The translations under genes and the position numbers were made by a program. DNA of 43,627 nt from Escherichia phage TheodorHerzl, in sequence record MZ501107. One strand, written 5' to 3'. Below are positions 1-43,627 of this stretch, one piece after another. Positions within the stretch are counted from its first letter, which is position 1. The number at the start of each line of letters is the position of its first letter. The notes beneath the pieces are model-generated. The model had not been told where the DNA came from. It worked only from the letters and a program-made list of their open reading frames with translations, and searched no databases.

Positions 1-552
1 ATGGCAGAAATCAAAGTTAAGGGCCGACGCGCCAAACTGGACGGACGAGTGGCAGTAACCCCGCGCCGTAAACCAGGCGAGCAAACCGAACATACCAATC
101 TCGGGCCTGAAATCGAGTACGGAAAGCGCCGTAAAGGCGGCAAATGTGGGCGCCCTACTGACTACCGATCTGTTTACTGCGACCAGCTTCGCCGCTATTT
201 CGCCGATGCCGTAGCGTGGCAGATCAACTACTCTGACAAGGGGGCCGCGCAAGTCATTCCCCGGAACAAGATGCCGACTTTTGGTCGTTTTGCCGCAGAA
301 ATTGGGGTAGGCGTTGCCTGCCTGTATCGCTGGGCGCGCGCACATGAGGAGTTCGCCGAGGCGATGGCGGACGCAATGGAGTTGCAGAAAACTTTCCTGA
401 TGGAAGCTGGCGGCGTAACCATAGCGGCGGGCTTCGCTACGTTCCTGCTTAAAGCCAACCACGGCGTCCGCGACGATATCCCACTGGATGACGACGAAGA
501 TGATAACGGCGACGTCGTTGTTGAGCCTACCGGCAAAGGCCAGGGCGAATAA
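1..552 (+). CDS. terminase small subunit (HTH-containing)
   Basis: ORF sits directly upstream of the large terminase with a TAATG stop/start overlap. The segment PTFGRFAAEIGVGVACLYRWARAHEEFAEAMADAM...FATFLLKANHGVRDD resembles the HTH core of small terminases as I remember the family. The ORF begins at window position 1, so the record appears linearised at this ATG. Confidence 0.75.
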   Translation: MAEIKVKGRRAKLDGRVAVTPRRKPGEQTEHTNLGPEIEYGKRRKGGKCGRPTDYRSVYCDQLRRYFADAVAWQINYSDKGAAQVIPRNKMPTFGRFAAEIGVGVACLYRWARAHEEFAEAMADAMELQKTFLMEAGGVTIAAGFATFLLKANHGVRDDIPLDDDEDDNGDVVVEPTGKGQGE

Positions 553-1937
553 TGCGTAACTATGCGGCAGAACACCGCGCACTGGAGCGCACGATCGCAA
601 AGCGCAACCGACCGCCACGCCCTACACGCGTTGCGCAGGCGGTGCGTCTTTACCAGCCTGATTGCCTACCGCACCAGGTAGAACTACTGCGCGACACGAA
701 GACTAAAATCCTCGGCCTGTGTTCCGGCTTCGGCGGCGGTAAGTCATGGGTCGCAGCACGTAAGGTAATCCAGCTTCTCACATTGAACCCCGGTCATGAT
801 GGCATTGTGACGGAGCCGACTATTCCGCTCCTGGTTAAAATCATGTACCCGGAACTCGAGAAGGCATTCGATGAGGCTGGCTTCCGGTGGAAGTTCAACA
901 AGCAGGACAAGATCTATAACGTGCGGGTGAAAGGGAAATGGACCCGCGTTATCTGTGAATCAATGGAGAACTATACCCGCCTGATCGGGGTCAACGCCGC
1001 GTGGATTGTTGCCGACGAGTTCGACACCACGAAACAAGACGTCGCGCTGGCGGCATATCACAAATTGCTAGGTCGTCTGCGTGCGGGCTTCGTCCGCCAG
1101 TTCGTCATAGTATCCACGCCTGAAGGCTACCGGGCGATGTACCAGATTTTCGAAGTGGAGAAGGATAGCCAAAAACGTTTGATCCGGGCGAAGACCACCG
1201 ACAACCACCACTTACCGGCAGACTTTATCGACACGCTGCGCAGTCAGTACCCGGCTAACCTGATTGATGCGTACTTGAACGGCCTGTTTGTCAACCTTAC
1301 GTCTGGCGCAGTATACAAGATGTTCAACCGTGAGGAGAACGCCAGCACCGAAGAAGTGCAGCCGGAAGACACGCTGATTATCGGTATGGACTTTAACGTC
1401 ACGAAAATGGCGGCGGTTGTGTACGTCAGACGGCAGCGCACCACGGAGAACAAGGAGTTCCGCGACGAGATCCACGCAGTGGATGAGTTTGTGGACCTGT
1501 TTGATACCCCGGCTATGATTGAGGCGATCGAGGAGCGCTACCCCGATCATTGTGCTGCCGGTCGTGTTGTCGTTTATCCGGATAGCAGCGGCAAGTCTCG
1601 CAAGACTGTCAACGCATCGTCGTCCGATATCGCGCAACTGGAAGACGCGGGCTTCGAGGTGGAATACGACAGCGTTAACCCACCTGTGAAAGACCGATTG
1701 ATCGCGATGAATACGATGATGTGCAACTCGAAGGGTGTGCGCCAGTATTTTGTCAACCTGGATAAATGCCCTACACTAGCGAAATGTCTGGAACAGCAGG
1801 TTTACGACCTGAAGAAAGGCGAGCCGGATAAAACCGCCGGTGTGGACCACATGAACGATGCCGCGGGCTATCCAATTGCGCACCTGTTCCCAGTGATTCG
1901 TCCGATCGCCGTTGTTCCAACTGTAGACTTCTACTAA
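552..1937 (+). CDS. terminase large subunit
   Basis: 461 aa with Walker A-like GLCSGFGGGKS and Walker B-like WIVADEFD, followed by a C-terminal nuclease-like half. Lies between small terminase and portal. Confidence 0.9.
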   Translation: MRNYAAEHRALERTIAKRNRPPRPTRVAQAVRLYQPDCLPHQVELLRDTKTKILGLCSGFGGGKSWVAARKVIQLLTLNPGHDGIVTEPTIPLLVKIMYPELEKAFDEAGFRWKFNKQDKIYNVRVKGKWTRVICESMENYTRLIGVNAAWIVADEFDTTKQDVALAAYHKLLGRLRAGFVRQFVIVSTPEGYRAMYQIFEVEKDSQKRLIRAKTTDNHHLPADFIDTLRSQYPANLIDAYLNGLFVNLTSGAVYKMFNREENASTEEVQPEDTLIIGMDFNVTKMAAVVYVRRQRTTENKEFRDEIHAVDEFVDLFDTPAMIEAIEERYPDHCAAGRVVVYPDSSGKSRKTVNASSSDIAQLEDAGFEVEYDSVNPPVKDRLIAMNTMMCNSKGVRQYFVNLDKCPTLAKCLEQQVYDLKKGEPDKTAGVDHMNDAAGYPIAHLFPVIRPIAVVPTVDFY

Positions 1938-1947
1938 GGAAACGACC

Positions 1948-3468
1948 ATGACCGTTAACGTTGACAACCAGCACCCGCTCTATGCGCGCATCGCGCCAGA
2001 GTGGAAAATGATCCGTGACTGTGTAGCAGGGGAGCGCGCCGTGAAGGCGTGCGGCCCCTTATACCTGCCACACCCAGCCAGTGGCGACAACACTGACCCG
2101 AAAGCACGGGCGCGGTATAAGGCGTACAAGCAACGCGCTGTATTCATGAACGCCACCGCCCGTACACTTAACGCGCTGTTAGGCGTTGCCTTTGCTAAAC
2201 CGGTAAGTCTGGACCTTTCCGGGGCAATGGCTGACCTGATTGACGACGTAGACGGCAGCGGTATGCCGCTGCCGCAACTCCTGCGCGGTGCTATGTCTGA
2301 AGTTCTGCAATCAGGCCGTGCGGGCTTTATGGTCGACTACGACCGCCAGGCGCATTTTGATGAACTTGGTAACGTAGTGCCGCAGACAGCCGCCGAGATG
2401 GCGTCACACCGCCCGCTTATCCGCCTGTACACGGCAGAACAGATCATCAACTGGCGGCAGACCCACGGCGTCGATACGCTAATTGTGCTGAAGGAGACGG
2501 ATGAAATCAGCACCGAAGACCCGGACGACTTCGCAAACCACGAAGTAACAATCTGGACCGAGCTTCGCATGATTAACGGTGCAGCACACGCCCGCCGCTG
2601 GTACTACAACGCCGACACGTCCGAGGTGCAAATGGACTTGCCGCGTGGATTCACCCGCACCGACCTTGTACCGCTGGTGGATGCTGCCGGTAATGCGCTG
2701 ACACAACTTCCGTTTTGCTGGTGTGGCGCGGTGGATAACAACGCGACGCCAGACGCCGCGCCGCTGGCGGATATTGCATCCATCAACATTAAGCACTACA
2801 ACGCCGAAGCGGACGTCGCCGAGATTGCGCACATCGTGGGCCAACCTACCCTGGTGGCAACTGGCTTGACTCAATCATGGGCGGACAAAAACCTGAAAGG
2901 CGGCATCGCGCTCGGAGCGACTAAGGGCGTTATCCTTGGCCAGAACATGGACGCCAAACTGATTCAGGCCGAGGAGCGCAACTTGTCTGTTACACTGTGT
3001 GAGCGACGCGAATTGCAAATGGCTAAACTGGGCGCGGCCCTGGTCGAGAAGGGGACCGCACCTAAGACGGCAACCGAGGCGGCATACGATGCGCAGACTG
3101 ATAACAGTATCCTGTCGCTTATTGCCGGTAACGTTGAGAAGGCTTTCAACCGTGCGCTGCAAATCGTCCAGCTATTCACGGGCGACACTGCCGACCAGCG
3201 CGTAACGCTGAACAAGTTCTACACCGAAATCACGGTTGATGCGCAGCTTATGACCGCGATGATGTCGGGGGTGCAGACCGGCACGGTCCGCCTGGCTGAC
3301 TTCATCAAGTGGATGATGGCGCAGGGTGTCATCGACGACTCGCAAACCGTCGAGCAGGTGGAAGACGAATTGCGAAATCAGAATCCATTGCCCCAAATGT
3401 CCCCCGATGCGGTAGAATCTACCGAAGAAGACCCGGACAAGGTAGCGGACGATGGCGAGAACAATTAA
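1948..3468 (+). CDS. portal protein
   Basis: 506 aa ORF immediately after terL, with RBS AAGGAAA upstream and an acidic C-terminus. Assignment by size and synteny. Confidence 0.85.
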   Translation: MTVNVDNQHPLYARIAPEWKMIRDCVAGERAVKACGPLYLPHPASGDNTDPKARARYKAYKQRAVFMNATARTLNALLGVAFAKPVSLDLSGAMADLIDDVDGSGMPLPQLLRGAMSEVLQSGRAGFMVDYDRQAHFDELGNVVPQTAAEMASHRPLIRLYTAEQIINWRQTHGVDTLIVLKETDEISTEDPDDFANHEVTIWTELRMINGAAHARRWYYNADTSEVQMDLPRGFTRTDLVPLVDAAGNALTQLPFCWCGAVDNNATPDAAPLADIASINIKHYNAEADVAEIAHIVGQPTLVATGLTQSWADKNLKGGIALGATKGVILGQNMDAKLIQAEERNLSVTLCERRELQMAKLGAALVEKGTAPKTATEAAYDAQTDNSILSLIAGNVEKAFNRALQIVQLFTGDTADQRVTLNKFYTEITVDAQLMTAMMSGVQTGTVRLADFIKWMMAQGVIDDSQTVEQVEDELRNQNPLPQMSPDAVESTEEDPDKVADDGENN

Positions 3469-4555
3469 TCAATATATGGCGGACCGCATGATCCGCCGTC
3501 ACATCTTCACCCAGCGCCTGAGCAATGACCAGGCGCGGAGGGTGCTGGCTATGTGGGAGAAGTTCCGGCCCACGTTACTGGGTAAGCTGACCGAGTTACT
3601 TGATGGCAAAAAGTCCATGAATAACAAGGCACTTACCACACTTTTAACGCAACTCGACAAGACCGTTAAAACGGAACTGCGCGCCGAGTTTAAAGTGCTG
3701 GCGGAGAGCCTTCAGGAGTTCGCCGACACCGAGGCTGATTATCTCGCTGACACACTAACGGCAGCGATCCAGCCCGCTGTCGCCGTACCCGCTGTTGAAG
3801 TAGTTGGCGTTGTTACCGGCGCGCAGATTGCAGCGACGGCAGTGAAAAACCCGTTCCAGGGTAATACGATGATGCAATGGCCTGACTCACTTTCCGAGTG
3901 GACCCGGACGCAGATCGGCAACCAGGTGCGCGCCGGATTCATCCAGGGCAAGCCAACGATGGAAATTATCGCGGACGTGAGGCGCGCACTCGGCGGTCGT
4001 AGTGCGCAAGCGATCTCAAGCGTTGTTAAGTCCGCGGTCAACCACTATGCGGCGACCGCCCGCGAATTAATGGTAAAAGCTAATGACGATATTCTCGAAG
4101 GTCGCCAATGGTTGGCTACATTGGACACTCATACTTCCCCTATGTGCCAGCTACGCGATCGCCTGTTTTATCCTGTTGACGTCACTCCCGACACCAAAGG
4201 AAAACGCGGCGGGAAAGTGGTGGCGGGATCACAATATGGCGCTGGTCCGGGCAAGCTGCATTATTGCTGCCGTTCGACGGAGACGTGGAAAGTTAAGGGC
4301 ATGGAAGATTGGCCCAGTGGTAAGCGTCCGGCACTGAAGGCTGACGCGGGCCGATTGCTGAGTGAGCAGGTCGACGCGCAGACTGATTTCTTCTCCTGGG
4401 TGCAGCGCCAGCCTCGCCATATTCTGGAGGAATTATATGGGGTGCAGCGCGCCGATCAGATTATGCGCGGCGTGAAAGTTCCGAAGATGTTTACCGATTC
4501 TGGCGAACTGATGACTATTGCACAGCTTAAAAACCGGGGGTTATGGCGTGATTAA
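3452..4555 (+). CDS. head morphogenesis / minor head protein (Mu F / SPP1 gp7-like)
   Basis: 367 aa overlapping the portal 3-prime end. Position and the region WLATLDTHTSPMCQLRDRLFYPVD are typical of this family as I recall it. Confidence 0.75.
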   Translation: MARTINQYMADRMIRRHIFTQRLSNDQARRVLAMWEKFRPTLLGKLTELLDGKKSMNNKALTTLLTQLDKTVKTELRAEFKVLAESLQEFADTEADYLADTLTAAIQPAVAVPAVEVVGVVTGAQIAATAVKNPFQGNTMMQWPDSLSEWTRTQIGNQVRAGFIQGKPTMEIIADVRRALGGRSAQAISSVVKSAVNHYAATARELMVKANDDILEGRQWLATLDTHTSPMCQLRDRLFYPVDVTPDTKGKRGGKVVAGSQYGAGPGKLHYCCRSTETWKVKGMEDWPSGKRPALKADAGRLLSEQVDAQTDFFSWVQRQPRHILEELYGVQRADQIMRGVKVPKMFTDSGELMTIAQLKNRGLWRD

Positions 4556-4877
4556 GTATGCAGCGATTGGGCTGGTTATCGGTCTGGCGGTGGGATTCTG
4601 GCTAGGTGACTCCTATCGCGCTGGCGTAGTGGCGGAGGCGGCGCAAGAAGCGCAAGCCCAAGCCCAACGGCAGCAAACTAAAGTTGTTGAGCGCTCCGTG
4701 CAGGCAGAACAGGCCCGCGACGTAGAATACCGGACTATCACGAAAGAGGTTGTTAAATATGTTACGCGCCCTAACCGCCCTGATTGTAATTTTGATTCTG
4801 AGCGCGTGCGGATCAAGCAACGTGCCGTTGATGCCGCTAACGGAGTCGGCACTGCGACCGCCGTGCAAGTTCGATAG
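4548..4877 (+). CDS. putative i-spanin (Rz-like)
   Basis: N-terminal transmembrane helix AAIGLVIGLAVGFWLG followed by a charged coiled-coil-like region AQEAQAQAQRQQ. A lipoprotein ORF is embedded in another frame. Start is uncertain (GTG 4548 or ATG 4518). Confidence 0.55.
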   Translation: MIKYAAIGLVIGLAVGFWLGDSYRAGVVAEAAQEAQAQAQRQQTKVVERSVQAEQARDVEYRTITKEVVKYVTRPNRPDCNFDSERVRIKQRAVDAANGVGTATAVQVR

Positions 4878-4989
4878 CCCGTCCGCAGACCCCGACGAGG
4901 ATTTGATGATTGACGTGAAAAATATGGAATGCGGGGCGAATCTAAGGGCGCAGGTGCTGGAGTTGCAGCAAATAATTCGGGGGCCGTAA
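4759..4989 (+). CDS. putative o-spanin (Rz1-like outer-membrane lipoprotein)
   Basis: Signal peptide with lipobox MLRALTALIVILILSAC, a Pro-rich mature part with extra Cys, RBS GAGG 9 nt upstream. Starts inside the Rz-like ORF in a different frame and runs past its stop. Confidence 0.55.
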   Translation: MLRALTALIVILILSACGSSNVPLMPLTESALRPPCKFDSPSADPDEDLMIDVKNMECGANLRAQVLELQQIIRGP

Positions 4990-5002
4990 TGGCCCCTTTT
5001 TG
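4978..5002 (+). terminator. intrinsic terminator after the spanin pair (possibly bidirectional)
   Basis: GC hairpin GGGGCC-GTAAT-GGCCCC followed by TTTTTG; it overlaps the o-spanin stop. Coordinates approximate. Confidence 0.6.
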
Positions 5003-5006
5003 TTAG

Positions 5007-5519
5007 CTACAAACGCATCGGCATGATAACAAGGAAGGCACCGCCTTTGAACAGCACACGTGTCGCCTTGTCTACTCCCTGAAATTCCAGTTTTAAGCTA
5101 TCAAACTTACGGTCGAACAATTTAGCAATTTTGCAGGCGTCTGACAGGTATGCCCCAGCAAACCCGATAGCCTCCACTTTAGCGCTGTCGAAAGACGTAA
5201 ATCTACTCCAGTCTGGGAATCGGCCGTCTACGATCTCTATGGGTATGGTACAGATTAATACGTCTTTACTTTCAAAGAACGCAGCGGAGGTGCCGTCTAT
5301 GTTGCAGTATTCGAATTTAGTAGGTAAGCGGCCTTTAATTGCTACTATTTTACTTTCACCTTCGGGAACAACCGCGGACCCGCAGAACAAGCGATGACCG
5401 TTGGTGGCCACAATGAATCCTTTCTCGTCGAAAAATACACCATTTAGGTAGTATCGCACGTCATTAGTTGCGGCGCACATCGTAGCGGCTTTAAGTTCGG
5501 CATAGTTAACTTTAATCAT
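5007..5519 (-). CDS. truncated beta sliding clamp (DnaN domain II-III) homologue
   Basis: 171 aa from the ATG preceded by RBS AGGAA. DVRYYLNGVFF, ATNGHRL, IVDGRFPDW and C-terminal LVIMPMRL match E. coli DnaN DVRYYLNGMLF, ATDGHRL, LVDGRFPDY and VVMPMRL as recalled from memory. Domain I is absent. Confidence 0.8.
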   Translation of the reverse strand: MIKVNYAELKAATMCAATNDVRYYLNGVFFDEKGFIVATNGHRLFCGSAVVPEGESKIVAIKGRLPTKFEYCNIDGTSAAFFESKDVLICTIPIEIVDGRFPDWSRFTSFDSAKVEAIGFAGAYLSDACKIAKLFDRKFDSLKLEFQGVDKATRVLFKGGAFLVIMPMRL

Positions 5520-5540
5520 TGTCATTTCCTCGTTGTTGGT

Positions 5541-5580
5541 GTGCAACCAATATAGTGCAACCAATACGCGGATTGCAAGC
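5541..5580 (-). promoter_or_regulatory. sigma70-like promoter for the clamp-fragment gene, containing two ATTGGTTGCA motif copies
   Basis: Minus-strand reading gives TTGCAA, an 18-nt spacer that includes ATTGGTTGCAC, then TATATT, with a second TTGGTTGCAC just downstream. Coordinates approximate. Confidence 0.5.
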
Positions 5581-5668
5581 GAATTTTGCGATTATTTTTA
5601 TCACTGATAATATTAGAGGCGTGAAGTCGAGCGGGTGGCCTGCTCTGCCACAATCCCAGGGGGATAGC

Positions 5669-6367
5669 ATGAAACTTACTAAAGCAGAATATGACGCGTT
5701 GCCGGAAGGTATGAAGGCGCTTTTTGTTGCCGATGGCGACGGGTATAAATCAACGTTCATGACCGCAGAAGAAGTACAGGCGGAAATCAAGGGTCTGAAA
5801 GACAACAACGCTAAGCTGGTGAGCGAGAAGAAAGCAGAAGCTGAACGCCGCGCAGAAGCTGAGCGCCTTGCGAAAGAGAAAGAGGAAGCCGCCGCGCGCA
5901 AAAACGGCGACCTCGAAGCGATCGATAAGTCCTGGAAGGATAAGTTTGCGAAACACGAAGCAGATACATCGGGAAAAATCGAAGCCTACCGCAAGCAGAT
6001 CCACGACCTAACCATCGGCAGCGCTGCCAAAGACCTGGCGTCGAAGCTGTTCGGTAAGAATGCGGGAATCATGCAACGCCACGTAATGGACCGCCTGACG
6101 CTGGAAGACGGCGAAGACGGCAGCTTGAAAGTGCGTGTCTTGCAGGATGGCAAACCATCCGCGCTGACTATGGAAGAGCTTGAAAAAGAGTTCCGTAATA
6201 ACGCCGATTTCGCATCCGTCCTGGCTGGCACGCCAGCCAGTGGCGCGCCTAGCAAACCGACGCAGGTTGTCGAAGATGTGAAGTCTAAAATTACGATGGG
6301 CCATAGCTTCGGTATCACCGATCTCACCAAACAGGCCGGGGATATCATCGCAAAAATGGGCGACTAG
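5669..6367 (+). CDS. scaffolding protein
   Basis: 232 aa from the ATG at 5669. Highly charged, Ala/Lys/Glu-rich predicted coiled coil (KKAEAERRAEAERLAKEKEEAAARK), located immediately upstream of the capsid gene. Confidence 0.7.
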   Translation: MKLTKAEYDALPEGMKALFVADGDGYKSTFMTAEEVQAEIKGLKDNNAKLVSEKKAEAERRAEAERLAKEKEEAAARKNGDLEAIDKSWKDKFAKHEADTSGKIEAYRKQIHDLTIGSAAKDLASKLFGKNAGIMQRHVMDRLTLEDGEDGSLKVRVLQDGKPSALTMEELEKEFRNNADFASVLAGTPASGAPSKPTQVVEDVKSKITMGHSFGITDLTKQAGDIIAKMGD

Positions 6368-6467
6368 TAAGCAGATTGCCCGCGAAAGCGGGCAATTTTG
6401 CGAGCGCGTAAAACTAAGGTAACATTAATGCCACTGGGCGAATGCTCACAACTCAAAGGATTTCGAT

Positions 6468-7568
6468 ATGTCTTTAACAGTGTTCCAGCGTAAACTCGTT
6501 ACCGCGGTTACGCAAATGATCCCCGACAACCTGAACGTTTTCAACGCCGCCGCCAATGGCGCTGTTGTTCTCGGTACTGGTGAAGTGCTGAAGGATGTTG
6601 TAGAAAAAATGTCCGTAGGCTTGATCGCCAACCTCGTTACAGACCGTAACGCCTATGCCCCTGTCGGTACTCCGGCGACCGCAAAAGTGCTGGCGCGTAT
6701 GCTGACCAACTCGGTTAACCTTTCCGCGAAAGTGGGTCCGGTAGCAATCACTAAGGCCATGACTGCTAAGATCGAAACCAACGTTAACAGCGTTGCGGCT
6801 GAGATTGCGGCGCAGGCTACTCAAGCGATTATGCTGCACTACCTGAAAGCGGGTATCGGCGCAAGTAAAGCGGCGATCGAAAGCAACGCAGCGGCAAAAT
6901 ACACCCAACCGGCGCGCGTTGATGGCGTTGGCGGTCGTACCTTCCCGACCCTGGCAGACTTCCCGCTGGCGGCGTCTAAGTTCGGCGATCAGGCGTCTTT
7001 GATTAAGTCCTGGTTTATGGACGGTGTTACCTGGGCAAACTTCATTGCGTACCAGGCGCTCCCTTCCGCTGAACATGTATTCGCAATTGGCGATCTTCAG
7101 GTAATGGGTGATGGCCTGGGCCGTCGTTTCATTATCTCCGATGCCGCTGCCGGTGCTATGGGCACGGGTAACATGCTGGGTCTGGTCCCTGGCGCGGTTG
7201 CCGTTACCACCAACGGCCTCGATATGCTGGCGCAGGAGAAAGGCGGTAACGAGAACATCGAACGCTGGTGGCAGGGTGAGTTCGACTTCAACGTGGCGGT
7301 TAAAGGCTACCGTCTGAAGGCGTCCGCTCGTACTCCGGTAGAAGGTGTGCGCTCGTTCAAGCTGTCTGATATCACCACTAAGGATAACTGGGAGCTTGAC
7401 AATGGCCAGGTAGACAACGCACCGGCAACCGTGCAGGACGTTGGCGCTGTTGGTGATGGCGATACTAAAGGCCGTCGTAAGACCCAGGCCGCACAGGTAG
7501 TGCCGACCCGTCACATCAAGGAAACGGCGGGCGTACTGGTTACGCTGACTGAGACCAAAGCGTCCTGA
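6468..7568 (+). CDS. major capsid protein
   Basis: 366 aa with RBS AAAGGA, directly after the scaffold gene and followed by a strong terminator. The mirror ORF on the minus strand (6474-7577) has an Arg/Cys-rich nonsense-like composition. Confidence 0.8.
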   Translation: MSLTVFQRKLVTAVTQMIPDNLNVFNAAANGAVVLGTGEVLKDVVEKMSVGLIANLVTDRNAYAPVGTPATAKVLARMLTNSVNLSAKVGPVAITKAMTAKIETNVNSVAAEIAAQATQAIMLHYLKAGIGASKAAIESNAAAKYTQPARVDGVGGRTFPTLADFPLAASKFGDQASLIKSWFMDGVTWANFIAYQALPSAEHVFAIGDLQVMGDGLGRRFIISDAAAGAMGTGNMLGLVPGAVAVTTNGLDMLAQEKGGNENIERWWQGEFDFNVAVKGYRLKASARTPVEGVRSFKLSDITTKDNWELDNGQVDNAPATVQDVGAVGDGDTKGRRKTQAAQVVPTRHIKETAGVLVTLTETKAS

Positions 7569-7584
7569 TCTACGCACATCAAAA

Positions 7585-7613
7585 ATGGGCGGGCTTATGC
7601 CCGCCTTTTTTAT
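7585..7613 (+). terminator. intrinsic terminator after the capsid gene
   Basis: GGGCGGGC-TTAT-GCCCGCC followed by TTTTTTAT. Confidence 0.75.
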
Positions 7614-7626
7614 AGGAGCAAATAAG

Positions 7627-8127
7627 ATGTATGGCGACCCGCAAACCTTTGTCGATTATGCCGCTGCGCGAGGCGTTGAAATTACGCTGGGCGATGCAAC
7701 TCGACACCTTACCGTCGTTAATGACTTCCTTAACGGCATCAACTGGATCGGCGAACAAGCGGACCAGACCGGAATCGACGCATGGCCCCGCATCAATTAC
7801 CCATCGGACGGTAAGCCGGTGCGCGACACGCTAACCGAAGTCGTGGCGGTAGTGCCTGTCGGGCAAATCGTAGACTTTGCATCAATCCCCGTTGCCGTTG
7901 AGCAAGCTGTTTACCGGCTGGCGCTGTTGGTGGCGGACGAGATCGATATTTCTCCGGTCGGCGATGGTAAAGAGACTATCCGCGAAACGGTCGGCCCGAT
8001 CACGATGGAATATGACCCGGCGTCGATTGGTAGCGGGGTGTCGTTCCCGTGGTGGGATGGCTTGTTAGGCCACTGGGTTGATTCAGGCGGCAACGCCGCA
8101 GGCAATTTCGACGTATTCAGGGGGTAA
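7627..8127 (+). CDS. head-tail connector / adaptor protein (putative)
   Basis: 166 aa from ATG 7627 with RBS AGGAG. Position between capsid and tail genes; no specific motif recognised. Confidence 0.45.
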   Translation: MYGDPQTFVDYAAARGVEITLGDATRHLTVVNDFLNGINWIGEQADQTGIDAWPRINYPSDGKPVRDTLTEVVAVVPVGQIVDFASIPVAVEQAVYRLALLVADEIDISPVGDGKETIRETVGPITMEYDPASIGSGVSFPWWDGLLGHWVDSGGNAAGNFDVFRG

Positions 8128-8128
8128 T

Positions 8129-8248
8129 ATGAATCCTGCATTACTCGCGGCGATAATCGCCGCCAACACTAAACAGCCGCCGGAACAAGAACCGGAGCCA
8201 GAACAAGTACAACCGGCACAGGAGAGCGAAGAAGATGGCGGGCTTTAA
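8129..8248 (+). CDS. small acidic Pro/Glu-rich protein (39 aa), hypothetical
   Basis: ATG one nt after the upstream stop, RBS AGGGGG. Translation MNPALLAAIIAANTKQPPEQEPEPEQVQPAQESEEDGGL. Its stop overlaps the next gene. Below the ORF-track size cutoff. Confidence 0.3.
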   Translation: MNPALLAAIIAANTKQPPEQEPEPEQVQPAQESEEDGGL

Positions 8249-8588
8249 TTACGCAGGATTAAAGCGGAAAGTGAATCCGCTGATTAAAAAATTCGGCATG
8301 ACCGTTACGGTTACGCGTCCGGGATCGGTTGACCGTGTAGACGGCGACGAAGTGGTAATCCCGCCAACGTCGTTTGACGTCATCGGTCTTCGCGAGGAGT
8401 ACAAGCCTAGCGAGATCGACGGAACGCGTATCGTTGCCGGTGATGTGAAGTTTTTATGTCGGGCGGTTGAGCAATTGCGGGTGGGCGACCTTGTTAACCT
8501 GAACGGCACTGACTACAGGGTCATCAACCCAAACCCCCTGCAACCGGCTGGCACAACCATGCTGTTTCAACTACAGCTAAGGGGGTAA
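8235..8588 (+). CDS. head-tail joining / head closure protein (putative)
   Basis: 117 aa in the connector region. Assignment by synteny and size only. Confidence 0.45.
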   Translation: MAGFNYAGLKRKVNPLIKKFGMTVTVTRPGSVDRVDGDEVVIPPTSFDVIGLREEYKPSEIDGTRIVAGDVKFLCRAVEQLRVGDLVNLNGTDYRVINPNPLQPAGTTMLFQLQLRG

Positions 8589-8589
8589 C

Positions 8590-9183
8590 GTGGCTGAAGT
8601 CTACTCGTTCGCCGCCACTATTGCTACGTGGGTGGATAAGACGAAGGAGAACAACGACAAGGCGGTGCGGGCGTACGGTATGCAAATACTCGGACGCCTG
8701 ATCGAGATCTCCCCAGTGGGCGACCCGCGCCGATGGAAAATTAACAGGGCTTACGCGCTCGCCCGCCAGCACGCAAACAAGGTGAACGCCGCACAGCGTC
8801 GCAAGAATGGCGGCAAACTGAAGCGCGGTCAGAAGAAGCACGCCAGTGTGCTGGTATCATTCAAAACTAAAAACGGCAACGTCACGTTCCGCCAGCGCGG
8901 CTGGGCCGCGAAGAATTACACCGGGGGGCGCTTCCGGGGGAACTGGCAGGTGACGTTCGACCGCCCGGCTGTTGGCGCTATTGACCGCGTGGACAAGGCC
9001 GGAACGGCAACATTAGCCGCTGGGCGTGAAGTGCTGGCACATTACGATTCGAGTGAATACGGGTCGATCTGGTTTACTAACAACGTGCCATACGCGCAGC
9101 GCCTAGAGTATGGCTGGAGTAAACAAGCGCCCGCGGGGATTGTTCGCGTAGTAGCGGCAGAAATTAATTCGAAGGTGAAATAA
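8590..9183 (+). CDS. neck / tail-completion protein (HK97 gp10-like, putative)
   Basis: 197 aa with GTG start and RBS AAGGGGG. Position between head closure and tail genes. Confidence 0.45.
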   Translation: MAEVYSFAATIATWVDKTKENNDKAVRAYGMQILGRLIEISPVGDPRRWKINRAYALARQHANKVNAAQRRKNGGKLKRGQKKHASVLVSFKTKNGNVTFRQRGWAAKNYTGGRFRGNWQVTFDRPAVGAIDRVDKAGTATLAAGREVLAHYDSSEYGSIWFTNNVPYAQRLEYGWSKQAPAGIVRVVAAEINSKVK

Positions 9184-9605
9184 TGAGCAATACTCTAATC
9201 CGCAAGGCGCTTAACCGCGTGGTAGAAGATTTATCGGTAAGCCTGAGCACCAGCCAGCGACCGATCCTTGTTAACTGGGAGAACGTGCAAGGGGACCACG
9301 CAAACGGCAGCGGTGTCTACCTGGAACCATATCTGCTTCCGGCCCCTACCCAGTTTGTGGGCTTCCAGCAGAAGGGCCGGATCTATGCAGGCGTGTATCA
9401 GATTGCCGTGGTATTTCCTGCGGGCACTGGCACACAGTATGCGAGCGAACTGGCGGACGCCATCGCGACGTCTGACAAGTGGCAGGCCGTAAGGCTTACC
9501 GGCGCTGCGTTCCAGCTTCAAGACGCGCCATACACCAGTTCGGTGATTGAGGATGTTGATCGCGCCCGCATCGTGGTTACAGTACCCTACACCTGTTGCG
9601 CCTGA
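9183..9605 (+). CDS. tail terminator-like protein (putative)
   Basis: 140 aa with ATG overlapping the upstream stop; lies immediately upstream of the major tail protein. Confidence 0.45.
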   Translation: MSNTLIRKALNRVVEDLSVSLSTSQRPILVNWENVQGDHANGSGVYLEPYLLPAPTQFVGFQQKGRIYAGVYQIAVVFPAGTGTQYASELADAIATSDKWQAVRLTGAAFQLQDAPYTSSVIEDVDRARIVVTVPYTCCA

Positions 9606-9665
9606 TTTGGCGCAATTCTGCGCGTGCTGTATCATTAAACCGTATATCTAAACAGGAGCTTTATT

Positions 9666-10391
9666 ATGGGTTATCAACTTCCCAACGGGTCCAGCGTCCA
9701 GATCGGGTCCGTATTAGGCAGCGGCATCGCGGTTACGGCAGCTACCAACGCCGCGGCGTCAATCTCCGATCTTACGCAAGGTTGCGTAATTACCTGCGCG
9801 GCTTTGCATGGTCTGGTTGTTGGCGACGTTGTTATGTTCACTAAAACCCCGTGGGTCCGAGCGCTTAACCGCGCATTCATCGTGGGTAAAGTGGACGCCA
9901 ACGACGTTACGCTGGCGCGCTTCGACACCGAAGACGTCACAAAATACCCGACCGGCGCTTTCAGCGTAGGCACTCCAGGCGAAGTGGTGAAGGTGTCGGG
10001 CTTTATCGACTTCCCTTTCATTACTAACGTTGCCGTGTCTGGTGGCGACCAGCAGACGACTACCTTCCAGCCGTTGCAGGTGAACACCGCAATCAGTCTG
10101 AACACCACGAAAAACCCGTTGGTACAGACTTACACTTTCACCCACGACGAAGAAGACCCGATCCGCCCAATCCTGGAAGACCTGGACGACACACAGAAAA
10201 CCACTGTGATTAAGTTCACGAACCCAGCGGCAGCAAGCGGCAAAGGTGAAATCCGTATTTACCCTGCTAAGGTATCTTTCCAGAAGATTCCGTCCGCTGA
10301 AGTAAACAACGTGGAAACGGTGCAGTCCACTCTGACCATGCAGTCTGATATGGTTATCTACCGTAAGGACCTGGTCGAGGCGTTGTCTTGA
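9666..10391 (+). CDS. major tail (tube) protein
   Basis: 241 aa with RBS AGGAG, followed by a terminator and then the G/GT chaperone genes. Canonical siphovirus order. Confidence 0.7.
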   Translation: MGYQLPNGSSVQIGSVLGSGIAVTAATNAAASISDLTQGCVITCAALHGLVVGDVVMFTKTPWVRALNRAFIVGKVDANDVTLARFDTEDVTKYPTGAFSVGTPGEVVKVSGFIDFPFITNVAVSGGDQQTTTFQPLQVNTAISLNTTKNPLVQTYTFTHDEEDPIRPILEDLDDTQKTTVIKFTNPAAASGKGEIRIYPAKVSFQKIPSAEVNNVETVQSTLTMQSDMVIYRKDLVEALS

Positions 10392-10421
10392 TTTGGTCGC
10401 TTAAATAGCGAGTGTTAATAT

Positions 10422-10448
10422 GGGGCCAGCAAGGCCCCTTTTTTTATT
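10422..10448 (+). terminator. intrinsic terminator after the major tail protein
   Basis: GGGGCC-AGCAA-GGCCCC followed by a run of eight T. Confidence 0.75.
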
Positions 10449-10461
10449 GGAGAATATTACA

Positions 10462-10824
10462 ATGGCTAAAGCACCACTCTTTACACTTGACCCTAAGCCG
10501 ACCTTTAAGCTGCCGATTGAGATCCCGCGCCCTGGTGAGAACGAACCAGGCAAGATGACGTTTACCGTCCGCCACCGCCCTATCGACGAATTTTCGCAGA
10601 CCATGCAGGACACCGAACGCAAGTTGTCGGAGTATGACGACAATGACCCGGACGGCTTTAACGTTATGGTCGAGGCCATCATGCACGTCGCAGAAGGCTG
10701 GAATCTGCCGGACGAATTTAACGCGGAGAACGTCCGCCGCCTGGTGGTCAACTATCCACGCGCGTTCGGTGTGTTCCACACTTCGTACTATCTCGAACTG
10801 ATGGGATTGCGTGAAAAAAACTAA
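10462..10824 (+). CDS. tail assembly chaperone (G-like)
   Basis: 120 aa from ATG 10462. Ends MGLREKN* with a slippery A-run at its 3-prime end; an open -1 frame continues downstream. Confidence 0.75.
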   Translation: MAKAPLFTLDPKPTFKLPIEIPRPGENEPGKMTFTVRHRPIDEFSQTMQDTERKLSEYDDNDPDGFNVMVEAIMHVAEGWNLPDEFNAENVRRLVVNYPRAFGVFHTSYYLELMGLREKN

Positions 10825-11138
10825 TTGAGGCGGCGCGACGCTTTTATGGCCCGCCGCCACCCTCCGAAGATTTAGCCGCAAGTTTATGGGGTGCGACCCC
10901 CGAAGATGTTTGTCCGCCTGTTGCGCTGTGGCCTGACAACGCGAAGATAGTCGCAGTCTTCACAGATTGCGCCACGCAATGGCGCACCGGATTTGGTGGC
11001 GCATACGGCATCGACTACGGCGTGATGGAGTGGTTATTTAAGATGCACGGTATCGAAAACGAGCAGCGCGCGTTTAAAGATATCAAGCTAATGGAACGAA
11101 TCGCGCTTGATGAGATGGCGCAGCAGAACCCCGCATAA
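10462..11138 (+). CDS. tail assembly chaperone GT fusion, produced by -1 frameshift near 10815-10821
   Basis: The -1 frame extension reads LIEAARRFYGPPPPSEDLAASLWGATPEDVCPPVALWPDNAKIVAVFTDCATQWRTGFGG...MAQQNPA and sits where the T-extension is conserved in siphoviruses. Confidence 0.6.
10815..10821 (+). other. programmed -1 ribosomal frameshift site (A AAA AAC)
   Basis: Heptamer A_AAA_AAC spans the last codons of the G-like ORF. The -1 frame (codon starts divisible by 3) stays open to TAA at 11136-11138. Confidence 0.65.
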
Positions 11139-11258
11139 TGAAGCGGGACAGGCGGGACGTCCCGTTTTGTCCCACCCCTGTGAAACTGCATACCTACTCA
11201 CTTCCATTGCATAATATAAAAGCGGGACAGGCGGGACGTCCCGTTTTGTCCCACCCCA
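11136..11258. repeat. direct repeat: two copies of a ~39-bp unit AAGCGGGACAGGCGGGACGTCCCGTTTTGTCCCACCCC spaced ~80 bp
   Basis: The unit appears identically at about 11141-11178 and 11220-11257. Each contains the palindrome GGGACGTCCC flanked by GGGACA and TGTCCC. Confidence 0.85.
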
Positions 11259-11299
11259 CAAAAGTGCATACGTATTCGGTTTTCGTGCATAAAACAAAC

Positions 11300-11400
11300 T
11301 GGACAAAAAGCGGGACAAACACTAGGCGGGACAAAGCGGGACAGCACCCCGTCCCAGCCAGTGCTGCCGCGGTTTTCAGCCGATCGGGACAGCGGGACAG
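11300..11400. repeat. GGGACA iteron block A
   Basis: Repeated GCGGGACA(A/G) units; about 70 bp is nearly identical to 38636-38705. Confidence 0.8.
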
Positions 11401-11405
11401 CACCC

Positions 11406-11453
11406 CAGTCTTTCAGACTAGACGGGGGTCAACGGCCCCCCTCGTCTGAGACT
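11406..11453 (+). repeat. conserved long imperfect hairpin A (copy of 38757-38803)
   Basis: CAGTCTTTCAGACTAGACGGGGGTCAACGG(C5-6)TCGTCTGAGACT followed by GAATAA. Inverted arms TCAGAC/GTCTGA and GGGGG/CCCCC. This copy appears to carry one extra C relative to copy B, judged from the reading frame of the overlapping ORF in the track. Confidence 0.75.
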
Positions 11454-11522
11454 GAATAAGGTTTGTTTTGAAATCGCTGATACAATATCCATCGGCAACT
11501 GCATAAAAAAGGGGACTGCATA

Positions 11523-14165
11523 ATGGCAGATCAGGCAGCAGGCATCACGCTAAAGGCTGATGTTGCACAAATCAGAACGGCAAATACTGTGCTGGACTCC
11601 TTCGCACAGAAATCCGAGAACACAGAAAACAAGGTTAAGAAATTAAACGACACCCTCGGCAAATCCAAAAAGGTGACGAGTGACGCCGCGGGCGGAATGG
11701 AAAAGCTGGCAAACGAATCGCAGCGCGCCGCCGATGGCATGACGAAACAGGAGCGACTCGCCAACAGGTTAGGGATGTCGACTAAAAACCTGGGCTTTGC
11801 CTCGCGTAACGCCGCATTCCAGCTACAGGATATTGCGGTAACGCTTGAGATGGGTATGCCGGTTCACCGCGTCATGCTTCAGCAGTTACCGCAGCTAACT
11901 GGGGCGTTCGGTGGACTGGGTAACACGCTGCGTTATGTTGCGGGCTTCCTCGGCCCAGTAGGGATCGGCCTCGCCGCCGTAACGGCAACGTTAGGCGTGG
12001 GCGTGGCAATTACGTCCCGCGCAGAGAACCAGGTCGCCGCGCTTAACAAGACGCTGGCGCTGTCAGGTAACATTTCCGGCCTGACGGCAAACCAGATCCT
12101 GGTGTTATCCGAGAACGCCGAGCGCATGGGCGGATCATTCCGCAAGACGCGTGACACAATCCAGGCGCTGGCGGCGGCGGGTGTGAAAGCGGGTGGTGAC
12201 TTCGGTGCATTGGCTAAGGTAGTGAATGACTTCGCGAAGGTGTCCAGCCAGCCGATCGAGGATGTGGTCGCGGCGGTGGCGAAGCTGTCTACAGACCCGG
12301 TAGGCGGCTTGCGAGCATTGGCTGATAAGTATCACGTCGTAAACGAAGCGCAGATCCAGCAGGTGCAGTCACTAATGACGGCTGGTCGCGAAACCGAAGC
12401 GGTGGCGCTGGCTAACAAAACAGCCGCGGCGTCGTTTACCACTATGACCAACGATATTAAGTCCAGCATGGGTACGCTTGAGCGGTCGATGAACGTCGTT
12501 ACATCGGCAGCTAAATCTATGTGGGATGCCATCCTGGATGTCGGGCGCGCGCAGTCCTCGAATGAGTCAGAGATGAAAGCGCGTGAATCATTGCAGCGAC
12601 TGACCACGGCTTACTATGCCGAGATGAAAGCGGTAAACGCTGCCGGTGGGGTGATGACCGAAGCGCAGAAAGCACGTATTAACATGCTTTATAGCGAAAT
12701 GGTCGCCCAGGAGAAAGTAGTCGCGTCGCTCACCCTGCGCAACCGTGCAGAGCGTGACAACGCCAACGCCGCGGAACAATCAGCAAAGGCGAACGAGGAG
12801 GCAAACCGCACTGCCCGCGACCGCGCCGCGTTTGAGAAGGAGTACGCAACCAACGCTAAGCGGCGCGCCGACGAGATCGCCCGCCTCAATTTGCTTAATA
12901 AGCGCGGCGTGATTAACGAGAAAGAGCTTGCCGAGGCGGTGAAGCAGGTAAACGAGCGTTACAAAGACCCCGCCCCGAAGAAGGCCGCCGCTGTTCGAGT
13001 CGATGCCGGGCTGAAAATGCTGGAGGTCGCACGGAGCGAACTGGCACAGCTTCGGGAATCAGGCAAGCAGATTGAGGCCAACTCTTCGACGCAGACCCGC
13101 ACGCAACGAGCGCAAGCGGCCCTTAACAAGCTGATTGCCGACAACGAGCAGTTAATCGCCGCGAGCAAAGAAAGGGCGCTGACGGCAGCAGAGAAGCAGC
13201 AATTAGTCGAGTTCGGACGCGTGAAGGAAGTACGTGAGCAGATCGTCGAAGAAGCCAAATTGCTGGACGCGAAAGAGAAGCAGGTCAAGGCGCACGCGCA
13301 GATCGACGCCTTCGTTAAGAACCAGAACGCCGAGCTAAAAGCCACCGCGGCGGGATATGCGCTTTCCACTCGCGAAGCGGCTAACCTGCGCGAAGAATTG
13401 CAGCTAATTGACCGCCTTAAGCGGGTGGGCGCTAGCGATACCGATATTGATCTGGCGGTGTCTAAGCTGCGCGAAGTGCAGGAAGCACAGACCGGTGCTA
13501 ATGCCTCGTTGTGGGATGGCTTCAGCCGCGGGCTTAAGGATAGCGTGGATGAAATGGGTAACTGTTATACGCAGATGGCGTCACTCACAAAATTCACGTT
13601 CGGCGCTATGCAGGACACGATGAACGAGTTTTTCGAGACTGGCAAGCTGAACGCAAAGGATATGGTTAAGTCCATCCTGAGCGAATTAATCAAGCTGGCT
13701 ACATCGCAGGCATTCAAGTCCATCGTTAACGCTTTCGGTGGTGACGGCGGCAAAAACGGATTGTTCGGCGCTATCTTCTCTGGCCTCACTAAGAATGCGG
13801 ACGGCGGAGCGTACGCAGGGGGCAATCTCGCGGCCTATTCGGGGAAAGTGGTAAGCCAGCCTACCTTTTTCAGTTATGGCGTTCAGGCGTTCGCTAAGGG
13901 CGCGGGATTGATGGGCGAGGCTGGACCCGAGGCCATCATGCCACTGAAGCGCGGGCCGGACGGGAAACTGGGCGTTGCCGCGTCTGGAGCAGGCGGAGGT
14001 ATGGTCGTGACGACTAACGTTTACACGGGGTCCGGTAAAACAGATACCAGTGTCAGCGGGCCGGACCCCCGTACCGCGCAGGCGTTCGGCAAGCAAATCA
14101 CCGAAGCGGTGAAGGCCGAGATCGTGAAAGCGACGAAACCGGGTGGTGTACTTTACAAACGATGA
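11523..14165 (+). CDS. tape measure protein
   Basis: 880 aa, largely alpha-helical and Ala/Gln-rich, with Gly-rich hydrophobic segments. Lies after the G/GT genes. Confidence 0.9.
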   Translation: MADQAAGITLKADVAQIRTANTVLDSFAQKSENTENKVKKLNDTLGKSKKVTSDAAGGMEKLANESQRAADGMTKQERLANRLGMSTKNLGFASRNAAFQLQDIAVTLEMGMPVHRVMLQQLPQLTGAFGGLGNTLRYVAGFLGPVGIGLAAVTATLGVGVAITSRAENQVAALNKTLALSGNISGLTANQILVLSENAERMGGSFRKTRDTIQALAAAGVKAGGDFGALAKVVNDFAKVSSQPIEDVVAAVAKLSTDPVGGLRALADKYHVVNEAQIQQVQSLMTAGRETEAVALANKTAAASFTTMTNDIKSSMGTLERSMNVVTSAAKSMWDAILDVGRAQSSNESEMKARESLQRLTTAYYAEMKAVNAAGGVMTEAQKARINMLYSEMVAQEKVVASLTLRNRAERDNANAAEQSAKANEEANRTARDRAAFEKEYATNAKRRADEIARLNLLNKRGVINEKELAEAVKQVNERYKDPAPKKAAAVRVDAGLKMLEVARSELAQLRESGKQIEANSSTQTRTQRAQAALNKLIADNEQLIAASKERALTAAEKQQLVEFGRVKEVREQIVEEAKLLDAKEKQVKAHAQIDAFVKNQNAELKATAAGYALSTREAANLREELQLIDRLKRVGASDTDIDLAVSKLREVQEAQTGANASLWDGFSRGLKDSVDEMGNCYTQMASLTKFTFGAMQDTMNEFFETGKLNAKDMVKSILSELIKLATSQAFKSIVNAFGGDGGKNGLFGAIFSGLTKNADGGAYAGGNLAAYSGKVVSQPTFFSYGVQAFAKGAGLMGEAGPEAIMPLKRGPDGKLGVAASGAGGGMVVTTNVYTGSGKTDTSVSGPDPRTAQAFGKQITEAVKAEIVKATKPGGVLYKR

Positions 14166-14172
14166 TAAAATG

Positions 14173-14201
14173 GCCCTCACATCCATCGTGGGGGCTTTTT
14201 T
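14173..14201 (+). terminator. terminator-like hairpin plus T-run after the tape measure gene
   Basis: GCCCTCAC-ATCCATC-GTGGGGGC followed by six T. Confidence 0.5.
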
Positions 14202-14801
14202 ATGTCACAAGGTACAATCACATTAACTAAGGGGAGTAAGACCGTTACGGGCGCGGGAACGGCGTTCCTTAGCGAGATCGGGAAGGTACGCGTATTTACC
14301 CGCATAGACGGCAACGACTACACCGGCAAAATTGCGGCATTCAACTCGAACACGGTCATTACACTGAAAGATAACTGGGCCGGTCCGACGAAATCCGGTG
14401 CGGCATATGAACTAATCGAAGCACACGACCCGCGGTCAAACGAATGGCCATATTACTGGCACATGCAATTGCAGGGCGGCGGCGACGTGCAGTTAGCTTT
14501 CCGATCCGAGGAATTGCAATTCGGTAATGGTTACGGGCAGAACATCGCGGACGGCCAGAACGCCGAGACGAAACAATTTCCCGTGCAATTCATAGGACTG
14601 ACTACTGACAAGTGGTGCGACCCTAAACTGGTTTACAACTTTCTTCGCGGTCACTTCGTCAAACCGTTTGTCGTCACCGCTCCGGATGGCGAAACAGGTT
14701 TATTCGTGGTCGAGCGTTCGAGCTTGTCGTACACTGACAACGGACACAACACGGCAACGGTATCCGCCACCCTTAAGACAGCTATTGGATTCGTAAGATG
14801 A
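14202..14801 (+). CDS. minor tail protein (M position) with an N-terminal domain shared with the tail fibre
   Basis: 199 aa, first gene after the tape measure. Its N-terminal ~75 aa (MSQGTITLTKGSKTVTGAGTAF...SNTVITL...GPTKSG) align with the N-terminus of the 21655 fibre (MAAGTLSVTNNSKAVVGVGTTF...SNTALTL...GPTATG). Confidence 0.7.
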   Translation: MSQGTITLTKGSKTVTGAGTAFLSEIGKVRVFTRIDGNDYTGKIAAFNSNTVITLKDNWAGPTKSGAAYELIEAHDPRSNEWPYYWHMQLQGGGDVQLAFRSEELQFGNGYGQNIADGQNAETKQFPVQFIGLTTDKWCDPKLVYNFLRGHFVKPFVVTAPDGETGLFVVERSSLSYTDNGHNTATVSATLKTAIGFVR

Positions 14802-15586
14802 ATAAACTATATCGCGAGGCGACGCGCTTTGACCCATCGGGCCGCGTTCGCCTGATTCACATTGACGCTCAGGACGTGGAGCCAGGCGATGGCGCGATCG
14901 GAGCGGGCCACCACTATTTTCACTACTGCTTTATTCCGCACACTGCCGAGGATATTGCCGCCGCAGGCGGTGACGAGGACAAGCTAAAACCTAAATCCAT
15001 CTTCTTCGGCGGGCAGGAGTTCGAATTTTGGCCCTTCGATCTTTCCGGCCTTAACTTCTCCACATCAACGGCAGCAGAACCGCAGCTAACCATCGTTGAT
15101 ATTGGCGGCATAATTACCCGGCTGTCGCTGAATCACGACCAGCTACTGGGCGCGAAGGTTGAAATAATCGACACGTTCGCGAAGTTCCTGGATAACGGGT
15201 CGGATCCAGACCCGACGCAAAAACGTGTCCAGGAGTATTACATCGACTCACAGGTCGGGCGCAATCCGGGCAAGCAAATCACCTTCGCATTATCCTCACC
15301 CGCGGATATGGAGGGGCAAGTAGTTCCCCGCCGCCAAATCATGAATATGTGCGAATGGGCTTTAAATGGGAAGTACGCCAGCGGGGACGGTTGCACCTGG
15401 AACCTTGCGAAGCCAGGTATCAAGTATTACGACGAGCGAGGTAATGAAGTCATCGCGATGAACATGGACCTATGCGGCGGCTGTTTGTCCGACTGTTATC
15501 TTCGATTTGGGCAAGGGCTTGCCGATCCTAAAGCGGCGGTGCTGGACTTCGGCGGCTTTCCGGGGTCGCGATTAATTAAGGGGTAG
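14798..15586 (+). CDS. minor tail protein L-like
   Basis: 262 aa with ATGA overlap to the upstream gene. A C-terminal Cys cluster (C...CGGCLSDC) is consistent with the Fe-S site described for lambda gpL. Confidence 0.8.
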   Translation: MNKLYREATRFDPSGRVRLIHIDAQDVEPGDGAIGAGHHYFHYCFIPHTAEDIAAAGGDEDKLKPKSIFFGGQEFEFWPFDLSGLNFSTSTAAEPQLTIVDIGGIITRLSLNHDQLLGAKVEIIDTFAKFLDNGSDPDPTQKRVQEYYIDSQVGRNPGKQITFALSSPADMEGQVVPRRQIMNMCEWALNGKYASGDGCTWNLAKPGIKYYDERGNEVIAMNMDLCGGCLSDCYLRFGQGLADPKAAVLDFGGFPGSRLIKG

Positions 15587-15588
15587 TC

Positions 15589-16329
15589 ATGTTAACGAAG
15601 AAGGTTAAAAGCGATATCGCCGCACACGTCGCGGCATGTCTGCCGGAAGAAGCCTGCGGCCTGGTTGTCATGGTGGGCCGCAAACAAGTGTTTATCCCGT
15701 GCCCGAACGTCTTCGAAGACCCCACCGGCGCTCGCTCGCGAAAGGACGCGTTTACAATTAGTGATATGGCCTGGATGGATGCCGAGGATATGGGCGACGT
15801 TGTGCGCGTAGTCCACTCGCACCCCGGTCAGCGCGAGCTAACACCGTCATTGGGCGACGTCAACGGATGCAACGGCAGCGGCGTCGTCTGGACCATCACT
15901 AACGAATATGGCGACTTCATCGAGATCGACCCGGAAGACCCGCCGCTGGTAGGACGCCGATTTGTTCTCGGGGTTACGGACTGTTACGGCCTCGTCATGG
16001 CATGGCATAAAAAGCAGGGCGTAAACCTGCCAGACTTCCGCGTACCGTACAACTGGTGGGAGGAAGGCGAAAACCTGTATATGGACAATTGGTATGGCGC
16101 GGGCTTCCGGGAGTGTGCGGAGAATACACCAGGGGCTATGGTCATCATGCAGATTAGCGCGCCAGTTCCTAACCATGCCGGAATCTACCTTCCGGGCAAC
16201 CAACTACTACACCATATCTACGGCAGCCTGTCGAGCGTGATCCCCTTCCGGGCAGGATTTTTCCGCGACAATGTGGTTAAATGGGTACGTCATAAAGACC
16301 TACCGGGGAATATCACAGAATGGCAATGA
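15589..16329 (+). CDS. tail assembly protein K-like (MPN/JAMM plus NlpC/P60-like)
   Basis: 246 aa. HSHPGQRELTPSLGD resembles a JAMM/MPN motif; the C-terminal half contains Cys/His residues as in NlpC/P60 domains. Confidence 0.8.
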   Translation: MLTKKVKSDIAAHVAACLPEEACGLVVMVGRKQVFIPCPNVFEDPTGARSRKDAFTISDMAWMDAEDMGDVVRVVHSHPGQRELTPSLGDVNGCNGSGVVWTITNEYGDFIEIDPEDPPLVGRRFVLGVTDCYGLVMAWHKKQGVNLPDFRVPYNWWEEGENLYMDNWYGAGFRECAENTPGAMVIMQISAPVPNHAGIYLPGNQLLHHIYGSLSSVIPFRAGFFRDNVVKWVRHKDLPGNITEWQ

Positions 16330-16937
16330 CCACATTTAAATTGTACGGCGTCTTAGGACGTCGTTTTGGTAAAGTGCATAAGCTGGACTGCTTCACACCG
16401 GGCGAAGGAATCACCGGCTTGTGTGTGAAGTTGCCAGGGTTACAAGACTTTTTAATGTCAGCCCACCTGGACAACATGATGTTCAAAGTGCGCAAGGGCA
16501 ATCACACCATGACCGGCTACGATGAGCTGGGCGAGTTCCACGGCGACCGCGTAGTGACCATCGCGCCGGTTATGACGGGCGCAAAAAGCGGACTGGGCCA
16601 ATTGCTGGCGGGTGTAGCGATCGTGGTGGCGTCGTTCTATACCGGAGGGCTTGCGACTGCCGCTTTCGGAGCTTCAGCGGCGACCGCGGCATCTATCGGC
16701 GCAGCGACGTTTTCGTTCGGGATGTCGATGGCGCTGGGTGGCGTTATGCAATTGTTATCACCGCAACCGAAGGGATTGCAAACACGGCAGGACGTGGATA
16801 ACAAGGCGTCGTATGCGTTCGGCGGACCGGTAAACACGACCGCGCAAGGTACGGCACTTGGTGTATTATGGGGCGAGCGTGAGATCGGCGGCGCTATTAT
16901 TTCCGCCGGAATCGTAACCGAGGACTTGAACGAATGA
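16320..16937 (+). CDS. tail assembly protein I-like
   Basis: 205 aa with a Gly/Ala-rich hydrophobic C-terminal half, lying between the K-like and J-like genes. Confidence 0.7.
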   Translation: MAMTTFKLYGVLGRRFGKVHKLDCFTPGEGITGLCVKLPGLQDFLMSAHLDNMMFKVRKGNHTMTGYDELGEFHGDRVVTIAPVMTGAKSGLGQLLAGVAIVVASFYTGGLATAAFGASAATAASIGAATFSFGMSMALGGVMQLLSPQPKGLQTRQDVDNKASYAFGGPVNTTAQGTALGVLWGEREIGGAIISAGIVTEDLNE

Positions 16938-19900
16938 CGATTATCTACGACGTCACGGGCCATAAAGGCGGCGGTGGCAAGCAGCACACCCCACAGGAGA
17001 CGCCTGACAGCCTGCATTCGCTGGCTAAAATCCGCATCTTGCTCGCGCTGGGCGAAGGTGAGTTCGAAGGCATTACCGACCCTAACGAATTACGGCAGCG
17101 CGTATACCTGGACGGAACACCGATCCAGAACGCCGACCGGTCTGAAAACTTCCCAGGCGCGCGCGTGGAGTTCCGCCCAGGCACGCAGCATCAAGACGTG
17201 ATTCACGGATTTTCTGCGGTGGAAAGCGAGCAAACAGTGGGCGTAAAACTGGAAAACGGCACGCCGTGGGTGCGCCAGATTAATGACACCAGTCTTGACG
17301 CCGTGCGCATTCGAATCGGCATTCCGGCCCTATACACTAACGAAGATAATGGCGACCTGGTGGGCGGGCGCATCGACTATAAGATCGTTGTGTATACGGA
17401 TAACGCCGACCCGCGTGAGTTCAGATTCGCCGCCGTTGGTAAAACAATGTCGCTATATGAGCGCGACCACCGCATCGAATTACCGCCGAACGTGAATACC
17501 GGCTGGCGAGTGGAGGTGCACCGCATAACGGCAGACTCCACATCGGCGAAAGTGGTGAACGATATTCAGGTGCAATCCATCACTGAGATTATCGACGCCC
17601 GCCTGCGTTACCCGCTAACCGCGCTGTTGTTTGTGGAGTTCGACGCCAAAGCGTTCCAGAACATCCCGCGCGTGTCCATCAAGTGCAAAGGCCGCAAAGT
17701 TCTAATACCGAACAACTACGACCCGATTAATCATACCTATTCCGGGGACTGGGACGGCACGTTTAAACGCGCATGGACGGATAACCCCGCGTGGCACTGG
17801 TACGATATTTGTATTACTGAGCGCTTCGGCCTCGGTCGGCGTATCAAACCGCAAATGTTAAACCGGTACGCGCTCTACCAGATTGCGCAGCGCTGCGATC
17901 AGTTGGTCAGCGACGGCAACGGTGGTCGAGAAATCCGCTTTAAGAATGATATGTACATTCAGTCACAGACGGATGCCTGGACCGTGCTTAAGGATTTAGC
18001 CGCTATCTTTGCCGGTATGACCTGGTGGGGAAATCAGATGTTGAATATCGTCAGTGACCAGCCGGTCGCAGCGGTATCGCACACCATCACCAACGCCTCG
18101 GTCATTGATGGTCGATTCGACTACGCGTCCGGTAGCCAGAAAACTCGGTATTCCACATTCGCGGTAGCATACGGCAACTCGAAGAACCACTATGAAGATG
18201 CCATTGCTACGGGGCAGCGTGTCGAACTGGTACGCCGCCATAAGATTAACCGTCTGGATATAACGGCGATCGGCTGTACGCGTGAGTCAGAAGCGCAACG
18301 ACGTGGGCACTGGGCGCTAATCTCCAACCAGCTTGACCAGCAAGTTAGCTTTAAGGTTGGCATGGAAGGACTATTCTTTATTCCGGGTAGCGTAGTCGCG
18401 ATCGCCGATACAAACATTTCTGGAGGCTTCGAGACACGCGGCGGTCGCCTGTTGTCGGACCCTGGCACGCGTACCGTGCTTAACACTGACAGCGAAATCA
18501 CATTCCGCCCTGGTGATAAGTTCCTGGTGCGCACCGATAGCGGAAATGTGGAGACTCGCGAGATCGCCAGCGTCAACGGCAACAAGGTTACGCTAAAAAC
18601 CGCACTGGACGCCGACCCGATTCCTGATCAGCCGTTTTGCGTCGATGGCAACGATATCCAGTTGCAGAAGTTCCGCATCACCGACCTGGAATATGACGAC
18701 TCTACCAGCACTTTTTCAGTGCGCGGGATCGAGTACAACGATAGCAAATATGATGCCGTTGATAATGGCGCTCGCCTTGACCCTGGCATCTTTACGCAAG
18801 TGCCTGACGGCGTAATGAAGGGGCCGGAGTCAGTGACCATCACCCCGTCGCAGATTTCATCGCAAGGCCAGCTAATCACCAACGTGGATATTGTATTCCC
18901 GCCGGTGAAGGACGCCGTGGTGTATGAAATCCAGTGGCGACGTACCAGCTTGCAGAATATGGCGATCCAGTGGGGAAACGACTGGGTAAACATCCCCCGC
19001 ACGGCATCGAACGGCGCTCACATCCCTAACGTGTTCTCCGGTAACTACCAGGCACGCGTCCGCGCAATCGGTATGGGCGAGATTTCGTCCCCGTGGGTGT
19101 CGTCCGCTATCACGCCGATCGAAGGTCGTCTCGGCGGGCTTAACGCGCCAATCATCACCAACGCGATTTCGGGCCTCCACCAAATTTTGTGGAAGTGGAA
19201 CCACAACAACGCCGCGACGGATATCTCTTACACCGAGCTTGAAGTCCGCAAGACTGGTGAGACGGAATGGAAGTTCCTAACCAACGTCCCATATCCGGGG
19301 GCGGAGTATGCGCAAACGTCACTGGAGTTCGGCATCTACCAGCAGTTGCGCGCCCGCGTAGCAGATAAAATCGGCAACCTGTCGGACTGGTCGGCCCAGT
19401 TTGAAGGGCAGGTGAGTGACAAAGTTGACGAGTACATGAAGGGGCTTGATGACGAGTTCTTGACTTCCGAGGATGGTAAGCACTTCCAGGAAGCTATTAA
19501 CACGATCCCGCAAGGCATTTATGAGTCAATGCTCACCGACGCCCAGCAGCTATTCAATGCCCGCGCCGAGTATAAAGGGATTTATGCGGAAATCACGGTG
19601 GCGTATAACGTGGCGGCGGATGCCCACAAGGCGGTCGCGCAACTTGAGACGTTGATCGGCACTCGTCTTGACGATGCAGAAGCGTCGATCCACACGTTGC
19701 AGACCGCGCAAAGCACGCATGAACAAGCGTTCGCCCAGTATCAACAAACTGTTGCCGCTAAGTTCGGGGAGCAGGAATCAGCCATCCAGCAGGTACAAAC
19801 GGCAACGGCAGACGTAGCGGGAGCGCTGGCGGAGTACAAGACCCAGGTAGCGACACAGTTCGGTCAGCAGTCCGCCGCGATCGAGCAGAAGATGACGTCT

Positions 19901-20386
19901 TCGTTTAACCATGCTGGTGGTAGCGCCACCTACAGCCTTAAGGCGGGCGTGACGTATAACGGGACTTACTATGATGCCGGTATGCAGCTTTCCGTCGTGA
20001 CGTCGGGCAACGCAGTTAAATCTCGTATTGCGTTCAAGGCCGACCAGTTCTACATTATGCACCCGTCGAATGGGTCGCTTTCGTCCGCGTTTATCGTTGA
20101 CGGCGGTCAGGTGTATATTGACACGGCGCGCATCAAGGACGCGTCCATCAATTTCGCGCAGATCACGGACACGCTGCAATCAAATAACTTCGTTTCGGGG
20201 TCACGCGGCTGGCGTATCCAGAAAGGCGGCGCTGCGGAGTTTAACGAAGTAACGGCCCGCGGCAGGCTGTACGCTAACAGTGGTGAGTTCGCTTTTAACG
20301 GACAAAATAACACCGTGCAGATTAACGGGAATGGGGTTACAGTTAACCTACCCGGAGGGGGAAGGGTTGTATTAGGTGTGTTCTGA
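16934..20386 (+). CDS. host specificity / central tail fibre protein (J-like)
   Basis: 1150 aa with ATGA overlap to the upstream gene. Size and position match lambda J-type tip proteins. Confidence 0.9.
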   Translation: MTIIYDVTGHKGGGGKQHTPQETPDSLHSLAKIRILLALGEGEFEGITDPNELRQRVYLDGTPIQNADRSENFPGARVEFRPGTQHQDVIHGFSAVESEQTVGVKLENGTPWVRQINDTSLDAVRIRIGIPALYTNEDNGDLVGGRIDYKIVVYTDNADPREFRFAAVGKTMSLYERDHRIELPPNVNTGWRVEVHRITADSTSAKVVNDIQVQSITEIIDARLRYPLTALLFVEFDAKAFQNIPRVSIKCKGRKVLIPNNYDPINHTYSGDWDGTFKRAWTDNPAWHWYDICITERFGLGRRIKPQMLNRYALYQIAQRCDQLVSDGNGGREIRFKNDMYIQSQTDAWTVLKDLAAIFAGMTWWGNQMLNIVSDQPVAAVSHTITNASVIDGRFDYASGSQKTRYSTFAVAYGNSKNHYEDAIATGQRVELVRRHKINRLDITAIGCTRESEAQRRGHWALISNQLDQQVSFKVGMEGLFFIPGSVVAIADTNISGGFETRGGRLLSDPGTRTVLNTDSEITFRPGDKFLVRTDSGNVETREIASVNGNKVTLKTALDADPIPDQPFCVDGNDIQLQKFRITDLEYDDSTSTFSVRGIEYNDSKYDAVDNGARLDPGIFTQVPDGVMKGPESVTITPSQISSQGQLITNVDIVFPPVKDAVVYEIQWRRTSLQNMAIQWGNDWVNIPRTASNGAHIPNVFSGNYQARVRAIGMGEISSPWVSSAITPIEGRLGGLNAPIITNAISGLHQILWKWNHNNAATDISYTELEVRKTGETEWKFLTNVPYPGAEYAQTSLEFGIYQQLRARVADKIGNLSDWSAQFEGQVSDKVDEYMKGLDDEFLTSEDGKHFQEAINTIPQGIYESMLTDAQQLFNARAEYKGIYAEITVAYNVAADAHKAVAQLETLIGTRLDDAEASIHTLQTAQSTHEQAFAQYQQTVAAKFGEQESAIQQVQTATADVAGALAEYKTQVATQFGQQSAAIEQKMTSSFNHAGGSATYSLKAGVTYNGTYYDAGMQLSVVTSGNAVKSRIAFKADQFYIMHPSNGSLSSAFIVDGGQVYIDTARIKDASINFAQITDTLQSNNFVSGSRGWRIQKGGAAEFNEVTARGRLYANSGEFAFNGQNNTVQINGNGVTVNLPGGGRVVLGVF

Positions 20387-20390
20387 AATT

Positions 20391-20410
20391 AAAGCCCCGC
20401 AAGGGGCTTT
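20391..20410. terminator. bidirectional terminator hairpin between the J-like gene and the convergent minus-strand cassette
   Basis: AAAGCCCC-GCAA-GGGGCTTT, A/T-flanked on both sides. Confidence 0.65.
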
Positions 20411-21344
20411 AATACATGTTTGGGAGGTACGGCAGCGGAGTTGGTATCGTAACGTCGGGTCTGTTGCCGATTGCGTACCTTACAATCCGGGAGCCAGTTC
20501 CCGACCTTACATATCCGCCACTCATAACTACGCCTTTGTTTCTTAGTTCCTTATATGCTGGTATGGCCCTTGTGTTGAACCCACACCTTAGAATGGGGAA
20601 GTAAGAATCCCCGATATACTGATTGCTTCCTGACAGACTTATAAACCCGGACACAACAAAGGGCCTGGTAACTGTTGAAAGAATACAGGCGCCGTTGCGG
20701 TTAAATATGTTTAACCCCGGTCCCGGAACGGGCGCAACCATCTGGAAAATAACCAAATCCATAGTAACACTTCCGGGGGTGTGCCCTGTATCTTTTGTGT
20801 TTATGTTTGTACAAATCAACCGATTAACTCCGTCGTACTCAACAGAAACACCGGAATTGTCCCACCTGCCGAACGGTATGCCGTAGATGGGGAGGGTGTA
20901 ACTATCATGGAATGATATAGTTTGAGCAAATTTGCAGACAAGCAACCGGTCCGTTGTGGTTATCGATGTAAAATCCGTACTGTCGGCAACGTAGATCCCC
21001 TGGCCTGTCGATGCTCTAAGAACCTCAACTACAGTTCCAGAGAACTGCGTTACGCGGTCGGGATAACCATTCACAGAGCCAATAGATATAGTTCCGCTGG
21101 ATGCTGTTGACGAAAAGCCCTTTATATAATAAGCCTCAACACCCCGGTCCAGTTCGAAGGAGTATGCGCCATTGTTCGGCAGCAGAAACCTTGAAGCCCC
21201 TTCATTACCTTTAATGGGGAATGACTTGCTAAACCCGCCACTTGAAACGTTGAAGTTACCCGCAAAATTCAAGGCACGCATACCCGCGGTGATTGTCATC
21301 GGTTTACGGCCATCCTTAAGATCGATGTAAATACCTTGCGCCAT
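20409..21344 (-). CDS. hypothetical beta-rich Ser/Thr/Gly-rich protein (311 aa), possible receptor-binding or host-range accessory protein
   Basis: Minus-strand ORF against the flow of the tail operon. Its ATG overlaps the stop of the upstream lipoprotein gene (TAATG). Appears lower in GC than its flanks, by eye. No recognisable motif. Confidence 0.6.
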   Translation of the reverse strand: MAQGIYIDLKDGRKPMTITAGMRALNFAGNFNVSSGGFSKSFPIKGNEGASRFLLPNNGAYSFELDRGVEAYYIKGFSSTASSGTISIGSVNGYPDRVTQFSGTVVEVLRASTGQGIYVADSTDFTSITTTDRLLVCKFAQTISFHDSYTLPIYGIPFGRWDNSGVSVEYDGVNRLICTNINTKDTGHTPGSVTMDLVIFQMVAPVPGPGLNIFNRNGACILSTVTRPFVVSGFISLSGSNQYIGDSYFPILRCGFNTRAIPAYKELRNKGVVMSGGYVRSGTGSRIVRYAIGNRPDVTIPTPLPYLPNMY

Positions 21345-21574
21345 TAGTTCCACTCCCGGGAGCCATAATCGCGAACGGAGCCGCCATGCCCTTTAATTCC
21401 GTCATAACGAATATCAACTTCACCCGCCGGAACGACTACACCGCCTTTCCATTTAGCCACACATACGCCGCTTGCTTGCGTAGCGCACCAACCATCCGGA
21501 CGCGGGCCAGAAGAGCAACCAACAGTTATTACTACTACCGCGGCAATGATTGCGGATTTGATTAAAGTTTTCAT
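21344..21574 (-). CDS. small outer-membrane lipoprotein (76 aa), candidate Cor/Llp-like superinfection-exclusion protein
   Basis: RBS GGAGAT upstream. Signal peptide with lipobox [20 protein letters not shown], and a mature part with two more Cys. Position next to the tail fibre genes matches where T1/phi80 cor and T5 llp sit. Confidence 0.55.
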
Positions 21575-21654
21575 GTTATCATCTCCTTTATTTGGTTGAG
21601 TTTTAGTATTACACCGCTCGATCAAGAATGCAACCAATTTAAGAGGATTTAGCT

Positions 21655-23379
21655 ATGGCAGCGGGTACGCTCTCCGTAACGAACAATAGCAAGGCGGTAG
21701 TAGGGGTCGGCACAACGTTCACCGCGTTCAAGGCTGGCGACTTCTTATCGCTGGTGGTAGGGCAAGTGCCTTACACCGTAGCGATCGCATCAATCGAAAG
21801 TAACACGGCGCTTACGCTGGTGCTGCCGTTCGACGGCCCAACGGCAACCGGCCTTGCGTGGGACGGCGTTAAACGCGATACCCTGTCACTGGCAACGATG
21901 GGCGTTACCGTCCAGGCCCAGAAAGCATTGCGCTTGATGATTGCCGACGAAAACAACTGGCGTGCAATCTTCGGCGAAGAAGAAGAAATCTCGGTCACGC
22001 TACCTAACGGTCAAGTGGTGCAGGGTATGTCGTGGGGCTATTTGTCCTCCTTGCTGAAGGAAGTAGACCCCGTTGAGATGCGCAACCTTCAACAACAGGC
22101 CGAGAACGCTCGCAACCAGGCGCAAGGCTACCGTGATGAGGCGGAAGGTTTTAAAAACCAGATTAACCCTGCACTATTCGTGCAGAAGTCCCAAAACCTG
22201 AATGACGTTGCCGATAAAGCTGAGGCGCGCGCTAACTTGCAAGTTTTATTTGCGTCAAACTCTAACCTGGGGTCTACCGACCTCAACACGCTCAACAGCA
22301 CGAAGGAAGGGCGTTATTACCAGACCACATCGGTGAACGCTACACCAGAGCGTAACTACCCGTTTCAGGAAGCCGGTTGTCTTACCGTGTTTAAAACCGG
22401 CGGGGGTAGTGTGGAGGCTTGCATCCAGGAGTACACCACGTTTTCAAGCCTGCGTCGGTTCGTCCGTGCGCTCGCTGGGGCGGTGTGGACGGAGTGGAAG
22501 GAGATCTACCTGCAAGGGTCGTCCCCAACATACGAAAATATCGACTCGACAGGACGAGTTAGATCTGAAAAGGCATATCCGGCGTTCGAGTGGGTGTCGA
22601 CGAGAGTAGACGACGATTTCATCGGTAAGCGAGTCAGCATTGAGAACGACACAGGCGTTAATATGTATATGTTCTTCATGCAGAAAGACACAACCGCAAA
22701 CAGACGTGTCGTAGCGTTCGCAAGGCCAAACTCTACTGTTTTCCACTTCGTAGGATATAACGGCGGGCTACCCACAGACGGCAACAGCGCCCCGTCGGAT
22801 AACATTAACTTTAACACGCAACCGCAAGGATGGCGTATGGTGTCCGGCGGCTGGCAAAATGCACCGCTCGCCGGGAACAACTACGGGACTTTATTCACGC
22901 AGTGTGTGCAAGGTGTGTCGCAGGGGGATTCTAAAAACAGCGGCACTTCTGGCCTATGGTACTCACAGCGATATTTTAATACAGAATCGCGGGCGTTTAT
23001 CCGAAATCAAACAAACAACGCAGACTGGGGCGGGTGGTATGAATTTACTAAAACGGCAGTCTCGGATGAACGCCTGAAGAATGTAAAAGGTAATTTGAAT
23101 GTTGAAGGTGCGCTCGATAACATCAACCGCATGGAATTTAAAATATTCTCGTTTAAGGATGAGAAGGCCGGTAAGGGGTATCGTCGCGGTGTTATCTCGC
23201 AGCAGATTCGCCAGATCGATAAAGAGTACACGAAGGAGATCGGCGGGTACTATCACCTCGACCAGACACCAATGCTACTGGACGCCCTAGCGGCAATTAA
23301 GGCGTTGCGTGCGCGTGACGAGGCTAATAAAGCAGAGATTGCAGAACTGAAGGCGGCTATTGCCGAATTGAAGCAATAA
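21655..23379 (+). CDS. tail fibre protein with C-terminal intramolecular chaperone (S74-like) domain
   Basis: 574 aa with RBS AAGAGGA. The C-terminal ~105 aa begin at the SDERLKN motif and end in a coiled coil, typical of self-cleaving fibre chaperone domains. N-terminus is homologous to the 14202 gene product. Confidence 0.8.
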   Translation: MAAGTLSVTNNSKAVVGVGTTFTAFKAGDFLSLVVGQVPYTVAIASIESNTALTLVLPFDGPTATGLAWDGVKRDTLSLATMGVTVQAQKALRLMIADENNWRAIFGEEEEISVTLPNGQVVQGMSWGYLSSLLKEVDPVEMRNLQQQAENARNQAQGYRDEAEGFKNQINPALFVQKSQNLNDVADKAEARANLQVLFASNSNLGSTDLNTLNSTKEGRYYQTTSVNATPERNYPFQEAGCLTVFKTGGGSVEACIQEYTTFSSLRRFVRALAGAVWTEWKEIYLQGSSPTYENIDSTGRVRSEKAYPAFEWVSTRVDDDFIGKRVSIENDTGVNMYMFFMQKDTTANRRVVAFARPNSTVFHFVGYNGGLPTDGNSAPSDNINFNTQPQGWRMVSGGWQNAPLAGNNYGTLFTQCVQGVSQGDSKNSGTSGLWYSQRYFNTESRAFIRNQTNNADWGGWYEFTKTAVSDERLKNVKGNLNVEGALDNINRMEFKIFSFKDEKAGKGYRRGVISQQIRQIDKEYTKEIGGYYHLDQTPMLLDALAAIKALRARDEANKAEIAELKAAIAELKQ

Positions 23380-23383
23380 ATAG

Positions 23384-23409
23384 AAGGGGCCGTATGGCCC
23401 CTTTTTTAG
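23384..23409. terminator. terminator between the convergent tail fibre gene and the minus-strand early operon
   Basis: AAGGGGCC-GTAT-GGCCCC followed by six T. Confidence 0.75.
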
Positions 23410-23981
23410 TTTAAGTTTTCCCAGTCCATTTTGCGCCGCACTAGCGGGCTTTCGTAATACTCCTTCCCATCCACTTCCACTAAGGGCCAGTCATTAACAA
23501 TGACGTAAGGCTCTGCGATATCCTCGATCACGCCGTGCGCGCTATGTTGTCCGAAATCTACGCCCACCAGGATAACACCGGCAACGCGACGCGTGAGATA
23601 CTCGCGAGCGCAACGGGCCTCGACCAGTCCTCGACGTATGCCGCTGGTGGCCTTAACCTCGTAGGTCCAGACGGCATCGATCACATGTTCGCGGAAGTCG
23701 GGACCGGATTTTACCTTGCGCTTGCCGACCATGATAATATCGCCGCGGTCGATAGTGTTAGCGCTAAACAGGCCGGTACGCATTAGTAAGCCTTGCGGGA
23801 TACAGCTACGCCCACCCGTCTGCCCTTCGAGGTACATGCCTGCAAACATTTCGCCCAGCACACCGACGAGTCTGCTTTGCTTGCACGCGTCGGACTTATA
23901 CCGCCACTGGTCAAACTCGATGCTTGCGATCATTGCCGCCAGGTGGAATTGTTTACCTGATATTTCATATTCGCCGTACAT
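23406..23981 (-). CDS. hypothetical protein, possible PD-(D/E)XK-fold nuclease
   Basis: 191 aa with RBS GGGGGA. The stretch GPDF...DAVWTYEVKAT has PD...ExK-like spacing. Weak assignment. Confidence 0.45.
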   Translation of the reverse strand: MYGEYEISGKQFHLAAMIASIEFDQWRYKSDACKQSRLVGVLGEMFAGMYLEGQTGGRSCIPQGLLMRTGLFSANTIDRGDIIMVGKRKVKSGPDFREHVIDAVWTYEVKATSGIRRGLVEARCAREYLTRRVAGVILVGVDFGQHSAHGVIEDIAEPYVIVNDWPLVEVDGKEYYESPLVRRKMDWENLN

Positions 23982-24023
23982 TGTGAATCCCCCATTGCCG
24001 CGGGCCGAAGCCCGCGATTAGAA

Positions 24024-24545
24024 TTATTTCAGTGCGCCAGTCACCAGTGTTTTTTCCATGTTGCGGAAGTCTTCCGGCGTCATGAGGATTTTGGACCCAT
24101 CCTCGCCAGTGAGCACGACAATAGGCTGGACGTCCTGGGCTACGACGCCGAAATCGGCGGCTTTGACAGTCTTGCCCGCAGATGCCGAAGGACGCCACGT
24201 TCCGCCGGAGGCGATGGGCCAACCTTTGAGGCTGTCGAATTGTGCTGCCGTTGTATCGATCTGAATCTCGTCATGCACGGTCATGTAAGACTCACCCAGC
24301 AGGGCGGCATACGCCACCAGATCCACGATGTTATCTTCCTGGTGCTTTCGGTGCTGACGTACCAGCTTCAGGCAGATCAGGAAGGTCCAGGCTTCTTGCT
24401 CGGACAGGTCGCGACCGGTAAGCGCGTTAAACACGGCGGCGATTTGTTTAGCGCTGCGTTCTTCTTTCGCGTTGTCATAGCCGTTTTCTTTCCCTCGCTG
24501 CTCCATAGTGGTGGCGGCGTTTTTGCAGTATTCGTATGCTTTCAC
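24024..24545 (-). CDS. hypothetical protein
   Basis: 173 aa with GTG start, preceded by a TTGCAA-N18-TATAGT promoter. Confidence 0.55.
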   Translation of the reverse strand: MKAYEYCKNAATTMEQRGKENGYDNAKEERSAKQIAAVFNALTGRDLSEQEAWTFLICLKLVRQHRKHQEDNIVDLVAYAALLGESYMTVHDEIQIDTTAAQFDSLKGWPIASGGTWRPSASAGKTVKAADFGVVAQDVQPIVVLTGEDGSKILMTPEDFRNMEKTLVTGALK

Positions 24546-24592
24546 AGTATTACCCTTTTTAGTGAGGGGGCTGTATTGCCCCCGACGAGTTA

Positions 24593-24622
24593 ACTATAAT
24601 GCAACCAACCTATTGGTTGCAA
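24593..24622 (-). promoter_or_regulatory. sigma70-like promoter containing a palindromic ATTGGTTGCA pair
   Basis: Minus strand reads TTGCAA, then the 18-nt spacer CCAATAGGTTGGTTGCAT, then TATAGT. The 8-4-8 palindrome GCAACCAA-nnnn-TTGGTTGC overlaps the 3-prime end of the HAD gene. Coordinates approximate. Confidence 0.55.
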
Positions 24623-25080
24623 GTGAATTTTGCAACGTTTATTGCGTAAATTTTCGGAACCAAATCACCACACGCCCGACGAATTGCCGCGATGTTCTTC
24701 TCGCAATCTTCAATGATGACCAGTTCCGACACGTCTGCGTAGCAGACCATTTTGAACACGGCGCACGCCTTAAACTCTGGCGGCGGTGTGTCGTCCAGCA
24801 TGTGGCGCATAAACAACCGGCCCACCGGGAAGACCTTCAATTGCTCGGCGGTGGTGTCCCAACATTCTCGCTGCCGGTTTGTCAGATACGCTATCTCGAA
24901 GCCTTGCTCTTTGTACATGCGCAGCAGCGGCAGCATATCCATGTTCAGATCTTCGCGGACGTGCGCTTTGTGCCACTTTGCCCAAAAGGTGGATTTCGTT
25001 TTTATCCCTGGCACCAGGTCGGCACGCGCATCGCTTGAACCGTTAATAACGCCATCCAGGTCACAAATCAGTAATTTCAT
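24610..25080 (-). CDS. HAD-superfamily phosphatase (possible 5-prime-deoxynucleotidase)
   Basis: 156 aa. The N-terminal MKLLICDLDGVI matches HAD motif I (DxDG). Confidence 0.65.
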   Translation of the reverse strand: MKLLICDLDGVINGSSDARADLVPGIKTKSTFWAKWHKAHVREDLNMDMLPLLRMYKEQGFEIAYLTNRQRECWDTTAEQLKVFPVGRLFMRHMLDDTPPPEFKACAVFKMVCYADVSELVIIEDCEKNIAAIRRACGDLVPKIYAINVAKFTCNQ

Positions 25081-25310
25081 TTTAAACTCTCAATAAGGGT
25101 CTGTCGGGCGCTTCGCGCAGTAAAGGAGTTGCACACGAAATGGCAACGCTGAGTCATGACAAGCCAACCGGTGAGGTCAAGGCCCATGATGCGTCCGGGA
25201 TGAGACGCGCGCACCACATGATTGCGCCGCGGGTCAATGCCGTAGTCTTTTTGCATTTGGTCTACGACCGCAGGGTCGCGGTCAACGATTAAGATATTCA
25301 TGTAGCTCAC
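25077..25310 (-). CDS. hypothetical protein
   Basis: 77 aa ORF with ATGA overlap to the downstream gene; co-oriented within the operon. Confidence 0.4.
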   Translation of the reverse strand: MSYMNILIVDRDPAVVDQMQKDYGIDPRRNHVVRASHPGRIMGLDLTGWLVMTQRCHFVCNSFTARSARQTLIESLK

Positions 25311-25767
25311 TCTCGCTCATTATTTCAATTTGTGCGCTGCCGGTGGGCGGCGCTTCGTCAAAGATTATCAATTGCTGGCACTTGTTATTGCTCGGCCCGA
25401 CTTCGCCGGTTACAGCATGTATAAATCGGATCCGCCAGTCCAGAAGAATTATCAGGTTTGCAGTCTTCCGGGCCATCTTTGCCCACTTCGTCGACGTGTC
25501 CTGATTCAGTAGCATGACAGTCCGGCGACCGTGCGCTGCGCATTCCACCCACGGCAGCGGATCGGAATACGGCGGATTGCACCACTTCCACCCTTTCAAC
25601 TCTGCCCAGTCCACATCAAGCGCGCTGTGCTCTGCCGTGAAGTAACGCGGTAGCAGATGATTGGCGTCGCTTGCCGCCATATCGTAACGGAATCGATACT
25701 TCCGACGAAGCGGTTTAAATAAAGCTGGCGGCGTGCGCCAGCTATCTTTTTGCTCATTCTTCTGCAT
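25282..25767 (-). CDS. DNA N6-adenine methyltransferase (phage Dam-type)
   Basis: 161 aa. WRTPPALFKPL...YDMAASDANHLLPRYFTAE...WKWCNPPYSD carries the NPPY catalytic motif and a phage-Dam-like N-terminus. Confidence 0.8.
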   Translation of the reverse strand: MQKNEQKDSWRTPPALFKPLRRKYRFRYDMAASDANHLLPRYFTAEHSALDVDWAELKGWKWCNPPYSDPLPWVECAAHGRRTVMLLNQDTSTKWAKMARKTANLIILLDWRIRFIHAVTGEVGPSNNKCQQLIIFDEAPPTGSAQIEIMSESELHEYLNR

Positions 25768-26218
25768 GACCTGGATCTATCGCGTATAAAGGGACTTTAT
25801 TGCCGGTTTTCATAACGCGCTGGACGCGCTTTGACTCCTCGGCGCTCATTGGGCGCATATCAGTGCTATAACCTCCGTTTGATGTATGCCGCCACGCTAT
25901 CAGCACCAGATCTTTCCTGTCGATCTTAGACTGGCTGCACTTCGGTCGCACGTACGCCTCGGCCCGTTTGCAATGCTCGCGCAGACCTTCGGCCGTGATG
26001 CGGTTTAGCGCGACGGTGGTTGTGTACCCGGTGCGCTGCATAATACCCATCAACTCATACAGCAGTTCGAAGCGTTCCTCTAATTCCTTGCGCGCCTTCT
26101 CCTCGCCTTCATAGCTTGCCAGGTAGGTGTCCGCCAACGCGTTCGCACGTTCGGCCTGTTCGCGGGCTTCGAGGCATTGCGCGGCCCAGTAATTTTTCTC
26201 TTCTTGTAAAATTTTCAT
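25754..26218 (-). CDS. hypothetical protein (coiled-coil N-terminus)
   Basis: 154 aa, contiguous with its neighbours in the operon. Confidence 0.5.
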   Translation of the reverse strand: MKILQEEKNYWAAQCLEAREQAERANALADTYLASYEGEEKARKELEERFELLYELMGIMQRTGYTTTVALNRITAEGLREHCKRAEAYVRPKCSQSKIDRKDLVLIAWRHTSNGGYSTDMRPMSAEESKRVQRVMKTGNKVPLYAIDPGHAEE

Positions 26219-26461
26219 TTATTTAATCTCCGTAGTGCGGATTTCCTTGCGAGGAATAAATTTGCCGTCTTTCTCGACCCAGCAAGTTCCGTAACGCCAT
26301 TGGGTATTACGGCCTGTTTGCTCGGCATATACGGTCTTGCATTCGTAGCGTTCCGTGTAGTAAATAGCCGCGGTAGGTACGAAAATACAAACGGCAAACA
26401 TGAGGGTGAGTATCACCCAAAATCGAAGGTCGCCGTCGTAGTCGAAAAATAATGATCTCAT
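26219..26461 (-). CDS. small membrane protein
   Basis: 80 aa with RBS GGAGA and one predicted transmembrane helix WVILTLMFAVCIFVPTAAIYY. Confidence 0.5.
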   Translation of the reverse strand: MRSLFFDYDGDLRFWVILTLMFAVCIFVPTAAIYYTERYECKTVYAEQTGRNTQWRYGTCWVEKDGKFIPRKEIRTTEIK

Positions 26462-26508
26462 TGTGTCGTCTCCGGGTATTAAAAAGGGCGTCCAAACCGG
26501 ACACCCTC

Positions 26509-26542
26509 AATATAATGCAACCAATATGATTATGCAACCAAT
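26509..26542 (-). promoter_or_regulatory. sigma70-like promoter TTGCAT-N17-TATATT built from two direct ATTGGTTGCAT copies
   Basis: Minus strand reads ATTGGTTGCAT AATCAT ATTGGTTGCAT TATATT. Coordinates approximate. Confidence 0.55.
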
Positions 26543-26866
26543 TTACGCATAAAAGTTCGGGTCGCGTGCAACGTCTACCAGGTAAAGGTTGCTTATGCGG
26601 TTGCCGTAGTGCCCTGGGGTGCGCTGGCGGCACACAACGGCGAAGCCTGGAGGGATTGTATTGCCCGTCGCAATAATCCACGCCACGCGTGCGCCAGACA
26701 GCGTCTTGCCGTTGCATTCGATACGGGTTCCGCCGTCGGCAGTGTTAAGGTTGCCAATCTTGCAGCCGGTGGACTTCAGACGGATGACCCCGGTTTTGCT
26801 GTCGTAGGTGAATAGCTGGTTAGTCATTGCGACCGAAAAGTCGATTGCTTCGAATGAAGTATTCAT
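26543..26866 (-). CDS. HNH-type endonuclease-like protein (putative)
   Basis: 107 aa. The pattern NGKTLSGARVAWIIATGNTIP...NLYLV resembles HNH_3-type homing-endonuclease domains. Assignment from memory. Confidence 0.45.
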   Translation of the reverse strand: MNTSFEAIDFSVAMTNQLFTYDSKTGVIRLKSTGCKIGNLNTADGGTRIECNGKTLSGARVAWIIATGNTIPPGFAVVCRQRTPGHYGNRISNLYLVDVARDPNFYA

Positions 26867-27441
26867 TTTAAATTTTCCTCGTTAACCGCTATCGCGAAGC
26901 CGTTGCCGGTCCATAAGCAGGTCAGCTTCGGATATGAATCGCGGGCGTTGATGTATTCCGGGAAGAGCGGGTGTACGTCATCCTCCGGCAGATATCCCCC
27001 ATACTCCCACGGGTCGAACGAGTGATCCGGCTTGCGCCACTGGGAGGAAAGCACACTGCGCGGATTCTCAATCATATATGGCACTTCGAAGAAGTCACCC
27101 AGGTAAGCGGCGATCTTCGCGGTGCGCACCGCCTTAAGCTGAAAGGCCGGGTCTTTAGCCCGCTTGCGCGGGAAAGCTGGCGCACCGCTCACTGCCAGAT
27201 CCGTACACGGAGGGAATGCATAGATGATATCCGGCGTACCGAAATCGCCGTTCATCGCGCGGTCCACAAAGTCCATATCGATAAACACATTGCGATACCG
27301 GATTCCGCGACCATAAATACGGTAGTCAAGGTAAGACCCGTGATCGGCTTCGGAGTAGTTGAAGCAATAACACTTATGCCCCATCTCGGCAGCACGCTCA
27401 ATCATCAAGCCGCTGCCGTCAAACAATGACCAGATTATCAT
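26863..27441 (-). CDS. short DNA (cytosine-5)-methyltransferase-like protein
   Basis: 192 aa. SLFDGSG (motif I-like), FPPCTDLAVSG (PC motif IV-like) and YMIENPRS (ENV motif VI-like). Too short to hold a canonical target-recognition domain. Confidence 0.45.
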   Translation of the reverse strand: MIIWSLFDGSGLMIERAAEMGHKCYCFNYSEADHGSYLDYRIYGRGIRYRNVFIDMDFVDRAMNGDFGTPDIIYAFPPCTDLAVSGAPAFPRKRAKDPAFQLKAVRTAKIAAYLGDFFEVPYMIENPRSVLSSQWRKPDHSFDPWEYGGYLPEDDVHPLFPEYINARDSYPKLTCLWTGNGFAIAVNEENLK

Positions 27442-28862
27442 TTGCGCGCCTTTTTAGCTTTCATGTATTCCATCAAGTCGTCCTGTATATCTCGCTTACT
27501 GTCGCGACGCTCGGCGACCAATTCGTCCAGTGTCCCGCGCGCCTGGATAATGTAGACGAATACCGGTCGAGGGTGTCCGGCCTGCATCTGGCGAACCGGC
27601 CCGATACGCTCAACGATCTGCGAAAAGTGCTCAAAGTTCCAGGTATCGGAGAAGATTGCCAGGTGATGCCCGCCGTCCTGCAAGTTAAGGCCGTGGCCCG
27701 CCGATGCCGGGTGTGCAAACATGATGGGGATCTCGCCCCTGTTCCACGCTTCCATATCCTTATTGCCCTGCTTACCCTTACCCAACGCGACGCCGTGCGG
27801 AAATTTCTTCTTAAGACGTGCCAGGTCATGCTTATACTGATACGCAACGAGCAACGGCGCGCCGTTCAACTCCTCCACGATACTTTCCAGCGCGTCCAGC
27901 TTCGCGTCGTGAATCTTCACCCACTCGTCGGTCCGTTCGCCGTCTTCGTCCACCTTATACACAGCGCCGGAAGCAAGCTGAAGGCACTTAATTGTCTTCG
28001 CCGCGGCATTCGCCGCTTCCACTGTCCCGCTTTCCAGTTCGGCAAATAGCTCGCTTTCAAACTGGTCGTAAATCTTGCGGGCTTTCTTCGGCAGGTCCAC
28101 AACAACAGGCGTATAGATTGGCTTGTCGCACCCGAAGTATTCAGCCGCGTCAACGGTGAGGGATACATCTGACAGACGTTGTTGTATCTCTTTCTCGGAG
28201 TTCTTTAGCGGAGCGTGCTGCATAGTGAAGCTGCCAGGCTTAACAGGCTTGCTAATGAACCAGCGGTCGGTAAATGCCTTATAACTACTGCCGAGGCGTT
28301 CGCCACCGTCGACAAACCACGTCTGACCCCATAAGTCTTTCAGCCCGTTTGGCGCTGGTGTGCCGGTAAGGTTAATCCAGCGCTTGACGTGCTTATGTGC
28401 AATCGCTGCCAGTGCGCGGGCGCGCTTGCTCCCCTGCTTGCTACGATAGCCTTTCAGCTTAGTCGATTCATCGGCAACAACGACCGTAAAGGGCCACGCA
28501 TCGCCGTAATAGTCGACCAGCCACTCAACCACATCGTAGTTAACACAAACCACGTTAGCGTCGCTCTCAAGCGCTGCAATACGGTCCTTCTCCGGCCCGG
28601 TGCCGTCTACGACCAGCAGGGATGAGAACCGCCATTTCTCCTGTTCCGGGGGCCATGTACCCGACGCAACACGCAGCGGGGCCAGCACCAGTACGCGGTC
28701 CTCATGATGGGACAGGACGCCAGTCTGGAACATTTTATTCAGCGCCCACATTGTCGCGCCGGTTTTACCCGACCCCATTGTCGCCCAGATATTGCATCGC
28801 TTATGCTTGAGGATGAACGCGGTAATCAACTTCTGATATTCGCGGCGTCGGAATCGTGCCAT
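27438..28862 (-). CDS. SNF2/DEAD-like DNA helicase
   Basis: 474 aa from the internal ATG at 28862, which abuts the upstream gene. Walker A ATMGSGKTG, DExx box VVADESTKL, and a C-terminal helicase domain. Confidence 0.85.
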   Translation of the reverse strand: MARFRRREYQKLITAFILKHKRCNIWATMGSGKTGATMWALNKMFQTGVLSHHEDRVLVLAPLRVASGTWPPEQEKWRFSSLLVVDGTGPEKDRIAALESDANVVCVNYDVVEWLVDYYGDAWPFTVVVADESTKLKGYRSKQGSKRARALAAIAHKHVKRWINLTGTPAPNGLKDLWGQTWFVDGGERLGSSYKAFTDRWFISKPVKPGSFTMQHAPLKNSEKEIQQRLSDVSLTVDAAEYFGCDKPIYTPVVVDLPKKARKIYDQFESELFAELESGTVEAANAAAKTIKCLQLASGAVYKVDEDGERTDEWVKIHDAKLDALESIVEELNGAPLLVAYQYKHDLARLKKKFPHGVALGKGKQGNKDMEAWNRGEIPIMFAHPASAGHGLNLQDGGHHLAIFSDTWNFEHFSQIVERIGPVRQMQAGHPRPVFVYIIQARGTLDELVAERRDSKRDIQDDLMEYMKAKKARK

Positions 28863-28866
28863 CTCT

Positions 28867-29100
28867 TTATTCCGCCTTTTTCCAGACTTCAGTTTCACTA
28901 TCCCAGTTCCTCTTTGTGGCGTCGTAGTTGGTGGCGTGTCCGACGTGGATACCGGTCGCACGGAAGCTCTTAAACTTCTGCCAACACACCGTCAACGGCA
29001 GCGGGGTATTCATGCCTGCGATAAACCATACGCGATCTCCTTGTTTACATTCGCCCAGCTTGGTGAGTCGGTAATGTTCTTTCATCGTCATGTCTCCCAA
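28867..29100 (-). CDS. hypothetical protein
   Basis: 77 aa ORF ending 5 nt before the helicase start. Confidence 0.45.
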   Translation of the reverse strand: MGDMTMKEHYRLTKLGECKQGDRVWFIAGMNTPLPLTVCWQKFKSFRATGIHVGHATNYDATKRNWDSETEVWKKAE

Positions 29101-29128
29101 AAATGGCGGGACAAGCCCGCCGTATTAA

Positions 29129-29292
29129 TTATTTTTGTTCTGCACGGTAACGGCGCTGCCGTTCGCGCTCTTTCTTATTGCGGCACGATTTGCACTCTGC
29201 CCGATACCCGTCCGGGCTTCGCGCAGTCTTACCGGTGTATTTGTGGAACTGTGATAGCGGTTTAACGCAGCCGCAATTACTACAACGTTTTT
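29129..29292 (-). CDS. small zinc-ribbon protein (putative)
   Basis: 54 aa from the ATG with RBS GAGG. Contains CSNCGC...CKSC (four Cys) and a basic C-terminus. Start is uncertain; the ORF could extend to 29374. Confidence 0.4.
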
Positions 29293-29323
29293 CTTCAATC
29301 ATCTCTAAAATCCTCGATATGGC

Positions 29324-29363
29324 TAACCGGCACACTATACCGCTATGCGACCAATTCAGCAAC
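29324..29363 (-). promoter_or_regulatory. sigma70-like promoter TTGCTG-N17-TATAGT with ATTGGTTGC and ATTGGTCGCAT motif copies
   Basis: Minus strand reads ATTGGTTGCTG AATTGGTCGCATAGCGG TATAGT. Coordinates approximate. Confidence 0.45.
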
Positions 29364-29621
29364 CAATAAATCACAGTCGGCGATGTTGTCTATAACGCGA
29401 ACGTCAGCGCCGCGGCGGGCCATCCGCTCATGTTCACGTACCTGGTGCGGCTTCGGTTTTCCTCCGGGGCGCTTCACTTCGACGAACACTATTTTGCCGT
29501 TGATGATGATAATCAGATCGGGCGCACCTGCGCGCCCCTCCCATGCCAGTTTGCGGCAGAATCCGCCCACCTCTTTCACCCGTCGCATCAGGTGACTTTG
29601 AATCTTGCCTTCTGGAGTCAT
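29343..29621 (-). CDS. VRR-NUC domain nuclease
   Basis: 92 aa from the ATG with RBS AGGAAG, overlapping the polymerase stop (TAATG). GAPDLIIIINGKIVFVEVKRPGGKPKPHQVREHERMARRGADVRV is a PD-(D/E)XK VRR-NUC signature. Confidence 0.75.
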   Translation of the reverse strand: MTPEGKIQSHLMRRVKEVGGFCRKLAWEGRAGAPDLIIIINGKIVFVEVKRPGGKPKPHQVREHERMARRGADVRVIDNIADCDLLVAELVA

Positions 29622-31912
29622 TACTTCCTGTACCTGTACATGATGTCGCCCTCTGCGGCAAGTGGGAAGCCTTTCGCCCAAATCGGCAGGTCGCACATCA
29701 GCGCGCAAAGCTCCTCGGTCGTGTAGTCGTCGGTGTCCGGCACTTCTGTGATCAATTCGTCGTGTACTGACAGGACGATTTCATAGCCAGCAGCTTCAAC
29801 GCCCGGCATGGACCATGCGAGAATATCGCGGCACAACGCCTGTACGATGTTTTCCGTCAGTTTGCCGCCGTAGGTATACTGGAAGCCCCACTGGCGCGTA
29901 GTCTGATTCTCGCCCTGATATTTAATGCGTGTGCTGGTGCGCTTCTTGCCGGTGTCTTCGTCGATCTCGGTCGTGACAGACAGCGCGATGCCCGGATAGC
30001 TCATGATGCGCCCCGACGGCAACTCAATTTTCAACCACCAACCGGCGGCGTTCGGGTCGTCGCGCTCCTCGTCGAAGGTTGGGTCGTGCTTCGCCTTCGT
30101 GCGCACAATCTTAAGCGCTTTCCTACCGTCAGGGCGAACGTTCGCGCCAGCCCAGTATGCTTTGCCCGGATTGCGGATCGCACATAACACCGCGTCCTCA
30201 AGCTCGGCCCAAAAGGCTACCGTCTTCGGGTGAGCCTCGCGCCACATACGTTTGATTGCGTCACAAGTCAGCCATACGTTTTTCGGCAGTATGTATGTTG
30301 GACGCTCGTCTTTCTTGCCTGGCTTCGGCGGGCGTTTCGCTTCGTTAATGCGGGCGTACTCATAACCACGTTTCGCCGCCGCCCAAATGTGATCCGGGAA
30401 CGTGCCTTTCATCACGTCCGCCATAGTGTAAAGGTCGAGGCCCAGGTTTTTAGCGAACTGCAAGAACGCCGCGACGCCGCCACCATAGCCCAACCCCAAT
30501 TCGCACGCCTTACCGATCTGGCGTAAGTCCTTGCGGTTAGCTTTAATGTAGTCCGGGTCCAGGCCGAACATCTTACCGGCAGTCTCACAATAGATATCGC
30601 GACCGGCCTTAAACACCATTAGCGCGGTTTTCTCGCCAGCGATCCAGGCAAGGCCACGCCCTTCCACGTTGGAGTAGTCCGCTACGACAAACTTCTTACC
30701 CTTTGCAGGGATAATGCACCCGCGAACGGTCGAGGCCGTTAGCTTCGATATGTCATACGCCCAGTGTGCGGTCCCGCGTAACAGGGAGTTGATGCCGTTG
30801 GTGAGCATGTGCGACCGGACCCAAAACGAGACGTCGCTTTCACCCTCGCGGCGTTTAATCTTCCCTTCGTGGTCGTCGCTGTACTCGCCACGCGCCAGGT
30901 TTTGAGGTTGAAAGCCTTTACCGGCCCAGCGTAGCGTGCGCTTTGCCCCACCATACTGAAGACAACCACGGCGGCGACCATCTGCGGATAAGCCGTTAAC
31001 TAGCGGATTGTACTTAGTCGATGCCGTTGATGACGCACCGAGGCGCATTTCGATCAGCGCTTTGCCCTCGTCCGGGAAGTCCGGGTCTTCCAGTAGGTCG
31101 TTTAGCGTGGATTTCTGCGCGTTGTGTATCGTGAATGCTGGCGCAATATCACGCAGGATTGGCAGGAAGTCATTGCCGGTCAGCTTACCGCCAAACCGCT
31201 CCCAGGCTTCTTCCTTCAATTCTTCCTTATGCGCCTGCACCGCTTTGATCGCGGCGTTCGCCAGGTCAACGTCCACATAGAAGCCGCGGTCGTTGATCAA
31301 CTGGTCGATAAGCAGGATTTCATCTTCCTTCGGAGTATTACCCCAGTCCGGTATGCGCCAGTAGACTTCACGCATTGCGATAATATCCAGCGCGGCATAG
31401 CGCAGAAATTTGGCCCATTCTTCAGGGTGAGTCTCGCGAGTGTAGCGGCGTATTTTGTAGGTCTTAGGGGTAGGCTTACAGAATCTTTTAATCAGCGCCT
31501 TGCCTGCCTTATCCTTCGCGTGCTCTGCGTCAACGCCCAGCACCTGGCACTGCATATCGAGGCTACCGGGCAGCGCGTGGCGAAAGGCCATAATCATGGT
31601 GTCTTCGATCTGGCTTACCGGCAGGTCAATACCCCACTTCTCGCGAATAACCAGGCGGTCAAACAGGAGGCCGTTAGCCATCACTATTTTTGCTTTCTTG
31701 CGGGATACCTGACGGAGCGCCTTGCGCAGTTCACGCGGCATTGTTGGGGATTCAGTGGCATCCCATGTCTGCACGCGGCCTTCGTCGATGGCGTAGGTGC
31801 AAATCATAATCTCGGTGGTTGGGTGCTCTGCGTAGGCGTACGCCCCTACTTTCTTCAGGTCCACCCCGCTAAATGTCTCGGTGTCGAGAAACAGACGTTC
31901 GAAGTCTCTCAT
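29621..31912 (-). CDS. DNA polymerase, family A, with 3-prime-5-prime exonuclease domain
   Basis: 763 aa. Exo I motif FLDTETF, motif B-like RQIGKACELGLGYGGG, and motif C SVHDELITEV. Confidence 0.9.
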   Translation of the reverse strand: MRDFERLFLDTETFSGVDLKKVGAYAYAEHPTTEIMICTYAIDEGRVQTWDATESPTMPRELRKALRQVSRKKAKIVMANGLLFDRLVIREKWGIDLPVSQIEDTMIMAFRHALPGSLDMQCQVLGVDAEHAKDKAGKALIKRFCKPTPKTYKIRRYTRETHPEEWAKFLRYAALDIIAMREVYWRIPDWGNTPKEDEILLIDQLINDRGFYVDVDLANAAIKAVQAHKEELKEEAWERFGGKLTGNDFLPILRDIAPAFTIHNAQKSTLNDLLEDPDFPDEGKALIEMRLGASSTASTKYNPLVNGLSADGRRRGCLQYGGAKRTLRWAGKGFQPQNLARGEYSDDHEGKIKRREGESDVSFWVRSHMLTNGINSLLRGTAHWAYDISKLTASTVRGCIIPAKGKKFVVADYSNVEGRGLAWIAGEKTALMVFKAGRDIYCETAGKMFGLDPDYIKANRKDLRQIGKACELGLGYGGGVAAFLQFAKNLGLDLYTMADVMKGTFPDHIWAAAKRGYEYARINEAKRPPKPGKKDERPTYILPKNVWLTCDAIKRMWREAHPKTVAFWAELEDAVLCAIRNPGKAYWAGANVRPDGRKALKIVRTKAKHDPTFDEERDDPNAAGWWLKIELPSGRIMSYPGIALSVTTEIDEDTGKKRTSTRIKYQGENQTTRQWGFQYTYGGKLTENIVQALCRDILAWSMPGVEAAGYEIVLSVHDELITEVPDTDDYTTEELCALMCDLPIWAKGFPLAAEGDIMYRYRK

Positions 31913-32079
31913 TGCTTTATCCTCACCACGGCGTCAGCGCTGCCGATCATGGAGAAGATGCCGTCTGACAGGGCGATCTCTTCGCCGTTGTTGCGAATCT
32001 CGGCAACTGTGAAATATTCCCCCAGTAGCTTGGACCATACTTGCATTCCGACTTTTACTTCGCTGGCTTTAATACGCAT
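31909..32079 (-). CDS. small hypothetical protein (56 aa)
   Basis: ATG with RBS AGGA. Its stop overlaps the polymerase ATG (ATGA). Reads MRIKASEVKVGMQVWSKLLGEYFTVAEIRNNGEEIALSDGIFSMIGSADAVVRIKQ. Below the ORF-track cutoff. Confidence 0.35.
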   Translation of the reverse strand: MRIKASEVKVGMQVWSKLLGEYFTVAEIRNNGEEIALSDGIFSMIGSADAVVRIKQ

Positions 32080-32093
32080 TTTTCATTGTCCTA

Positions 32094-32120
32094 TTAAAAA
32101 GCCCGCATTAAGCGGGCTTG
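32094..32120 (-). terminator. intrinsic terminator (minus strand) downstream of the ssDNA-binding-like gene
   Basis: Minus strand CAAGCCCGC-TTAAT-GCGGGCTTTTTAA. Confidence 0.6.
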
Positions 32121-32137
32121 AATAGTGGTCTTTGCCC

Positions 32138-32860
32138 TTAACGGCGGCGACGTTTACGTGGCGCTTCGTCTTCCTCATCGTCGTCGTCATCGCGGCGCTT
32201 GGATTTCTTGGACTTGCGCGGCTTGTCATCTTCATCATCGTCATCACGACGTTTTGACTTTTTGGACTTGCGCGGTGCTTCGTCTTCGTCGTCGTTGTCC
32301 AGGTCTTCATCGGAGCAAGAAGACCCGCCACCTCCGAAGGCTTCGCCGTCTTCACGGAATCGCAGACCCAGCAAGCCAGCCCCGAGACCCTTGCCGTTGG
32401 TATTGTTCCATGCCCAAATATCAAGGGACACGTTGCAATAACAACCGGAGTAGATCTCCTGGCCTTCAATCTCGTCGCCGTCGATGGTCAGACCTTGTTC
32501 AGTCTGCTTCTCGCCGAGTGACGTTTGAATGATTGGTTGTTTGAACGATTTGGCGTTGATATACAACATGCCTTCGAATTCTTCGGTTACTTCATCGCGC
32601 TCGTCACCGTCGCGGACTGCGCATTCCTTAGAATCCTGGGCGTAGTGGCGGTCCATCCACTTATCGGCATTCTTCTCAGATTTCAGCTTGTCGGTGAGCA
32701 CTGCGCGTGCTGCCGCTTCCACTTTGTCCACCTGCGGATCTTCTTTATCAAGAAGAATCACGGCACGGTATGCCGGTTTTTGTCCATCCTGTTTAGGGGT
32801 ATCACGTTCCCAAATTTTCAGGAAACATACGCGCACATTTTTCAGGTTGACTTTAGCCAT
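32138..32860 (-). CDS. ssDNA-binding-like protein (DUF2815-like) with repetitive charged C-terminal tail
   Basis: 240 aa from ATG 32860 with RBS GAGGA. The N-terminus MAKVNLKNVRVCFLKIWE resembles the phage SSB-like DUF2815 family as I recall it. The C-terminus carries tandem DDDDEDD/PRKSKKSKRR repeats. Confidence 0.65.
   Translation of the reverse strand: MAKVNLKNVRVCFLKIWERDTPKQDGQKPAYRAVILLDKEDPQVDKVEAAARAVLTDKLKSEKNADKWMDRHYAQDSKECAVRDGDERDEVTEEFEGMLYINAKSFKQPIIQTSLGEKQTEQGLTIDGDEIEGQEIYSGCYCNVSLDIWAWNNTNGKGLGAGLLGLRFREDGEAFGGGGSSCSDEDLDNDDEDEAPRKSKKSKRRDDDDEDDKPRKSKKSKRRDDDDDEEDEAPRKRRRR
32160..32300 (-). repeat. in-frame tandem DNA repeat (~63-bp unit, about 2.5 copies) encoding alternating basic/acidic blocks
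   Basis: The segment TTGGATTTCTTGGACTTGCGCGG...TCATCTTCATCATCGTCATCA recurs as TTGACTTTTTGGACTTGCGCGG...TCGTCTTCGTCGTCG on the plus strand. Coordinates approximate. Confidence 0.7.
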
Positions 32861-32950
32861 TTTCCAATTCCTCATTTTCACATGTATCGGGGTTATTGGA
32901 AGCCACCCCGTTCGGCTTGGTTGCCAATTTACTTGGTTGCGCCTGAGCGG

Positions 32951-33193
32951 TCAAGCATTTTCATTAAAAAGATTTCTGGTCACGTAGTTGGTAGCGTTCT
33001 CGATCCAGCTTAACGGCGGGCGGTTGATGTTCTTCTCCACCCAATCGGCGGCAGCTTCGCTATAGCCGTCATCCAACCAGCTGGTCTGATGTCGAATCAT
33101 CCACGCCACCATTAACACGCCTTGCACACAATGCAGGATAAAGCCCAGCGCGCCGAGCAAAAACATCAATAAGATTGCGAATACTTTATTCAT
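32951..33193 (-). CDS. small membrane protein
   Basis: 80 aa with an N-terminal hydrophobic helix FAILLMFLLGALGFILHCVQGVLMVAWMI. Confidence 0.5.
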   Translation of the reverse strand: MNKVFAILLMFLLGALGFILHCVQGVLMVAWMIRHQTSWLDDGYSEAAADWVEKNINRPPLSWIENATNYVTRNLFNENA

Positions 33194-34616
33194 TGCTTAA
33201 GTCCTCGTCAGTAGCTTCTGACCACGCAGGGCGCGGGTCGTCGATTGGTGCTAATACCGGTTTTGCCGGTGCGCGCGTGATTTTATCACACAGCTTCGCC
33301 CACACTTTCGGTTTCTCATCCTTCAATACCTTCTCGGCATCAGTAGGGCTGAGCAATGTTTCTTTGTACATCACATCGCGCTTGATCCGGGCCTTCGTGA
33401 AGATTTCAATCACTTCGCTTTCGTCTGCCCACTTGCGAATCCCTTCCTTACCGGCAACCATCTTGAGGCCCAGCGATTCGCCATCGCCCGCCATAACCGC
33501 TTTGAATACCGCGGACTCGATAGCCTTGATGTGCTGGCGCATTGCGTCTAAACCTTCATACGCCTTGCGCAGTTCCGCGGCAGTCATAGCGCCGGAGGCC
33601 GCTTCTTTCTTGCCACGCTTCGCACGTCGTGCCGCTTTGCGGGCTTCGCGGGCCATATTGCGGTCATGATTGGCGCATTCTTCCTCTGTCGCAATACTCA
33701 CGTCGTCGCCCAGGTCTTCGTCTGTTGCCGTTGGTGGGGTCATCGTGTCGATTGCAGCCTTAGCGCGGGCGCTACACTGATCCGCAAATCTGCACCACTG
33801 ACACGCATCAACGCTCGGTCGGAAGTCGGCGCGGGTGAGTCCCTTTTTGCCTCTGGCGTACGCTTCCAGGGCGGCGATAGCACGCTTGGACGCAAACTTA
33901 GCGAATATCTCCAGGGCTTCTACCGAAATATCCCACTCCGACGCCCCACCGCAATACGGCTGGAAGATAACCAGGCGCACGGTCGTAATGTCGTACATAG
34001 TTTTCAGCTTGCGCAGCAGGCCGAGCGCGTACAACATAAGCTGTTTGTTTTCTTTCGCCTCGACCTTATGCCGCCCCGTCTTCAGGTCGCCAACAATCAG
34101 CATGTACGTGCCGTCGGTCTTCTTCATGACCATGACCATATCCGCAGTGCCGAACGTCTTAACCCGGTTGCCGTCGATCTCGAAGCCAGAGTGTAGGACG
34201 CGGGTTAGGTCGGCGCGCATCTCAAGCTGGACAAACTCCGCCACTTCGAGGAGCGGTCGCCAGTGGTCGATGTACGCGTCGCACTGTTTCACCATGTCGT
34301 CGTTGACCAGTACGCCGCCTTTCGGTGCTTTCGGGTGCGCCTTTACCGGCCCCTTACCTTCGTTCTCGACGTAACACCCTTTGTACGTCTTAGCGGTTAT
34401 CAGCTTCTCACCGGCAATGATGCGGTTGAGTACGACTTCAGATACGGTGTGCATACTCGTACCGTTAATCGCCGCTTGCCCGGATTCGTTCGGGATATCT
34501 TTTTCCACCACCAGGGCGGCGGGGCAACCCATCCATTTTTTAGCACCGGATGGCCCGAGTAATGAGTGTTCCGTGTTGCTACCGGATTGCGTTTTACGTT
34601 TTGGTTTAATCGCCAT
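33186..34616 (-). CDS. DUF2800-like PD-(D/E)XK exonuclease (Cas4/RecB-like) with C-terminal extension
   Basis: 476 aa. N-terminal LLGPSGAKKWMGCPA, and a Cys cluster CQWCRFADQC typical of Fe-S Cas4-like nucleases. Frequently paired with the DUF2815 protein. Confidence 0.7.
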   Translation of the reverse strand: MAIKPKRKTQSGSNTEHSLLGPSGAKKWMGCPAALVVEKDIPNESGQAAINGTSMHTVSEVVLNRIIAGEKLITAKTYKGCYVENEGKGPVKAHPKAPKGGVLVNDDMVKQCDAYIDHWRPLLEVAEFVQLEMRADLTRVLHSGFEIDGNRVKTFGTADMVMVMKKTDGTYMLIVGDLKTGRHKVEAKENKQLMLYALGLLRKLKTMYDITTVRLVIFQPYCGGASEWDISVEALEIFAKFASKRAIAALEAYARGKKGLTRADFRPSVDACQWCRFADQCSARAKAAIDTMTPPTATDEDLGDDVSIATEEECANHDRNMAREARKAARRAKRGKKEAASGAMTAAELRKAYEGLDAMRQHIKAIESAVFKAVMAGDGESLGLKMVAGKEGIRKWADESEVIEIFTKARIKRDVMYKETLLSPTDAEKVLKDEKPKVWAKLCDKITRAPAKPVLAPIDDPRPAWSEATDEDLSNE

Positions 34617-34804
34617 TATTCCACCCTTGAAAATTGAGCAATGTAATAGTCGTGTTTAACATTGGCCCGCTTCGCGGCTTCGTTCATGGTCGATGCCAGT
34701 TCTCGGGCTTGCGTCCAGCAGCAATTCCAGTTTTGATTCATAACAATTTCTGATTGCTCGTCGCCGGTGATACGGCAACGAAATAAAACAAAGAATATAG
34801 CCAT
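34616..34804 (-). CDS. hypothetical protein
   Basis: 62 aa with RBS GGGAGA. Overlaps its downstream neighbour (TAATG) and abuts its upstream neighbour. Confidence 0.45.
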   Translation of the reverse strand: MAIFFVLFRCRITGDEQSEIVMNQNWNCCWTQARELASTMNEAAKRANVKHDYYIAQFSRVE

Positions 34805-35056
34805 TTATTTTGTCTCCCAGCGGTCGATTGTTTTTGCTTCGGATGCAACAGCGAAGCGAACAAATTCCAGATTGGAATCAGCCCAAATATAAAAGTCGGG
34901 ATTAATAAAGGTGGTGCGCTTAATTTGCGCGGGGGTATTGCGGCGTTTGTCTATTACGGCAACGCGTGACTGAAAATTGCCGATGCGTTCGAATAGCCAA
35001 TAATATGAGCGCTGGTCGCGGGAGTCCACCGCCTCGATTAGCGTGAAGCGTGCCAT
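34805..35056 (-). CDS. hypothetical protein
   Basis: 83 aa with RBS GAGGA. Confidence 0.5.
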   Translation of the reverse strand: MARFTLIEAVDSRDQRSYYWLFERIGNFQSRVAVIDKRRNTPAQIKRTTFINPDFYIWADSNLEFVRFAVASEAKTIDRWETK

Positions 35057-35065
35057 TGTCTCGTC

Positions 35066-35100
35066 CTCTAAAAAGAGGCCCGCTAATCTGCGGGCCGGAA
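35066..35100 (-). terminator. intrinsic terminator (minus strand) after the first early gene
   Basis: Minus strand GGCCCGC-AGATTAG-CGGGCC followed by TCTTTTT. Confidence 0.6.
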
Positions 35101-35104
35101 TATA

Positions 35105-35536
35105 TTAGTCTTCCAGTTCGAAATAGGTTTCGACGATTTCTTTTAGCTCTTTGTGGAAGTCTTCGACGTCGTCATCTTCCAGCTTGGCGATTGATTTGAT
35201 CTCGAACGATTCCAGCAGGTCGTCGAATTCGTCGTTCGCGTCGTCGTCGTCACCACCGGCAATAATCGCGGCATACTGTTTGATCTCGTCGCGCATCTCT
35301 GCCAGCGGATCGGCATCTTTCTTACCTTTGCCCTTCGCCGGTGCTTTTTTAGCTTTAGCCGGTTTTTCGTCTTCGGCGTCATCTTCGGCGTCATCTTCGA
35401 CAACTTCTTTTTTGGCCTTAGACGGCTTCTTGTCTTCCTGTTTACCAACGGCAGCGCCAACGGTTTCATAATGCTTTGCAATGGTTTCCAGTGCTACTAC
35501 GCCGCGAGTGATCAGGTTTACGATTTGCTCAAACAT
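35105..35536 (-). CDS. highly acidic protein with central Lys/Ala-rich segment; first gene of the leftward early operon
   Basis: 143 aa with RBS GGAGA. Rich in Asp/Glu (DDAEDDAEDE, GGDDDDANDEFDD, LEDDDVEDF), with a central KPAKAKKAPAKGKGKK segment. Confidence 0.6.
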   Translation of the reverse strand: MFEQIVNLITRGVVALETIAKHYETVGAAVGKQEDKKPSKAKKEVVEDDAEDDAEDEKPAKAKKAPAKGKGKKDADPLAEMRDEIKQYAAIIAGGDDDDANDEFDDLLESFEIKSIAKLEDDDVEDFHKELKEIVETYFELED

Positions 35537-35772
35537 GGTATATCTCCGATTGGTTAAGTTTAGGTGTCGGCAGTTAACTTCGTCGGTGGCCTTAACATAT
35601 TGCCAGGTTACGCGTTCTCCCGTTCGGGTAGTGGACCTGGTTATATAATCACGGTTGGGAATCCTGACACTTCGATCCGGCCCCTGCGTTGCCCCTCTCC
35701 AGTTTGCGTCCTGTATCCTGTCGACGGAGTGAATAATAGATTGGTTGCAGGATGGGTGTCAACAACTAATTT

Positions 35773-35807
35773 CAAAAAAAAGCGCCGAGGCAAAATGCGA
35801 CGGCGCT
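35773..35807 (-). terminator. orphan intrinsic terminator on the minus strand inside the divergent control region
   Basis: Minus strand AGCGCCG-TCGCATTTTGCCT-CGGCGCT followed by eight T. No annotated minus-strand gene lies upstream except a 36-codon ORF. Confidence 0.6.
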
Positions 35808-35916
35808 AACCAATGAGAGACAATGAGACGAGAATTATTATTACACGCGTGCGCGCCCGTTTCAATATCCAAAGGATTGGACACCTTGCGGTTTTAGGTG
35901 TAGTTTCGTTGGTCAT
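35806..35916 (-). other. candidate small RNA or 36-codon micro-ORF ending at the orphan terminator
   Basis: ORF MTNETTPKTARCPILWILKRARTRVIIILVSLSLIG with no clear Shine-Dalgarno; it ends at the terminator hairpin. Confidence 0.25.
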
Positions 35917-35937
35917 TAACCAACTGAGGGCAGAGCA

Positions 35938-36267
35938 ATGAATGTAAACGACGCAATCGAAATGTTAACGAAGACTGTTAGCAGTGAAACAAGCCGGTCA
36001 TGGGCTTATACCGATGCCGTTGGGGCGGTATTATTTGAGGTCGAGCGCCTGCGCAGTGTCGAGAAAGAATTACGCGCCAGGCTGGGATTGCTCAACGGCA
36101 CGGCAGCGAGCAAGCTACAAAAACACAATGAAGAAATGGAAGAATACAAAAAGCAGGTTATCCGTTTGCGCGCCGAGGGTAAATCGTGGGCGATGATTGC
36201 CGAGTTGACCGGGATTAATCAGAGCACAGTGCGCTCCTGGGTACGCAATAATAAAACTTCTAAGTAA
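35938..36267 (+). CDS. HTH DNA-binding protein (putative transcriptional regulator)
   Basis: 109 aa with RBS GAGGG. C-terminal helix-turn-helix KSWAMIAELTGINQSTVRSWVRNN. First gene of the rightward operon; a near-palindrome TTGGTCATTAACCAA overlaps its RBS region. Confidence 0.65.
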   Translation: MNVNDAIEMLTKTVSSETSRSWAYTDAVGAVLFEVERLRSVEKELRARLGLLNGTAASKLQKHNEEMEEYKKQVIRLRAEGKSWAMIAELTGINQSTVRSWVRNNKTSK

Positions 36268-36277
36268 GGCCACGGCA

Positions 36278-38542
36278 ATGAGCTTAATTAAATTCGCTGT
36301 AACAAGACCCGCTAAAAAAGGCGAAAAAGCCAGGGCGGAAAACTTCCAGATGACGACCGATGAGTTTTTCGAATTTATCAAAGATGCGAAAGAAATCTCC
36401 TCGGTGCATATCAACAAGACGGAAGATAAAGCCGAGTATGCGCGCCGCAAGCGTAAGGCCGATGGCATCGTGGCGTATACCAGTGACGGATTGCGTCGTA
36501 AGACCAGTGCGGTGGACCGCTCGATCCTGTTCTTTGATATTGACCGCACCGACACCCGCACCCTGCGCCGCTGCCGTAAGGCGTTCATCGACGCGGGTCT
36601 GGAACACGTATTTCACACCACCACCGGCGACCGCCACCCGCTGAAGGGCGGCACGCGTTGCGCCCGTTTCCTGGTGTTCACTGACAAGCCTGTACCGGCT
36701 GAAGACCTGGGCCGCGTCCAGTATGCACTATTACACCAACTGGGTCTGTCAGATGTGGACTTCGACGATTGCACGAAAGACACAAACCGCCTGATGTACC
36801 TGCCACACCAGCAGTCCGTTATTAAGTGCCACTATGGCAAGCGCGCCAATGTGCGTCGTCTACTCCGTCGGGCGGACAAGCTGGGGGTGGAAAAAGAGGA
36901 AGTACGCCGCGAGCTTACCCAGGGCGACGACGCAGTGGCAGACGGCATTCTGGACTGGTGCTTCCAGGCCGGATTCGAGGAGTTATCTTCTGGTCGCGGT
37001 TATGAAGTGCCGTGCCCGAACGAACATCTGCACAGCGGCGAAGGGTCGACGGCTATCATGGTCAAGGATGGCGAGATCCGTTTCAAGTGTATGCACACCG
37101 GCAACGAGTGTTGCTCGGAACTGAACAGACACCAGCACCTGGCGCTACGTCTTATCGGGATCCCGGACCACCTGAACGTCGAACCGCACAACATGTCACG
37201 TAAGCAAATCGCCGCCATCCTCCCAGGACTGGACGACGAGGAAGTGGAATCGTGCTATGAACATATCGTTGATGCGGTCGGTGACGGCGACGAGTACGGC
37301 GGATGTACGGACGCAGACCTTGACAACGAGCCGGTTGCGCTGTTCAGTAAGCACGACCCGATCATCGAGGGGTTGATTAACTTTAAATCGACCTGGTACA
37401 TGGCGGGTGAGTCGAACATCGGTAAGTCTTTCTACGTGCTGGGCCAGATGGGCGCGGTTGCCGCGGGTATTCCGTTCGGCGGCGCTAAGGTCGTCCAGTC
37501 CCATTGTTTCTATTTCGATGCGGAAGGCGGCGAAGCCTCCAACCAGCGTAAGGAAGCATTGCAGATTAAATATGAGCACGACCTGGACAAGCTGCACATT
37601 ATCGATCTGCAATCACGCGGCTGGGATATCACCAGCAAATCCGGCTTGCGTGAAGTTATCAGCTTCATCAACCGCACCGCTAACGGCGAACCGGTTGGCC
37701 TGGTGGCCTTCGACTCACTCAACCAGACTGTTGCGCTGCGGTCCGCGGATTCTAAGCCGTTCGACGAGAACAACGCCAGCGATATGGGTGAAGTGGTCAA
37801 GGCGCTGAAGGCCATTGCGGAAAATACAGGCGGAAGTGCGGGCGTCATCCACCACCCGGCGAAGGGTGCAAACGGCAGCAGAACGCCACGCGGGTCCGGC
37901 GCGCTTCATGGTGCTGTCGATTCTGCGTTCTTCCTGGAGCAACCGGACGACAATCAGCCGGGCCAATTGAACCTGTATCACGAAAAGGCACGTAACGGCA
38001 TCAAGCAAGCGCCGCGCGGCTTCGTCCTGCTCAAGTGCAAGGTTAAGGTGGATCTCCGCAAGTCCGAAGCGTTCGAAGCCCACCAGTCCACCAGCACCGG
38101 GCCGGACTTCGGTGATGTGGTTGCCGGTTGGGACGTCAAGCCGATCGCATCCACGCCACGCGACGAGACTCTTTATCTCGTACCGGTCGCCCTGGCACCG
38201 TTCGCCATCGAACAGGCGAAGGCCGCGGGTAAGGCAGCAGTTAAGGAAGAGAACGCCGCAGGGCCGCGCAACGAAAAAGAGAAAGTGCTTTATGCGGCAC
38301 TGGAAAAACTGATGGAAGATAACCCGGACCATACCGGATTCAGTAAATCGGCAATCGTCCGCCAGGCGGGATTGGCAAAAGGTGGCACATCGACGAAGGC
38401 AATCGACGATATGGTCGAGCGCGGCGTACTCGGTTTTTATACCGATCCGCACACCGGGGCCATCTATGGGTCGTCGAATATCGTCATCAAAACGAATATA
38501 CCCATCACGCTTTCTGCGACCGATGACGACCTGAAAGATTAA
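36278..38542 (+). CDS. primase-helicase (N-terminal primase-like domain with zinc-binding motif, C-terminal RecA-like AAA_25 ATPase)
   Basis: 754 aa. Cys/His cluster CPNEHLHSGEGS...KCMHTGNEC, Walker A AGESNIGKS, and Walker B LVAFDSL. Confidence 0.8.
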   Translation: MSLIKFAVTRPAKKGEKARAENFQMTTDEFFEFIKDAKEISSVHINKTEDKAEYARRKRKADGIVAYTSDGLRRKTSAVDRSILFFDIDRTDTRTLRRCRKAFIDAGLEHVFHTTTGDRHPLKGGTRCARFLVFTDKPVPAEDLGRVQYALLHQLGLSDVDFDDCTKDTNRLMYLPHQQSVIKCHYGKRANVRRLLRRADKLGVEKEEVRRELTQGDDAVADGILDWCFQAGFEELSSGRGYEVPCPNEHLHSGEGSTAIMVKDGEIRFKCMHTGNECCSELNRHQHLALRLIGIPDHLNVEPHNMSRKQIAAILPGLDDEEVESCYEHIVDAVGDGDEYGGCTDADLDNEPVALFSKHDPIIEGLINFKSTWYMAGESNIGKSFYVLGQMGAVAAGIPFGGAKVVQSHCFYFDAEGGEASNQRKEALQIKYEHDLDKLHIIDLQSRGWDITSKSGLREVISFINRTANGEPVGLVAFDSLNQTVALRSADSKPFDENNASDMGEVVKALKAIAENTGGSAGVIHHPAKGANGSRTPRGSGALHGAVDSAFFLEQPDDNQPGQLNLYHEKARNGIKQAPRGFVLLKCKVKVDLRKSEAFEAHQSTSTGPDFGDVVAGWDVKPIASTPRDETLYLVPVALAPFAIEQAKAAGKAAVKEENAAGPRNEKEKVLYAALEKLMEDNPDHTGFSKSAIVRQAGLAKGGTSTKAIDDMVERGVLGFYTDPHTGAIYGSSNIVIKTNIPITLSATDDDLKD

Positions 38543-38588
38543 ATTTTGCGCGCATTGGTTGCCATTTTGAGTGTTTTTATCTGGTCGT

Positions 38589-38616
38589 ATTGGTTGCCGT
38601 GTAGTGTAAGTATAAT
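38589..38616 (+). promoter_or_regulatory. ATTGGTTGCC motif copies followed by a TATAAT -10 box
   Basis: Motif copies at 38554-38563 and 38589-38598; TATAAT at 38611-38616 (anchored to the track ORF that starts at 38546). Confidence 0.4.
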
Positions 38617-38635
38617 GAATAGTTATGCAATAAAA

Positions 38636-38756
38636 CTGCATAAACCAAACGGGACAAAAAGCGGGACAAACACTAGGCGGGACAAAGCGGGACAGCACCC
38701 CCGTCCCGCCCCGGATGACGCGGCCTGGAGAGGAGCGGGACAGCGGGACAGCACCC
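38636..38756. repeat. GGGACA iteron block B (homologous to 11287-11400)
   Basis: GGGACA at 38651, 38663, 38679, 38689, 38738 and 38745. The block TGCATAAACCAAACGGGACAAAAAGCGGGACAAACACTAGGCGGGACAAAGCGGGACAGCACCCCCGTCCC is nearly identical to region A. Confidence 0.8.
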
Positions 38757-38803
38757 CAGTCTTTCAGACTAGACGGGGGTCAACGGCCCCCTCGTCTGAG
38801 ACT
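38757..38803 (+). repeat. conserved long imperfect hairpin B (copy of 11406-11453)
   Basis: CAGTCTTTCAGACTAGACGGGGGTCAACGGCCCCCTCGTCTGAGACT followed by GAATAA. Confidence 0.8.
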
Positions 38804-38958
38804 GAATAAAATCCGAGGATTGCAAATTACACGGCAGCATGTTGCGAAGTGCGGTCGCGGATGAACTAGGCAACCAATGCGAGTTGTATTATGCTGAGTG
38901 AAAAATGTGGTTTGCAGTCACAGCAGATAGCGATCGACTTTTTCATGCGCGTGATTAA

Positions 38959-38993
38959 TATTGGTTGCATTCACCCCGGCACCTTGTTATATT
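38959..38993 (+). promoter_or_regulatory. sigma70-like promoter TTGCAT-N17-TATATT with flanking ATTGGTTGCA copies
   Basis: ATTGGTTGCAT at 38959-38969; TATATT at 38988-38993, followed immediately by TGGTTGCAC. Lies about 30 nt upstream of the 39021 gene. Confidence 0.55.
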
Positions 38994-39020
38994 GGTTGCA
39001 CACCAACGGGAGGGCGGAAC

Positions 39021-39200
39021 ATGAAAACCGAAATGGTTAATAAGCGCGAAATCAAGATCGGCGATACGGTAGTCCACAACGGGGAGCTTCGCACTGTGTG
39101 CAAGCGAGCGTTTAGCATCGATGAATTTATGGGCCTGCTACTTTGGGGCGACAGCTATCGTTTAGGGCATAAACTGGTTGAGAGGGTTACGGAACTATGA
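39021..39200 (+). CDS. hypothetical protein
   Basis: 59 aa from the ATG with RBS GGGAGGG. Confidence 0.45.
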   Translation: MKTEMVNKREIKIGDTVVHNGELRTVCKRAFSIDEFMGLLLWGDSYRLGHKLVERVTEL

Positions 39201-39523
39201 AAGCGATTATCTGGAATTACGCAATGGCTATGGCGGCGGCACAAGAAGCGGCGGAGTTCGCCGGTGAAGGAGCGGAAGCGGTCGAAAGACTATCGGCAGC
39301 GTGGTCCGTTGTTCGCGTCACGCAGCAGGCCATCGCCTGTATGCTTGAGCGCCGTTTCGACACGATGGCGGAGATCCAGCCTCTGGCGAACGCAATCCAG
39401 GACTACGCGCTTGCATTTGCCCGTGAGCGCCTGGCGTATCGCTTCGGGATCGGCGAGACGGCAGTGACAAACGTCGCCCGGATTAAAGCCCAGCGCGAAC
39501 TATTTGCCCAGCTTGCGAAATAA
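39197..39523 (+). CDS. hypothetical protein
   Basis: 108 aa with ATGA overlap to the upstream gene. Confidence 0.5.
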   Translation: MKAIIWNYAMAMAAAQEAAEFAGEGAEAVERLSAAWSVVRVTQQAIACMLERRFDTMAEIQPLANAIQDYALAFARERLAYRFGIGETAVTNVARIKAQRELFAQLAK

Positions 39524-39532
39524 GGGGCCAAA

Positions 39533-39802
39533 ATGGGCCGTAGACGAGCAAAACAGCTTTCGTGGCATATTCCCCTGCATTGCATACGAATATGGGCTGA
39601 GAATGCGAATGCTGGGGATTCTGTATTCTGGTGTTATCGCGATGACGTTAAGCCGTTGACGCAGACTCGCTACCTGCACCAGTTCGCAGCACAACACGAT
39701 TTCAGGGTGCGGACTTCCTTGCAACCAATGGGGATCCGTATTACATTACGCCGGAAGCCCGCCGTTGAGCGGGTAGGCAAACACTGGAGACTGAGCAAAT
39801 GA
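39533..39802 (+). CDS. hypothetical protein (basic)
   Basis: 89 aa with RBS AAGGGG. Confidence 0.5.
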   Translation: MGRRRAKQLSWHIPLHCIRIWAENANAGDSVFWCYRDDVKPLTQTRYLHQFAAQHDFRVRTSLQPMGIRITLRRKPAVERVGKHWRLSK

Positions 39803-39951
39803 CGCCAATGCAAATAACGCTAATGGCAGGGTATTCGCAGCAATTCGTAGACCTGTTATCTTGCATAGCGGACTATGAAATGGACGGCATCGCTACGGTG
39901 TGCGATGGCGACACGAAGACTATCGACGAGATCGAGGAGACAGAACAATGA
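39799..39951 (+). CDS. small hypothetical acidic protein (50 aa)
   Basis: ATGA overlaps at both ends. Below the ORF-track cutoff. Confidence 0.3.
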   Translation: MTPMQITLMAGYSQQFVDLLSCIADYEMDGIATVCDGDTKTIDEIEETEQ

Positions 39952-40508
39952 AATTACTATTCCGCCGTAAAGCAGATGGCTTCCCCATGAGGCCGATCCA
40001 GACCCTTGATACATGCGTGCGCTTGCGCCATGTACACAGCGGCCTTGAGAGCCTGGCAGATACGGCCCACCTACCGGCAAACTTTGACGTACTTACACAT
40101 GATATCGAGCGCGGCGATGTGCTGCGTGATATACGCAACGGGCAATTGTGGGTCGTGGAGCACACCCACCAGCACGGCTTGCGTATGCAATCCCGCAAGG
40201 ATGGCGTAGTAGTCGGGATGACGTACTTCGGGCTAATCCACTACGAGCGCGTGGGCCGCAAATACAGCCTCCGCAAACGCCAGCCGCATGAGCGCGTCGA
40301 GTTCCGCAAGTCGCAGCCCGCCTACGCAACCTACGACGCCCACCAGGTGCAAGCGAGGATGAAACGCGCCGCGCACGAAATCGTCAATCGCTTTGATGCC
40401 GTGACGAATGCGCAACGCCATGCGCAGGAATACGGCGTTGGATTCATCCGGGTGGAACAAGACGGCAGCATGAAAGCCATCGACCCGCGCTCGGTGATTC
40501 TGAAATGA
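39948..40508 (+). CDS. hypothetical protein
   Basis: 186 aa from the ATG with RBS GAGGAG. Confidence 0.55.
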   Translation: MKLLFRRKADGFPMRPIQTLDTCVRLRHVHSGLESLADTAHLPANFDVLTHDIERGDVLRDIRNGQLWVVEHTHQHGLRMQSRKDGVVVGMTYFGLIHYERVGRKYSLRKRQPHERVEFRKSQPAYATYDAHQVQARMKRAAHEIVNRFDAVTNAQRHAQEYGVGFIRVEQDGSMKAIDPRSVILK

Positions 40509-40651
40509 GTGCGTCTATCCGTGATATGCTGATGCACAACCGCTTTGAGATCGGCGGTCGGGTGTTTCGCAATTACTTCGTGGCGCGTGCATGGGCGCGC
40601 CATATTGGCAAACCGGAAGGGGCAATTCGATGCTATACGTCTTCGCGGTAG
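40505..40651 (+). CDS. small hypothetical protein (48 aa)
   Basis: ATGA overlap with the upstream gene. Confidence 0.3.
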   Translation: MSASIRDMLMHNRFEIGGRVFRNYFVARAWARHIGKPEGAIRCYTSSR

Positions 40652-40731
40652 TATGTGGCGGTAGTCTGGCGGCCCTGGTGCTGTTGGCGTCGGTTATTAG
40701 TCTGGTTAAATACCTATGGGGCAGATTATGA
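40630..40731 (+). CDS. small hydrophobic peptide (33 aa, one transmembrane segment)
   Basis: Reads MLYVFAVVCGGSLAALVLLASVISLVKYLWGRL and overlaps its neighbours. Confidence 0.3.
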   Translation: MLYVFAVVCGGSLAALVLLASVISLVKYLWGRL

Positions 40732-41015
40732 TTCATGATGTGATTTGTTGGTTTGGTTTGATCTGCGGGCTATGCCTGCTTACCGCGGTGCTGTTGGGCA
40801 TCCTGATGTTCGTCGTATGGCCTGCAGTGGAAGCCGCCAGTATTACCCGCATGACGTTCGAGGTATACAAGCGCCGCGGGATCACGGAGCACCCGACCAG
40901 GTTGCGCATGTGGTGGCTGTGGTATCGGGATATGATAGGCGGGCGAACATTCGAGGCCGTCCGGTCGAGTGGATGGGAGTGGAAAGGCGTCGGCAAGTGG
41001 TCCATTTTCGATTAA
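40716..41015 (+). CDS. membrane protein (one transmembrane segment)
   Basis: 99 aa containing WFGLICGLCLLTAVLLGILMFVVW. Confidence 0.5.
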   Translation: MGQIMIHDVICWFGLICGLCLLTAVLLGILMFVVWPAVEAASITRMTFEVYKRRGITEHPTRLRMWWLWYRDMIGGRTFEAVRSSGWEWKGVGKWSIFD

Positions 41016-41033
41016 TTATGCAAGCGTGATATA

Positions 41034-41067
41034 GTCCCAGTGAGCTAAAACTTACTGGGACTTTTTT
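41034..41067 (+). terminator. terminator-like hairpin plus T-run immediately upstream of the holin start
   Basis: GTCCCAGT-loop-ACTGGGAC followed by six T. Confidence 0.5.
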
Positions 41068-41358
41068 ATGGATAAGCTAAACGAGTGGTTATTTGCCATC
41101 GCATGTCTGGCAGGCGGCTTCGTAGGCGCACGCATTCATGGCGAGGCTACGAAAGGACCGCTAAACTTCGTTTTATATATCGTGGTCGGCTTCTTGTGTG
41201 CCGTTTTTGGCGCACCGGCTATTGCCGAGTGGGCTGGCTTATCTGGCGAGCGCACTGTCGCCGGTTTGGGCTTCGTAACTGCAATCTTCTGGATGCCAAT
41301 AGCCGCCCGGATCAGGGAGACTATTGAGTCGTTCCGACTTCCGGGGGGTGCAAAATGA
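41068..41358 (+). CDS. putative holin (three transmembrane segments)
   Basis: 96 aa with three hydrophobic helices and a charged C-terminus (RIRETIESFRLPGGAK), two genes upstream of the endolysin. Confidence 0.6.
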   Translation: MDKLNEWLFAIACLAGGFVGARIHGEATKGPLNFVLYIVVGFLCAVFGAPAIAEWAGLSGERTVAGLGFVTAIFWMPIAARIRETIESFRLPGGAK

Positions 41359-41600
41359 TTATCTCCGTCCTGTTGTTTGTTATCATAGGGGCTTCGTCCC
41401 TGTTTAACGTGTACGCGCCATCCGTTCAGGATGGCTTCTTCGGTCGGGTGTTATATCTGCTCACGGCGATGATCTGCATTATCGGATTGTTGCAGACAGG
41501 AGACGTATCAGATACTACCTGGACCGCGTTAATCTGGCTGTTTGCATTGCGCACACTGCGTAATGCTGTTTTGAATGGGGTAAAACATGCGATTCAGTGA
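41355..41600 (+). CDS. second holin-like / antiholin-like membrane protein
   Basis: 81 aa with RBS GGGGGG and two or three hydrophobic helices. Overlaps the endolysin start. Confidence 0.5.
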   Translation: MIISVLLFVIIGASSLFNVYAPSVQDGFFGRVLYLLTAMICIIGLLQTGDVSDTTWTALIWLFALRTLRNAVLNGVKHAIQ

Positions 41601-42078
41601 CAACGGTCTAAGATTTACGGCAGCATGGGAGGCTTTCAGCCCGGTGCCGTATTTCGCGACCAAGAAAGAGCAGGCCCGCGGCCTGTACACTTGGGGTTAT
41701 GGTCATACCGGCACTAATCCGCCTCGAAGCATTACCCGCGAGGAAGCGCTGGAACTGCTCAAGCGCGATGTGGCGTATGCCGAGGACTGGGTGAACAAAT
41801 ACGCACATCCGAGCATTAACCAGGCGCAATTCGACGCGCTGGTGGATCTGGTAATCAACGCCGGTCCGGGTCCGATCGTACCGGATGACGTCGCGAACGA
41901 CTTTGATGATGCGGTCCGCCTGGGCGACTGGGCGAAGGTACGGGCTACTCTGCCGCAGTTCCGCAAGCAAGGCGGGGAAGTGCTTAAGGGTCTGGTCCGT
42001 CGCGCAATCGGCAGGCAAGCACTATTCGATGGTAAGCCGTGGGACGTTGCCGAGAAAATCGGGCGTAACGCAGCATAA
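41587..42078 (+). CDS. endolysin (lysozyme, GH24-like)
   Basis: 163 aa. The N-terminus MRFSDNGLRFTAAWEAFSPVPY...GLYTWGYGHT and the LKGLVRRAIGRQALF motif are typical of T4/lambda-type lysozymes. Confidence 0.85.
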   Translation: MRFSDNGLRFTAAWEAFSPVPYFATKKEQARGLYTWGYGHTGTNPPRSITREEALELLKRDVAYAEDWVNKYAHPSINQAQFDALVDLVINAGPGPIVPDDVANDFDDAVRLGDWAKVRATLPQFRKQGGEVLKGLVRRAIGRQALFDGKPWDVAEKIGRNAA

Positions 42079-42268
42079 TACGAGGTAACACAGTATGTTA
42101 AAAAGCATTCTTGATCATAACGCCGACGCGCTCGCCGCGCTGGCTAAAACCTAAGATCCGGGCGCGCGAGCTATCATCGCGGATACTATCAACCACGCTG
42201 GGGTCTTCGATGCGAAGCTGCCAAGCCCACCCCCGCAGGAAGAGTCTGACCCCGTAGCGTAAACTATC

Positions 42269-42297
42269 AAGCCCGGTTAATTCCGGGCTTTTTATTG
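42269..42297 (+). terminator. intrinsic terminator after the lysis genes
   Basis: AGCCCGG-TTAATT-CCGGGCT followed by TTTTATT. Confidence 0.7.
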
Positions 42298-42354
42298 CCC
42301 GCCTCGATAAGTCCCGTGATATATTGTCCCCGGTCCCATAATCAGGAAGTAATT

Positions 42355-43497
42355 ATGCACCCGCAAACTAAAATCACAGACGAGCAATTGATTGCTGAAT
42401 TACAATCCGGCGCTACATCGAAAGAGATTTCTAAGAAGTACGGCTTGTCCCTCCGAAACGTCTACATGCGGAAAGCACGCTTGTCGAAAAAAGGAATTGG
42501 GCATGGCAATGATGCTGTAATCCGCAAGCGCGTTGCCGATGGCTTCGGTGTTAAGCGCGTATCGGCCCTGGTGCGCGGCAATGGCGAAGAGGTCATGTCG
42601 TGGGTTATCACTGAGCAGGACAAGGAGCGACAACTCGAAGCTATGCGCGCTGTTATCGAGGGTATGAACAGCGAAATCACACCGGCAGCGCCAGTAAAAG
42701 CCCCGCCAGTACCGATCCAGGCGCTCGACTTGCTCAACCTGTACACCGTGTCAGACTTCCACCTGGGCATGTTGGCATGGGGCGAGGAGACTGGCGAAGA
42801 CTGGGATATGGCGATCGCCGAAGACCTGTTCTACCGCTGGTTTGTCGAAGCCTTCGCCCGCGCACCGGACGCAGGCACTGCCGTAATTAATATCCTCGGG
42901 GATATGGCCCACTTTGATAGCCTCGACGCTGTCACTCCGGCAAGTGGTCACGTACTGGACGCCGACACCCGCTACCAGAAACTGGTCCGATACATGATTC
43001 GCATGGTGCGCAACGTCGTCGAACTGGCGCTGCAAAAACACCACAAAGTAAAACTGCTAATCGTCCAGGGAAATCATGACGAGTCGGGTATGATTTGGCT
43101 GGCTGAGATGTTCAATACTCTGTACGAGAACGAGCCGCGCGTCGATGTGGATACGTCCCCGGACGTCTACAAAATGGTGCAGCACGGCAAGACCACGCTA
43201 TTTTTCCACCACGGGCACAAAGCGCGATTCGATGCTATCGAGCAGGTTATGATTTCTAAATTCAGACAGGCTTTCGGATCCAGTGAGTATAGCTACGCGC
43301 ACGTAGGCCACTTGCACCACCAGAAGATCGTCGAGTCTCGCAATATGATTGTTGAACAGCACCGGACGCTCGCAGCGAAAGACGCCTACGCCAGTCGTGG
43401 CGGTTGGATGTCCGGTCGCAGCGCAAACGTCATCACCTACAGCGCCAACTACGGCGAAGTAGCGCGCTTAACCATTAGCCCAGAAATGTTGAAGTAA
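42355..43497 (+). CDS. HTH domain fused to calcineurin-like metallophosphoesterase
   Basis: 380 aa from the ATG with RBS AGGAAG. N-terminal HTH TSKEISKKYGLSLRNVYMRKARL. Phosphoesterase motifs SDFHLG (D-x-H), LGDMAHFD (GD), QGNHDE (GNHD/E), HHGH and HVGHLHH. Located directly upstream of the small terminase if the genome is circularised. Confidence 0.7.
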   Translation: MHPQTKITDEQLIAELQSGATSKEISKKYGLSLRNVYMRKARLSKKGIGHGNDAVIRKRVADGFGVKRVSALVRGNGEEVMSWVITEQDKERQLEAMRAVIEGMNSEITPAAPVKAPPVPIQALDLLNLYTVSDFHLGMLAWGEETGEDWDMAIAEDLFYRWFVEAFARAPDAGTAVINILGDMAHFDSLDAVTPASGHVLDADTRYQKLVRYMIRMVRNVVELALQKHHKVKLLIVQGNHDESGMIWLAEMFNTLYENEPRVDVDTSPDVYKMVQHGKTTLFFHHGHKARFDAIEQVMISKFRQAFGSSEYSYAHVGHLHHQKIVESRNMIVEQHRTLAAKDAYASRGGWMSGRSANVITYSANYGEVARLTISPEMLK

Positions 43498-43627
43498 CCC
43501 CGCGCTGTAACCCTCCCAGCCTGCCGATTTGGTGGGCTTTTTTGTGCCTGTTATAATCCCACTTAGATGGCAGGGCCGTCTCCTATGTTGCCGATGGTCG
43601 GCGCATATGAACAAAAGGGCTTATATC

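Follow-up and report, generated by a model that had tools for sequence, protein, structure and literature searches.

A probable overlapped spanin gene pair in the head-gene block of Escherichia phage TheodorHerzl

In phage lambda the spanin genes Rz and Rz1 lie directly after S and R. They encode a protein with a transmembrane domain (TMD) and a helical periplasmic domain and, in the +1 frame, a small proline-containing lipoprotein of the outer membrane. The gene of the lipoprotein is fully embedded in Rz, both products have periplasmic cysteines, and the pair is presumed to disrupt the outer membrane after the peptidoglycan has been degraded. In phage T7 the spanins gp18.5 and gp18.7 are situated between the terminase genes. 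The T4 spanins pseT.3 and pseT.2 are unlinked to the holin and the endolysin (PMC6139136, Fig. 8 legend). Thus, spanin genes do not have to lie with the lysis cassette; adjacency is typical but not defining. A bioinformatic classification distinguishes the overlapped 'Jersey' families of i- and o-spanins, which list HK578, EP23, JL1, SSL-2009a, and SO-1 (Kongari et al. 2018, PMC6139136). In the short Jersey subfamily the i-spanin has two helices, a linker, and a variable unstructured C-terminal tip, and the o-spanin has a conserved C-terminal helix; one or more periplasmic cysteines for homotypic intermolecular disulfides are described as universal in spanins (PMC6139136).

The 43,627 nucleotides of Escherichia phage TheodorHerzl (sequence record MZ501107), the window analysed here, represent the whole genome, circularly permuted, of an HK578-like coliphage of the genus Dhillonvirus; its end joins its start in 102 public records. 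Two overlapping genes on its plus strand, 4548-4877 and 4759-4989, very probably code for the two subunits of an overlapped two-component spanin, the last-acting part of phage lysis. This reading is supported at the sequence level by the architecture of the locus, the family membership of both products, the conservation of both frames, and the gene context of distant homologues.

The i-spanin gene (4548-4877, 109 amino acids) was delimited by reading of the open frames, its PHROG match, conservation, and dN/dS. Its frame is open across 4518-4877, and GTG 4548 reads as the best start. A Shine-Dalgarno-like GGGGG (4536-4540) lies 7 nt before this codon, and four or five of its G are retained in all 17 distinct relatives that form our comparison set. 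The alternative start TTG 4518 was rejected because of this conserved G-run and because public annotation uses GTG 4548. The start overlaps the TAA stop codon (4553-4555) of the preceding MuF/SPP1 gp7-type head-morphogenesis gene (3452-4555, plus strand; phrog_241, E 1.2e-115), the overlap sequence being GTGATTAA. The o-spanin gene (4759-4989) is read in the +1 frame relative to the i-spanin gene and encodes a precursor of 76 amino acids and a mature lipoprotein of 60. Its ATG falls within codon 71 of the i-spanin gene and is preceded at 9 nt by a Shine-Dalgarno sequence GAGG (4746-4749), which is itself part of the i-spanin coding sequence; the surrounding AAGAGG is unchanged in 17/17 relatives. 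The two genes have 119 nt in common. As the o-spanin gene continues for 112 nt past the i-spanin stop, the arrangement is overlapped, whereas lambda Rz1 is fully contained in Rz.

The hydropathy of the i-spanin fits a single transmembrane helix: residues 1-19 are its sole hydrophobic segment (mean Kyte-Doolittle value 1.9), with the TMD at about residues 2-19. The periplasmic part is predicted to be helical and has a single cysteine, Cys80. The o-spanin starts with a lipoprotein signal peptide, MLRALTALIVILILSAC (4759-4809, plus strand), which matches a pattern of the PROSITE PS51257 type. The lipobox LSAC is encoded at 4798-4809 and the codon of Cys17, the predicted site of lipidation, at 4807-4809. 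By the same pattern test the +2 residue is glycine and an Asp retention signal is absent, which implies sorting to the outer membrane as judged from the residue. The lipoprotein signal that had been proposed for this product is thus present, and such signals are rare in the window: among 1570 candidate start sites only two are convincing, that of the o-spanin and one on the minus strand at 21574. The mature part contains seven prolines and two additional cysteines (Cys36 and Cys58 in precursor numbering). We also considered whether the 76-residue protein is a unimolecular u-spanin of the T1 gp11 type. This was rejected, as the protein is hydrophobic only in its signal peptide and lacks a C-terminal TMD (C-terminus ...LRAQVLELQQIIRGP).

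Single-sequence AF2 models, both of low confidence and consulted for their secondary-structure pattern alone, place helices at residues 3-72 and 84-97 of the i-spanin followed by an unstructured tail (pLDDT 58), and a C-terminal helix at residues 58-73 of the o-spanin (pLDDT 54). With the same reservation about these models, the pattern of both proteins resembles the published two-helix description of the Jersey spanins, and the C-terminal helix predicted for the o-spanin is a difference from lambda Rz1. A sequence search of the PDB with both proteins gave chance-level matches only (E 0.24 or worse) and hence no solved relative.

Both frames are intact in 17/17 relatives, with i-spanins of 102-109 and o-spanins of 76 amino acids. 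Both start codons, both Shine-Dalgarno sequences, the lipobox as L[ST]AC, Cys80 of the i-spanin, and Cys36 and Cys58 of the o-spanin are kept in every one of them. The part of the locus that codes for the i-spanin only has a dN/dS of 0.13 in its own frame, and the part that codes for the o-spanin only has a value of 0.10 in its own frame versus 4.9 in the other two; across the frames not proposed to be coding the values are 1.3-4.9. Inside the overlap the o-frame reaches 0.88, as is expected under dual-frame constraint. Both genes are therefore under frame-specific purifying selection.

Sequence comparison assigns the two products to known spanin families, whose labels, like the Kongari classification, are bioinformatic. 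The i-spanin matches phrog_2536 'Rz-like spanin' over residues 1-108 (E 2.5e-36) and the o-spanin matches phrog_5672 (E 7.8e-26) and phrog_1267 (E 6.2e-11), both also labelled 'Rz-like spanin'. Both subunits are placed by sequence in the second subfamily of the 'Jersey' family, which corresponds to PHROGs 2536 (i-spanin) and 5672/1267 (o-spanin). Orthologues are annotated as spanins in RefSeq. Publicly annotated spanin orthologues include gp05/gp06 of SO-1, a Jersey member with 86% identity for the i-spanin and 78% for the o-spanin, and 0005/0006 of Bas84 with 95% identity for each. The pair shares with the Jersey family the +1-frame overlap, a short i-spanin, the two conserved periplasmic cysteines of the o-spanin, and the place after MuF; two helices joined by a linker are suggested for the i-spanin by the low-confidence model. 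There is no material difference; the C-terminus of the i-spanin is allelic, with 109 amino acids here and 102 in the SO-1 type. Neither protein matched a family model in Pfam or NCBIfam, and other Rz-like PHROG families match more weakly (E 1.6e-06 to 2.7e-05). Thus, the likeness to lambda Rz/Rz1 is one of organisation, down to the periplasmic cysteines and the presumed action on the outer membrane, with no strong homology (no Pfam match). Many Dhillonvirus records call one or both open reading frames 'hypothetical protein' or omit the i-spanin, and in one Jerseyvirus record the i- and o-spanin labels are interchanged.

Distant homologues are found in a different context. On an IMG/VR contig (L023) homologues of phrog_2536 (8.1e-43) and phrog_5672 (1.4e-19) come directly after two holin genes and an endolysin gene. 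In Klebsiella phage Kp4865-4 (L026) the homologues follow a holin and an endolysin-like open reading frame (order read by eye), and a third sequence (L024) has one homologue near an endolysin. The pairs of L023 and Kp4865-4 share the overlapped arrangement and the motif RTIT[KR][ED]VVKYV...C.FD...R.RQRA[VI]DAAN with the TheodorHerzl pair but differ in position, being preceded immediately by holin(s) and endolysin, and their identity to the i-spanin of the window is only 34-42%.

In TheodorHerzl, by contrast with lambda, the spanin pair follows the head-morphogenesis gene and is adjacent to neither holin nor endolysin. Two holin genes (41068-41358 and 41355-41600, plus strand) match phrog_2359 (E 4e-32) and phrog_2508 (E 6.9e-27). 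The endolysin gene (41587-42078, plus strand) encodes a phage lysozyme (PF00959, E 6.4e-21; phrog_7, E 3.1e-35) without a hydrophobic N-terminal stretch. Among the open reading frames of at least 25 amino acids beside these genes there is no plausible partner pair of TMD protein and lipobox protein, no second spanin, and no u-spanin, in agreement with the original prediction. The small open reading frame 42095-42262 after the endolysin gene was rejected as a spanin, as it is the remnant of a non-membrane protein. The original prediction had also put the pair about 36 kb away from the cassette. The separation itself holds, as a phosphoesterase gene, terS, terL, portal, and MuF lie in between; the distance is artificial and reflects the point at which the linear record begins. 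Because end and start of the genome are contiguous, only ~6.1 kb separate the endolysin stop from the i-spanin start farther downstream, and both genes are on one strand. T4 also has unlinked spanins, but pseT.3/pseT.2 have a 'separated' architecture, belong to other sequence families, and lie in another genomic neighbourhood.

The pair is followed directly by an intrinsic terminator, as had been noticed from the sequence (4979-5004, plus strand): GGGGCC-GTAAT-GGCCCC and then TTTTTGTT, which supplies the T-run. The o-spanin stop codon lies within the loop GTAAT. The hairpin folds with -19.6 kcal/mol (z = -2.9) and is conserved in 17/17 relatives. Since the minus strand gives a terminator-like match too, the hairpin may act for the convergent gene 5007-5564 as well. 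Two further terminator-like hairpins (42269-42290 and 43518-43538) lie between the lysis cassette and terS, which makes co-transcription of spanins and holins unlikely without read-through. From consensus scans, the spanins would be the last two cistrons of a predicted terS-terL-portal-MuF unit, in which the overlap at the i-spanin start would couple spanin translation to that of MuF and the terminator would close the unit.

The placement in the head-gene block is standard in Dhillonvirus and Guernseyvirinae and not peculiar to TheodorHerzl. The order portal-MuF-spanins-scaffold was found in every Dhillonvirus copy examined and also in Kagunavirus and Jerseyvirus, so that related phages do share the position, and the position is conserved although the head proteins of Dhillonvirus and Guernseyvirinae are only 24-36% identical. 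The spanin genes and their head-block location are already part of public annotation and common to hundreds of related phages, and hence are not new; 667 phage records contain a homologue of the i-spanin. In a literature search we found no explicit discussion of head-block spanin placement in Dhillonvirus or Jersey-like phages; the papers found simply group these spanins with other lysis genes. The head-block position may set spanin dosage or timing via the packaging/head operon. It may also mark an ancestral complete lysis cassette from which holin and endolysin were later relocated. A cassette of this kind is seen in Aeromonas phage pIS4-A, where the head-morphogenesis gene is followed by three minus-strand open reading frames and, at a distance of ~1.6 kb, by an endolysin-holin-spanin group. 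That the fixed position, with its predicted coupling to MuF and its own terminator, has a functional meaning and is no mere accident of history appears to us rather unlikely.

Following the lambda Rz/Rz1 paradigm, we infer how the two proteins might act. The N-terminal helix of the 109-residue product would anchor it in the inner membrane, and its domain reaching into the periplasm would be largely helical. Processing and lipidation of the 76-residue product would take place at Cys17, and the Lol pathway would deliver it to the outer membrane, into the inner leaflet. Across the periplasm the two proteins would bind each other by their C-terminal parts, and the conserved cysteines would stabilise homodimers. 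Such complexes would be caught in the peptidoglycan mesh until the endolysin (41587-42078), released by the holins (41068-41600), has degraded the wall; then the spanins would fuse the inner membrane with the outer, or disrupt both, and free the progeny. As spanins build up harmlessly until the wall is gone, this scheme requires late expression and not linkage to the holin gene.

Other explanations of the locus have to be weighed against a spanin. The pair could be a 'moron' of a membrane protein and a lipoprotein that only resembles a spanin and has a role outside lysis, for example in superinfection exclusion or receptor blocking. Its place in the head operon apart from holin and endolysin would fit, as would the DNA just 3' of the pair, a variable locus with differing cargo genes among relatives; moreover, the spanin function of the Jersey-type family is itself inferred, and our literature search found no published genetic or biochemical test of any of its members. 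However, every relative has the pair, always at one position, while the neighbouring cargo varies; in unrelated phages homologues of both proteins directly follow the endolysin of a canonical cassette; and the genome is otherwise without a spanin. The lipoprotein and membrane-protein pair at 20409-21574 on the minus strand is in addition a better candidate for exclusion, so that we regard a moron as very improbable.

A spanin-derived relic that is no longer needed, the outer membrane being disrupted in another way, seems to us just as poorly compatible with the data. Spanin-less phages exist (PMC6139136), and in several relatives the spanins have 74-86% protein identity versus 89-100% for the flanking head proteins, but a relic is at odds with strong frame-specific purifying selection on both genes, with 0/17 relatives carrying disrupted copies, and with the conservation of start codons, Shine-Dalgarno sequences, lipobox, and cysteines. 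Finally, 4548-4877 could be the sole gene and 4759-4989 an untranslated by-product, since chance overlapping frames are possible in GC-rich DNA and the o-frame has the high dN/dS of 0.88 within the overlap. This is effectively refuted by the final 112 nt of the o-spanin gene, past the stop of the i-spanin, where dN/dS is 0.10 in the o-frame versus 4.9 elsewhere, and is opposed also by the ATG, Shine-Dalgarno sequence, lipobox, and 76-residue length that are invariant in the 17 relatives and by the phrog_5672 match of the product; we can practically dismiss it. Thus, the overlapping Rz/Rz1-like pair proposed for the head-gene block is borne out by its frames, TMD, lipobox, PHROG matches, and selection, and by comparison with the curated spanin sets, in which it falls among the PHROG 'Rz-like spanin' and Kongari 'Jersey' families.

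The importance of this assignment is slight beyond correct annotation, for which clear coordinates, starts, and frames are useful to curators. Nevertheless, the Dhillonvirus lineage is a clean natural example of spanin genes that are unlinked from holin and endolysin, and it would be convenient for asking whether expression of spanins from a structural operon affects the timing of lysis.

The i-spanin ORF (4518–4877, plus strand) has its annotated start at the GTG at 4548, as seen in the ORF list and the sequence, with GGGGG 7 nt upstream. This GTG overlaps the TAA stop codon of the preceding gene in the shared motif GTGATTAA; that gene (3452–4555) codes for a 367-aa head-morphogenesis protein of the MuF/SPP1-gp7 type (phrog_241, E 1.2e-115). 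The o-spanin ORF runs from the ATG at 4759 to 4989 on the same strand in the +1 frame relative to the i-spanin ORF and is preceded, 9 nt upstream, by AAGAGG. Both ORFs share 119 nt, and the o-spanin ORF ends 112 nt past the i-spanin stop. A GC-rich hairpin with a trailing T-run is found at 4979–5004 (−19.6 kcal/mol, z = −2.9); its loop contains the stop codon of the o-spanin. Thus, coordinates and frames agree with the original prediction of an overlapping pair whose second frame starts inside the first and which is directly followed by a terminator.

The predicted nature of the two products was also confirmed. The i-spanin product (109 aa) has the proposed N-terminal membrane segment, a single hydrophobic stretch at residues 1–19 with a mean Kyte–Doolittle value of 1.9, and is otherwise rich in Ala, Val, Gln, Arg, and Glu. 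The o-spanin product (76 aa) begins with MLRALTALIVILILSAC and satisfies the PROSITE-type lipobox rule of a lipoprotein, the +2 residue behind Cys17 being Gly. The mature part of 60 aa contains seven prolines and two further cysteines. AlphaFold2 models of the single sequences are of low confidence (pLDDT 58 and 54). They place helices at residues 3–72 and 84–97 of the i-spanin with a Cys-containing linker; in the o-spanin model, a disordered stretch that contains Pro separates the signal helix from a C-terminal helix (58–73). These helix patterns match the published description of the Jersey spanin family by Kongari et al., who describe this shorter subfamily with two constant o-spanin cysteines (PMC6139136).

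Among 1570 possible starts in the whole window, a convincing lipoprotein signal was found only for the o-spanin ORF and for a 76-aa ORF on the minus strand (21347–21574; phrog_4281, function unknown). The latter adjoins a 314-aa “membrane protein” moron (20409–21353, minus; phrog_1265). These two genes, which are flanked by the tail genes and the next plus-strand gene and run antisense to the tail genes, are a candidate superinfection-exclusion or receptor-blocking pair.

We compared the window with 16 further distinct copies of the region 4500–5012 from IMG/VR and GenBank relatives (80–97% DNA identity). All 17 copies keep the GTG at 4548, the ATG at 4759, the lipobox L[ST]AC, the terminator hairpin, Cys80 of the i-spanin, and Cys36 and Cys58 of the o-spanin. 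The Shine–Dalgarno elements are likewise kept throughout, that of the o-spanin being invariant and that of the i-spanin being a run of four to five G. The i-spanin ORF has 109 or 102 codons and the o-spanin ORF always 76. By the Nei–Gojobori method, dN/dS in the i-spanin-only part is 0.13 in its own frame compared with 1.3 and 2.2 in the other two, and in the 112 nt specific to the o-spanin it is 0.10 compared with 4.9 in both other frames. Where the two genes overlap, dN/dS is 0.37 in the i-spanin and 0.88 in the o-spanin frame and synonymous change is reduced, as expected under double constraint. The lack of conservation of the overlapping frame that would have refuted the original reading was thus not seen, and this frame is a selected gene.

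Six relatives (loci L001, L009, L016, L018, L019, and L028) carry spanins markedly more diverged than the flanking genes when compared with 4548–4989. In five of them the i-spanin is 82–86% and the o-spanin 76–78% identical, whereas portal, MuF, and scaffold reach 97–100%; in L019 the divergence extends throughout (75 and 74%, flanking genes 89–91%). Dhillonvirus spanins fall into two main allelic types, which differ in i-spanin length (109 or 102 aa). These sequence comparisons suggest that alleles of the pair are exchanged or that the pair evolves faster.

Searches of Pfam, NCBIfam, and PDB with both proteins found no family or relative. The i-spanin matches phrog_2536 over its full length (E 2.5e-36) and the o-spanin matches phrog_5672 (E 7.8e-26) and phrog_1267 (E 6.2e-11), all three labelled “Rz-like spanin”. 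A tblastn search with the i-spanin protein matched 667 phage records. In a 38-kb IMG/VR contig (L023, 39% identity) a homologous overlapped pair matching the same two PHROGs directly follows holin–holin–endolysin. In Klebsiella phage Kp4865-4 (42%) the pair comes after a holin and an ORF resembling an endolysin, as judged from ORF order and sequence in this unannotated record, and at a further locus (L024) a homologue lies near an endolysin. Genomic position in unrelated phages thus links the family to lysis and backs the spanin assignment independently. Taken together, architecture, selection in frame, family labels, and homologue context support the i-spanin/o-spanin reading, and we are confident that the pair are spanins, with a small residual doubt about function.

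More than 150 Dhillonvirus siphophages of Escherichia, Shigella, and Sodalis, including HK578, EP23, SO-1, and JL1, match the 2.3-kb stretch around the pair at 91–96% identity. The window begins with the ATG of terS. When its last and first 500 bases were joined into a 1-kb query, 102 public records contained this sequence without a break, which identifies the window as a complete, circularly permuted genome opened at terS. Two holins (41068–41358 and 41355–41600) and a phage-lysozyme endolysin (41587–42078) lie on the plus strand, and no spanin-like ORF was found beside them, as predicted. The proposed distance of 36 kb holds for the linear map, but on a map drawn as a circle or concatemer the cassette comes before the pair on the same strand, and only 6,096 nt separate the endolysin stop (42078) from the i-spanin start. 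The intervening stretch, continuous across the junction in SECphi18, comprises a small ORF remnant, a phosphoesterase or exonuclease gene, and, as anticipated, terS, terL, portal, and MuF.

The small ORF (42095–42262, plus) is the counterpart of SECphi18 gp16 (87 aa, mislabelled “major tail protein”). Its codon 20 is an in-frame TAA, and SECphi18 has a longer version of the locus. The gene seems to have decayed, and neither a transmembrane domain nor a lipobox was detected in it.

In consensus scans, plus-strand terminator-like hairpins with T-runs bracket the holin–holin–endolysin cassette (41033–41062 and 42269–42290) and another precedes terS (43518–43538). These hairpins suggest that the lysis cassette, the phosphoesterase gene, and the packaging–head–spanin block are each transcribed as a unit of their own. 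The block would then start with terS and end with the two spanin cistrons, where the hairpin at 4979–5004 would close it.

The placement is shared by related phages. All 17 Dhillonvirus-type copies have the order portal–MuF–i-spanin–o-spanin–variable slot (0.6–1.5 kb)–scaffold–major capsid protein. Kagunavirus K1H and the Jerseyviruses S532 and LDT325 have the same order plus a Hoc-like gene after MuF, with portal, MuF, and scaffold only 24–36% identical to those of the window. A Jerseyvirus paper reports the same four PHROGs in the same relative positions, with spanins Gp_009/Gp_010 and holins Gp_063/Gp_064 (PMC9409062). In Aeromonas phage pIS4-A the head-morphogenesis gene is followed, after ∼1.6 kb with three minus-strand ORFs, by an endolysin–holin–spanin cassette, which hints that the head-block site may once have held a whole lysis cassette.

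The slot between spanin terminator and scaffold is variable, as is the distance to the scaffold gene. Here it holds a 185-aa gene convergent with the pair (5007–5564, minus) whose labels conflict: “RusA-like Holliday junction resolvase” in PHROG and RefSeq, “DNA polymerase III beta subunit” in GenBank, with weak similarity to the DNA polymerase III beta/sliding-clamp family (PF02767, E 1.3e-4; phrog_947). In other Dhillonviruses the slot gene is annotated as Nmad5-domain or nucleotide-modification-associated.

RefSeq names SO-1 gp05 and gp06 “Rz-like spanin”, and Bas84 0005 (“i-spanin”) and 0006 (“Rz-like spanin”) have coordinates identical to those in the window. In SECphi18 only the o-spanin is annotated. 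In Salmonella phage vB_SenS_S532 (NC_073188.1, 4276–4771) RefSeq seems to have exchanged the two labels, giving “o-spanin” to the longer ORF upstream (4276–4662) and “i-Spanin” to the downstream one, whose annotated start at 4628 is apparently truncated. In the literature we found no explicit remark on the head-block placement of spanins in these lineages and no experimental test of any family member. In T7, the spanin genes 18.5 and 18.7 sit between the terminase genes.

The pair is a member of a known, catalogued spanin family in its usual place. By analogy to the established model of lambda Rz/Rz1, the i-spanin would reside in the inner membrane and the o-spanin, once lipidated, in the outer one; the two would bind each other across the periplasm through their C-terminal parts, and cysteines would lock homodimers. 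The peptidoglycan mesh would keep these complexes inactive; the holins would then pass the endolysin through, and once the wall is destroyed the spanins would disrupt or fuse both membranes. As spanins would be harmless until then, late expression would suffice and their unlinking from the holin would be tolerated.

Follow-up and report, generated by a model that had tools for sequence, protein, structure and literature searches.

An antisense accessory gene of Escherichia phage TheodorHerzl encodes a truncated beta sliding clamp homologue with a conserved clamp-binding-motif pocket

In Escherichia phage TheodorHerzl, a single gene set between the spanin genes and the head scaffolding gene points against the late operon, and its product resembles part of the bacterial beta sliding clamp, DnaN. 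What might a phage do with a piece of a clamp? We analysed this locus within the window, that is, the whole 43,627-nucleotide stretch of record MZ501107, starting from an original prediction, made from the letters alone, that a minus-strand ORF inserted here encodes DnaN domains II and III only. The ORF is present, and its antisense position in the head/late block is as described (Table 1). We refer to the gene, its product and its family as mini-beta.

The start codon is the ATG at 5517–5519 on the minus strand. A longer, TTG-initiated ORF reaching 5564 is unsupported and was dropped because homologues begin at MIKV, the start shared by the Dhillonvirus orthologues. With a GC content of 46.4%, mini-beta is the lowest of the phage genes of at least 100 aa (mean 54.5%, sd 2.9), in keeping with the earlier remark that it is AT-richer than its flanks.

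Table 1 Features at and around the mini-beta gene, in window coordinates unless residues are given
Feature	Position	Strand	Details
i-spanin ORF	4518–4877	+	Overlaps the o-spanin ORF; flank of 4518–4989
o-spanin ORF	4750–4989	+	LSAC lipobox
G+C-rich hairpin GGGGGCCGTAATGGCCCC	4979–4997		T-run on the + strand, weaker tail on the − strand
mini-beta CDS	5007–5519	−	170 aa plus TAG stop (stop at 5007–5009)
Counterpart of DnaN domain II (E. coli ~130–247)	residues 1–~108		
Counterpart of second half of DnaN domain III (E. coli ~309–366)	residues ~109–170		
Variable cassette	5008–5532		EK99P-1 homology (96%) ends at 5007 and restarts at 5533
Divergent intergenic region	5520–5668		149 bp; contains the mini-beta promoter
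Shine–Dalgarno GAGGA	5527–5531	−	7 nt 5′ of the mini-beta ATG; read directly from the sequence
Direct copies of TATTGGTTGCAC	5555–5566 and 5541–5552 (5541–5566)	−	Overlap the spacer, −10 and start region
Sigma-70-like promoter	5549–5578	−	TTGCAA (5578–5573), 18-nt spacer, TATATT (5554–5549)
Head scaffolding protein gene	5669–6367	+	ATG at 5669; begins MKLTKAEY

The promoter-like site upstream of mini-beta matches 9 of 12 consensus positions. A scan of 4700–6000 found two sites of this class against 1.1 expected, so that the site is not significant on its own. There are 13 copies of the motif TATTGGTTGCAC in the window where 3.4 would be expected, a count reached in 0 of 100 shuffles: two at the mini-beta promoter and 11 at other sites, which lie at 21.5–39.7 kb, 5′ of early or replication-region genes. 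At those sites it typically forms an extended −35 element, followed 17 nt on by TATATT, TATAGT or TAATAC. One 20-mer is shared outright between 5535–5554 and 38988–39007. This sharing of sequence supports a probable early co-regulation: mini-beta and the phage replication region would have promoters of one class, and host RNA polymerase probably transcribes mini-beta early. On the other side of the gene, the hairpin has the look of a terminator that works in both directions, ending the transcripts of the spanin genes and of mini-beta.

Mini-beta shares ancestry and a clamp-domain fold with DnaN. BLASTP against the E. coli K-12 protein (b3701, taken from NC_000913.3) returned two collinear HSPs, pairing mini-beta residues 9–106 with DnaN 139–246 (E = 4e-11) and residues 109–170 with DnaN 309–366. 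All four motifs cited in the original prediction align with the real DnaN: DVRYYLNGVFF with DVRYYLNGMLF (150–160), ATNGHRL with ATDGHRL (171–177), IVDGRFPDW with LVDGRFPDY (236–244) and LVIMPMRL with VVMPMRL (360–366). An hhalign comparison of a 29-sequence family alignment with E. coli DnaN gave a probability of 99.5% (E = 2.9e-22) and the same gap as BLASTP, confirming a truncated DnaN homologue, and the top phmmer match in the PDB scored 2e-7. Single-sequence profile scores are weak. Pfam PF02767 scores 22.8 bits, under its gathering score of 27 bits; the sole NCBIfam match is a sub-threshold one to the DnaN model TIGR00663 (23.5 bits against a cut-off of 137.65); and neither PF00712 nor PF02768 matches at E ≤ 10 in Pfam. 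Mini-beta is therefore a homologue of DnaN, yet not a DnaN.

The alignments also define what has been lost. DnaN has 366 aa in three domains (N, central and C), whereas mini-beta has 170 aa and represents only DnaN segments ~130–247 and ~309–366; domain I and DnaN ~254–308 are absent by both BLASTP and hhalign. All that is left of domain III is its C-terminal beta-alpha-beta-beta-beta half, and from the positions of the pocket residues and the established topology of clamps we infer that it packs against domain II. The description as domains II and III thus holds in that domain I is gone and domain III shortened, and fails in that just half of domain III survives. The product would be a monomer-sized, non-ring derivative of the clamp, which has kept a contiguous sheet region across the domain II/III boundary, with the pocket for clamp-binding motifs of the Q-phi-x-L-F type, and has given up the parts that close the ring, namely domain I and, in domain III, the far half.

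Structure prediction agrees with this map. The AlphaFold2 (AF2) model built with the family alignment is compact and confident (pLDDT 93.2, pTM 0.88), and the best 50 Foldseek matches in the PDB are all beta clamps. Relatives in BFVD, 163–250 aa in length, match with TMq values of 0.72–0.88. For the 170-aa subfamily, the model shows a nine-residue loop (residues 62–70, pLDDT ~94) where domain II of E. coli DnaN has its second helix (~198–208), and one of the three channel-lining helices is thereby lost. This helix is probably present in longer family members (~190–230 aa), which match the central-domain profile over its whole length.

Could such a protein still form, or enter, a ring? In the E. 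coli clamp, the head-to-tail dimer interface consists of I78, F106, K74, R96, R103 and R105 on the domain I side and of I272, L273 and E298–E304 on the domain III side; I78 and F106 pair with I272 and L273, and the four basic residues ion-pair with E298–E304 (PMC11139829). Every one of these residues falls in a DnaN segment without a counterpart in mini-beta. With domain I and DnaN ~254–308 both missing, neither half of the ring-closing interface survives, and a canonical ring or a canonical heterodimer with host beta should not be possible. The lost interfaces and the lost inner helix argue against a closed, DNA-encircling ring placed by the clamp loader. These losses also bear on the suggestion that mini-beta poisons host clamp assembly by forming heterodimers with DnaN monomers and so blocking ring closure or loading. 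Homology to DnaN is what speaks for such a poison; the domain I residues listed above and the domain III stretch 272–304 that it would use are absent, and we consider it highly improbable.

The pocket, in contrast to the interface, is retained by residue identity in both of its subsites. Among 18 residues listed for subsites I and II of the beta clamp (PMC11139829), 15 are identical in mini-beta and E. coli beta, compared with 44 of the 152 positions outside this list (Fisher p = 1e-5), bearing out the claim that the pocket-lining segments, the GRFPD loop and the MPMRL C terminus, had been kept. The departures are V247 to F and N320 to A, the alignment at V344 being ambiguous; at position 320, N is the family consensus. 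As the first homologue set had been found through shared words, a possible source of bias, the pocket test was redone on 146 diverse representatives from an exhaustive HMM search. Mean conservation was 0.81 in pocket columns and 0.34 elsewhere (Mann–Whitney p = 3e-9), and 10 of the 13 best-conserved positions were pocket columns, an enrichment that is partly one of ascertainment, since the retrieval profiles weight these columns and conservation in DnaN generally is likewise highest at the pocket residues. Among the Dhillonvirus orthologues, dN/dS is 0.16–0.39, a mark of purifying selection.

Selection of this kind also weighs on two ways of dismissing the gene. Mini-beta might be a functionless, decaying fragment of a captured dnaN, as the annotation of Bcep781 gp15 ('DNA Pol III b subunit fragment') would have it, or a Holliday junction resolvase, as the family is labelled in PHROGs. 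The match to phrog_3007 is full-length (E = 9.2e-54 over residues 1–170), and its label, 'RusA-like Holliday junction resolvase', has been carried into RefSeq records. Decay accords poorly with the low dN/dS, with the confident compact fold, with a length and architecture kept across thousands of 50%-identity clusters and with orthologues in which no frameshifts or stops were seen. For the resolvase, there was no RusA match in Pfam at E ≤ 10, and the top structural matches are all clamps with no RusA among them, so that the label is wrong; Bcep781 has a separate, genuine RusA, gp22. Together, these two explanations retain very little probability.

The genomic setting shows mini-beta to be an accessory gene, as had been proposed. 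Its 4-kb neighbourhood is 92–96% identical to ~157 phage records, nearly all Dhillonvirus. This genus comprises the SO-1, EP23 and HK578-like siphophages of E. coli. Copies of mini-beta at 80% identity or more are found in 14 of the ~157 Dhillonvirus-like records, and ~144 records have Nmad5 (PF18757) in the slot instead. Both genes stand in tandem in CHD5UKE2, EP23, rolling and others. Phage EK99P-1 has 950 bp at the cassette site, encoding Nmad5 and a 53-aa ORF. Because homology to EK99P-1 stops and resumes exactly at the cassette edges given in Table 1, the hairpin and the promoter are both part of the shared frame; the promoter described as the gene's own does exist, and it belongs to the slot common to the Nmad5-bearing relatives rather than to mini-beta. 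In sister phages, Nmad5 is dispensable and toxic when cloned, and a missense mutation in it escapes Tmn defence (PMC11846954). These properties suggest that the slot holds host-interaction genes.

We tried two direct links between mini-beta and Nmad5 or Tmn, and neither held. Nmad5 as a divergent clamp, and thus a functional twin of mini-beta, is contradicted by an hhalign probability of 0.4%, by a helical, low-confidence AF2 model (pLDDT 60) and by the tandem occurrence of both genes in CHD5UKE2-type phages. Nor is mini-beta the anti-Tmn gene, whose product is another protein, the helical rod ORF35. A search of PADLOC-DB gave 0 families matching mini-beta at E ≤ 1, and no link to defence was found in the literature.

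Patchy distribution also counts against a role in processivity, in which mini-beta would serve the phage family A polymerase either as a homo-oligomeric ring or as a non-ring DNA-binding subunit like herpesvirus UL42. The clamp fold favours this idea, as does the pairing of mini-beta with the same PolA/DUF2800/Enc34-SSB module in Dhillonvirus (including the TheodorHerzl window), Ivi, Bcep781 and a Salmonella prophage; by our own reckoning, four copies of three half-domains each would make up the 12 half-domains of a clamp. Yet PolA is 94–96% identical at the nucleotide level in ~150 Dhillonvirus records, while mini-beta is in only 14, and the family also occurs in phages without a polymerase. 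No clamp-binding motif is present in PolA. Mini-beta itself has lost both canonical ring interfaces, a channel-lining helix is missing from the 170-aa subfamily, and the protein, with a pI of ~8.2, has no marked basic character. We therefore regard processivity as improbable. The earlier suggestion that mini-beta serves as a tether for the family A polymerase is disfavoured too: this PolA is found without mini-beta in ~90% of Dhillonviruses, other carriers have no polymerase, and no phage protein of the window has a terminal clamp-binding motif.

The family extends well beyond Dhillonvirus. The HMM search retrieved 28,709 representatives at E ≤ 1e-3, a set that includes true DnaN, 9,852 at E ≤ 1e-10 and 88 at E ≤ 1e-30. 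Among the best 150 of the 28,709 matches, lengths are 141–271 aa, with one of 502 aa, and nearly all are matched end to end; the longer members, up to 502 aa, add only low-complexity tails. By tblastn, the family is present in 271 phage records (Salmonella, Escherichia, Klebsiella, Vibrio, Burkholderia, Proteus, Serratia, Pseudomonas and others) and also in prophage-like regions of large plasmids. The idea of a gene of plasmid leading regions was discarded, the plasmid matches being prophage-like early regions between repressor and integrase.

A survey of 84 loci (12 lineages at 60% identity) revealed four contexts. In lambdoid prophages, mini-beta lies between cII-like and O-like/DnaB-like genes, in this order in at least 14 loci. 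In Salmonella prophages, it comes first after the cI-like repressor, in an operon running on through further genes to DUF2800, Enc34 SSB, Nmad5 (or a SIR2-like gene) and PolA. The copies of Skatevirus and phage Eta are located 3′ of a ParB-like gene; in Skatevirus, an anti-restriction gene precedes and there is no polymerase, and in Eta a helicase gene follows. In the fourth context, that of Dhillonvirus, Ivi and Bcep781, mini-beta stands alone and antisense, with a MuF-like head-morphogenesis gene on one side and a scaffold or protease gene on the other. The thread common to these contexts appears to be an early, replication-proximal expression, with or without a phage polymerase.

Our best reading of these sequences is that mini-beta acts as a non-ring, soluble receptor for clamp-binding motifs, either as a decoy or as an adaptor, and that it probably competes for or captures clamp-binding proteins. 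Binding such motifs in trans is the most likely molecular activity. As a decoy, a soluble competitor would draw one or more clients off the host clamp, candidates being the clamp-loader delta subunit, Hda, MutS/MutL and translesion polymerases. A decoy is favoured because selection has kept the pocket while the functions of the ring have been lost, and because the gene can be dispensed with and occupies a host-interaction socket. It is also favoured because very tight binding of a client does not require a dimer: the affinity of delta is ~7.5 nM for monomeric beta (I272A/L273A) and ~460 nM for the dimer in the same study (PMC11139829). Taken as a whole, the proposal of an early-transcribed, non-ring clamp derivative that binds clamp-binding motifs in trans as a decoy for host clients has, in our judgement, slightly less than an even chance of being right.

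One constraint applies to any such decoy. Many carriers are phages dependent on host Pol III and beta, namely lambdoids with O/DnaB-like genes and Skatevirus, which has no polymerase; because a strong general decoy for alpha or delta would harm these phages themselves, the decoy must be selective or dose-limited. The same carriers lend weight to the main rival, in which the pocket would bind a host replication protein or a phage protein and bring this partner to phage DNA or to the primosome. Pol III alpha, the clamp loader, Pol I and ligase are candidate partners, and the effect would be to help phage replication or recombination, not to inhibit the host, which in Pol III-dependent phages would be self-defeating. 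The gene orders described above, with mini-beta first in the replication operons of lambdoids and Salmonella prophages and ahead of the helicase in Eta, support an adaptor; a position at the head of a replication operon fits a positive role in replication and a decoy equally well.

Against an adaptor, no constant phage partner came to light, and the neighbours vary by lineage. A motif scan of the window proteome found no terminal clamp-binding motif, and its loose matches numbered three against ~8 expected by chance. A scan of 1,853 neighbouring proteins from the 84 loci found no family that consistently has a terminal clamp-binding motif. Lambda-CII-like proteins encoded directly 5′ of mini-beta were considered as partners on account of the ending Q[IV]xMxF, and were rejected since only 3 of 14 unique sequences have it. 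No fused domain or second interaction surface was identified in members of the family, and mini-beta is missing from ~90% of Dhillonvirus records with the same replication genes. An adaptor role is, on this evidence, unlikely, if clearly more credible than a role in processivity.

Among known proteins, mini-beta can be compared with the E. coli protein beta*, to which the original prediction had likened it. Beta* is reportedly a UV-inducible internal product of dnaN, and it is said to oligomerise and to support polymerase activity. It keeps domains II and III whole, including the domain III half of the interface. The likeness extends to a shorter clamp protein without domain I in which the pocket is retained. 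It stops there: whereas beta* has both remaining domains complete, mini-beta lacks ~57 residues of domain III, has loop 62–70 in place of the second helix of domain II, and is a separate, highly diverged gene (~35% identity). DnaN itself has a dimer interface and closes into a ring; mini-beta has neither of these features, and is a dispensable phage gene far under the curated DnaN cut-offs.

Full-length clamps are also encoded by phages (PHROG 947, 'DNA polymerase processivity factor', as in Ralstonia phage Heva and Gordonia phages), and mini-beta matches their profile weakly (E = 3e-9) and resembles them structurally in BFVD. They are three-domain proteins of 340–400 aa, presumed to be ring-forming parts of the replisome, whereas the mini-beta family, at 160–230 aa, has its own PHROG 3007. 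The non-ring factors of herpesviruses (HSV UL42, HCMV UL44, KSHV PF-8 and EBV BMRF1) have two full domains and bind DNA and the C terminus of their own polymerase; for mini-beta, no link to a cognate polymerase was found, and the gene is dispensable. Gp168 of Staphylococcus phage Twort (PDB 7evp) and MuC of phage Mu bind the host clamp without being clamp homologues and, as we propose for mini-beta, represent phage manipulation of the clamp–client network. MuC has a clamp-binding motif, and overexpressing it is lethal, with over-initiation in the host (PMC12867686). Mini-beta would be the mirror image of these proteins, a phage-encoded pocket that binds the clients and not the clamp.

In the host, the pocket of the beta clamp is the hub that coordinates all five polymerases of E. 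coli with the clamp loader, with Hda and with mismatch repair, and it is also an antibiotic target. A wider and rather doubtful extension of the decoy reading is that the family represents widespread viral client traps, in which phages encode only the docking pocket and thereby rewire the host clamp network, and that the Dhillonvirus slot is a socket for host takeover or counter-defence. Such traps would titrate Hda, delta, or factors of mismatch repair or translesion synthesis, or else a restriction or defence activity that depends on the clamp, and the socket would accept mini-beta and Nmad5 as interchangeable effectors. A soluble, natural pocket of 19 kDa, in thousands of phage and prophage lineages, would show which clamp client phages most need to control; it could also be used directly as a genetic tool, and inhibitors could be screened on it as a minimal scaffold.

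A full-text literature search found no paper or functional study on the mini-beta family, and we did not find its exact architecture, pocket-only conservation, size, contexts or function described; PHROG 3007 has no curated Pfam or NCBIfam model. To call the gene new would nevertheless be an overstatement. Of the two labels now attached to the family, RusA-like resolvase is wrong; the other, that of a polymerase subunit, is found in GenBank, where SO-1 gp07 has been annotated as 'putative DNA polymerase III beta subunit; possible moron'.

The slot occupied by mini-beta, the cut-down DnaN homologue of TheodorHerzl, is an accessory-gene socket whose promoter and terminator are constant. Most Dhillonviruses carry Nmad5 (PF18757) and a small ORF in the socket, some carry Nmad5 and mini-beta in tandem, and TheodorHerzl, SO-1 and AV129 carry mini-beta without an added segment. 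Nmad5 is dispensable, toxic and tied to escape from the Tmn defence (PMC11846954).

At 4979–4997, directly after the spanin genes and in the middle of the head and late gene block, lies a strong hairpin whose + strand has a T-run. A promoter scan found no + strand σ70-like promoter ahead of the scaffold gene (5520–5668). As judged from the sequence, late transcription would have to read through this predicted terminator or restart via a mechanism outside the scope of the scan. The scaffold gene itself is annotated about 40 codons longer in SO-1 (gp08) than in EK99P-1, an Nmad5-carrying Dhillonvirus, and the 5′ extension of gp08 would run into the divergent promoter region. The ATG at 5669, which has an RBS of its own and opens the reading MKLTKAEY, is a likelier start than the one annotated in SO-1.

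A motif, TATTGGTTGCAC (core TTGGTTGCA), recurs in 13 copies in the window with up to two mismatches, compared with 3.4 expected, a count matched by none of 100 shuffles. In predicted promoters it usually serves as an extended −35 element (TTGCAT), with TATATT, TATAGT or TAATAC lying 17 nt downstream; at three of these promoters, paired copies overlap the spacer and the −10 element. The copy at 24611 forms a palindrome (TGCAACCAA..TTGGTTGCA). TATTGGTTGCAC is likely to be the early-promoter or operator signature of the phage.

Elsewhere, the socket genes are found in other settings. In a Salmonella prophage (loci L093–L095), Nmad5 is flanked by Enc34-type SSB and PolA genes, within a temperate replication operon related to the Dhillonvirus replication module; the L093 variant has a SIR2_2-domain gene in its place. 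Mini-beta and Nmad5, both genes of the Dhillonvirus slot, are therefore parts of this replication operon elsewhere. Another operon, recurrent in the Skatevirus Seszw_1 and phage Eta, consists of a ParB-like gene (PF17762) followed by mini-beta, with an 'anti-restriction protein' gene ahead of it in Skatevirus and a helicase gene after it in Eta. In arrangement, the ParB-like/mini-beta operons resemble early establishment or anti-defence cassettes.

In lambdoid prophages, a λ CII-like gene lies immediately 5′ of mini-beta. Three of the 14 unique CII-like sequences end in QISMEF, QIDMHF or QVTMNF, candidate clamp-binding motifs that fit the hexameric consensus at the extreme C terminus. λ CII ends in QIQMEF. 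Loose, internal clamp-binding-like pentamers also occur in two TheodorHerzl proteins; genome-wide, such matches are not above chance (3 versus about 8 expected).

Coordinates of the features discussed (L numbers denote compared phage or prophage loci)
Feature	Sequence	Coordinates	Strand	Remark
Socket	Window	5008–5532
Socket	L002	1509–2458
Socket	L090	2909–4615
Scaffold gene	Window	5669–6367
Scaffold gene, SO-1 gp08	L001	3056–3874
TATTGGTTGCAC sites	Window	5541–5566, 21513–21639, 24611–24622, 26515–26543, 29357–29368, 35739–35750, 38588–39001, 39719–39730		≤2 mismatches
Replication-operon genes, Salmonella prophage	L093–L095	7001–14528
ParB-like/mini-beta operon, Seszw_1 gp17–gp19	L098	6655–8523
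ParB-like/mini-beta operon, Eta	L007	4161–7550
CII-like gene, candidate motif	L032	5115–5408
CII-like gene, candidate motif	L054	3828–4169
CII-like gene, candidate motif	L064	5468–5980
AAA_25 primase/helicase-like	Window	36278–38542	+	QLNLY, aa 563
DUF2800 nuclease	Window	33186–34616	−	QLMLY, aa 192
Mislabelled mini-beta, SO-1 gp07	L001	2508–3026
Mislabelled mini-beta, Bcep781 gp15	L006	5001–5582
Mislabelled mini-beta, Seszw_1 gp17	L098	6655–7191

The mini-beta proteins belong to PHROG 3007, labelled 'RusA-like Holliday junction resolvase', a label that has propagated to RefSeq and to Pharokka-annotated records. It is wrong, the proteins being β-clamp derivatives, and the misannotation of the family's members is systematic. 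The true RusA of Bcep781 is gp22, distinct from its mini-beta, gp15.

Follow-up and report, generated by a model that had tools for sequence, protein, structure and literature searches.

Conserved terminators and promoter-like elements among the late genes of Escherichia phage TheodorHerzl, and two hairpins within probable replication-origin repeats

Results

Conserved terminators occur on both strands

Judged from their sequence, the hairpin-plus-T-run terminators of the late genes of Escherichia phage TheodorHerzl (MZ501107) are real and conserved, and behind most of them lies a promoter-like element that is conserved as well; the two long hairpins at 11406-11453 and 38757-38803 are probably parts of replication-origin repeats. 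The window analysed (43,627 nt) covers the genome completely; the phage is a Dhillonvirus, one of the virulent siphoviruses of E. coli that resemble HK578. A preliminary description had listed six strong terminators among the late + strand genes. Five were canonical, with a GC-rich hairpin (-12 to -16 kcal/mol) placed directly 3' of a stop codon and followed by 5-7 consecutive T, and were retained with variable loops in 7/7 other Dhillonvirus genomes, whereas the hairpin after the J-like gene had no T-run on the + strand. Compensatory stem changes were observed at the Ioannina tail-tube site (GGGGGC..GCCCCC) and at the tape-measure terminator (GTGAGGGC versus GTGGGGGC). Because identity among the compared genomes is 79-97%, this conservation counts as moderate evidence only.

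We searched both strands with a strict pattern (a stem of 6 or more bp without mismatch, 5 or more of them GC pairs, and at least 5 T within the next 6 nt). The search returned 11 distinct sites, compared to 0.27 +/- 0.49 expected (maximum 2) in 100 dinucleotide-preserving shuffles, an enrichment of about 40-fold. Over both strands there were at least 12 conserved terminators, 8 of them within 0-24 nt of the next start codon; the preliminary list had lacked three of the + strand and four or five of the - strand (Table 1).

Table 1. Terminators, promoter-like elements and repeat regions in the TheodorHerzl genome
Feature	Position	Strand	Remarks
Terminator after Rz/Rz1-like pair	4979-5002	+	conserved in 7 genomes
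Terminator after major capsid gene (Pfam Gp13-like)	7587-7612	+	conserved in relatives
Terminator after tail tube gene (Phage_tail_3)	10422-10445	+	conserved in relatives
Terminator after tape measure gene (TMP_2)	14172-14201	+	conserved in relatives
Hairpin between J-like gene (+) and DUF6453 gene (-)	20391-20410	.	no T-run on +, weak one on -
Terminator after fibre gene (Peptidase_S74)	23382-23409	+	conserved in relatives
Additional canonical terminator directly before holin ATG 41068	41034-41067	+	
Additional canonical terminator before metallophosphatase gene	42271-42293	+	
Additional canonical terminator before small terminase gene	43519-43543	+	genome wraps to position 1
Replication-operon terminator	35096-35077	-	conserved
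Replication-operon terminator	32117-32101	-	conserved
Replication-operon terminator	29121-29105	-	conserved
Replication-operon terminator	26506-26486	-	conserved
Fifth - strand hairpin, within a coding sequence	25742-25724	-	
Extended -10 TGATAATAT ahead of scaffold and capsid genes	5605-5613	+	TTGCGA 16 bp upstream; invariant, 8 genomes
Promoter-like TTGGCG-17-TATCAT (-35/-10) 5' of tail tube gene	9607-9635	+	conserved
Extended -10 TGATACAAT, 37 nt 5' of tape measure ATG	11478-11486	+	invariant, 8 genomes
Extended -10 TGTTATCAT 5' of fibre gene	21574-21582	+	
Extended -10 TGTTATATT, 3' of region B hairpin	38985-38993	+	TTGCAT -35 17 bp upstream
Extended -10 TGATATATT	42317-42325	+	conserved despite indels in flanks
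Extended -10 TGTTATAAT upstream of terminase-portal-head block	43549-43557	+	conserved in 8 genomes
Region A: GCGGGACA iterons, GGGAC/GTCCC palindromes, hairpin 11406-11453, AT-rich flanks	11139-11522	+	
Region B: same 175-nt element as region A (38637-38809), hairpin 38757-38803	38543-38960	+	

Terminator 4979-5002, the loop of which holds the stop codon of ORF 4750-4989, forms a convergent junction with the - strand ORF 5007-5519; its hairpin is symmetric and thus may work in both directions, and HK578 has annotated terminators here in its RefSeq record. Similarly, terminator 23382-23409 lies where the fibre gene and the - strand replication operon converge. The hairpin at 20391-20410 adjoins the convergent - strand gene 20409-21353, and its - strand tail (TTTAATTTC), though weak as a T-run, is better than its + strand tail (AATACATG). 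In EP23 and Maverick, J is followed instead by another hairpin and then by TCTTTTAAT. In the - strand operon terminators are succeeded by a ribosome-binding site and ATG within 13-24 nt, the layout also seen on the late + strand; the terminator at 35096-35077, for example, comes after the first of the leftward early genes, 20 nt from the next ATG.

Extended -10 elements accompany most terminators

The preliminary description had found promoters not to be obvious before the downstream blocks. This holds only for -35/-10 promoters, which showed no enrichment in positions 1-20000 (8 found versus 12.2 expected), but conserved extended -10 elements lacking a -35 (TGnTAnnnT) were present after or against most terminators. 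Within the late + strand intergenic regions (1,998 nt in all), 5 such elements were present compared to 0.49 expected (0/1000 shuffles), and 11 compared to 2.2 at a relaxed score. Every one was kept in eight genomes, including the most divergent, Ioannina, even where the flanks carried indels. They lay after or against terminators 41034, 42271, 43519 and 4979, with TGATATAGT (41027-41035) overlapping the 5' arm of 41034-41067, and others stood 5' of the tape measure and fibre genes. No promoter-like element was found downstream of terminator 7587-7612. A weak TGTTAATAT (10413-10421) adjoins the 5' arm of the tail tube terminator, and TGATAAAAT (14163-14171) adjoins that of the tape measure terminator, overlapping the TGA TAA stop codons; these -10-like hexamers may be no more than stop codons or the stretch of A that commonly precedes a terminator. 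Two promoter classes could be distinguished: early promoters with -35/-10 hexamers and TTGGTTGCA operator-like sites, and late extended -10 elements without a -35. The literature searched held no transcript data for any Dhillonvirus, so promoter and terminator activities are given here as predictions.

The pairing of terminators with extended -10 elements fits unit boundaries. It thereby argues against the view that the hairpins terminate little and chiefly protect 3' ends arising by processing or by termination elsewhere, stabilising the upstream mRNA. Such a role would suit hairpins that sit just past the stop codon of strongly expressed genes, and in phage LUZ7 hairpin stability correlates only weakly with termination efficiency (bioRxiv 10.1101/2022.03.18.484859). 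However, each hairpin is followed by a T-run of 5-7 nt conserved together with the stem, which exonuclease protection does not need, and we consider a chiefly protective role decidedly improbable.

Leaky attenuation may account for read-through of embedded terminators

It had been proposed that the distal tail genes need either internal promoters or processive antitermination. The alternative is logically sound, and the conserved promoter-like elements favour internal promoters: since most terminators are followed by such elements, their appearance is that of leaky attenuators and of plain boundaries between units. On balance we lean towards short units closed by terminators, restart promoters and three leaky attenuators, with no dedicated RNA antiterminator. 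The late (+) half would consist of short transcription units, each closed by a conserved factor-independent terminator, and a -35-less extended -10 promoter 10-90 nt past, or overlapping, most terminators would restart transcription for the lysis, terminase/portal/head, scaffold/capsid, tape measure and fibre blocks. Terminators 4979 and 23382, together with hairpin 20391, would insulate convergent + and - units.

The capsid, tail-tube and tape-measure terminators are the only ones that leave no room for a promoter. With the following start codon no more than 21 nt (ATG 7628), 23 nt (ATG 10462, tail assembly chaperone) and 6 nt (ATG 14202, adjoining the T-run) away, read-through is logically required at 7587, 10422 and 14172. 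These three would most likely act as leaky attenuators, at which the majority of transcripts would stop, so that high-copy proteins would be made from plentiful mRNAs ending in a stable hairpin, and a minority would read through to supply the head-completion, chaperone and tail-tip proteins needed in few copies. The genes with the highest-copy products, capsid and tail tube, are exactly those with an embedded terminator behind them, and attenuation matched to protein copy number would explain read-through at all three sites. Counting against leaky attenuation, an attenuator between tape measure and tail tip is not required by stoichiometry, and all three terminators look strong by sequence (6-8 GC pairs, 6-7 U), which would leave little spontaneous read-through. 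Against the model as a whole, no protein favouring -35-less promoters late in infection was identified.

In phage T7, the terminator T-phi is located after major capsid gene 10. T7 balances expression through inefficient terminators, and sequential read-through is common for phage terminators: over 60% of the LUZ7 termination sites permit substantial extension, and nested transcripts arise there as one terminator after another is passed (bioRxiv 10.1101/2022.03.18.484859). The TheodorHerzl arrangement resembles both in placing a terminator right after the most abundant structural gene, with partial read-through predicted for low-copy downstream genes. T7 and LUZ7 differ in using their own RNA polymerases, whereas annotation and domain scans indicate that Dhillonviruses encode none; read-through would thus fall to the host RNA polymerase.

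Alternatively, a phage protein could modify the host RNA polymerase genome-wide, as Xp10 p7, P23-45 gp39 or lambda N/Q do, so that elongation complexes pass embedded terminators on both strands at the proper stage; by acting against early promoters that depend on a -35, it might also shift initiation towards the late extended -10 ones. Xp10 p7 and P23-45 gp39 both antiterminate the host enzyme and prevent its initiation at -35-dependent promoters. TheodorHerzl resembles those phages in pairing -35-less extended -10 promoters of later genes with many intra-operon intrinsic terminators; no homologue of either protein was identified here, and the analogy is functional only. We regard a polymerase-modifying protein as unlikely, even though it would suit the number of terminators, their spread over both strands and their closeness to start codons, as well as the two promoter classes. 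Also in keeping with it are a strong leftward promoter (35865-35837) with a hairpin and T8 terminator about 55 nt on, resembling lambda PR'-tR', a sigma-70 region-4-like HTH in the 109-aa product of the first rightward early gene, and many small early ORFs without assigned function. However, about 20 ORFs compared with PHROGs, Pfam or NCBIfam matched no named antiterminator family, and the annotations of eight genomes name no such protein. Moreover, boxA-like sequences were not enriched, and leaky termination with internal promoters already accounts for the layout.

The two long hairpins lie in iteron arrays

The hairpins at 11406-11453 and 38757-38803 are embedded in two iteron clusters, region A (the name used in the SO-1 GenBank record) and region B. 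The GCGGGACA iteron occurred 14 times compared to 1.9 expected, and region B lies directly 3' of the primase-helicase gene (36278-38542). In nine distinct unrelated IMG/VR contigs, and more weakly in two others, an AAA_25 primase-helicase homologue ends 0-250 nt 5' of such an array, and there are phages with the array beside the primase-helicase that lack this hairpin. The recurrence of these arrays directly 3' of homologous genes in unrelated viral contigs points to replication origins, and the iteron clusters to which the hairpins belong would probably be origin elements bound by the phage primase-helicase.

The preliminary description had taken the terminator layout as circumstantial support for a role of the two hairpins in RNA-based antitermination. 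In that case they would be transcribed and act in cis, like HK022 put, to make RNA polymerase resistant to downstream terminators. Both copies have the + strand orientation of late transcription; copy B would be transcribed by polymerases reading on from the early rightward operon and precedes every + strand terminator, and copy A precedes terminators 14172 and 23382. The hairpin is also very stable (-27 kcal/mol, z = -4.1; 0/200 shuffles fold as well) and perfectly conserved in 44 instances. However, the complementary strand folds equally well, and since both arms are invariant and the apical loop alone varies, covariation gives no signal; what is constrained looks to be the sequence itself rather than the structure. 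The put element is a ~65-nt double hairpin just 3' of early promoters, and its activity needs this structure (PMC8632103). TheodorHerzl shares with HK022 (putL/putR) two conserved structured copies per genome, co-oriented with intrinsic-terminator operons, and no N-like protein was found, but each copy is a single 48-nt hairpin without an Rfam family match, set in arrays tied to primase-helicase genes even in hairpin-less phages. Furthermore, the nearest conserved promoter-like elements (11478 and 38985) lie downstream of both hairpins, and the - strand operon, equally punctuated by embedded terminators, has no copy of the element. The antitermination reading is thus unsupported, and we judge a put-like role very improbable.

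The origin reading agrees with known iteron origins beside an initiator-helicase, namely SaPI pri-rep-ori, phage P4 alpha with ori and crr, and RSF1010 oriV with ssi hairpins. TheodorHerzl differs from these in that its second cluster lies inside the tail gene block and in that neither GCGGGACA nor the hairpin was found in the literature searched; the origin is a predicted one. As in these systems, short direct and inverted repeat arrays with AT-rich flanks lie directly 3' of the primase-helicase gene. Two clusters per genome recall P4 ori and crr, and the RepA-like AAA_25 type of the helicase and the hairpin beside the iterons recall RSF1010.

Genome identity and gene layout

The 43,627-bp window was identified as the complete genome, in rotated form, of a Dhillonvirus, one of the HK578-like virulent siphoviruses of E. 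coli, with 91-94% identity to HK578, SO-1, EP23 and LF50P3 across 87-94% of the first 25 kb. This genus has been widely isolated and includes members Bas15 and Bas17 of the BASEL collection. For comparison, we used HK578 and six other genomes (UAE_MI-01, SO-1, EP23, Maverick, Ioannina and JL1). Pfam searches agreed with the gene names assigned in the preliminary description (Table). Genes on the + strand run from about 35.9 kb, through the window end, to 23.4 kb, the replication genes occupy the - strand from 35.5 kb down to 23.4 kb, and small - strand inserts are present at 5007-5519 and 20409-21574. No tRNA or tmRNA genes were found in the window. The insert at 5007-5519, which separates the lysis/head block from the scaffold gene, gave a PHROG match, annotated as a RusA-like resolvase, and a weak match to the central domain of DNA polymerase III beta. 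It carries its own promoter and two sites of the repeated motif TTGGTTGCA, and its position is occupied by other genes in related genomes.

Table. Positions of genes, promoter elements and repeat sites in the window, and viral loci bearing related repeat arrays
Feature	Position	Strand	Remarks
Major capsid protein	6468-7568	+	Pfam Gp13-like
Tail tube protein	9666-10391	+	Pfam
Tail assembly chaperone	10462-10824	+	Pfam
Tape measure protein	11523-14165	+	Pfam
J-like tip protein	16934-20386	+	Pfam
Fibre with S74 chaperone domain	21655-23379	+	Pfam
Extended -10 element TGTTATAAT	43549	+	12 nt past the 43519 terminator, ahead of the terminase genes
Extended -10 element TGATATATT	42317	+	Downstream of the 42271 terminator
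Extended -10 element TGATATAGT	41027	+	Overlaps the 5' arm of the 41034 terminator
Extended -10 element TGTTATATT	38985	+	With a TTGCAT -35
Extended -10 element TGATACAAT	11478	+	37 nt ahead of the tape measure ATG
Extended -10 element TGTTATCAT	21574	+	Ahead of the fibre gene
Extended -10 element TGATAATAT, weaker	5605	+	TTGCGA upstream; ahead of the scaffold and capsid genes
TTGGTTGCA sites	5542-5564	-	
TTGGTTGCA sites	21629-21637	-	
TTGGTTGCA sites	24600-24621		Palindrome
TTGGTTGCA sites	26516-26541	-	
TTGGTTGCA sites	35741-35749		
TTGGTTGCA sites	38961-39000		
Array-bearing loci	L009, L012, L019, L029, L035, L037, L041, L050, L056, L090, L094		GCGGGACA direct repeats and GGGAC/GTCCC palindromes

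Intrinsic terminators punctuate both strands

The preliminary description had placed intrinsic terminators at six sites along the late operon. At five of these (4979-5002, 7587-7612, 10422-10445, 14172-14201 and 23382-23409) we found canonical + strand terminators, each with 6-9 mostly G-C pairs in the stem, 3-7 nt in the loop and a run of 5-7 T, and with the hairpin beginning 0-30 nt past a stop codon in the same orientation. All five were kept in 7/7 other genomes with loops free to vary, and compensatory stem changes were detected at 10422 and 14172 in the most divergent genomes, Ioannina and JL1. The sixth site, 20391-20410, forms a good hairpin, but its + strand continuation is AATACATG, which holds no T-run; the - strand tail TTTAATTTC gives the better reading, and the hairpin adjoins a convergent - strand gene.

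A strict terminator pattern applied to both strands yielded 11 distinct sites, compared with 0.27 +/- 0.49 in dinucleotide-preserving shuffles. Further canonical + strand terminators were located at 41034, 42271 and 43519, and conserved terminators of the - strand operon at 35096, 32117, 29121 and 26506, each with the next RBS and ATG within 13-24 nt. The original list was thus largely sound, lacked three + strand and four - strand sites, and erred at one. Since terminators beyond that list occur on both strands, punctuation is a genome-wide property and not one of the late operon. Terminators after the capsid and tail tube genes and at convergent junctions are an ordinary, familiar phage arrangement by which transcript ends and protein ratios are set, and the convergent-junction sites 4979, 20391 and 23382 are predicted to be symmetric enough for insulation both ways.

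One more symmetric hairpin, at 25724-25742, carries a T-rich tail on either strand. Because it falls within a coding sequence, at the 5' end of the methyltransferase ORF 25282-25767, we left it out of the terminator count; it is conserved, though coding constraint may account for this. The stop codon (4987-4989) of the o-spanin-like ORF 4750-4989 falls in the loop of the terminator hairpin. Terminator 35096-35077 lies directly 3' of the first leftward early gene (35105-35536, - strand), whose 143-aa product is very acidic, has a centre rich in lysine and alanine and lacks a family annotation. In Ioannina (compared locus L007), a canonical terminator (GGCCGG GTAATT CCGGCC TTTTT, about 11385-11410) stands directly 3' of the chaperone frameshift gene and aligns to window positions 11125-11160, where the window and most relatives have only a GGGAC palindrome followed by TTTTG. 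This palindrome with TTTTG is annotated as a terminator in the HK578 record.

Late genes are preceded by extended -10 elements

Canonical -35/-10 matches showed no enrichment in 1-20000 (8 vs 12.2 expected), and strong matches were concentrated at 35.7-35.9 kb, where the early genes diverge. The remark in the preliminary description that promoters are not obvious before each downstream block therefore holds for the -35/-10 class but fails for extended -10 elements, which are enriched and conserved. We defined these as TGnTAnnnT, with TG one base upstream of a -10 hexamer having A2 and T6 and with no -35 needed. Scores of at least 5/6 were obtained at 43549, 42317, 41027, 38985, 11478 and 21574, and of 4/6 at 5605 and 10413. 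Within 1,998 nt of late + strand intergenic DNA, 5 elements scored at least 5/6 compared with 0.49 expected (0/1000 shuffles), and 11 compared with 2.2 were counted at a relaxed score. The late elements were conserved in 8 genomes, Ioannina included, even beside flanking indels. Additionally, the tail tube gene is preceded by a conserved TTGGCG-17-TATCAT element. Transcription from 41027 would start about 7 nt downstream, inside the 41034 stem, and such transcripts would therefore be unable to form the hairpin. Judged from this layout, the late half looks modular, with promoter, genes and terminator in succession.

No Dhillonvirus or HK578 transcription data were found in the literature searched, in which transcription of the genus appears uncharacterised. 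The predicted elements provide a testable Dhillonvirus transcription map that comprises early -35/-10 promoters with TTGGTTGCA operator-like sites, late -35-less extended -10 promoters and about a dozen embedded terminators. At 26541-26486 (- strand), two TTGGTTGCA sites accompany a TATATT hexamer 2 nt upstream of a terminator hairpin, a layout like that at 41027/41034; this terminator may stop upstream transcripts, and starts inside its 5' arm would escape it.

Three embedded terminators require read-through

The gap from terminator to next start codon is 21 nt at 7587, 23 nt at 10422 and 6 nt at 14172, which leaves no room for a promoter, and the downstream genes therefore need read-through. 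By this spacing, the genes in need of read-through would be the five for head and tail completion, the two chaperone genes and the tail-tip block of 6.2 kb. For two of the three blocks, weak -10-like hexamers set against the hairpins at 10413 and 14163 would offer an alternative, which we discounted because A-rich tracts and TGA TAA stops can mimic such hexamers. The preliminary description had argued that the distal tail genes probably need either internal promoters or processive antitermination, and had taken this as circumstantial support for an RNA-based antitermination role of the hairpin elements at 11406-11453 and 38757-38803. Our results make internal promoters likely and read-through necessary at three sites, and leave the link to the hairpins unsupported.

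The embedded terminators follow the genes for the highest-copy proteins (capsid and tail tube), and genes needed in few to a dozen copies come next. Partial termination 3' of the capsid and tail tube genes would yield a matching ratio of high to low copy number, and the terminated, abundant mRNAs would keep a protective 3' hairpin. Phage transcriptomes commonly show transcription passing one terminator after another. In phage LUZ7, more than 60% of termination sites permit substantial extension, and T7 balances its expression by inefficient terminators (bioRxiv 10.1101/2022.03.18.484859).

A genome-wide antitermination switch operated by a phage protein is a more serious rival to such leaky termination than a hairpin RNA. 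The existence of two promoter classes fits a switch of this kind, as do the strong leftward promoter at 35865-35837, followed after about 55 nt by a hairpin and T8 just upstream of the main leftward promoter, and the sigma-70 region-4-like HTH in the product of the first rightward gene. However, no candidate factor was found: about 20 ORFs scanned gave no match to N-/Q-type or other named antiterminator families, and none is named in the eight annotated genomes. Matches to the boxA-like GCTCTTTAA with one mismatch numbered 6 against 7.1 expected, none of them in a leader.

The two hairpins belong to conserved iteron regions

Hairpins A (11406-11453) and B (38757-38803) were found inside two copies of a 175-nt element (11286-11459 and 38637-38809, 88% identical) and is shared by the 157 phage records that matched, without exception and nearly always in two copies per genome. 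In the GenBank record of SO-1 these stretches are already labelled as repeat 'region A' and 'region B'; in the window, regions A and B span 11139-11522 and 38543-38960. The element begins with an AT-rich stretch containing TGCATAAA, continues with four to six GCGGGACA repeats, a GGGAC..GTCCC palindrome and two more repeats, and ends with the hairpin and further AT-rich DNA. The GCGGGACA motif, found in both direct and inverted order, occurs 14 times in the window compared with 1.9 expected, and regions A and B contain 11 of these copies. AT content is 31-36% in the iteron core and 62-73% in the flanks, except downstream of region B, where it is only 51%; the genome as a whole has 46%. Among 44 hairpin instances (31 unique sequences) both arms were invariant and only the apical loop varied; consequently, covariation gives no signal, and the constraint appears to be on the sequence itself. 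Comparison of the A and B copies across loci L001 and L003-L008 (the compared genomes) showed that apical-loop variant and upstream repeat spacing tend to match within a genome and differ between genomes, which suggests concerted evolution, by gene conversion or co-selection.

Put RNAs act in cis on RNA polymerase, through the beta' zinc-binding region. The put RNA of HK022 is a double hairpin of about 65 nt just downstream of its promoters, and its fold is required for activity (PMC8632103). In contrast to this double hairpin, the window element is one hairpin of 48 nt: a single long hairpin is both its minimum-energy and its centroid structure (-27 kcal/mol, z = -4.1), with the complementary strand equally foldable, and a single hand-drawn two-hairpin alternative, whose registration may be off, scored -1.5 compared with -23.2 kcal/mol. 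Both copies do share the orientation of late transcription, read-through from upstream units would transcribe them ahead of terminators, and copy B would precede every + strand terminator via read-through of the early rightward operon. However, each hairpin lies 5' of the conserved promoter-like element closest to it (11478 for A, 38985 for B), and the hairpins could not act on the - strand operon, which lacks the element and whose terminators are equally embedded. An antiterminator RNA role, as proposed in the preliminary description, is on balance unlikely and has no positive support. That the invariant 48-nt hairpin beside the GCGGGACA iterons is transcribed and, in this virulent siphovirus, represents a new single-hairpin class of antiterminator RNAs that act processively and in cis on host RNA polymerase, perhaps also as part of a transcription-activated origin, seems to us highly improbable.

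Rfam searches of the whole window at gathering thresholds and of 11100-11530 at E <= 10 returned only chance microRNA-like matches, and the hairpin sequence had no exact match among 185,579 bacterial and archaeal genomes. Neither the iteron sequence nor the SO-1 'region A/B' description led to anything relevant in the literature searched. As readings of the hairpins we also considered RNase III processing sites and a mobile, MITE-like repeat; recent mobility is made less likely by their constant positions in 157 genomes.

Iteron arrays adjoin primase-helicase genes in unrelated viral contigs

Region B begins 1 nt past the stop codon of the primase-helicase gene 36278-38542 (754 aa, AAA_25 domain). 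Region A does not border this gene; its neighbours are the genes for the tail chaperone and the tape measure protein. When IMG/VR was searched by DNA alone with GCGGGACARRGCGGGAC, the matches comprised Dhillonvirus contigs and many unrelated contigs, the latter with dense GGGAC/GTCCC arrays and without the Dhillonvirus hairpin. In 9 distinct unrelated contigs, and weakly in 2 more, the array lay 0-250 nt downstream of the stop codon of a same-strand ORF of 450-710 aa. The products of these ORFs were homologous to the AAA_25 helicase core of the window primase-helicase (E 1e-6 to 1e-16); their primase domains differed, and a similar C-terminal motif, K-[KR]-x-F-x-R-x(4)-L-x(3)-G, aligned with the C-terminus of the window protein. 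The simplest reading of this arrangement, which we regard as reasonably likely, is that the arrays are iteron-type origin elements bound by the C-terminal domain of the helicase. The main alternative is that they form a regulatory region for the downstream genes. On the origin reading, the two hairpin elements would belong to a probable iteron-type origin module and not to RNA regulation.

A homologue search with the 125-aa C-terminal domain, residues about 630-754, returned only 2 fragments. The single-sequence AlphaFold model of this domain was unusable (pLDDT 39.6), and its helix-helix-strand-strand order, compatible with a winged helix, is not evidence. A PDB sequence search gave only a marginal match to RSF1010 RepA (E = 0.55). 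Cumulative GC skew was uninformative on origins; its turns at about 23.4 and 35 kb merely follow transcription direction. Known systems offer likenesses: an iteron array beside a primase-helicase resembles SaPI pri-rep-ori, regions A and B resemble the two clusters, ori and crr, of P4 alpha, and the hairpin-bearing arrays resemble RSF1010 oriV with its hairpin priming signals. Array and AAA_25 primase-helicase together are probably a widespread, undescribed iteron-origin module; the more interesting lead is its repeated occurrence alongside primase-helicases across many unrelated viral contigs.

Early region and operator-like sites

The motif TTGGTTGCA occurs in 11 exact copies, mostly paired, and the pairs overlap the spacer, -10 or +1 of sigma-70-type promoters. 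Among these is the strongest leftward early promoter (TTGACA-18-TATTAT, 35762-35733), where the overlap is with the spacer. By this placement, TTGGTTGCA looks like a putative operator of a phage regulator. At 35865-35768 (- strand), a TTGAAA-17-TGtAATAAT promoter is followed, about 30 nt past the likely start, by a GCGCCG..CGGCGC hairpin with T8, an arrangement present in 8 genomes. This pair would give a transcript of about 55 nt ended close to its promoter, in a layout similar to lambda PR'-tR' or to a small RNA gene. The first rightward early gene (35938-36267, + strand) encodes a 109-aa protein, annotated as 'transposase' in most records, with a C-terminal HTH matching Sigma70_r4_2, HTH_23 and HTH_28. 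This protein is a candidate for the regulator that would act at the TTGGTTGCA or GCGGGACA sites.

Follow-up and report, generated by a model that had tools for sequence, protein, structure and literature searches.

A repeat-and-hairpin element in the tail operon of a Dhillonvirus as a candidate second copy of an iteron-type replication origin

We found a structured non-coding gap of 384 bp (region A, 11139-11522) in the tail operon of Escherichia phage TheodorHerzl (MZ501107), whose Dhillonvirus genome (an HK578/SO-1-like coliphage) makes up the whole stretch of DNA analysed here, 43,627 nucleotides and hereafter the window. It separates the stop codon (11138) of the tail chaperone's DUF1799 'T' part from the ATG of the tape-measure gene (11523), and it contains two exact 38-bp units, seven CGGGACA words and an imperfect hairpin of 49 nt. 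A stretch of about 175 bp from this region recurs at 38637-38809 (region B), just 3' of the primase-helicase gene. On balance, we lean towards the view that the gap is a second copy, brought into the tail operon by duplication, of an iteron-type replication origin with a hairpin for primase/helicase entry. That a protein binds there, that the DNA melts and is primed, and that either region acts as an origin at all is what we infer from comparing sequences. The repeats are not a new sighting, as the 2009-era GenBank record of Sodalis phage SO-1 (NC_013600) already flags a 'region A' and a 'region B' as repeat_regions with mutual similarity, with no established function given in those entries. 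Our search of the literature on Dhillonvirus, SO-1, HK578, SSL-2009a/EP23/JL1, SECphi18 and phiEap-2 found nothing on the element. What is new here is the architecture across genera and the co-variation of the repeat word with the winged helix of the helicase, both read from sequence comparison; the anatomy and the conservation are direct observations.

Region A opens with iteron module 1, the first exact 38-bp unit (AAGCGGGACAGGCGGGACGTCCCGTTTTGTCCCACCCC, 11141-11178), which includes GCGGGACA at 11143, the palindrome GCGGGAC/GTCCCG at 11152-11164 and an inverted TGTCCC at 11168-11173. AT-rich box region 1 follows (11179-11219), with TGCATA at 11187 and 11208, a 21-nt period; the same box region can be written as TGCATA-N17-CATAAT, which is promoter-like. 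Iteron module 2 (11220-11257) is the second exact 38-bp unit, identical to the first in this genome and present in a loop-flipped form, GGGACAG[GGGTG]CTGTCCC, in other Dhillonviruses. AT-rich box region 2 (11258-11305) again carries TGCATA twice, at 11265 and 11286, and the stretch common to regions A and B begins at 11286. The TGCATA boxes are homologous to the paired GTGAATAGTTATGC boxes of the outgroups. Iteron module 3 (11306-11355) has direct GCGGGACA words at 11310, 11326 and 11336 and an inverted GTCCC at 11351, and the spacings of its direct repeats (16 and 10) are similar to the pattern found in outgroups with other repeat words. A conserved linker block (AGCCAGTGCTGCCGCGGTTTTCAGCCGATC, 11356-11384), which resembles CTGCCGCAAGGGTTTGCTGCCGAA of phiEap-2 and has a diverged counterpart in region B, is followed by two more direct repeats (11385-11401; CGGGACA at 11385 and GCGGGACA at 11392) and by the long imperfect hairpin or palindrome (11406-11454), with three helical segments and a variable loop. 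Upstream of the tape-measure gene, an extended -10 promoter-like element on the + strand (TGATACAAT, 11478-11486) is 98% conserved and may restart tail-operon transcription after the element. Finally, TCGGCAAC (11492-11499, + strand) is a copy of the ACGGCARC word, which is over-represented genome-wide, and this site reads exactly ACGGCAAC in several other Dhillonviruses.

A preliminary description of this DNA had placed a non-coding element between the chaperone stop and the tape-measure start, with two exact 38-bp copies, a GGGACA iteron block, a long imperfect hairpin and conservation at the nucleotide level in two places, and our analysis bears out each of these points. The 43.6-kb window has 14 copies of CGGGACA, seven of them in 11144-11393, six in 38650-38744 and one elsewhere, and 11286-11459 is 90% identical to 38637-38809 over 175 nt. 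The overlapping open reading frames had been regarded as artefacts of the DNA repeat, in agreement with our finding that start and frame are not kept among 18 distinct region A sequences. The ORF at 11138-11449 was rejected as a gene because its start codon is missing in 8 of the 18 sequences, it is truncated in 10 of the 18 and it has no Pfam match. In the same 18 sequences, the repeat words are conserved more than the intervening spacers (hairpin stems 99%, TGCATA boxes 97%, GGGAC/GTCCC words 94-96%, the rest of region A 87%). Region A as a whole folds with a z-score of -5.4 against shuffles. The element is present in all 157 Dhillonvirus records matching the query, and the exact hairpin word is found twice per contig in nearly all Dhillonvirus contigs of IMG/VR and ENA. 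A search of E. coli chromosomes and plasmids for copies of the element, such as satellites or decoys, found none. A CRISPR-like mini-array was also considered and rejected, as no lineage but Oekolampad/jat has an identical pair of units, unit 2 being different in other phages, and the 'spacers' hold conserved boxes.

Region B starts 108 nt past the stop codon of the helicase gene, and it likewise lies beside the helicase gene in 11 relatives. Its AT-rich boxes (TGAATAGTTATGCA-N7-TGCATAAA, 38616-38649) have no iterons to their left and are followed by an iteron block (38650-38751) with CGGGACA at 38650, 38662, 38678, 38688, 38736 and 38744 and an inverted GTCCCGC at 38703. The copy of the long hairpin (38757-38804) comes next, and a ACGGCAGC word on the + strand 3' of the hairpin (38831-38838) is found at the same place in all relatives examined. 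The two regions are 27 kb apart, or 16 kb around the circle. Identities are 0.92 between A copies, 0.91 between B copies and 0.85-0.86 between A and B, which is the pattern of old paralogues that were kept separately, and both appear to be under selection. The spacer ACACTAG is common to A and B in this window and had suggested concerted evolution. Concerted evolution was rejected over 15 genomes, in which the identity of A and B within a genome (0.861) is barely higher than that between genomes (0.848), as compared with 0.91-0.92 for A-A and B-B pairs. By this measure, conversion between A and B is only occasional.

The gene next to region B (36278-38542, + strand) encodes a primase-helicase of 754 aa, with an AEP/PrimPol N-terminal part, an AAA_25 RepA-like helicase at aa 357-531 and a C-terminal winged helix. 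According to fold predictions, the primase part is an AEP primase with a RepB'-like fold, the cognate kind for an ssi-type signal, and the winged helix (about aa 666-737, nt 38273-38488) would give the helicase the DNA-binding domain of an initiator. A cluster of short repeats lies directly beside the gene of a putative initiator-helicase, and we propose the winged helix as the reader of these repeats. Winged-helix domains are generic and can also bind RNA or proteins.

The same architecture is found directly 3' of the helicase gene in relatives whose helicases are 43-49% identical, namely phiEap-2, AH01, Cornellvirus (SE1, FSL SP-031 and others) and the metagenomic sequences L052-L055, L111 and L112, and also in the metagenomic L048, a lineage of 68% identity. 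First come one or two repeats and a pair of AT-rich boxes at a distance of 21 nt. Three or four direct repeats, spaced by about 12, 16 and 10, lead to an inverted repeat and a linker, after which two or three further direct repeats precede the long hairpin. The AT-rich stretch is modest, with 65-75% AT over 40 nt. In region A and in the outgroups it is enclosed by repeat sets, repeats there standing on both sides of the boxes; region B is without the left set and has repeats on one side only, inverted copies included. In phiEap-2, the chaperone ORF overlaps the tape-measure gene, so there is no gap at that position.

While the arrangement is shared, the repeat word differs by lineage, being GCGGGACA, CGGACAA, GGGGGAGA, CCGACAA or GGGATAA. 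The co-variation, which is based on these five word classes among 12 lineages, is with the hypervariable C-terminal winged-helix domain. For example, the helicases of phiEap-2 and SE1 are 77-97% identical over most of the protein and only 36-47% in the last ~110 aa, where phiEap-2 resembles AH01, with which it shares the repeat word, more than SE1. Words forecast from the winged-helix sequence were right in three out of three cases (P0108, CGGACAA; P0030, GGGGGAGA; P0058, GGGATAA), and P0037, with the same winged-helix type as P0058, also has GGGATAA. The repeats and the DNA-binding domain therefore change jointly between relatives, as is expected of cognate specificity. Other candidate readers were rejected. 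The small HTH protein encoded at 35938-36267, upstream of the helicase, belongs to different families in lineages with a common architecture (HTH_23 in Dhillonvirus versus Cro/C1 HTH_3 in phiEap-2 and SE1), so it does not track the repeats. The product of the gene at 42355 had been considered together with the GTCCC repeats reported near 42300-42340; a triplet is indeed present at 42311-42337, but it is not conserved in one alignable relative, and this candidate was dropped.

The hairpin (49 nt; 11406-11454 and 38757-38804) folds at -27 kcal/mol and is built of the helices CAGTCT/AGACTG, CAGAC/GTCTG and GACGGGGG/CCCCC(C)TCGTC. Across relatives, the outer (H1) stem falls into four sequence classes, all Watson-Crick, and full compensatory changes are seen as AGTCT/AGACT, CTCCT/AGGAG, TCATC/GATGA and TCCTC/GAGGA. 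A conserved hairpin upheld by compensatory change therefore stands beside the iterons, as is characteristic of ssi hairpins. The - strand folds as well as or better than the + strand in 8 of 8 lineages, with z-scores alike, which is as expected of a DNA palindrome; strand-specific folding was set aside as a discriminator between RNA and DNA, as no asymmetry was seen. It is worth mentioning that this is one palindrome, foldable on either strand, whereas the RSF1010 type has two hairpins on opposite strands and primes at a fixed base 3' of the hairpin, and that the phage palindrome is followed by GAATAA with no U-tract.

Taking these features together, regions A and B would serve phage replication as cis-acting DNA elements, forming an iteron-type origin built like those of self-loading helicase-initiators. 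The GCGGGACA words, direct and inverted, would be binding sites for the winged helix of the phage's own primase-helicase, and the duplex would open at the AT-rich TGCATA/GTGAATA boxes that the repeat sets enclose. The 49-nt hairpin, possibly with the ACGGCARC word just 3' of it, would then tell the AEP primase part where to enter or prime, a role that would resemble that of the ssi hairpins of IncQ plasmids. The ancestral position would be directly 3' of the helicase gene (region B), and in Dhillonviruses a full copy would have come to lie between the genes for the tail chaperone and the tape measure (region A), with the conserved TGATACAAT promoter restarting tape-measure transcription behind it. 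As region A keeps both repeat sets and region B has lost the left one, A may be the complete origin; by analogy with P4, A may serve as the origin and B as an auxiliary site, like ori and crr, or the reverse. A replication site, or sites for a phage DNA-binding protein, had been among the candidates of the preliminary description, and the comparative evidence favours this candidate, on the basis of the architecture beside the primase-helicase in distant relatives and of the word that co-varies with the winged helix.

Several features count against an origin. The repeat spacing is irregular, and the polarity of the element relative to transcription is the same in every lineage, which would fit a role in the transcript. 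The precedents in SaPIs and P4 have helicases of the SF3/MCM kind, whereas that of the phage is RepA/DnaB-like with a RecA fold. It would also be unusual for an origin to lie amid the genes of a late operon. GC skew was rejected as an origin indicator, as it mirrors gene orientation only, and no DnaA or IHF consensus sites were found in regions A and B. We also considered a broader proposal, which we regard as rather doubtful as a whole: a hitherto undescribed all-in-one initiator (AEP primase, RepA-type SF4 RecA-fold helicase and winged helix) that self-loads at 7-8-nt iterons in Dhillonviruses and their Guernseyvirinae relatives, with a two-site origin evolved in the Dhillonviruses, one site of which lies inside the tail operon and whose parts cooperate like P4 ori/crr, and with ACGGCARC as a recognition signal of the primase-helicase along the genome. 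The ACGGCARC word has 49 copies versus ~4 expected, is strand-biased and has one copy 3' of the hairpin in every lineage.

Control of transcription at the DNA level is an unlikely alternative, in which a phage regulator would use the GGGAC palindromes and repeats as operators, TGCATA-N17-CATAAT/CATAAA would be promoters, and the first palindrome with its TTTT would be a weak terminator of the chaperone transcript, the whole cluster insulating and re-setting the distal tail genes and, in region B, the post-helicase genes. Indeed, TGMATA-N17-HATARW is found only in region A (twice) and region B (once), the extended -10 TGATACAAT is conserved ahead of the tape-measure gene, and the GTGAATAGT boxes of Jersey-/Kagunaviruses lie inside a clear TTGACA-17-TATAGT promoter beside an HTH gene. 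However, a general promoter scan gave nothing beyond chance, the repeat word does not co-vary with the small HTH proteins, and nothing of the kind is needed at this place in relatives that share the tail gene order. The first palindrome plus TTTT was called a rho-independent terminator by the annotators of the HK578 and WFI records, but its T-run is only 4 nt long and is not conserved in unit 2; an intrinsic terminator was rejected, since the scan made no + strand call in the region and the TTTT of the 38-bp unit is lost in unit 2 of relatives. Sites for a late-gene activator, as suggested earlier, are not supported, the word being confined to two loci (13 of 14 copies). Transcriptional control would also leave the hairpin and the co-variation with the helicase C-terminus unexplained, and it may be true in part, alongside a replication origin.

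A + strand RNA element appears quite improbable. It could act as a put/nut-like antitermination site, as a hairpin for stabilisation or RNase III-type processing, or as a small RNA with protein-binding words, the protein being perhaps the winged helix in autoregulation. The constant polarity relative to transcription in every lineage examined, folding significantly better than shuffles, the compensatory changes in the stems and the presence of two copies, each ahead of a gene block, are all compatible with such an element. On the other hand, no Rfam family was matched at gathering or relaxed thresholds, with only chance miRNA-like matches, the equal or better folding of the - strand in all eight lineages gives no preference for RNA, the repeats also occur inverted, the hairpin lacks a U-tract, and the tail-operon copy is absent from relatives in which the gene order is kept. 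The put/nut antitermination put forward in the preliminary description is likewise not supported, in view of these relatives, the Rfam result, the folding of both strands and the inverted repeats. A CsrA/CsrB-type GGA sponge was attractive, as GGGACA, CGGACAA and GGGGGAGA contain GGA, but was ruled out by the lineage L054, whose (T)CCGACAA has none.

A packaging or recombination site, with repeats for the small terminase (pac/cos-like) or a recombinase and copies as cutting or exchange sites, is very improbable: although terminase recognition sites are often short repeats and several database records and metagenome contigs start or end at the element, assemblers produce contig ends at a 175-bp repeat and such breaks, not physical genome ends, best explain them, in all lineages the terminase genes (1-1937) are a long way off and the helicase gene is always adjacent, the repeat word tracks the helicase C-terminus, and two pac sites per genome would be odd. 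Nothing was found in support of the packaging site suggested earlier.

If the element is a replication origin, this would locate the start of replication in virulent coliphages of a large and widely used group with no described origin, which includes the BASEL Dhillonviruses Bas18 and Bas83, SECphi18, Cornellvirus and relatives. It would also provide a natural matched series, with five repeat words and five winged-helix variants, for initiator-specificity switching. For phage engineering, the tail-operon gap should then not count as dispensable spacer, and a plasmid bearing such a sequence might undergo amplification or hamper the infection.

The element can be compared with several known systems. 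HK022 put and lambda nut also come as two similar structured copies in sense orientation ahead of gene blocks; unlike them, the phage element has neither boxA/boxB nor a put-like two-stem anatomy, its strands fold alike, its repeats co-vary with a helicase domain and there are relatives without the tail copy. At the oriV of RSF1010 (IncQ), RepA, RepB' and RepC are separate proteins, RepC reads iterons of 20 bp, and each strand has its own ssi hairpin, whereas the phage has one polypeptide, 7-8-nt words and one long palindrome. The alpha protein of P4 is a primase-helicase whose C-terminal winged-helix domain binds octamer iterons, and P4 needs two iteron clusters kilobases apart, ori and crr, the latter adjoining the alpha gene. 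Much as region A has two 79-bp units, the P4 crr is made of a pair of long direct repeats with iterons in each. In contrast to the phage enzyme, alpha has another primase type and an SF3 helicase, and the phage sites are 27 kb apart, with one inside the tail operon. The Rep proteins of SaPIs, some of which are fused to a primase, read 5-6-nt iterons with a C-terminal winged helix, and 6-12 iterons in opposite orientations lie immediately downstream of rep, flanking an AT-rich stretch (PMC9371898). The arrangement proposed for region B is similar: the SaPI helicase is the initiator, it is fused to a primase in SaPI5 and its specificity varies among relatives (PMC9371898). The SaPI Rep motor is a 3'-5' AAA+ helicase related to the SF3/MCM groups, while that of the phage is an AAA_25 RepA/DnaB-like RecA-fold; SaPI origins have neither a long hairpin nor a second distant copy, and there is no sequence similarity. 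Iterons beside a primase-helicase gene are, as these systems illustrate, an established pattern.

The phage belongs to Dhillonvirus, among the virulent coliphages of the HK578/SO-1 type; 157 phage records match positions 10800-11900, and Escherichia phage Oekolampad (Bas18) is 99.5% identical over this stretch. Structural genes occupy the + strand from 1 to ~23.4 kb, replication genes lie on the - strand between 23.4 and 35.5 kb, and a + strand block from 35.9 kb on carries genes for a small HTH protein and for the 754-aa primase-helicase (36278-38542), together with small genes and the genes for lysis. In the tail operon, a repeat-rich gap, region A, extends from the stop of the tail chaperone's 'T' part (DUF1799; 11138) to the tape-measure start (11523), and a related copy, region B, follows the primase-helicase gene. 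The features ascribed to the gap in the preliminary description are borne out: a 38-bp unit occurs in two exact copies (11141-11178 and 11220-11257), 13 of the 14 CGGGACA iterons, or words, in the window fall inside the two loci (seven in 11144-11393, six in 38650-38744, one elsewhere), positions 11286-11459 are 90% identical to 38637-38809 across 175 nt, and the long imperfect hairpin folds at ~ -27 kcal/mol in both copies (11406-11454 and 38757-38804). Among 18 distinct Dhillonvirus gap versions, conservation is 99% in the hairpin stems, 97% in the TGCATA boxes, 94-96% in the GGGAC/GTCCC words and 87% in everything else, and almost every Dhillonvirus contig from IMG/VR and ENA has the exact hairpin word twice. 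The ORF at 11138-11449 is not a gene, because across these versions its start codon is missing in 8/18, it is truncated in 10/18 and 1-nt indels are many. The gap element is real, conserved and, as had been proposed, non-coding.

The element was flagged before and left unexplained. In GenBank, the entry for Sodalis phage SO-1 (NC_013600) marks 'region A' at 11214-11597 and 'region B' at 40178-40657, with the wording 'direct, inverted and palindromic repeat sequences; sequence similarity with region B; possible ...', the jat and rolling records annotate a repeat_region at the element, and the HK578 and WFI records label its first palindrome a rho-independent terminator; a literature search found no paper discussing the element's function.

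The same architecture lies directly 3' of the gene in relatives whose primase-helicases are 43-49% identical to that of the window, namely Enterobacter phage phiEap-2, Pantoea phage AH01, Cornellvirus Salmonella phages (SE1, FSL SP-031, CECAV_044 and 5579) and the metagenomic loci L052-L055, L111 and L112, and likewise in L048 (helicase 68% identical). The shared order opens with one or two short repeats and a pair of AT-rich boxes (GTGAATAGTTATGC) with a 21-nt period. Next come three or four direct repeats, spaced by about 12, 16 and 10, and a repeat in inverted orientation that makes a palindrome; after a linker (..TTGCCGA..) and two or three further direct repeats, a long three-segment hairpin closes the series. 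The word is GCGGGACA in Dhillonvirus and L048, CGGACAA in phiEap-2, AH01 and L052, GGGGGAGA in Cornellvirus and L053, CCGACAA in L054, and GGGATAA in L055, L111 and L112. Since phiEap-2 lacks the chaperone/tape-measure gap, the helicase-adjacent site is ancestral and the tail-operon copy a Dhillonvirus addition. Repeats flank the AT-rich boxes on both sides and the outgroup-like linker is kept in region A, while region B has neither. Identity is 0.92 among A copies, 0.91 among B copies and 0.85-0.86 between A and B; the two are old paralogues that stay separate, with only occasional conversion, the window being one case, and this separation suggests that each copy has its own role. The more distant Otaku and L049-L051 carry after the helicase gene a 450-650-bp non-coding stretch with many lineage-specific direct and inverted words in a different arrangement, and at this place Jersey- and Kagunaviruses have a terminator, an HTH gene on the reverse strand and a promoter containing GTGAATAGT boxes instead. 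In region B of some Dhillonviruses (L022, L025, L026, L031, L034 and L037), a 54-bp insertion just after the helicase stop, missing from the window, holds a duplicated TTGCGCGCATTGGTTGCC and the perfect palindrome GATATGGGAATTCCCATATC. The inverted repeats at 11231-11250 and 38624-38643 have loop-flipped versions among relatives (CACCC or GGGTG between GGGACAG and CTGTCCC; ATAAAAC or GTTTTAT between TTATGCA and TGCATAA), which are a signature of template switching at hairpins.

The repeat word tracks the helicase C-terminus, in agreement with the earlier suggestion of phage-protein sites or a replication site. The phiEap-2 and SE1 helicases are 77-97% identical over most of their length and 36-47% in the last ~110 residues, where phiEap-2 more closely resembles AH01, whose word it shares, than SE1; outside these residues, SE1 and AH01 are equally close or closer. 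Words predicted from the winged-helix sequence prior to fetching the DNA were right in 3/3 helicase relatives (P0108, CGGACAA; P0030, GGGGGAGA; P0058, GGGATAA), P0037, with the winged-helix type of P0058, likewise has GGGATAA, and the co-variation spans five word classes. The small HTH protein whose gene precedes that of the helicase was rejected as the word reader because its family does not follow the words, being HTH_23-type in Dhillonvirus and Cro/C1 HTH_3 in phiEap-2 and SE1. An AAA_25 (RepA-like helicase) domain covers residues 357-531 of the primase-helicase, the PDB match to RSF1010 RepA is weak, and PHROGs names the family 'replicative helicase-primase'; the remainder of the protein fits a replication initiator.

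A cluster of promoters, operators and terminators may hold in part and is, as a full account, unlikely: TGMATA-N17-HATARW is confined to regions A and B, but a general promoter scan is at chance level, and the hairpin and the helicase link are both left unexplained. The window also holds 24 copies of TTGGTTGC (TTGGTYGC), mostly paired, in intergenic promoter-like places on both strands (pairs 5550/5564, 21522/21637, 24608/24613, 26524/26541, 29354/29366 and 32917/32933; listed singly, 35741, 38555, 38590, 38877, 38961, 38992 and 39728), one context being TTGCAT-N17-TATATT and then GGTTGCAC; a perfect 20-nt inverted copy joins 5535-5554 and 38988-39007. The word is probably an operator or promoter word of early genes, and relatives have GTTGGCTG or GCTGCCAAC in its place. 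Three strong terminator hairpins that resemble one another (GGGGCC-N-GGCCCC, then a T-run) lie at 4981-5002, 10422-10444 and 23386-23407, one of them right after the major tail protein gene and upstream of the chaperone genes. The GTCCC repeats reported near 42300-42340 are present, three at 42311-42337 (27 nt) between a terminator and the HTH-phosphoesterase gene start at 42355, but are not conserved in the relative L110.

Both hairpin arms are invariant in Dhillonviruses and the loop is freely variable. Between genera, the outer and first stems show full compensatory changes (AGTCT/AGACT, CTCCT/AGGAG, TCATC/GATGA, TCCTC/GAGGA), the inner G-rich/C-rich stem is likewise changed, and the three-segment shape is kept in all lineages except the Cornellvirus type (SE1, L053), where the outermost 3' arm is missing. 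Because the reverse strand folds equally well or better in 8/8 lineages and whole-element z-scores are similar for the two strands, there is no sign of a structure confined to the sense RNA; the data are compatible with a palindrome in the DNA, or with a hairpin that forms on either single strand. In neither copy does a U-tract come after the hairpin, and Rfam gave no match to the element. Its constant polarity relative to transcription would suit a sense-RNA element, which we consider slightly less likely than the promoter, operator and terminator cluster: against the put/nut version put forward in the preliminary description, and a sponge version, stand the similar folding of the two strands, the occurrence of words in inverted orientation, the lack of a tail-operon copy in relatives and one lineage having lost GGA. 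Many Dhillonvirus database records and metagenome contigs have a terminus at, or close to, the hairpin or region A (L102, L104, L105, L108, CHD5UKE2, EcoIv6a_Kente and PNS1), most likely by assembly breaks at the 175-bp repeat rather than at a physical genome end, and a packaging or recombination site, for which such expected artefacts are the one argument, is very improbable.

The word ACGGCARC occurs 49 times in the window (36 +, 13 -; 4.3 +/- 2.3 expected), for example at 1430, 2252, 3758, 9304, 13182 and 38831 (+) and 4273, 7204 and 24251 (-). ACGGCAGC is the most frequent + strand 8-mer, and since its copies fall in two of three reading phases (12/13/2), the excess is no codon or peptide effect. 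phiEap-2 has 29 copies on + and 13 on -, and one copy follows the hairpin position in all the relatives looked at, even where the repeat/hairpin architecture is missing; the word may serve as a signal for the primase-helicase or be a Chi-like site. Another skewed octamer, GCGGGCTT, is present 15 times on + (427, 1083, 1647, 2320, 7589, 8238, 11940, 13528, 16099, 19134, 23444, 26162, 28077, 32112 and 33639) and four times on -, across both transcription directions, and E. coli Chi, GCTGGTGG, six times on + and twice on -.

On balance, we favour regions A and B as origin-type DNA elements, with the reservation that winged helices are generic domains and that a late operon is an unusual place for an origin. 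In this scheme the primase-helicase would bind the words through its winged helix, the DNA would open at the AT-rich boxes that separate the word sets, and at the hairpin, perhaps together with the ACGGCARC word that lies 20-30 nt past it, the helicase and AEP primase would engage single-stranded DNA; the conserved extended -10 element TGATACAAT after region A (11478-11486) could restore tape-measure transcription beyond a protein-bound or structured site. The element is best classed as a probable iteron-type origin whose second copy, inside the tail operon, is unusual. P4 alpha, which has two iteron clusters in separate places (ori and crr), and RSF1010 oriV, in which ssi hairpins for RepB' accompany the iterons, follow the same logic. 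SaPI Reps, one of which is a primase fusion, read 5-6-nt iterons by a C-terminal winged helix, and these iterons, some oppositely oriented, lie immediately downstream of rep, flanking an AT-rich stretch (PMC9371898). The mechanism proposed here follows this SaPI logic, with a helicase motor whose superfamily is not that of the SaPI and P4 motors.

Follow-up and report, generated by a model that had tools for sequence, protein, structure and literature searches.

A fibre-anchor-type barrel module at the N-terminus of the distal tail protein of Escherichia phage TheodorHerzl, with a homologue on the lateral tail fibre

The DNA analysed here is a 43,627-nt stretch from Escherichia phage TheodorHerzl (record MZ501107), which we call the window. 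TheodorHerzl is a Dhillonvirus (HK578-like), and the DNA of its tail region is 91–94% identical to that of HK578, Over9000, EC115, SO-1, EP23 and about 150 others. Pfam and PHROG profiles give the tail gene order as tape measure, M, L, K, I and J, and the features of this region relevant to the analysis are the following.

11523-14165: tape measure gene (TMP_2 / Tape_meas_lam_C; Pfam)
14202-14801, + strand: distal tail protein (DTP), 199 aa, homologous to lambda gpM and extended by a module at the N-terminus (Phage_min_tail, phrog_9922, PDB 23gd_B)
14202-14417, + strand: predicted beta-barrel module of the DTP, aa 1-72
14418-14456, + strand: linker between module and core of the DTP, aa 73-85, IEAHDPRSNEWPY (between the end of the module alignment and the Pfam start)
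14457-14780, + strand: DTP core, aa 86-193, tail-tube-like gpM fold (PF05939; T1 9l9p_H)
14798-15586: gpL-like gene (Phage_tail_L; Pfam)
15589-16329: gpK-like gene (JAB+NlpC/P60; Pfam)
16320-16937: I-like tail assembly gene (phrog_32)
16934-20386, + strand: J-like central fibre, 1150 aa (Pfam FNIII-A_GpJ, Phage-tail_3, Phage_Tail_Tip)
21655-23379, + strand: lateral tail fibre, 574 aa (phrog_1980 tail fibre, E=1e-119)
21655-21864, + strand: predicted beta-barrel module of the lateral fibre, aa 1-70 (BLASTP to M, family HMM)

The product of the 14202 gene, hereafter M, is a DTP of the lambda gpM type. Its residues 86-193 match positions 5-106 of the 108 in the Phage_min_tail profile (PF05939) with 44.9 bits, above the curated cutoff of 39, and its gene lies between the tape measure and the homologues of gpL, K, I and J. 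The family profile and the gene order thus bear out the earlier note on this DNA, which had placed the greater part of this product at the lambda M position. M also matches phrog_9922 over its full length, and its core matches the T1 DTP (9l9p_H) both in sequence (E=1.5e-12) and in a Foldseek comparison (E=1.5e-4). A near-identical PDB chain is 23gd_B, "Distal tail protein gp20", likewise of 199 aa (E=3.7e-130; ~96% identity, counted by hand on the printed alignment). Other chains from the same near-identical phage are 23gd_C ("Hub protein gp21") and 23gd_D ("J-like tail tip protein gp24"), and its "Tail protein gp15" is present in 10lj, 10xw and 23gd. The 23gd listing of two gp20, one gp21 and one gp24 chains fits a 6:3:3 composition under C3 symmetry. 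A search of PDB sequences with the lateral fibre returned no lateral fibre chain in any entry, 23gd included; its sole match is its own N-terminus cross-matching 23gd_B. A full-text literature search found no paper describing 23gd, 10lj or 10xw, and the Oekolampad-LptDE paper contains no account of the tail tip.

Homologues of the 21655 product in related phages are annotated as tail fibre or lateral tail fibre, and its C-terminal region contains a Peptidase_S74 intramolecular chaperone at aa 470-524 (Pfam). Two minus-strand genes lie between the J-like and fibre genes: a DUF6453 membrane protein gene at 20409-21353 (phrog_1265, category "moron") and, overlapping it, a small ORF at 21344-21637 that is annotated in relatives as a lipoprotein (Pfam Phage_lipoprotein). 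Their location suggests that they are superinfection-exclusion genes.

Residues 1-70 of M and residues 1-70 of the lateral fibre align without a gap, with 25 of 70 positions identical (36%), 54% positives, 39.7 bits and E=3e-8 (BLASTP of the single pair, computed with composition-based statistics). The earlier note had claimed that the two N-termini are homologous over ~75 residues at 35–40% identity and had let this claim depend on a significant pairwise score, which is what the comparison gives; the motifs that it listed (G-T, SK-x-V-x-G-x-GT-x-F, SNT-x-TL and GPT-x-G) are all present in the alignment. A family HMM made from 324 module instances of unrelated proteins matches the N-terminus of M with E=4e-32 and that of the fibre with E=2e-21. 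None of the remaining six-frame ORFs of the window matches this HMM better than E=0.57, so the window holds exactly two copies. PHROG tail-fibre profiles (phrog_17834, 28473, 1980, 12714 and others) also match M aa 1-72, with E-values from 1e-12 to 8e-19, and phrog_2712 has the module in an internal position.

The module is widespread. A HMMER search with M residues 1-80 against 1.84 billion cluster representatives found 708 that carry it at E<=1e-3. In many of these proteins the module stands at residue 1 of a fibre-sized protein, while others contain 2 to 13 tandem copies in chains of 1,000–3,700 aa (P0009-P0014 and others), and a family of ~350–380 aa with two copies (P0016, P0017, P0021 and others) resembles the SU10 head-to-tail adaptor. 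The family consensus is GTVxVTNGSxxVTGxGTxF...Y.I.SV.S.T.LTL..NY.G.T.SG..Y. A Pfam scan of isolated modules gave no family at E<=10, the whole module-bearing proteins scanned showed no Pfam family on the module, and a word-index homologue search with the 80-aa module alone found nothing. The tandem-array proteins also contain PKD domains, and these array proteins only give a cumulative, sub-threshold signal to Pfam Phage_attach (lambda gpFII).

In an AF2 model (pLDDT 87) the module of ~72 residues is a six-stranded beta-barrel, the fold of the fibre and tailspike anchor barrels of the PyoF13 type; in the full-length model of M, pLDDT is low from aa 75 onward. The predicted fold resembles tailspike N-terminal domains and the B domain of T5 pb9, and the fold comparison also lists barrel domains in the tail tips of lambda (gpJ), JBD30 and R4C. 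At the sequence level, M aa 2-81 are homologous to aa 5-82 of the F2-pyocin side fibre PyoF13 (PDB 25ve_A, E=5e-5). [quoted passage not shown] According to three cryo-EM studies of 2026, the F-pyocin domain attaches three trimeric side fibres to the coiled-coil shaft of the central fibre, with the domains of neighbouring protomers forming a pseudo-sixfold ring in which each trimer engages through two of its three protomers. The sole experimentally defined role in the module family is protein-protein docking of a fibre, in the F-pyocins, and not glycan binding. Because the homologous F-pyocin domain attaches side fibres, we interpret the shared module, on its sequence, as a fibre-anchor barrel, and its presence on a DTP as the unusual part. 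In the 21655 fibre the barrel continues into the fibre body, and N-terminal coiled coils have been described by the BASEL authors in a related Dhillonvirus fibre. The barrel of M lacks the stem or helical shaft of the PyoF13 type and is followed by ~13 residues and then the DTP core.

The region in question is rich in G, T, S and V and has no Pfam model over it, and it might thus be argued that the M/fibre resemblance is one of chance or of Gly/Thr/Ser-rich composition, the N-terminal 80 residues of M being a lineage-specific extension without a defined fold. We give this explanation practically no weight. The pairwise E-value of 3e-8 and profile E-values of 1e-21 to 1e-32 speak against it, as do the 708 homologous cluster representatives, the confident barrel model with a homologous solved domain in F-pyocins, and the purifying selection on the M barrel (dN/dS 0.135, see below). 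Pairwise, profile and family statistics together rule out a chance or compositional origin of the likeness.

A common origin of the two modules does not make one of them the parent of the other. Both begin at residue 1 with M-x-x-G-T and have the GPT-x-G subtype motif in common, as would be expected if the 5' end of the phage's own fibre gene had recently been copied in front of M, leaving a specific paralogous pair. Such a within-genome duplication is nevertheless very improbable. The two modules are only 36% identical, and when 305 module instances are ordered by their similarity to the M module, that of the cognate fibre comes 125th: 124 other instances are nearer, N-terminal modules of other proteins reach ~43–51% identity, and the module of N15 gp25 ranks 46th at 42%. 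The M module is also 41–45% identical to the fibres of N15, HK225, SPN3UB and ES18 in tblastn comparisons. It therefore appears not to be a copy of the module of the phage's own lateral fibre. Since it keeps the M-x-x-G-T start that is typical of fibre N-termini, its most likely source is a fibre gene from a different phage lineage, whose 5' end would have been taken up together with the start codon. The earlier note had suggested domain shuffling between the two proteins; the shuffling stands, but the rank of the cognate fibre module does not support an exchange between these two.

In the phage collection, the fusion to M is restricted to Dhillonvirus, with 156 records at >=60% identity. There are 60 weaker matches, and all among those listed are on fibre, minor-tail or hypothetical genes of other phage groups. 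When proteins are clustered at 50% identity, the M fusion is one representative among the 150 listed. The Dhillonvirus DTP module is also present at 96–97.5% identity in MG065648.1 (Campylobacter phage A144) and OQ221563.1 (Acinetobacter phage NJ01); the host labels of these records may be wrong, or the samples contaminated.

Across Dhillonvirus records the module of the lateral fibre is 82–99% conserved. Over 18 genomes, dN/dS is 0.135 for the M barrel (variable sites 42/80), 0.032 for the M core (19/119) and 0.080 for the fibre module (22/80). With such a ratio and so many variable sites, the M barrel is maintained by selection, yet it is the most variable part of the tail-tip genes. Its variation is illustrated by phage Pandora71, in which the barrel (L004 9501-9740, against TheodorHerzl 14202-14441) is 70% identical to that of TheodorHerzl, with 24 substitutions in 80 residues. 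Elsewhere Pandora71 is close to TheodorHerzl, with 96.6% identity in the M core, 96% in the fibre module, and 96–98% in the tape measure protein, L, K, I and J. Because synonymous divergence is also raised in the barrel (0.69 vs 0.38), the sequence suggests a recombinational allele replacement confined to ~240 bp. The fibre module shows no matching change.

Relatives with a shorter M-like protein, for which the earlier note had proposed to look, do exist. Short M-like proteins of 122–125 aa, 58–62% identical to TheodorHerzl M, start at a WPY motif. Three metagenomic contigs (L001-L003) have the same gene order as TheodorHerzl, with tape measure, K, I and J proteins 95–97% identical to it, and their M, of 123 aa and 64% identity, begins at the core and has no barrel. 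The fibre N-terminus of L001 is 94% identical to that of TheodorHerzl. Further short M proteins are those of T1 (117 aa), N15 (gp17, 115 aa) and the F2-pyocin (113 aa in the PDB), and in N15 the short gp17 occurs alongside the module-bearing fibre gp25. As shorter M-like relatives exist, the N-terminal ~80 residues of M are an added module; the short-M relatives, N15 and the F2-pyocin also mean that the fibre module needs no barrel on M to exist.

The three contigs without the barrel differ from TheodorHerzl in the next gene as well (short M and long gpL homologue at L001 10001-11609). Their gpL homologue has 415 aa instead of 262, through a 153-aa insertion after residue ~57. No family of Pfam or PHROG matches this insertion, which shows ~40% identity to a part of the "minor tail proteins" of ~48-kb Klebsiella siphophages and a weak match (E=1.6e-4) to residues 502-617 of the R4C "megatron" protein. 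The gpL insertion has the look of a cassette that decorates the tail tip in an alternative way, and M and L together behave as an exchangeable segment with alternative peripheral decorations.

The TheodorHerzl DTP can be compared with several established systems. It has the PF05939 core and the position between tape measure and gpL in common with the DTPs of lambda (gpM), T1 and F-pyocins, which, however, are 109–117 aa long and consist of the core only, whereas it carries the additional ~80-residue N-terminal module. That module is homologous to the side fibre N-domain of F-pyocins (PyoF13 / PA0643 / PA0646, residues ~2-76), a small barrel at the extreme N-terminus that has been described as OB-like. 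The F-pyocin domain is part of a trimeric fibre, leads into a stem helix and docks on the coiled-coil shaft of the central fibre; the M barrel, in contrast, is stemless, fused to a DTP ring protein and far from the central fibre shaft. Decorated DTPs are also known, such as T5 pb9, the phage Chi DTP, Sf11 gp17 and the "evolved Dit" of Gram-positive phages, but compared with these the extra domain of TheodorHerzl is N-terminal and a sequence homologue of fibre anchors. The B domain of T5 pb9 is C-terminal, and the modules of evolved Dits are inserted. In M, by comparison with pb9, aa 1-72 precede the core at 86-193. The M module has no detectable sequence relation to pb9; only one distant member of the module family matches PF21430 (E=0.008).

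Small beta domains also occur at the tube/tip junction in the Stf dodecamer of Ur-lambda and in the collars of T5 p132 and DT57C LtfC, the same place as is expected for the Dhillonvirus barrels. Those domains are part of a fibre or a separate protein and are present in 12 copies, whereas the Dhillonvirus barrel is covalently fused to the DTP, presumably in six copies. The collar domains of Ur-lambda and T5 are reported to be Ig-like, the Ur-lambda paper describing a six-strand sheet plus helix (PMC12617516); the M barrel is thus not of the Ig-like beta-sandwich, 12-copy collar type seen in Ur-lambda Stf and T5 p132. Decorated DTPs, fibre collars and N-terminal anchor domains are, then, already established; the structure of the pyocin domain dates from 2026, and the PDB contains a near-identical DTP. 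We found no earlier description of the homology between the extra domain of this DTP and fibre anchors, the one on its own lateral fibre among them, or of the alternation of this domain with a gpL insertion in close relatives.

The likely position of the M barrel can be deduced by analogy. In Ur-lambda, twelve N-terminal domains of Stf encircle, as a collar, the junction between the last gpV ring and the gpM ring; this collar contacts K2 and W6 of gpM, and the N-terminus of gpM lies on the outer side of the tube/tip junction (PMC12617516). Because the core of the TheodorHerzl DTP starts (aa 86) at Pfam position 5 and the linker is ~13 residues long, the M barrels should be displayed at the periphery of the tube/tip junction, in the "collar" position. 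The DTP would form the ring that joins tail tube and tail tip, with one barrel per subunit at the periphery of the junction, and six in all if the ring is hexameric as in lambda.

Placed there, the M barrel may be a captured anchor barrel that serves as an accessory decoration outside the DTP ring and not as an obligatory dock of the cognate fibre, an interpretation which we favour and to which we give about an even chance. The barrel would be an accessory peripheral binding module, as in decorated or "evolved" DTPs (for example the OB-like B domain of T5 pb9), its most likely role being weak contact with host surface polysaccharide; bracing of the junction would be the alternative. The lateral fibre would dock elsewhere, through its own module and the stem that follows, on a conserved partner, for which the helical shaft of the J-like protein is one candidate. 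The J-like protein has a helix-rich stretch, at ~869-952 by a crude composition scan and ~830-990 by eye, and its aa ~892-1104 align with residues 977-1189 of the F2-pyocin central fibre (E=3e-18), an alignment whose first F2 residue (977) lies past the kink reported at 953-956. By analogy with the pyocin, this stretch is a candidate docking site for the fibre module.

We favour accessory decoration because the short-M variants keep the fibre N-terminus, because the M barrel is the more variable of the two and varies without co-variation of the fibre module, because the PDB entries hold no fibre chain, and because pairs of modules are rare in other phages: a narrow alignment of the SU10_adaptor-like family gave 80 module-bearing viral loci, of which three have the module in two ORFs. 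Several points count against it. The one role defined in the family is fibre docking, in F-pyocins; no carbohydrate-binding signature was found in the M barrel, and there is no Pfam match at E<=10. The rarity of pairs among these 80 loci can also be read the other way, as a hint that the Dhillonvirus pairing is functional and not accidental. Finally, six barrels by themselves could not close a ring around a tube as wide as the DTP, as twelve small domains do in Ur-lambda, which fits a collar of mixed composition better than free decoration.

Such a mixed collar is the main competing explanation. The barrels of the DTP and the N-terminal barrels of the fibre would sit side by side around the junction and hold the lateral fibres there; there would be twelve, for example, if the DTP gave six and each of three trimeric fibres two. 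The DTP would supply built-in collar subunits, perhaps setting the number of lateral fibres. Beyond the ring size and the rare presence of one module on two proteins of a single virion, this arrangement draws on the pseudo-sixfold ring formed by the homologous F-pyocin domains with two of three protomers engaged per trimer, on the twelve fibre N-domains of Ur-lambda that sit exactly at the gpM N-terminus, on the docking of receptor-binding proteins by DTP extensions in Sf11 and other phages, and on an unrelated locus (L033) in which the module is present both on an adaptor-like ring protein and on a beta-helix spike. The natural variants argue the other way, however: the short-M relatives retain a fibre N-terminus that is 94% identical, N15 combines a short M with a module-bearing fibre, the M of the F2-pyocin is short too, and the Pandora71 barrel has changed at 24 of 80 residues next to an almost unchanged fibre module. 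Moreover, F-pyocin fibres dock on the central fibre and not on the DTP, no PDB entry, 23gd included, contains a fibre chain, and most module-bearing adaptor-like proteins have no module-bearing fibre nearby. On balance we consider a mixed collar rather unlikely, and its more specific form, in which DTP barrels would fill half of ~12 collar positions and fibre barrels the rest, so that the fusion fixes fibre number and geometry, more doubtful still. If a mixed collar were formed, relatives with a short M would have a collar of fibre barrels only, or would rely on the gpL insertion instead. The earlier note had proposed a common docking domain, which F-pyocin homology makes plausible; that M and the fibre work together is somewhat disfavoured by the short-M relatives, Pandora71 and the PDB entries without a fibre chain.

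A general rule of homotypic docking between ring proteins and fibres was considered and rejected, as only 3 of the 80 loci have the module in two ORFs. Locus L033 offers an independent example of a module common to ring protein and spike: an SU10_adaptor-like protein and a nearby beta-helix tailspike (9578-10540 and 12014-13327) have one copy each.

Lateral fibres decide whether small E. coli siphophages cross the O-antigen layer, and for this reason the way in which fibres are fastened matters for host-range engineering by fibre swaps. The ~72-residue barrel of Dhillonvirus fibres is one member of a very large family without a Pfam match at E<=10, and it may anchor fibres more widely, the anchoring role having been shown in F-pyocins only. 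That one lineage fused a fibre-type barrel to its DTP, and that variants free of the fusion exist in nature, gives a ready-made comparison for the function of the barrel. If accessory decoration is correct and the barrels do not co-assemble with fibre anchors, the TheodorHerzl DTP is one more example of a decorated DTP. If they do co-assemble, as in a mixed collar, side fibres would have a new, fourth way of being attached beside those described for monocin, Ur-lambda, T5 and F-pyocins, in which a ring protein and a fibre assemble homotypically through paralogous anchor domains.

Potential RNA structures were also seen around the tape measure gene. On the minus strand, three hairpin-forming repeats (11144-11164, 11223-11243 and 11327-11356), two of them identical (CGGGACGTCCCGCCTGTCCCG), lie between the tail assembly chaperone gene and the tape measure gene and overlap the ORF 11138-11449. 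On the plus strand, a 9-bp GC-rich hairpin followed by TTTTTT (14172-14196; -17.4 kcal/mol in ViennaRNA) lies between the tape measure stop (14163-14168) and the start of M, ending right at the ATG of the DTP gene (start 14202). Its 3' arm contains the only Shine-Dalgarno-like run (GGGGG). The hairpin is kept in 17 other Dhillonvirus loci, with changes in the loop and pairing-preserving changes in the stem (T.G to T-A in L005 and L017), and the short-M contig L001 has a hairpin and T-run of different sequence at the corresponding site. Attenuation, or control of translation, between the tape measure gene and the genes of the tail tip is a possible role of the hairpin.

Follow-up and report, generated by a model that had tools for sequence, protein, structure and literature searches.

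In Escherichia phage TheodorHerzl (Bas14 of the BASEL collection), the lateral tail fibre very probably closes with a 105-residue C-terminal intramolecular chaperone (IMC) of the Peptidase S74 family (aa 470-574), acting through the folding and cleavage mechanism proposed below. The window that we analysed, the whole stretch of 43,627 bp, is a complete Dhillonvirus genome, and megablast aligned its first 25 kb to Dhillonvirus genomes (HK578, SO-1, EP23 and many more) at 90-94% identity. S74 chaperones are commonplace on fibres and tailspikes, and the feature is of a standard type that had been annotated and published before. An earlier note had placed such a chaperone in the terminal ~105 residues of the fibre (23062-23379), starting at a serine near residue 470. 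These coordinates proved exact, since codon 470 is the TCG at 23062-23064 and the TAA stop codon occupies 23377-23379. The features of the gene are collected in the table.

Table. Features of the lateral tail fibre gene of TheodorHerzl and its immediate 3' flank (positions in the 43,627-bp window)
Feature	Residues	Position	Strand	Basis
Lateral tail fibre gene	574 aa	21655..23379 (incl. stop)	+	ORF
N-terminal anchor domain	~1-148	21655..22098	+	genus-wide conservation
Short alpha-helical (coiled-coil) stalk	~149-195	22099..22239	+	model helices 139-169 and 188-199, low pLDDT
Allele-specific distal receptor-binding region	~196-469	22240..23061	+	beta-rich, knob-like domains suggested by the model
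Peptidase S74 intramolecular chaperone domain	470-574	23062..23376	+	Pfam, alignment, profile, model, Foldseek
C-terminal helix, predicted trimeric coiled coil	537-573	23263..23373	+	both models, heptads
Intrinsic-terminator-like hairpin GGGGCC-GTAT-GGCCCC then T run		23382..23405	+	sequence; directly 3' of fibre stop

The fibre gene carries the Shine-Dalgarno sequence AAGAGGA 8 nt 5' of its ATG. Its product is identical over the full length (100%) to the NCBI entry "lateral tail fiber protein [Escherichia phage TheodorHerzl]", which bears a precomputed PF13884 tag in the database, and PHROGs assigned it to phrog_1980 'tail fiber protein' (E 1e-119). The terminator-like hairpin separates the gene from convergent minus-strand genes; a separate tail-fibre assembly gene is absent 3' of the fibre gene, where the terminator and the convergent genes are found instead. 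The convergent ORF directly downstream (23406..23981, minus strand, 191 aa) had no Pfam family, and its equivalent in phage Over9000, gp29, is annotated as hypothetical. Overlapping ORFs of 63-97 aa on both strands inside 23062-23379 were rejected as genes because they lie wholly within a gene with strong homology support. An NCBIfam scan of the whole fibre returned no family, and neither Pfam nor NCBIfam detected a depolymerase domain in it. Across the 43.6-kb genome, no tRNA genes and no Rfam families at the gathering threshold were found, and a tandem-repeat scan gave nothing relevant to the fibre.

The identity of the C-terminal domain was established by searches at the level of sequence family, solved structure and fold. 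Residues 470-524 matched positions 1-55 of the 58-position Pfam profile PF13884 Peptidase_S74 ("chaperone of endosialidase") at E 1.2e-8, and the score of 35.5 bits exceeded the gathering cut-off of 22, so that the Pfam check proposed in the earlier note was positive above the curated threshold. The domain sits at the extreme C terminus of this PHROG 1980 tail fibre and ends at the stop codon. It opens with EFTKTAV-S470-DERL-K475-NVKG (Lys475 codon at 23077-23079), and the fibre ends with RARDEANKAEIAELKAAIAELKQ, the last residue being Gln574. Of the 40 proteins that a database search retrieved with aa 440-574 as query, almost every one was PF13884-tagged; several, close bacterial homologues among them, are named "pyocin knob domain-containing S74 family peptidase". 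When a profile built from an alignment of 18 of these aa 440-574 homologues was compared with PDB sequences, it matched an L-shaped tail fibre (8hqz_d, E 2e-10), the ICA domain of MyRF (7dc3, E 3.6e-6) and a further tail fibre (8jov, E 1e-5), with the S-x4-K motif in register in all three profile alignments. A single-sequence PDB search with the whole fibre was insufficient to reach the IMC structures, which were found only by the profile; it gave no IMC match and aligned only the N-terminal 72 aa, to 23gd_B. An AlphaFold2 monomer model of aa 440-574 had a mean pLDDT of 87.5, and the best 11 matches of this model to the PDB in Foldseek were all IMC structures (7dc3, 3gud and 3gw6), the best being 7dc3 (TM 0.67, rmsd 2.3 Å, 117 columns). 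The full-length model, which is of low confidence, again found 7dc3. In tblastn, aa 470-574 matched T5-like lateral fibres (for example, HildyBeyeler at 38-39% identity); similarity to T5-like fibres amounted to 38-47% identity. Pfam, the PDB profile matches and the AlphaFold and Foldseek results thus agree on an S74-type chaperone domain, and the likeness to T5 and K1F fibre and tailspike domains that the note had drawn was borne out by the tblastn matches to T5-like fibres and the Foldseek match to 3gw6.

The coiled coil that the note had seen at the fibre end was likewise recovered as a predicted helix with a continuous heptad pattern. Both the aa 440-574 model and the full-length model contain one long helix of 37 residues at this place, and its heptad register is unbroken, with L541, I548, D555, I562 and I569 at the a positions and A544, L551, N558, L565 and L572 at the d positions, which supports the coiled-coil reading. 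By analogy with other IMCs, the helix would be trimeric; the C-terminal three-helix coiled coil of MyRF is the main driving force for its trimerisation (PMC8326128).

We then examined the catalytic residues of the family. Ser470 and Lys475 show the S-x4-K spacing of endoNF (S911/K916), T5 pb1 (S1264/K1269) and MyRF (S587/K592). S470, D471 and K475 were invariant in the alignment of 18 diverse homologues (18/18), and among 36 full-length fibre homologues S470 was invariant, with D471 and K475 at least 90% conserved. A dedicated IMC HMM built from close relatives detected 67 IMCs among 120 fibres; the 53 that escaped it almost all bore a PF13884 tag. Serine and lysine occupied the dyad positions in 65 of the 67 IMCs detected; one of the other two reflected an alignment offset only, and the second, P0052, carried a K-to-N change. 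This protein (637 aa, from an ENA metagenome contig) is otherwise a 95%-identical allele and reads SDERLNN, with Asn in place of the catalytic Lys, a change that may stem from a sequencing error or mark a variant unable to cleave itself. The 67 detected IMCs ranged from 100 to 116 aa, so that the 105-aa domain of TheodorHerzl is typical of the clade.

In endoNF and T5 pb1, an upstream basic 'sensor' Arg from the neighbouring chain (R897 and R1250, respectively) completes the active site. An equivalent Arg 14 residues upstream of the Ser was sought in TheodorHerzl; the conserved Arg found in the homologue alignment, R450 in an F-x-R motif, lies 20 residues upstream of Ser470, and because of this different distance its equivalence to the T5/endoNF sensor cannot be claimed from the alignment and the monomer models. 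Catalysis in MyRF involves no upstream residue, and the sensor is thus not universal (PMC8326128).

The predicted scissile bond is Val469|Ser470, N-terminal to the serine, because T5 pb1 and MyRF are cut there; T5 pb1 is cut at Thr1263-Ser1264, where Lys1269 activates Ser1264 and the S1264A mutation abolishes cleavage (PMC4690869), and MyRF is cut at P586|S587 by its S587/K592 dyad, which is equivalent to endoNF S911/K916 (PMC8326128). Cleavage at this bond would convert a 63.4-kDa precursor into a 51.5-kDa fibre (aa 1-469), ending at Val469, and an 11.9-kDa chaperone (aa 470-574); this slightly refines the mature end near residue 470 that the earlier note had given. We infer from T5 pb1, K1F endoNF and MyRF that the fibre trimerises and is cleaved, that the chaperone is released and that the binding site becomes unmasked. 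In the proposed mechanism, the C-terminal three-helix coiled coil, together with the small alpha/beta part of the domain, would put three nascent chains in register, and this registration would nucleate folding of the upstream trimeric, beta-rich receptor-binding tip. After the trimer has formed correctly, Ser470, activated by Lys475, would cut the bond that precedes it, the chaperone trimer would be released, and the freed distal surface of the mature fibre would bind a surface glycan, probably O-antigen. When the literature was searched for proteomic studies of Dhillonvirus fibres in virions, no cleavage data emerged; proteomics of a lysate listed the fibre without a peptide map (PMC10673088).

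Among characterised systems, T5 pb1 (PDB 4UW8; PMC4690869) is likewise an E. coli siphovirus lateral fibre with an IMC at its extreme C terminus and the S-x4-K spacing, and it shares the cleavage N-terminal to Ser, the central trimeric coiled coil and the glycan (O-antigen) receptor that are here predicted by analogy. Its chaperone has 133 aa, with long beta-hairpin 'tentacles' wrapped around a bullet-shaped tip (PMC4690869), whereas that of TheodorHerzl has 105 aa, lacks a comparable long hairpin in the predicted secondary structure and follows an unrelated tip that looks knob-like. The K1F endoNF domain (MEROPS S74/PF13884) resembles it in the Ser-Lys dyad and in the Foldseek match to 3GW6, but is longer, has the triple beta-helix/beta-prism of a tailspike enzyme as its upstream partner, and was the weaker structural match (TM ~0.5, with a high rmsd). 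K1F endoNF is the founding member of the family behind PF13884, and the structure of its chaperone (PDB 3GW6) was reportedly described by Schulz et al. in 2010. The MyRF ICA domain (7DC3; PMC8326128) shares the compact build of a small alpha/beta part followed by a long C-terminal helix, as well as the S-D-x-x-x-K motif. The likeness is one of compact domain form and not of function; MyRF is a membrane-bound eukaryotic transcription factor. RuthEpting (Bas85) Gp29, JakobBernoulli (Bas07) Gp36 (PMC11990801) and the fibre of IME18 are similar in gene position, coiled-coil stalk and C-terminal IMC. The N-terminal anchor is common to TheodorHerzl and other Dhillonvirus lateral fibres, while that of IME18 is unrelated. 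The tips described for published Dhillonvirus and Drexlerviridae fibres are T5-like (PMC11990801), in contrast to the knob-like appearance of the TheodorHerzl tip.

Upstream of the chaperone, the fibre showed a mosaic layout. Identity was compared in 30-aa blocks across 35 homologues: aa 1-150 were at least 87% identical per block in nearly all Dhillonvirus alleles, whatever their tip, aa 180-450 were allele-specific (0-30% identity in most alleles), and the IMC was again 67-100% identical in many alleles with unrelated tips. The first 72 residues (21655..21870, plus strand) matched residues 1-72 of PDB 23gd_B, 'Distal tail protein gp20' (E 3.4e-5), which may point to a common domain by which such proteins dock to the tail tip. 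In close alleles of 588-652 aa, AESARDAANTAKTG-like coiled-coil repeats lengthened the protein by 14-78 residues after aa 148 (~22098, plus strand); this stalk insert was nearly their sole difference from the 574-aa fibre, whose stalk was the shortest seen. The inserts indicate that fibre length varies by two-heptad units.

In the mature fibre, the allele-specific distal region would form the tip, with Val469 as its last residue. The full-length AlphaFold monomer model (pLDDT 57.9, pTM 0.26) was usable only at aa 201-285 and in the IMC, with pLDDT of 73-85 for aa 201-285 and moderate values for 310-465. Foldseek matched this model at low TM to R1/R2 pyocin fibres (6ct8, 6cl5 and 6cl6, E 5e-4 to 2.5e-3) and also to a phi812 baseplate chain, and a sequence profile gave a weak match to the pyocin fibre 6cl6 (E 0.11). 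Neither Pfam nor NCBIfam returned a knob-domain family match in the fibre. These model-based matches are suggestive only of a knob-like tip as opposed to a classical triple beta-helix, and a tip of this kind makes the exact folding substrate of the chaperone less certain.

DNA searches revealed different distributions of the three parts. The anchor region was found by megablast in 140 phage records and the 318 bp coding for the IMC in 46 records from several families, while the 822 bp coding for the tip were found in only 8 phage records, representing five phages and including Tunavirus IME18. The fibre of this T1-like phage was 78% identical in amino acids over aa 146-573, covering tip and IMC, on an unrelated N terminus. 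At the gene level, IME18 (MH051911.1) 2150..4174 aligned with positions 22090..23376 of the window (78% aa and ~80% nt identity); the IME18 gene lies between primase/helicase and SSB genes, unlike the neighbourhood in TheodorHerzl. The shared tip and IMC on an unrelated anchor indicate that tip and chaperone travel between phage families as a cassette. A tentative extension of this picture, which we regard as rather doubtful, is that a tip of pyocin-knob type directly bears the S74 chaperone in this allele, and that IMC DNA and anchor serve as homology arms that move tip-plus-chaperone cassettes between Dhillonvirus and Tunavirus. In R-pyocins and P2-like phages, the knob-type fold relies on a separate Tfa-type chaperone.

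The evidence also bears on other readings of the C-terminal region. The domain might aid trimerisation and yet stay uncleaved as the distal end of the mature fibre, a reading that draws on the analogical basis of the predicted cut, on the stable, folded uncleaved form of T5 (PMC4690869), and on the existence of natural variants such as the close relative P0052, in which Asn replaces the catalytic Lys. We consider it improbable: diverse homologues retain an intact, invariant Ser-Lys dyad, a pattern implying selection for catalysis, and in T5 a retained chaperone blocks receptor binding (PMC4690869). Moreover, cryo-EM density was absent for the S74 domain of another BASEL fibre (PMC12143355), as expected if that domain is released. 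Even less credence is due to the idea that the resemblance is accidental or degenerate and that the fibre ends in a generic coiled coil acting neither as chaperone nor as protease. Coverage by the Pfam model stops after the first 55 residues of the domain, and a coiled coil alone is non-specific, but the sequence profile, the sequence matches to solved structures and the fold search agree independently, and the catalytic residues do not vary in the 18 homologues, so that this explanation is effectively refuted and its probability close to nil.

An alternative of a different kind accepts the release of the chaperone and has the exposed tip dock a separate adhesin, in the manner proposed for S16-type gp37/gp38 fibres, rather than a receptor. 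S74 domains do occur on gp37-like fibres, and a gp38-like adhesin has been raised for one S74-type fibre in the RBPseg paper (PMC12143355). However, no adhesin-like or assembly gene adjoins the fibre gene of TheodorHerzl, as the terminator and convergent non-structural genes follow it, and the module upstream, composed of a DUF6453 protein and a lipoprotein, is separate and tied to the central fibre. The 270-aa allele-specific distal region is itself hypervariable, as expected of a receptor-binding domain, and docking of an adhesin is therefore very unlikely. A self-releasing S74 chaperone behind a tip that would bind the receptor directly is the reading that we prefer.

For this receptor, the earlier note had suggested a polysaccharide, in line with the genus-level literature, which names O-antigen as primary receptor (PMC8594841, PMC11990801). 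Specifically, O-antigen glycans have been proposed as the facultative primary receptor to which the lateral fibres of Dhillonvirus bind (PMC8594841, PMC11990801), and a porin as the target of the central fibre module, the terminal receptor of TheodorHerzl being LptD (PMC8594841). K-12 with restored O16 was infected by none of Bas14-18 (PMC8594841), and later Dhillonvirus isolates cross O16 using their lateral fibres (PMC11990801). One Dhillonvirus lateral fibre, RuthEpting Gp29, has been explicitly described with a "C-terminal IMC domain" (PMC11990801), and IMC domains on lateral fibres of the genus have already been reported (PMC11990801, PMC12309495).

Two minus-strand genes lie between gpJ (16934..20386) and the lateral fibre gene. 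The first (20409..21353) encodes the 314-aa DUF6453 protein (Pfam E 6e-122), and the second (21344..21574) encodes a 76-aa lipoprotein (PF24052 Phage_lipoprotein, E 6e-34). Their location corresponds to the 'bona fide RBP locus', for which the BASEL paper proposed a link to terminal-receptor (LptD) specificity (PMC8594841). Over9000, which has the closest fibre, carries a different module there, consisting of two plus-strand genes and a superinfection-exclusion gene. That the modules differ despite the closeness of the fibres indicates that the two host-recognition loci assort independently.

The predicted end at Val469 and the masses of 51.5 and 11.9 kDa may aid expression of the fibre, chaperone-free modelling and tip swaps for retargeting small siphoviruses. 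The practical value is small, and the understanding of tail fibres is unchanged, S74 chaperones being described for the genus. What is added to existing knowledge is the precise predicted maturation products and the mosaic picture, in which a conserved anchor and IMC flank a rare tip shared with a Tunavirus. If the homology-arm reading is true, the IMC would serve in folding and, at the same time, be the unit that renders receptor-binding tips portable.
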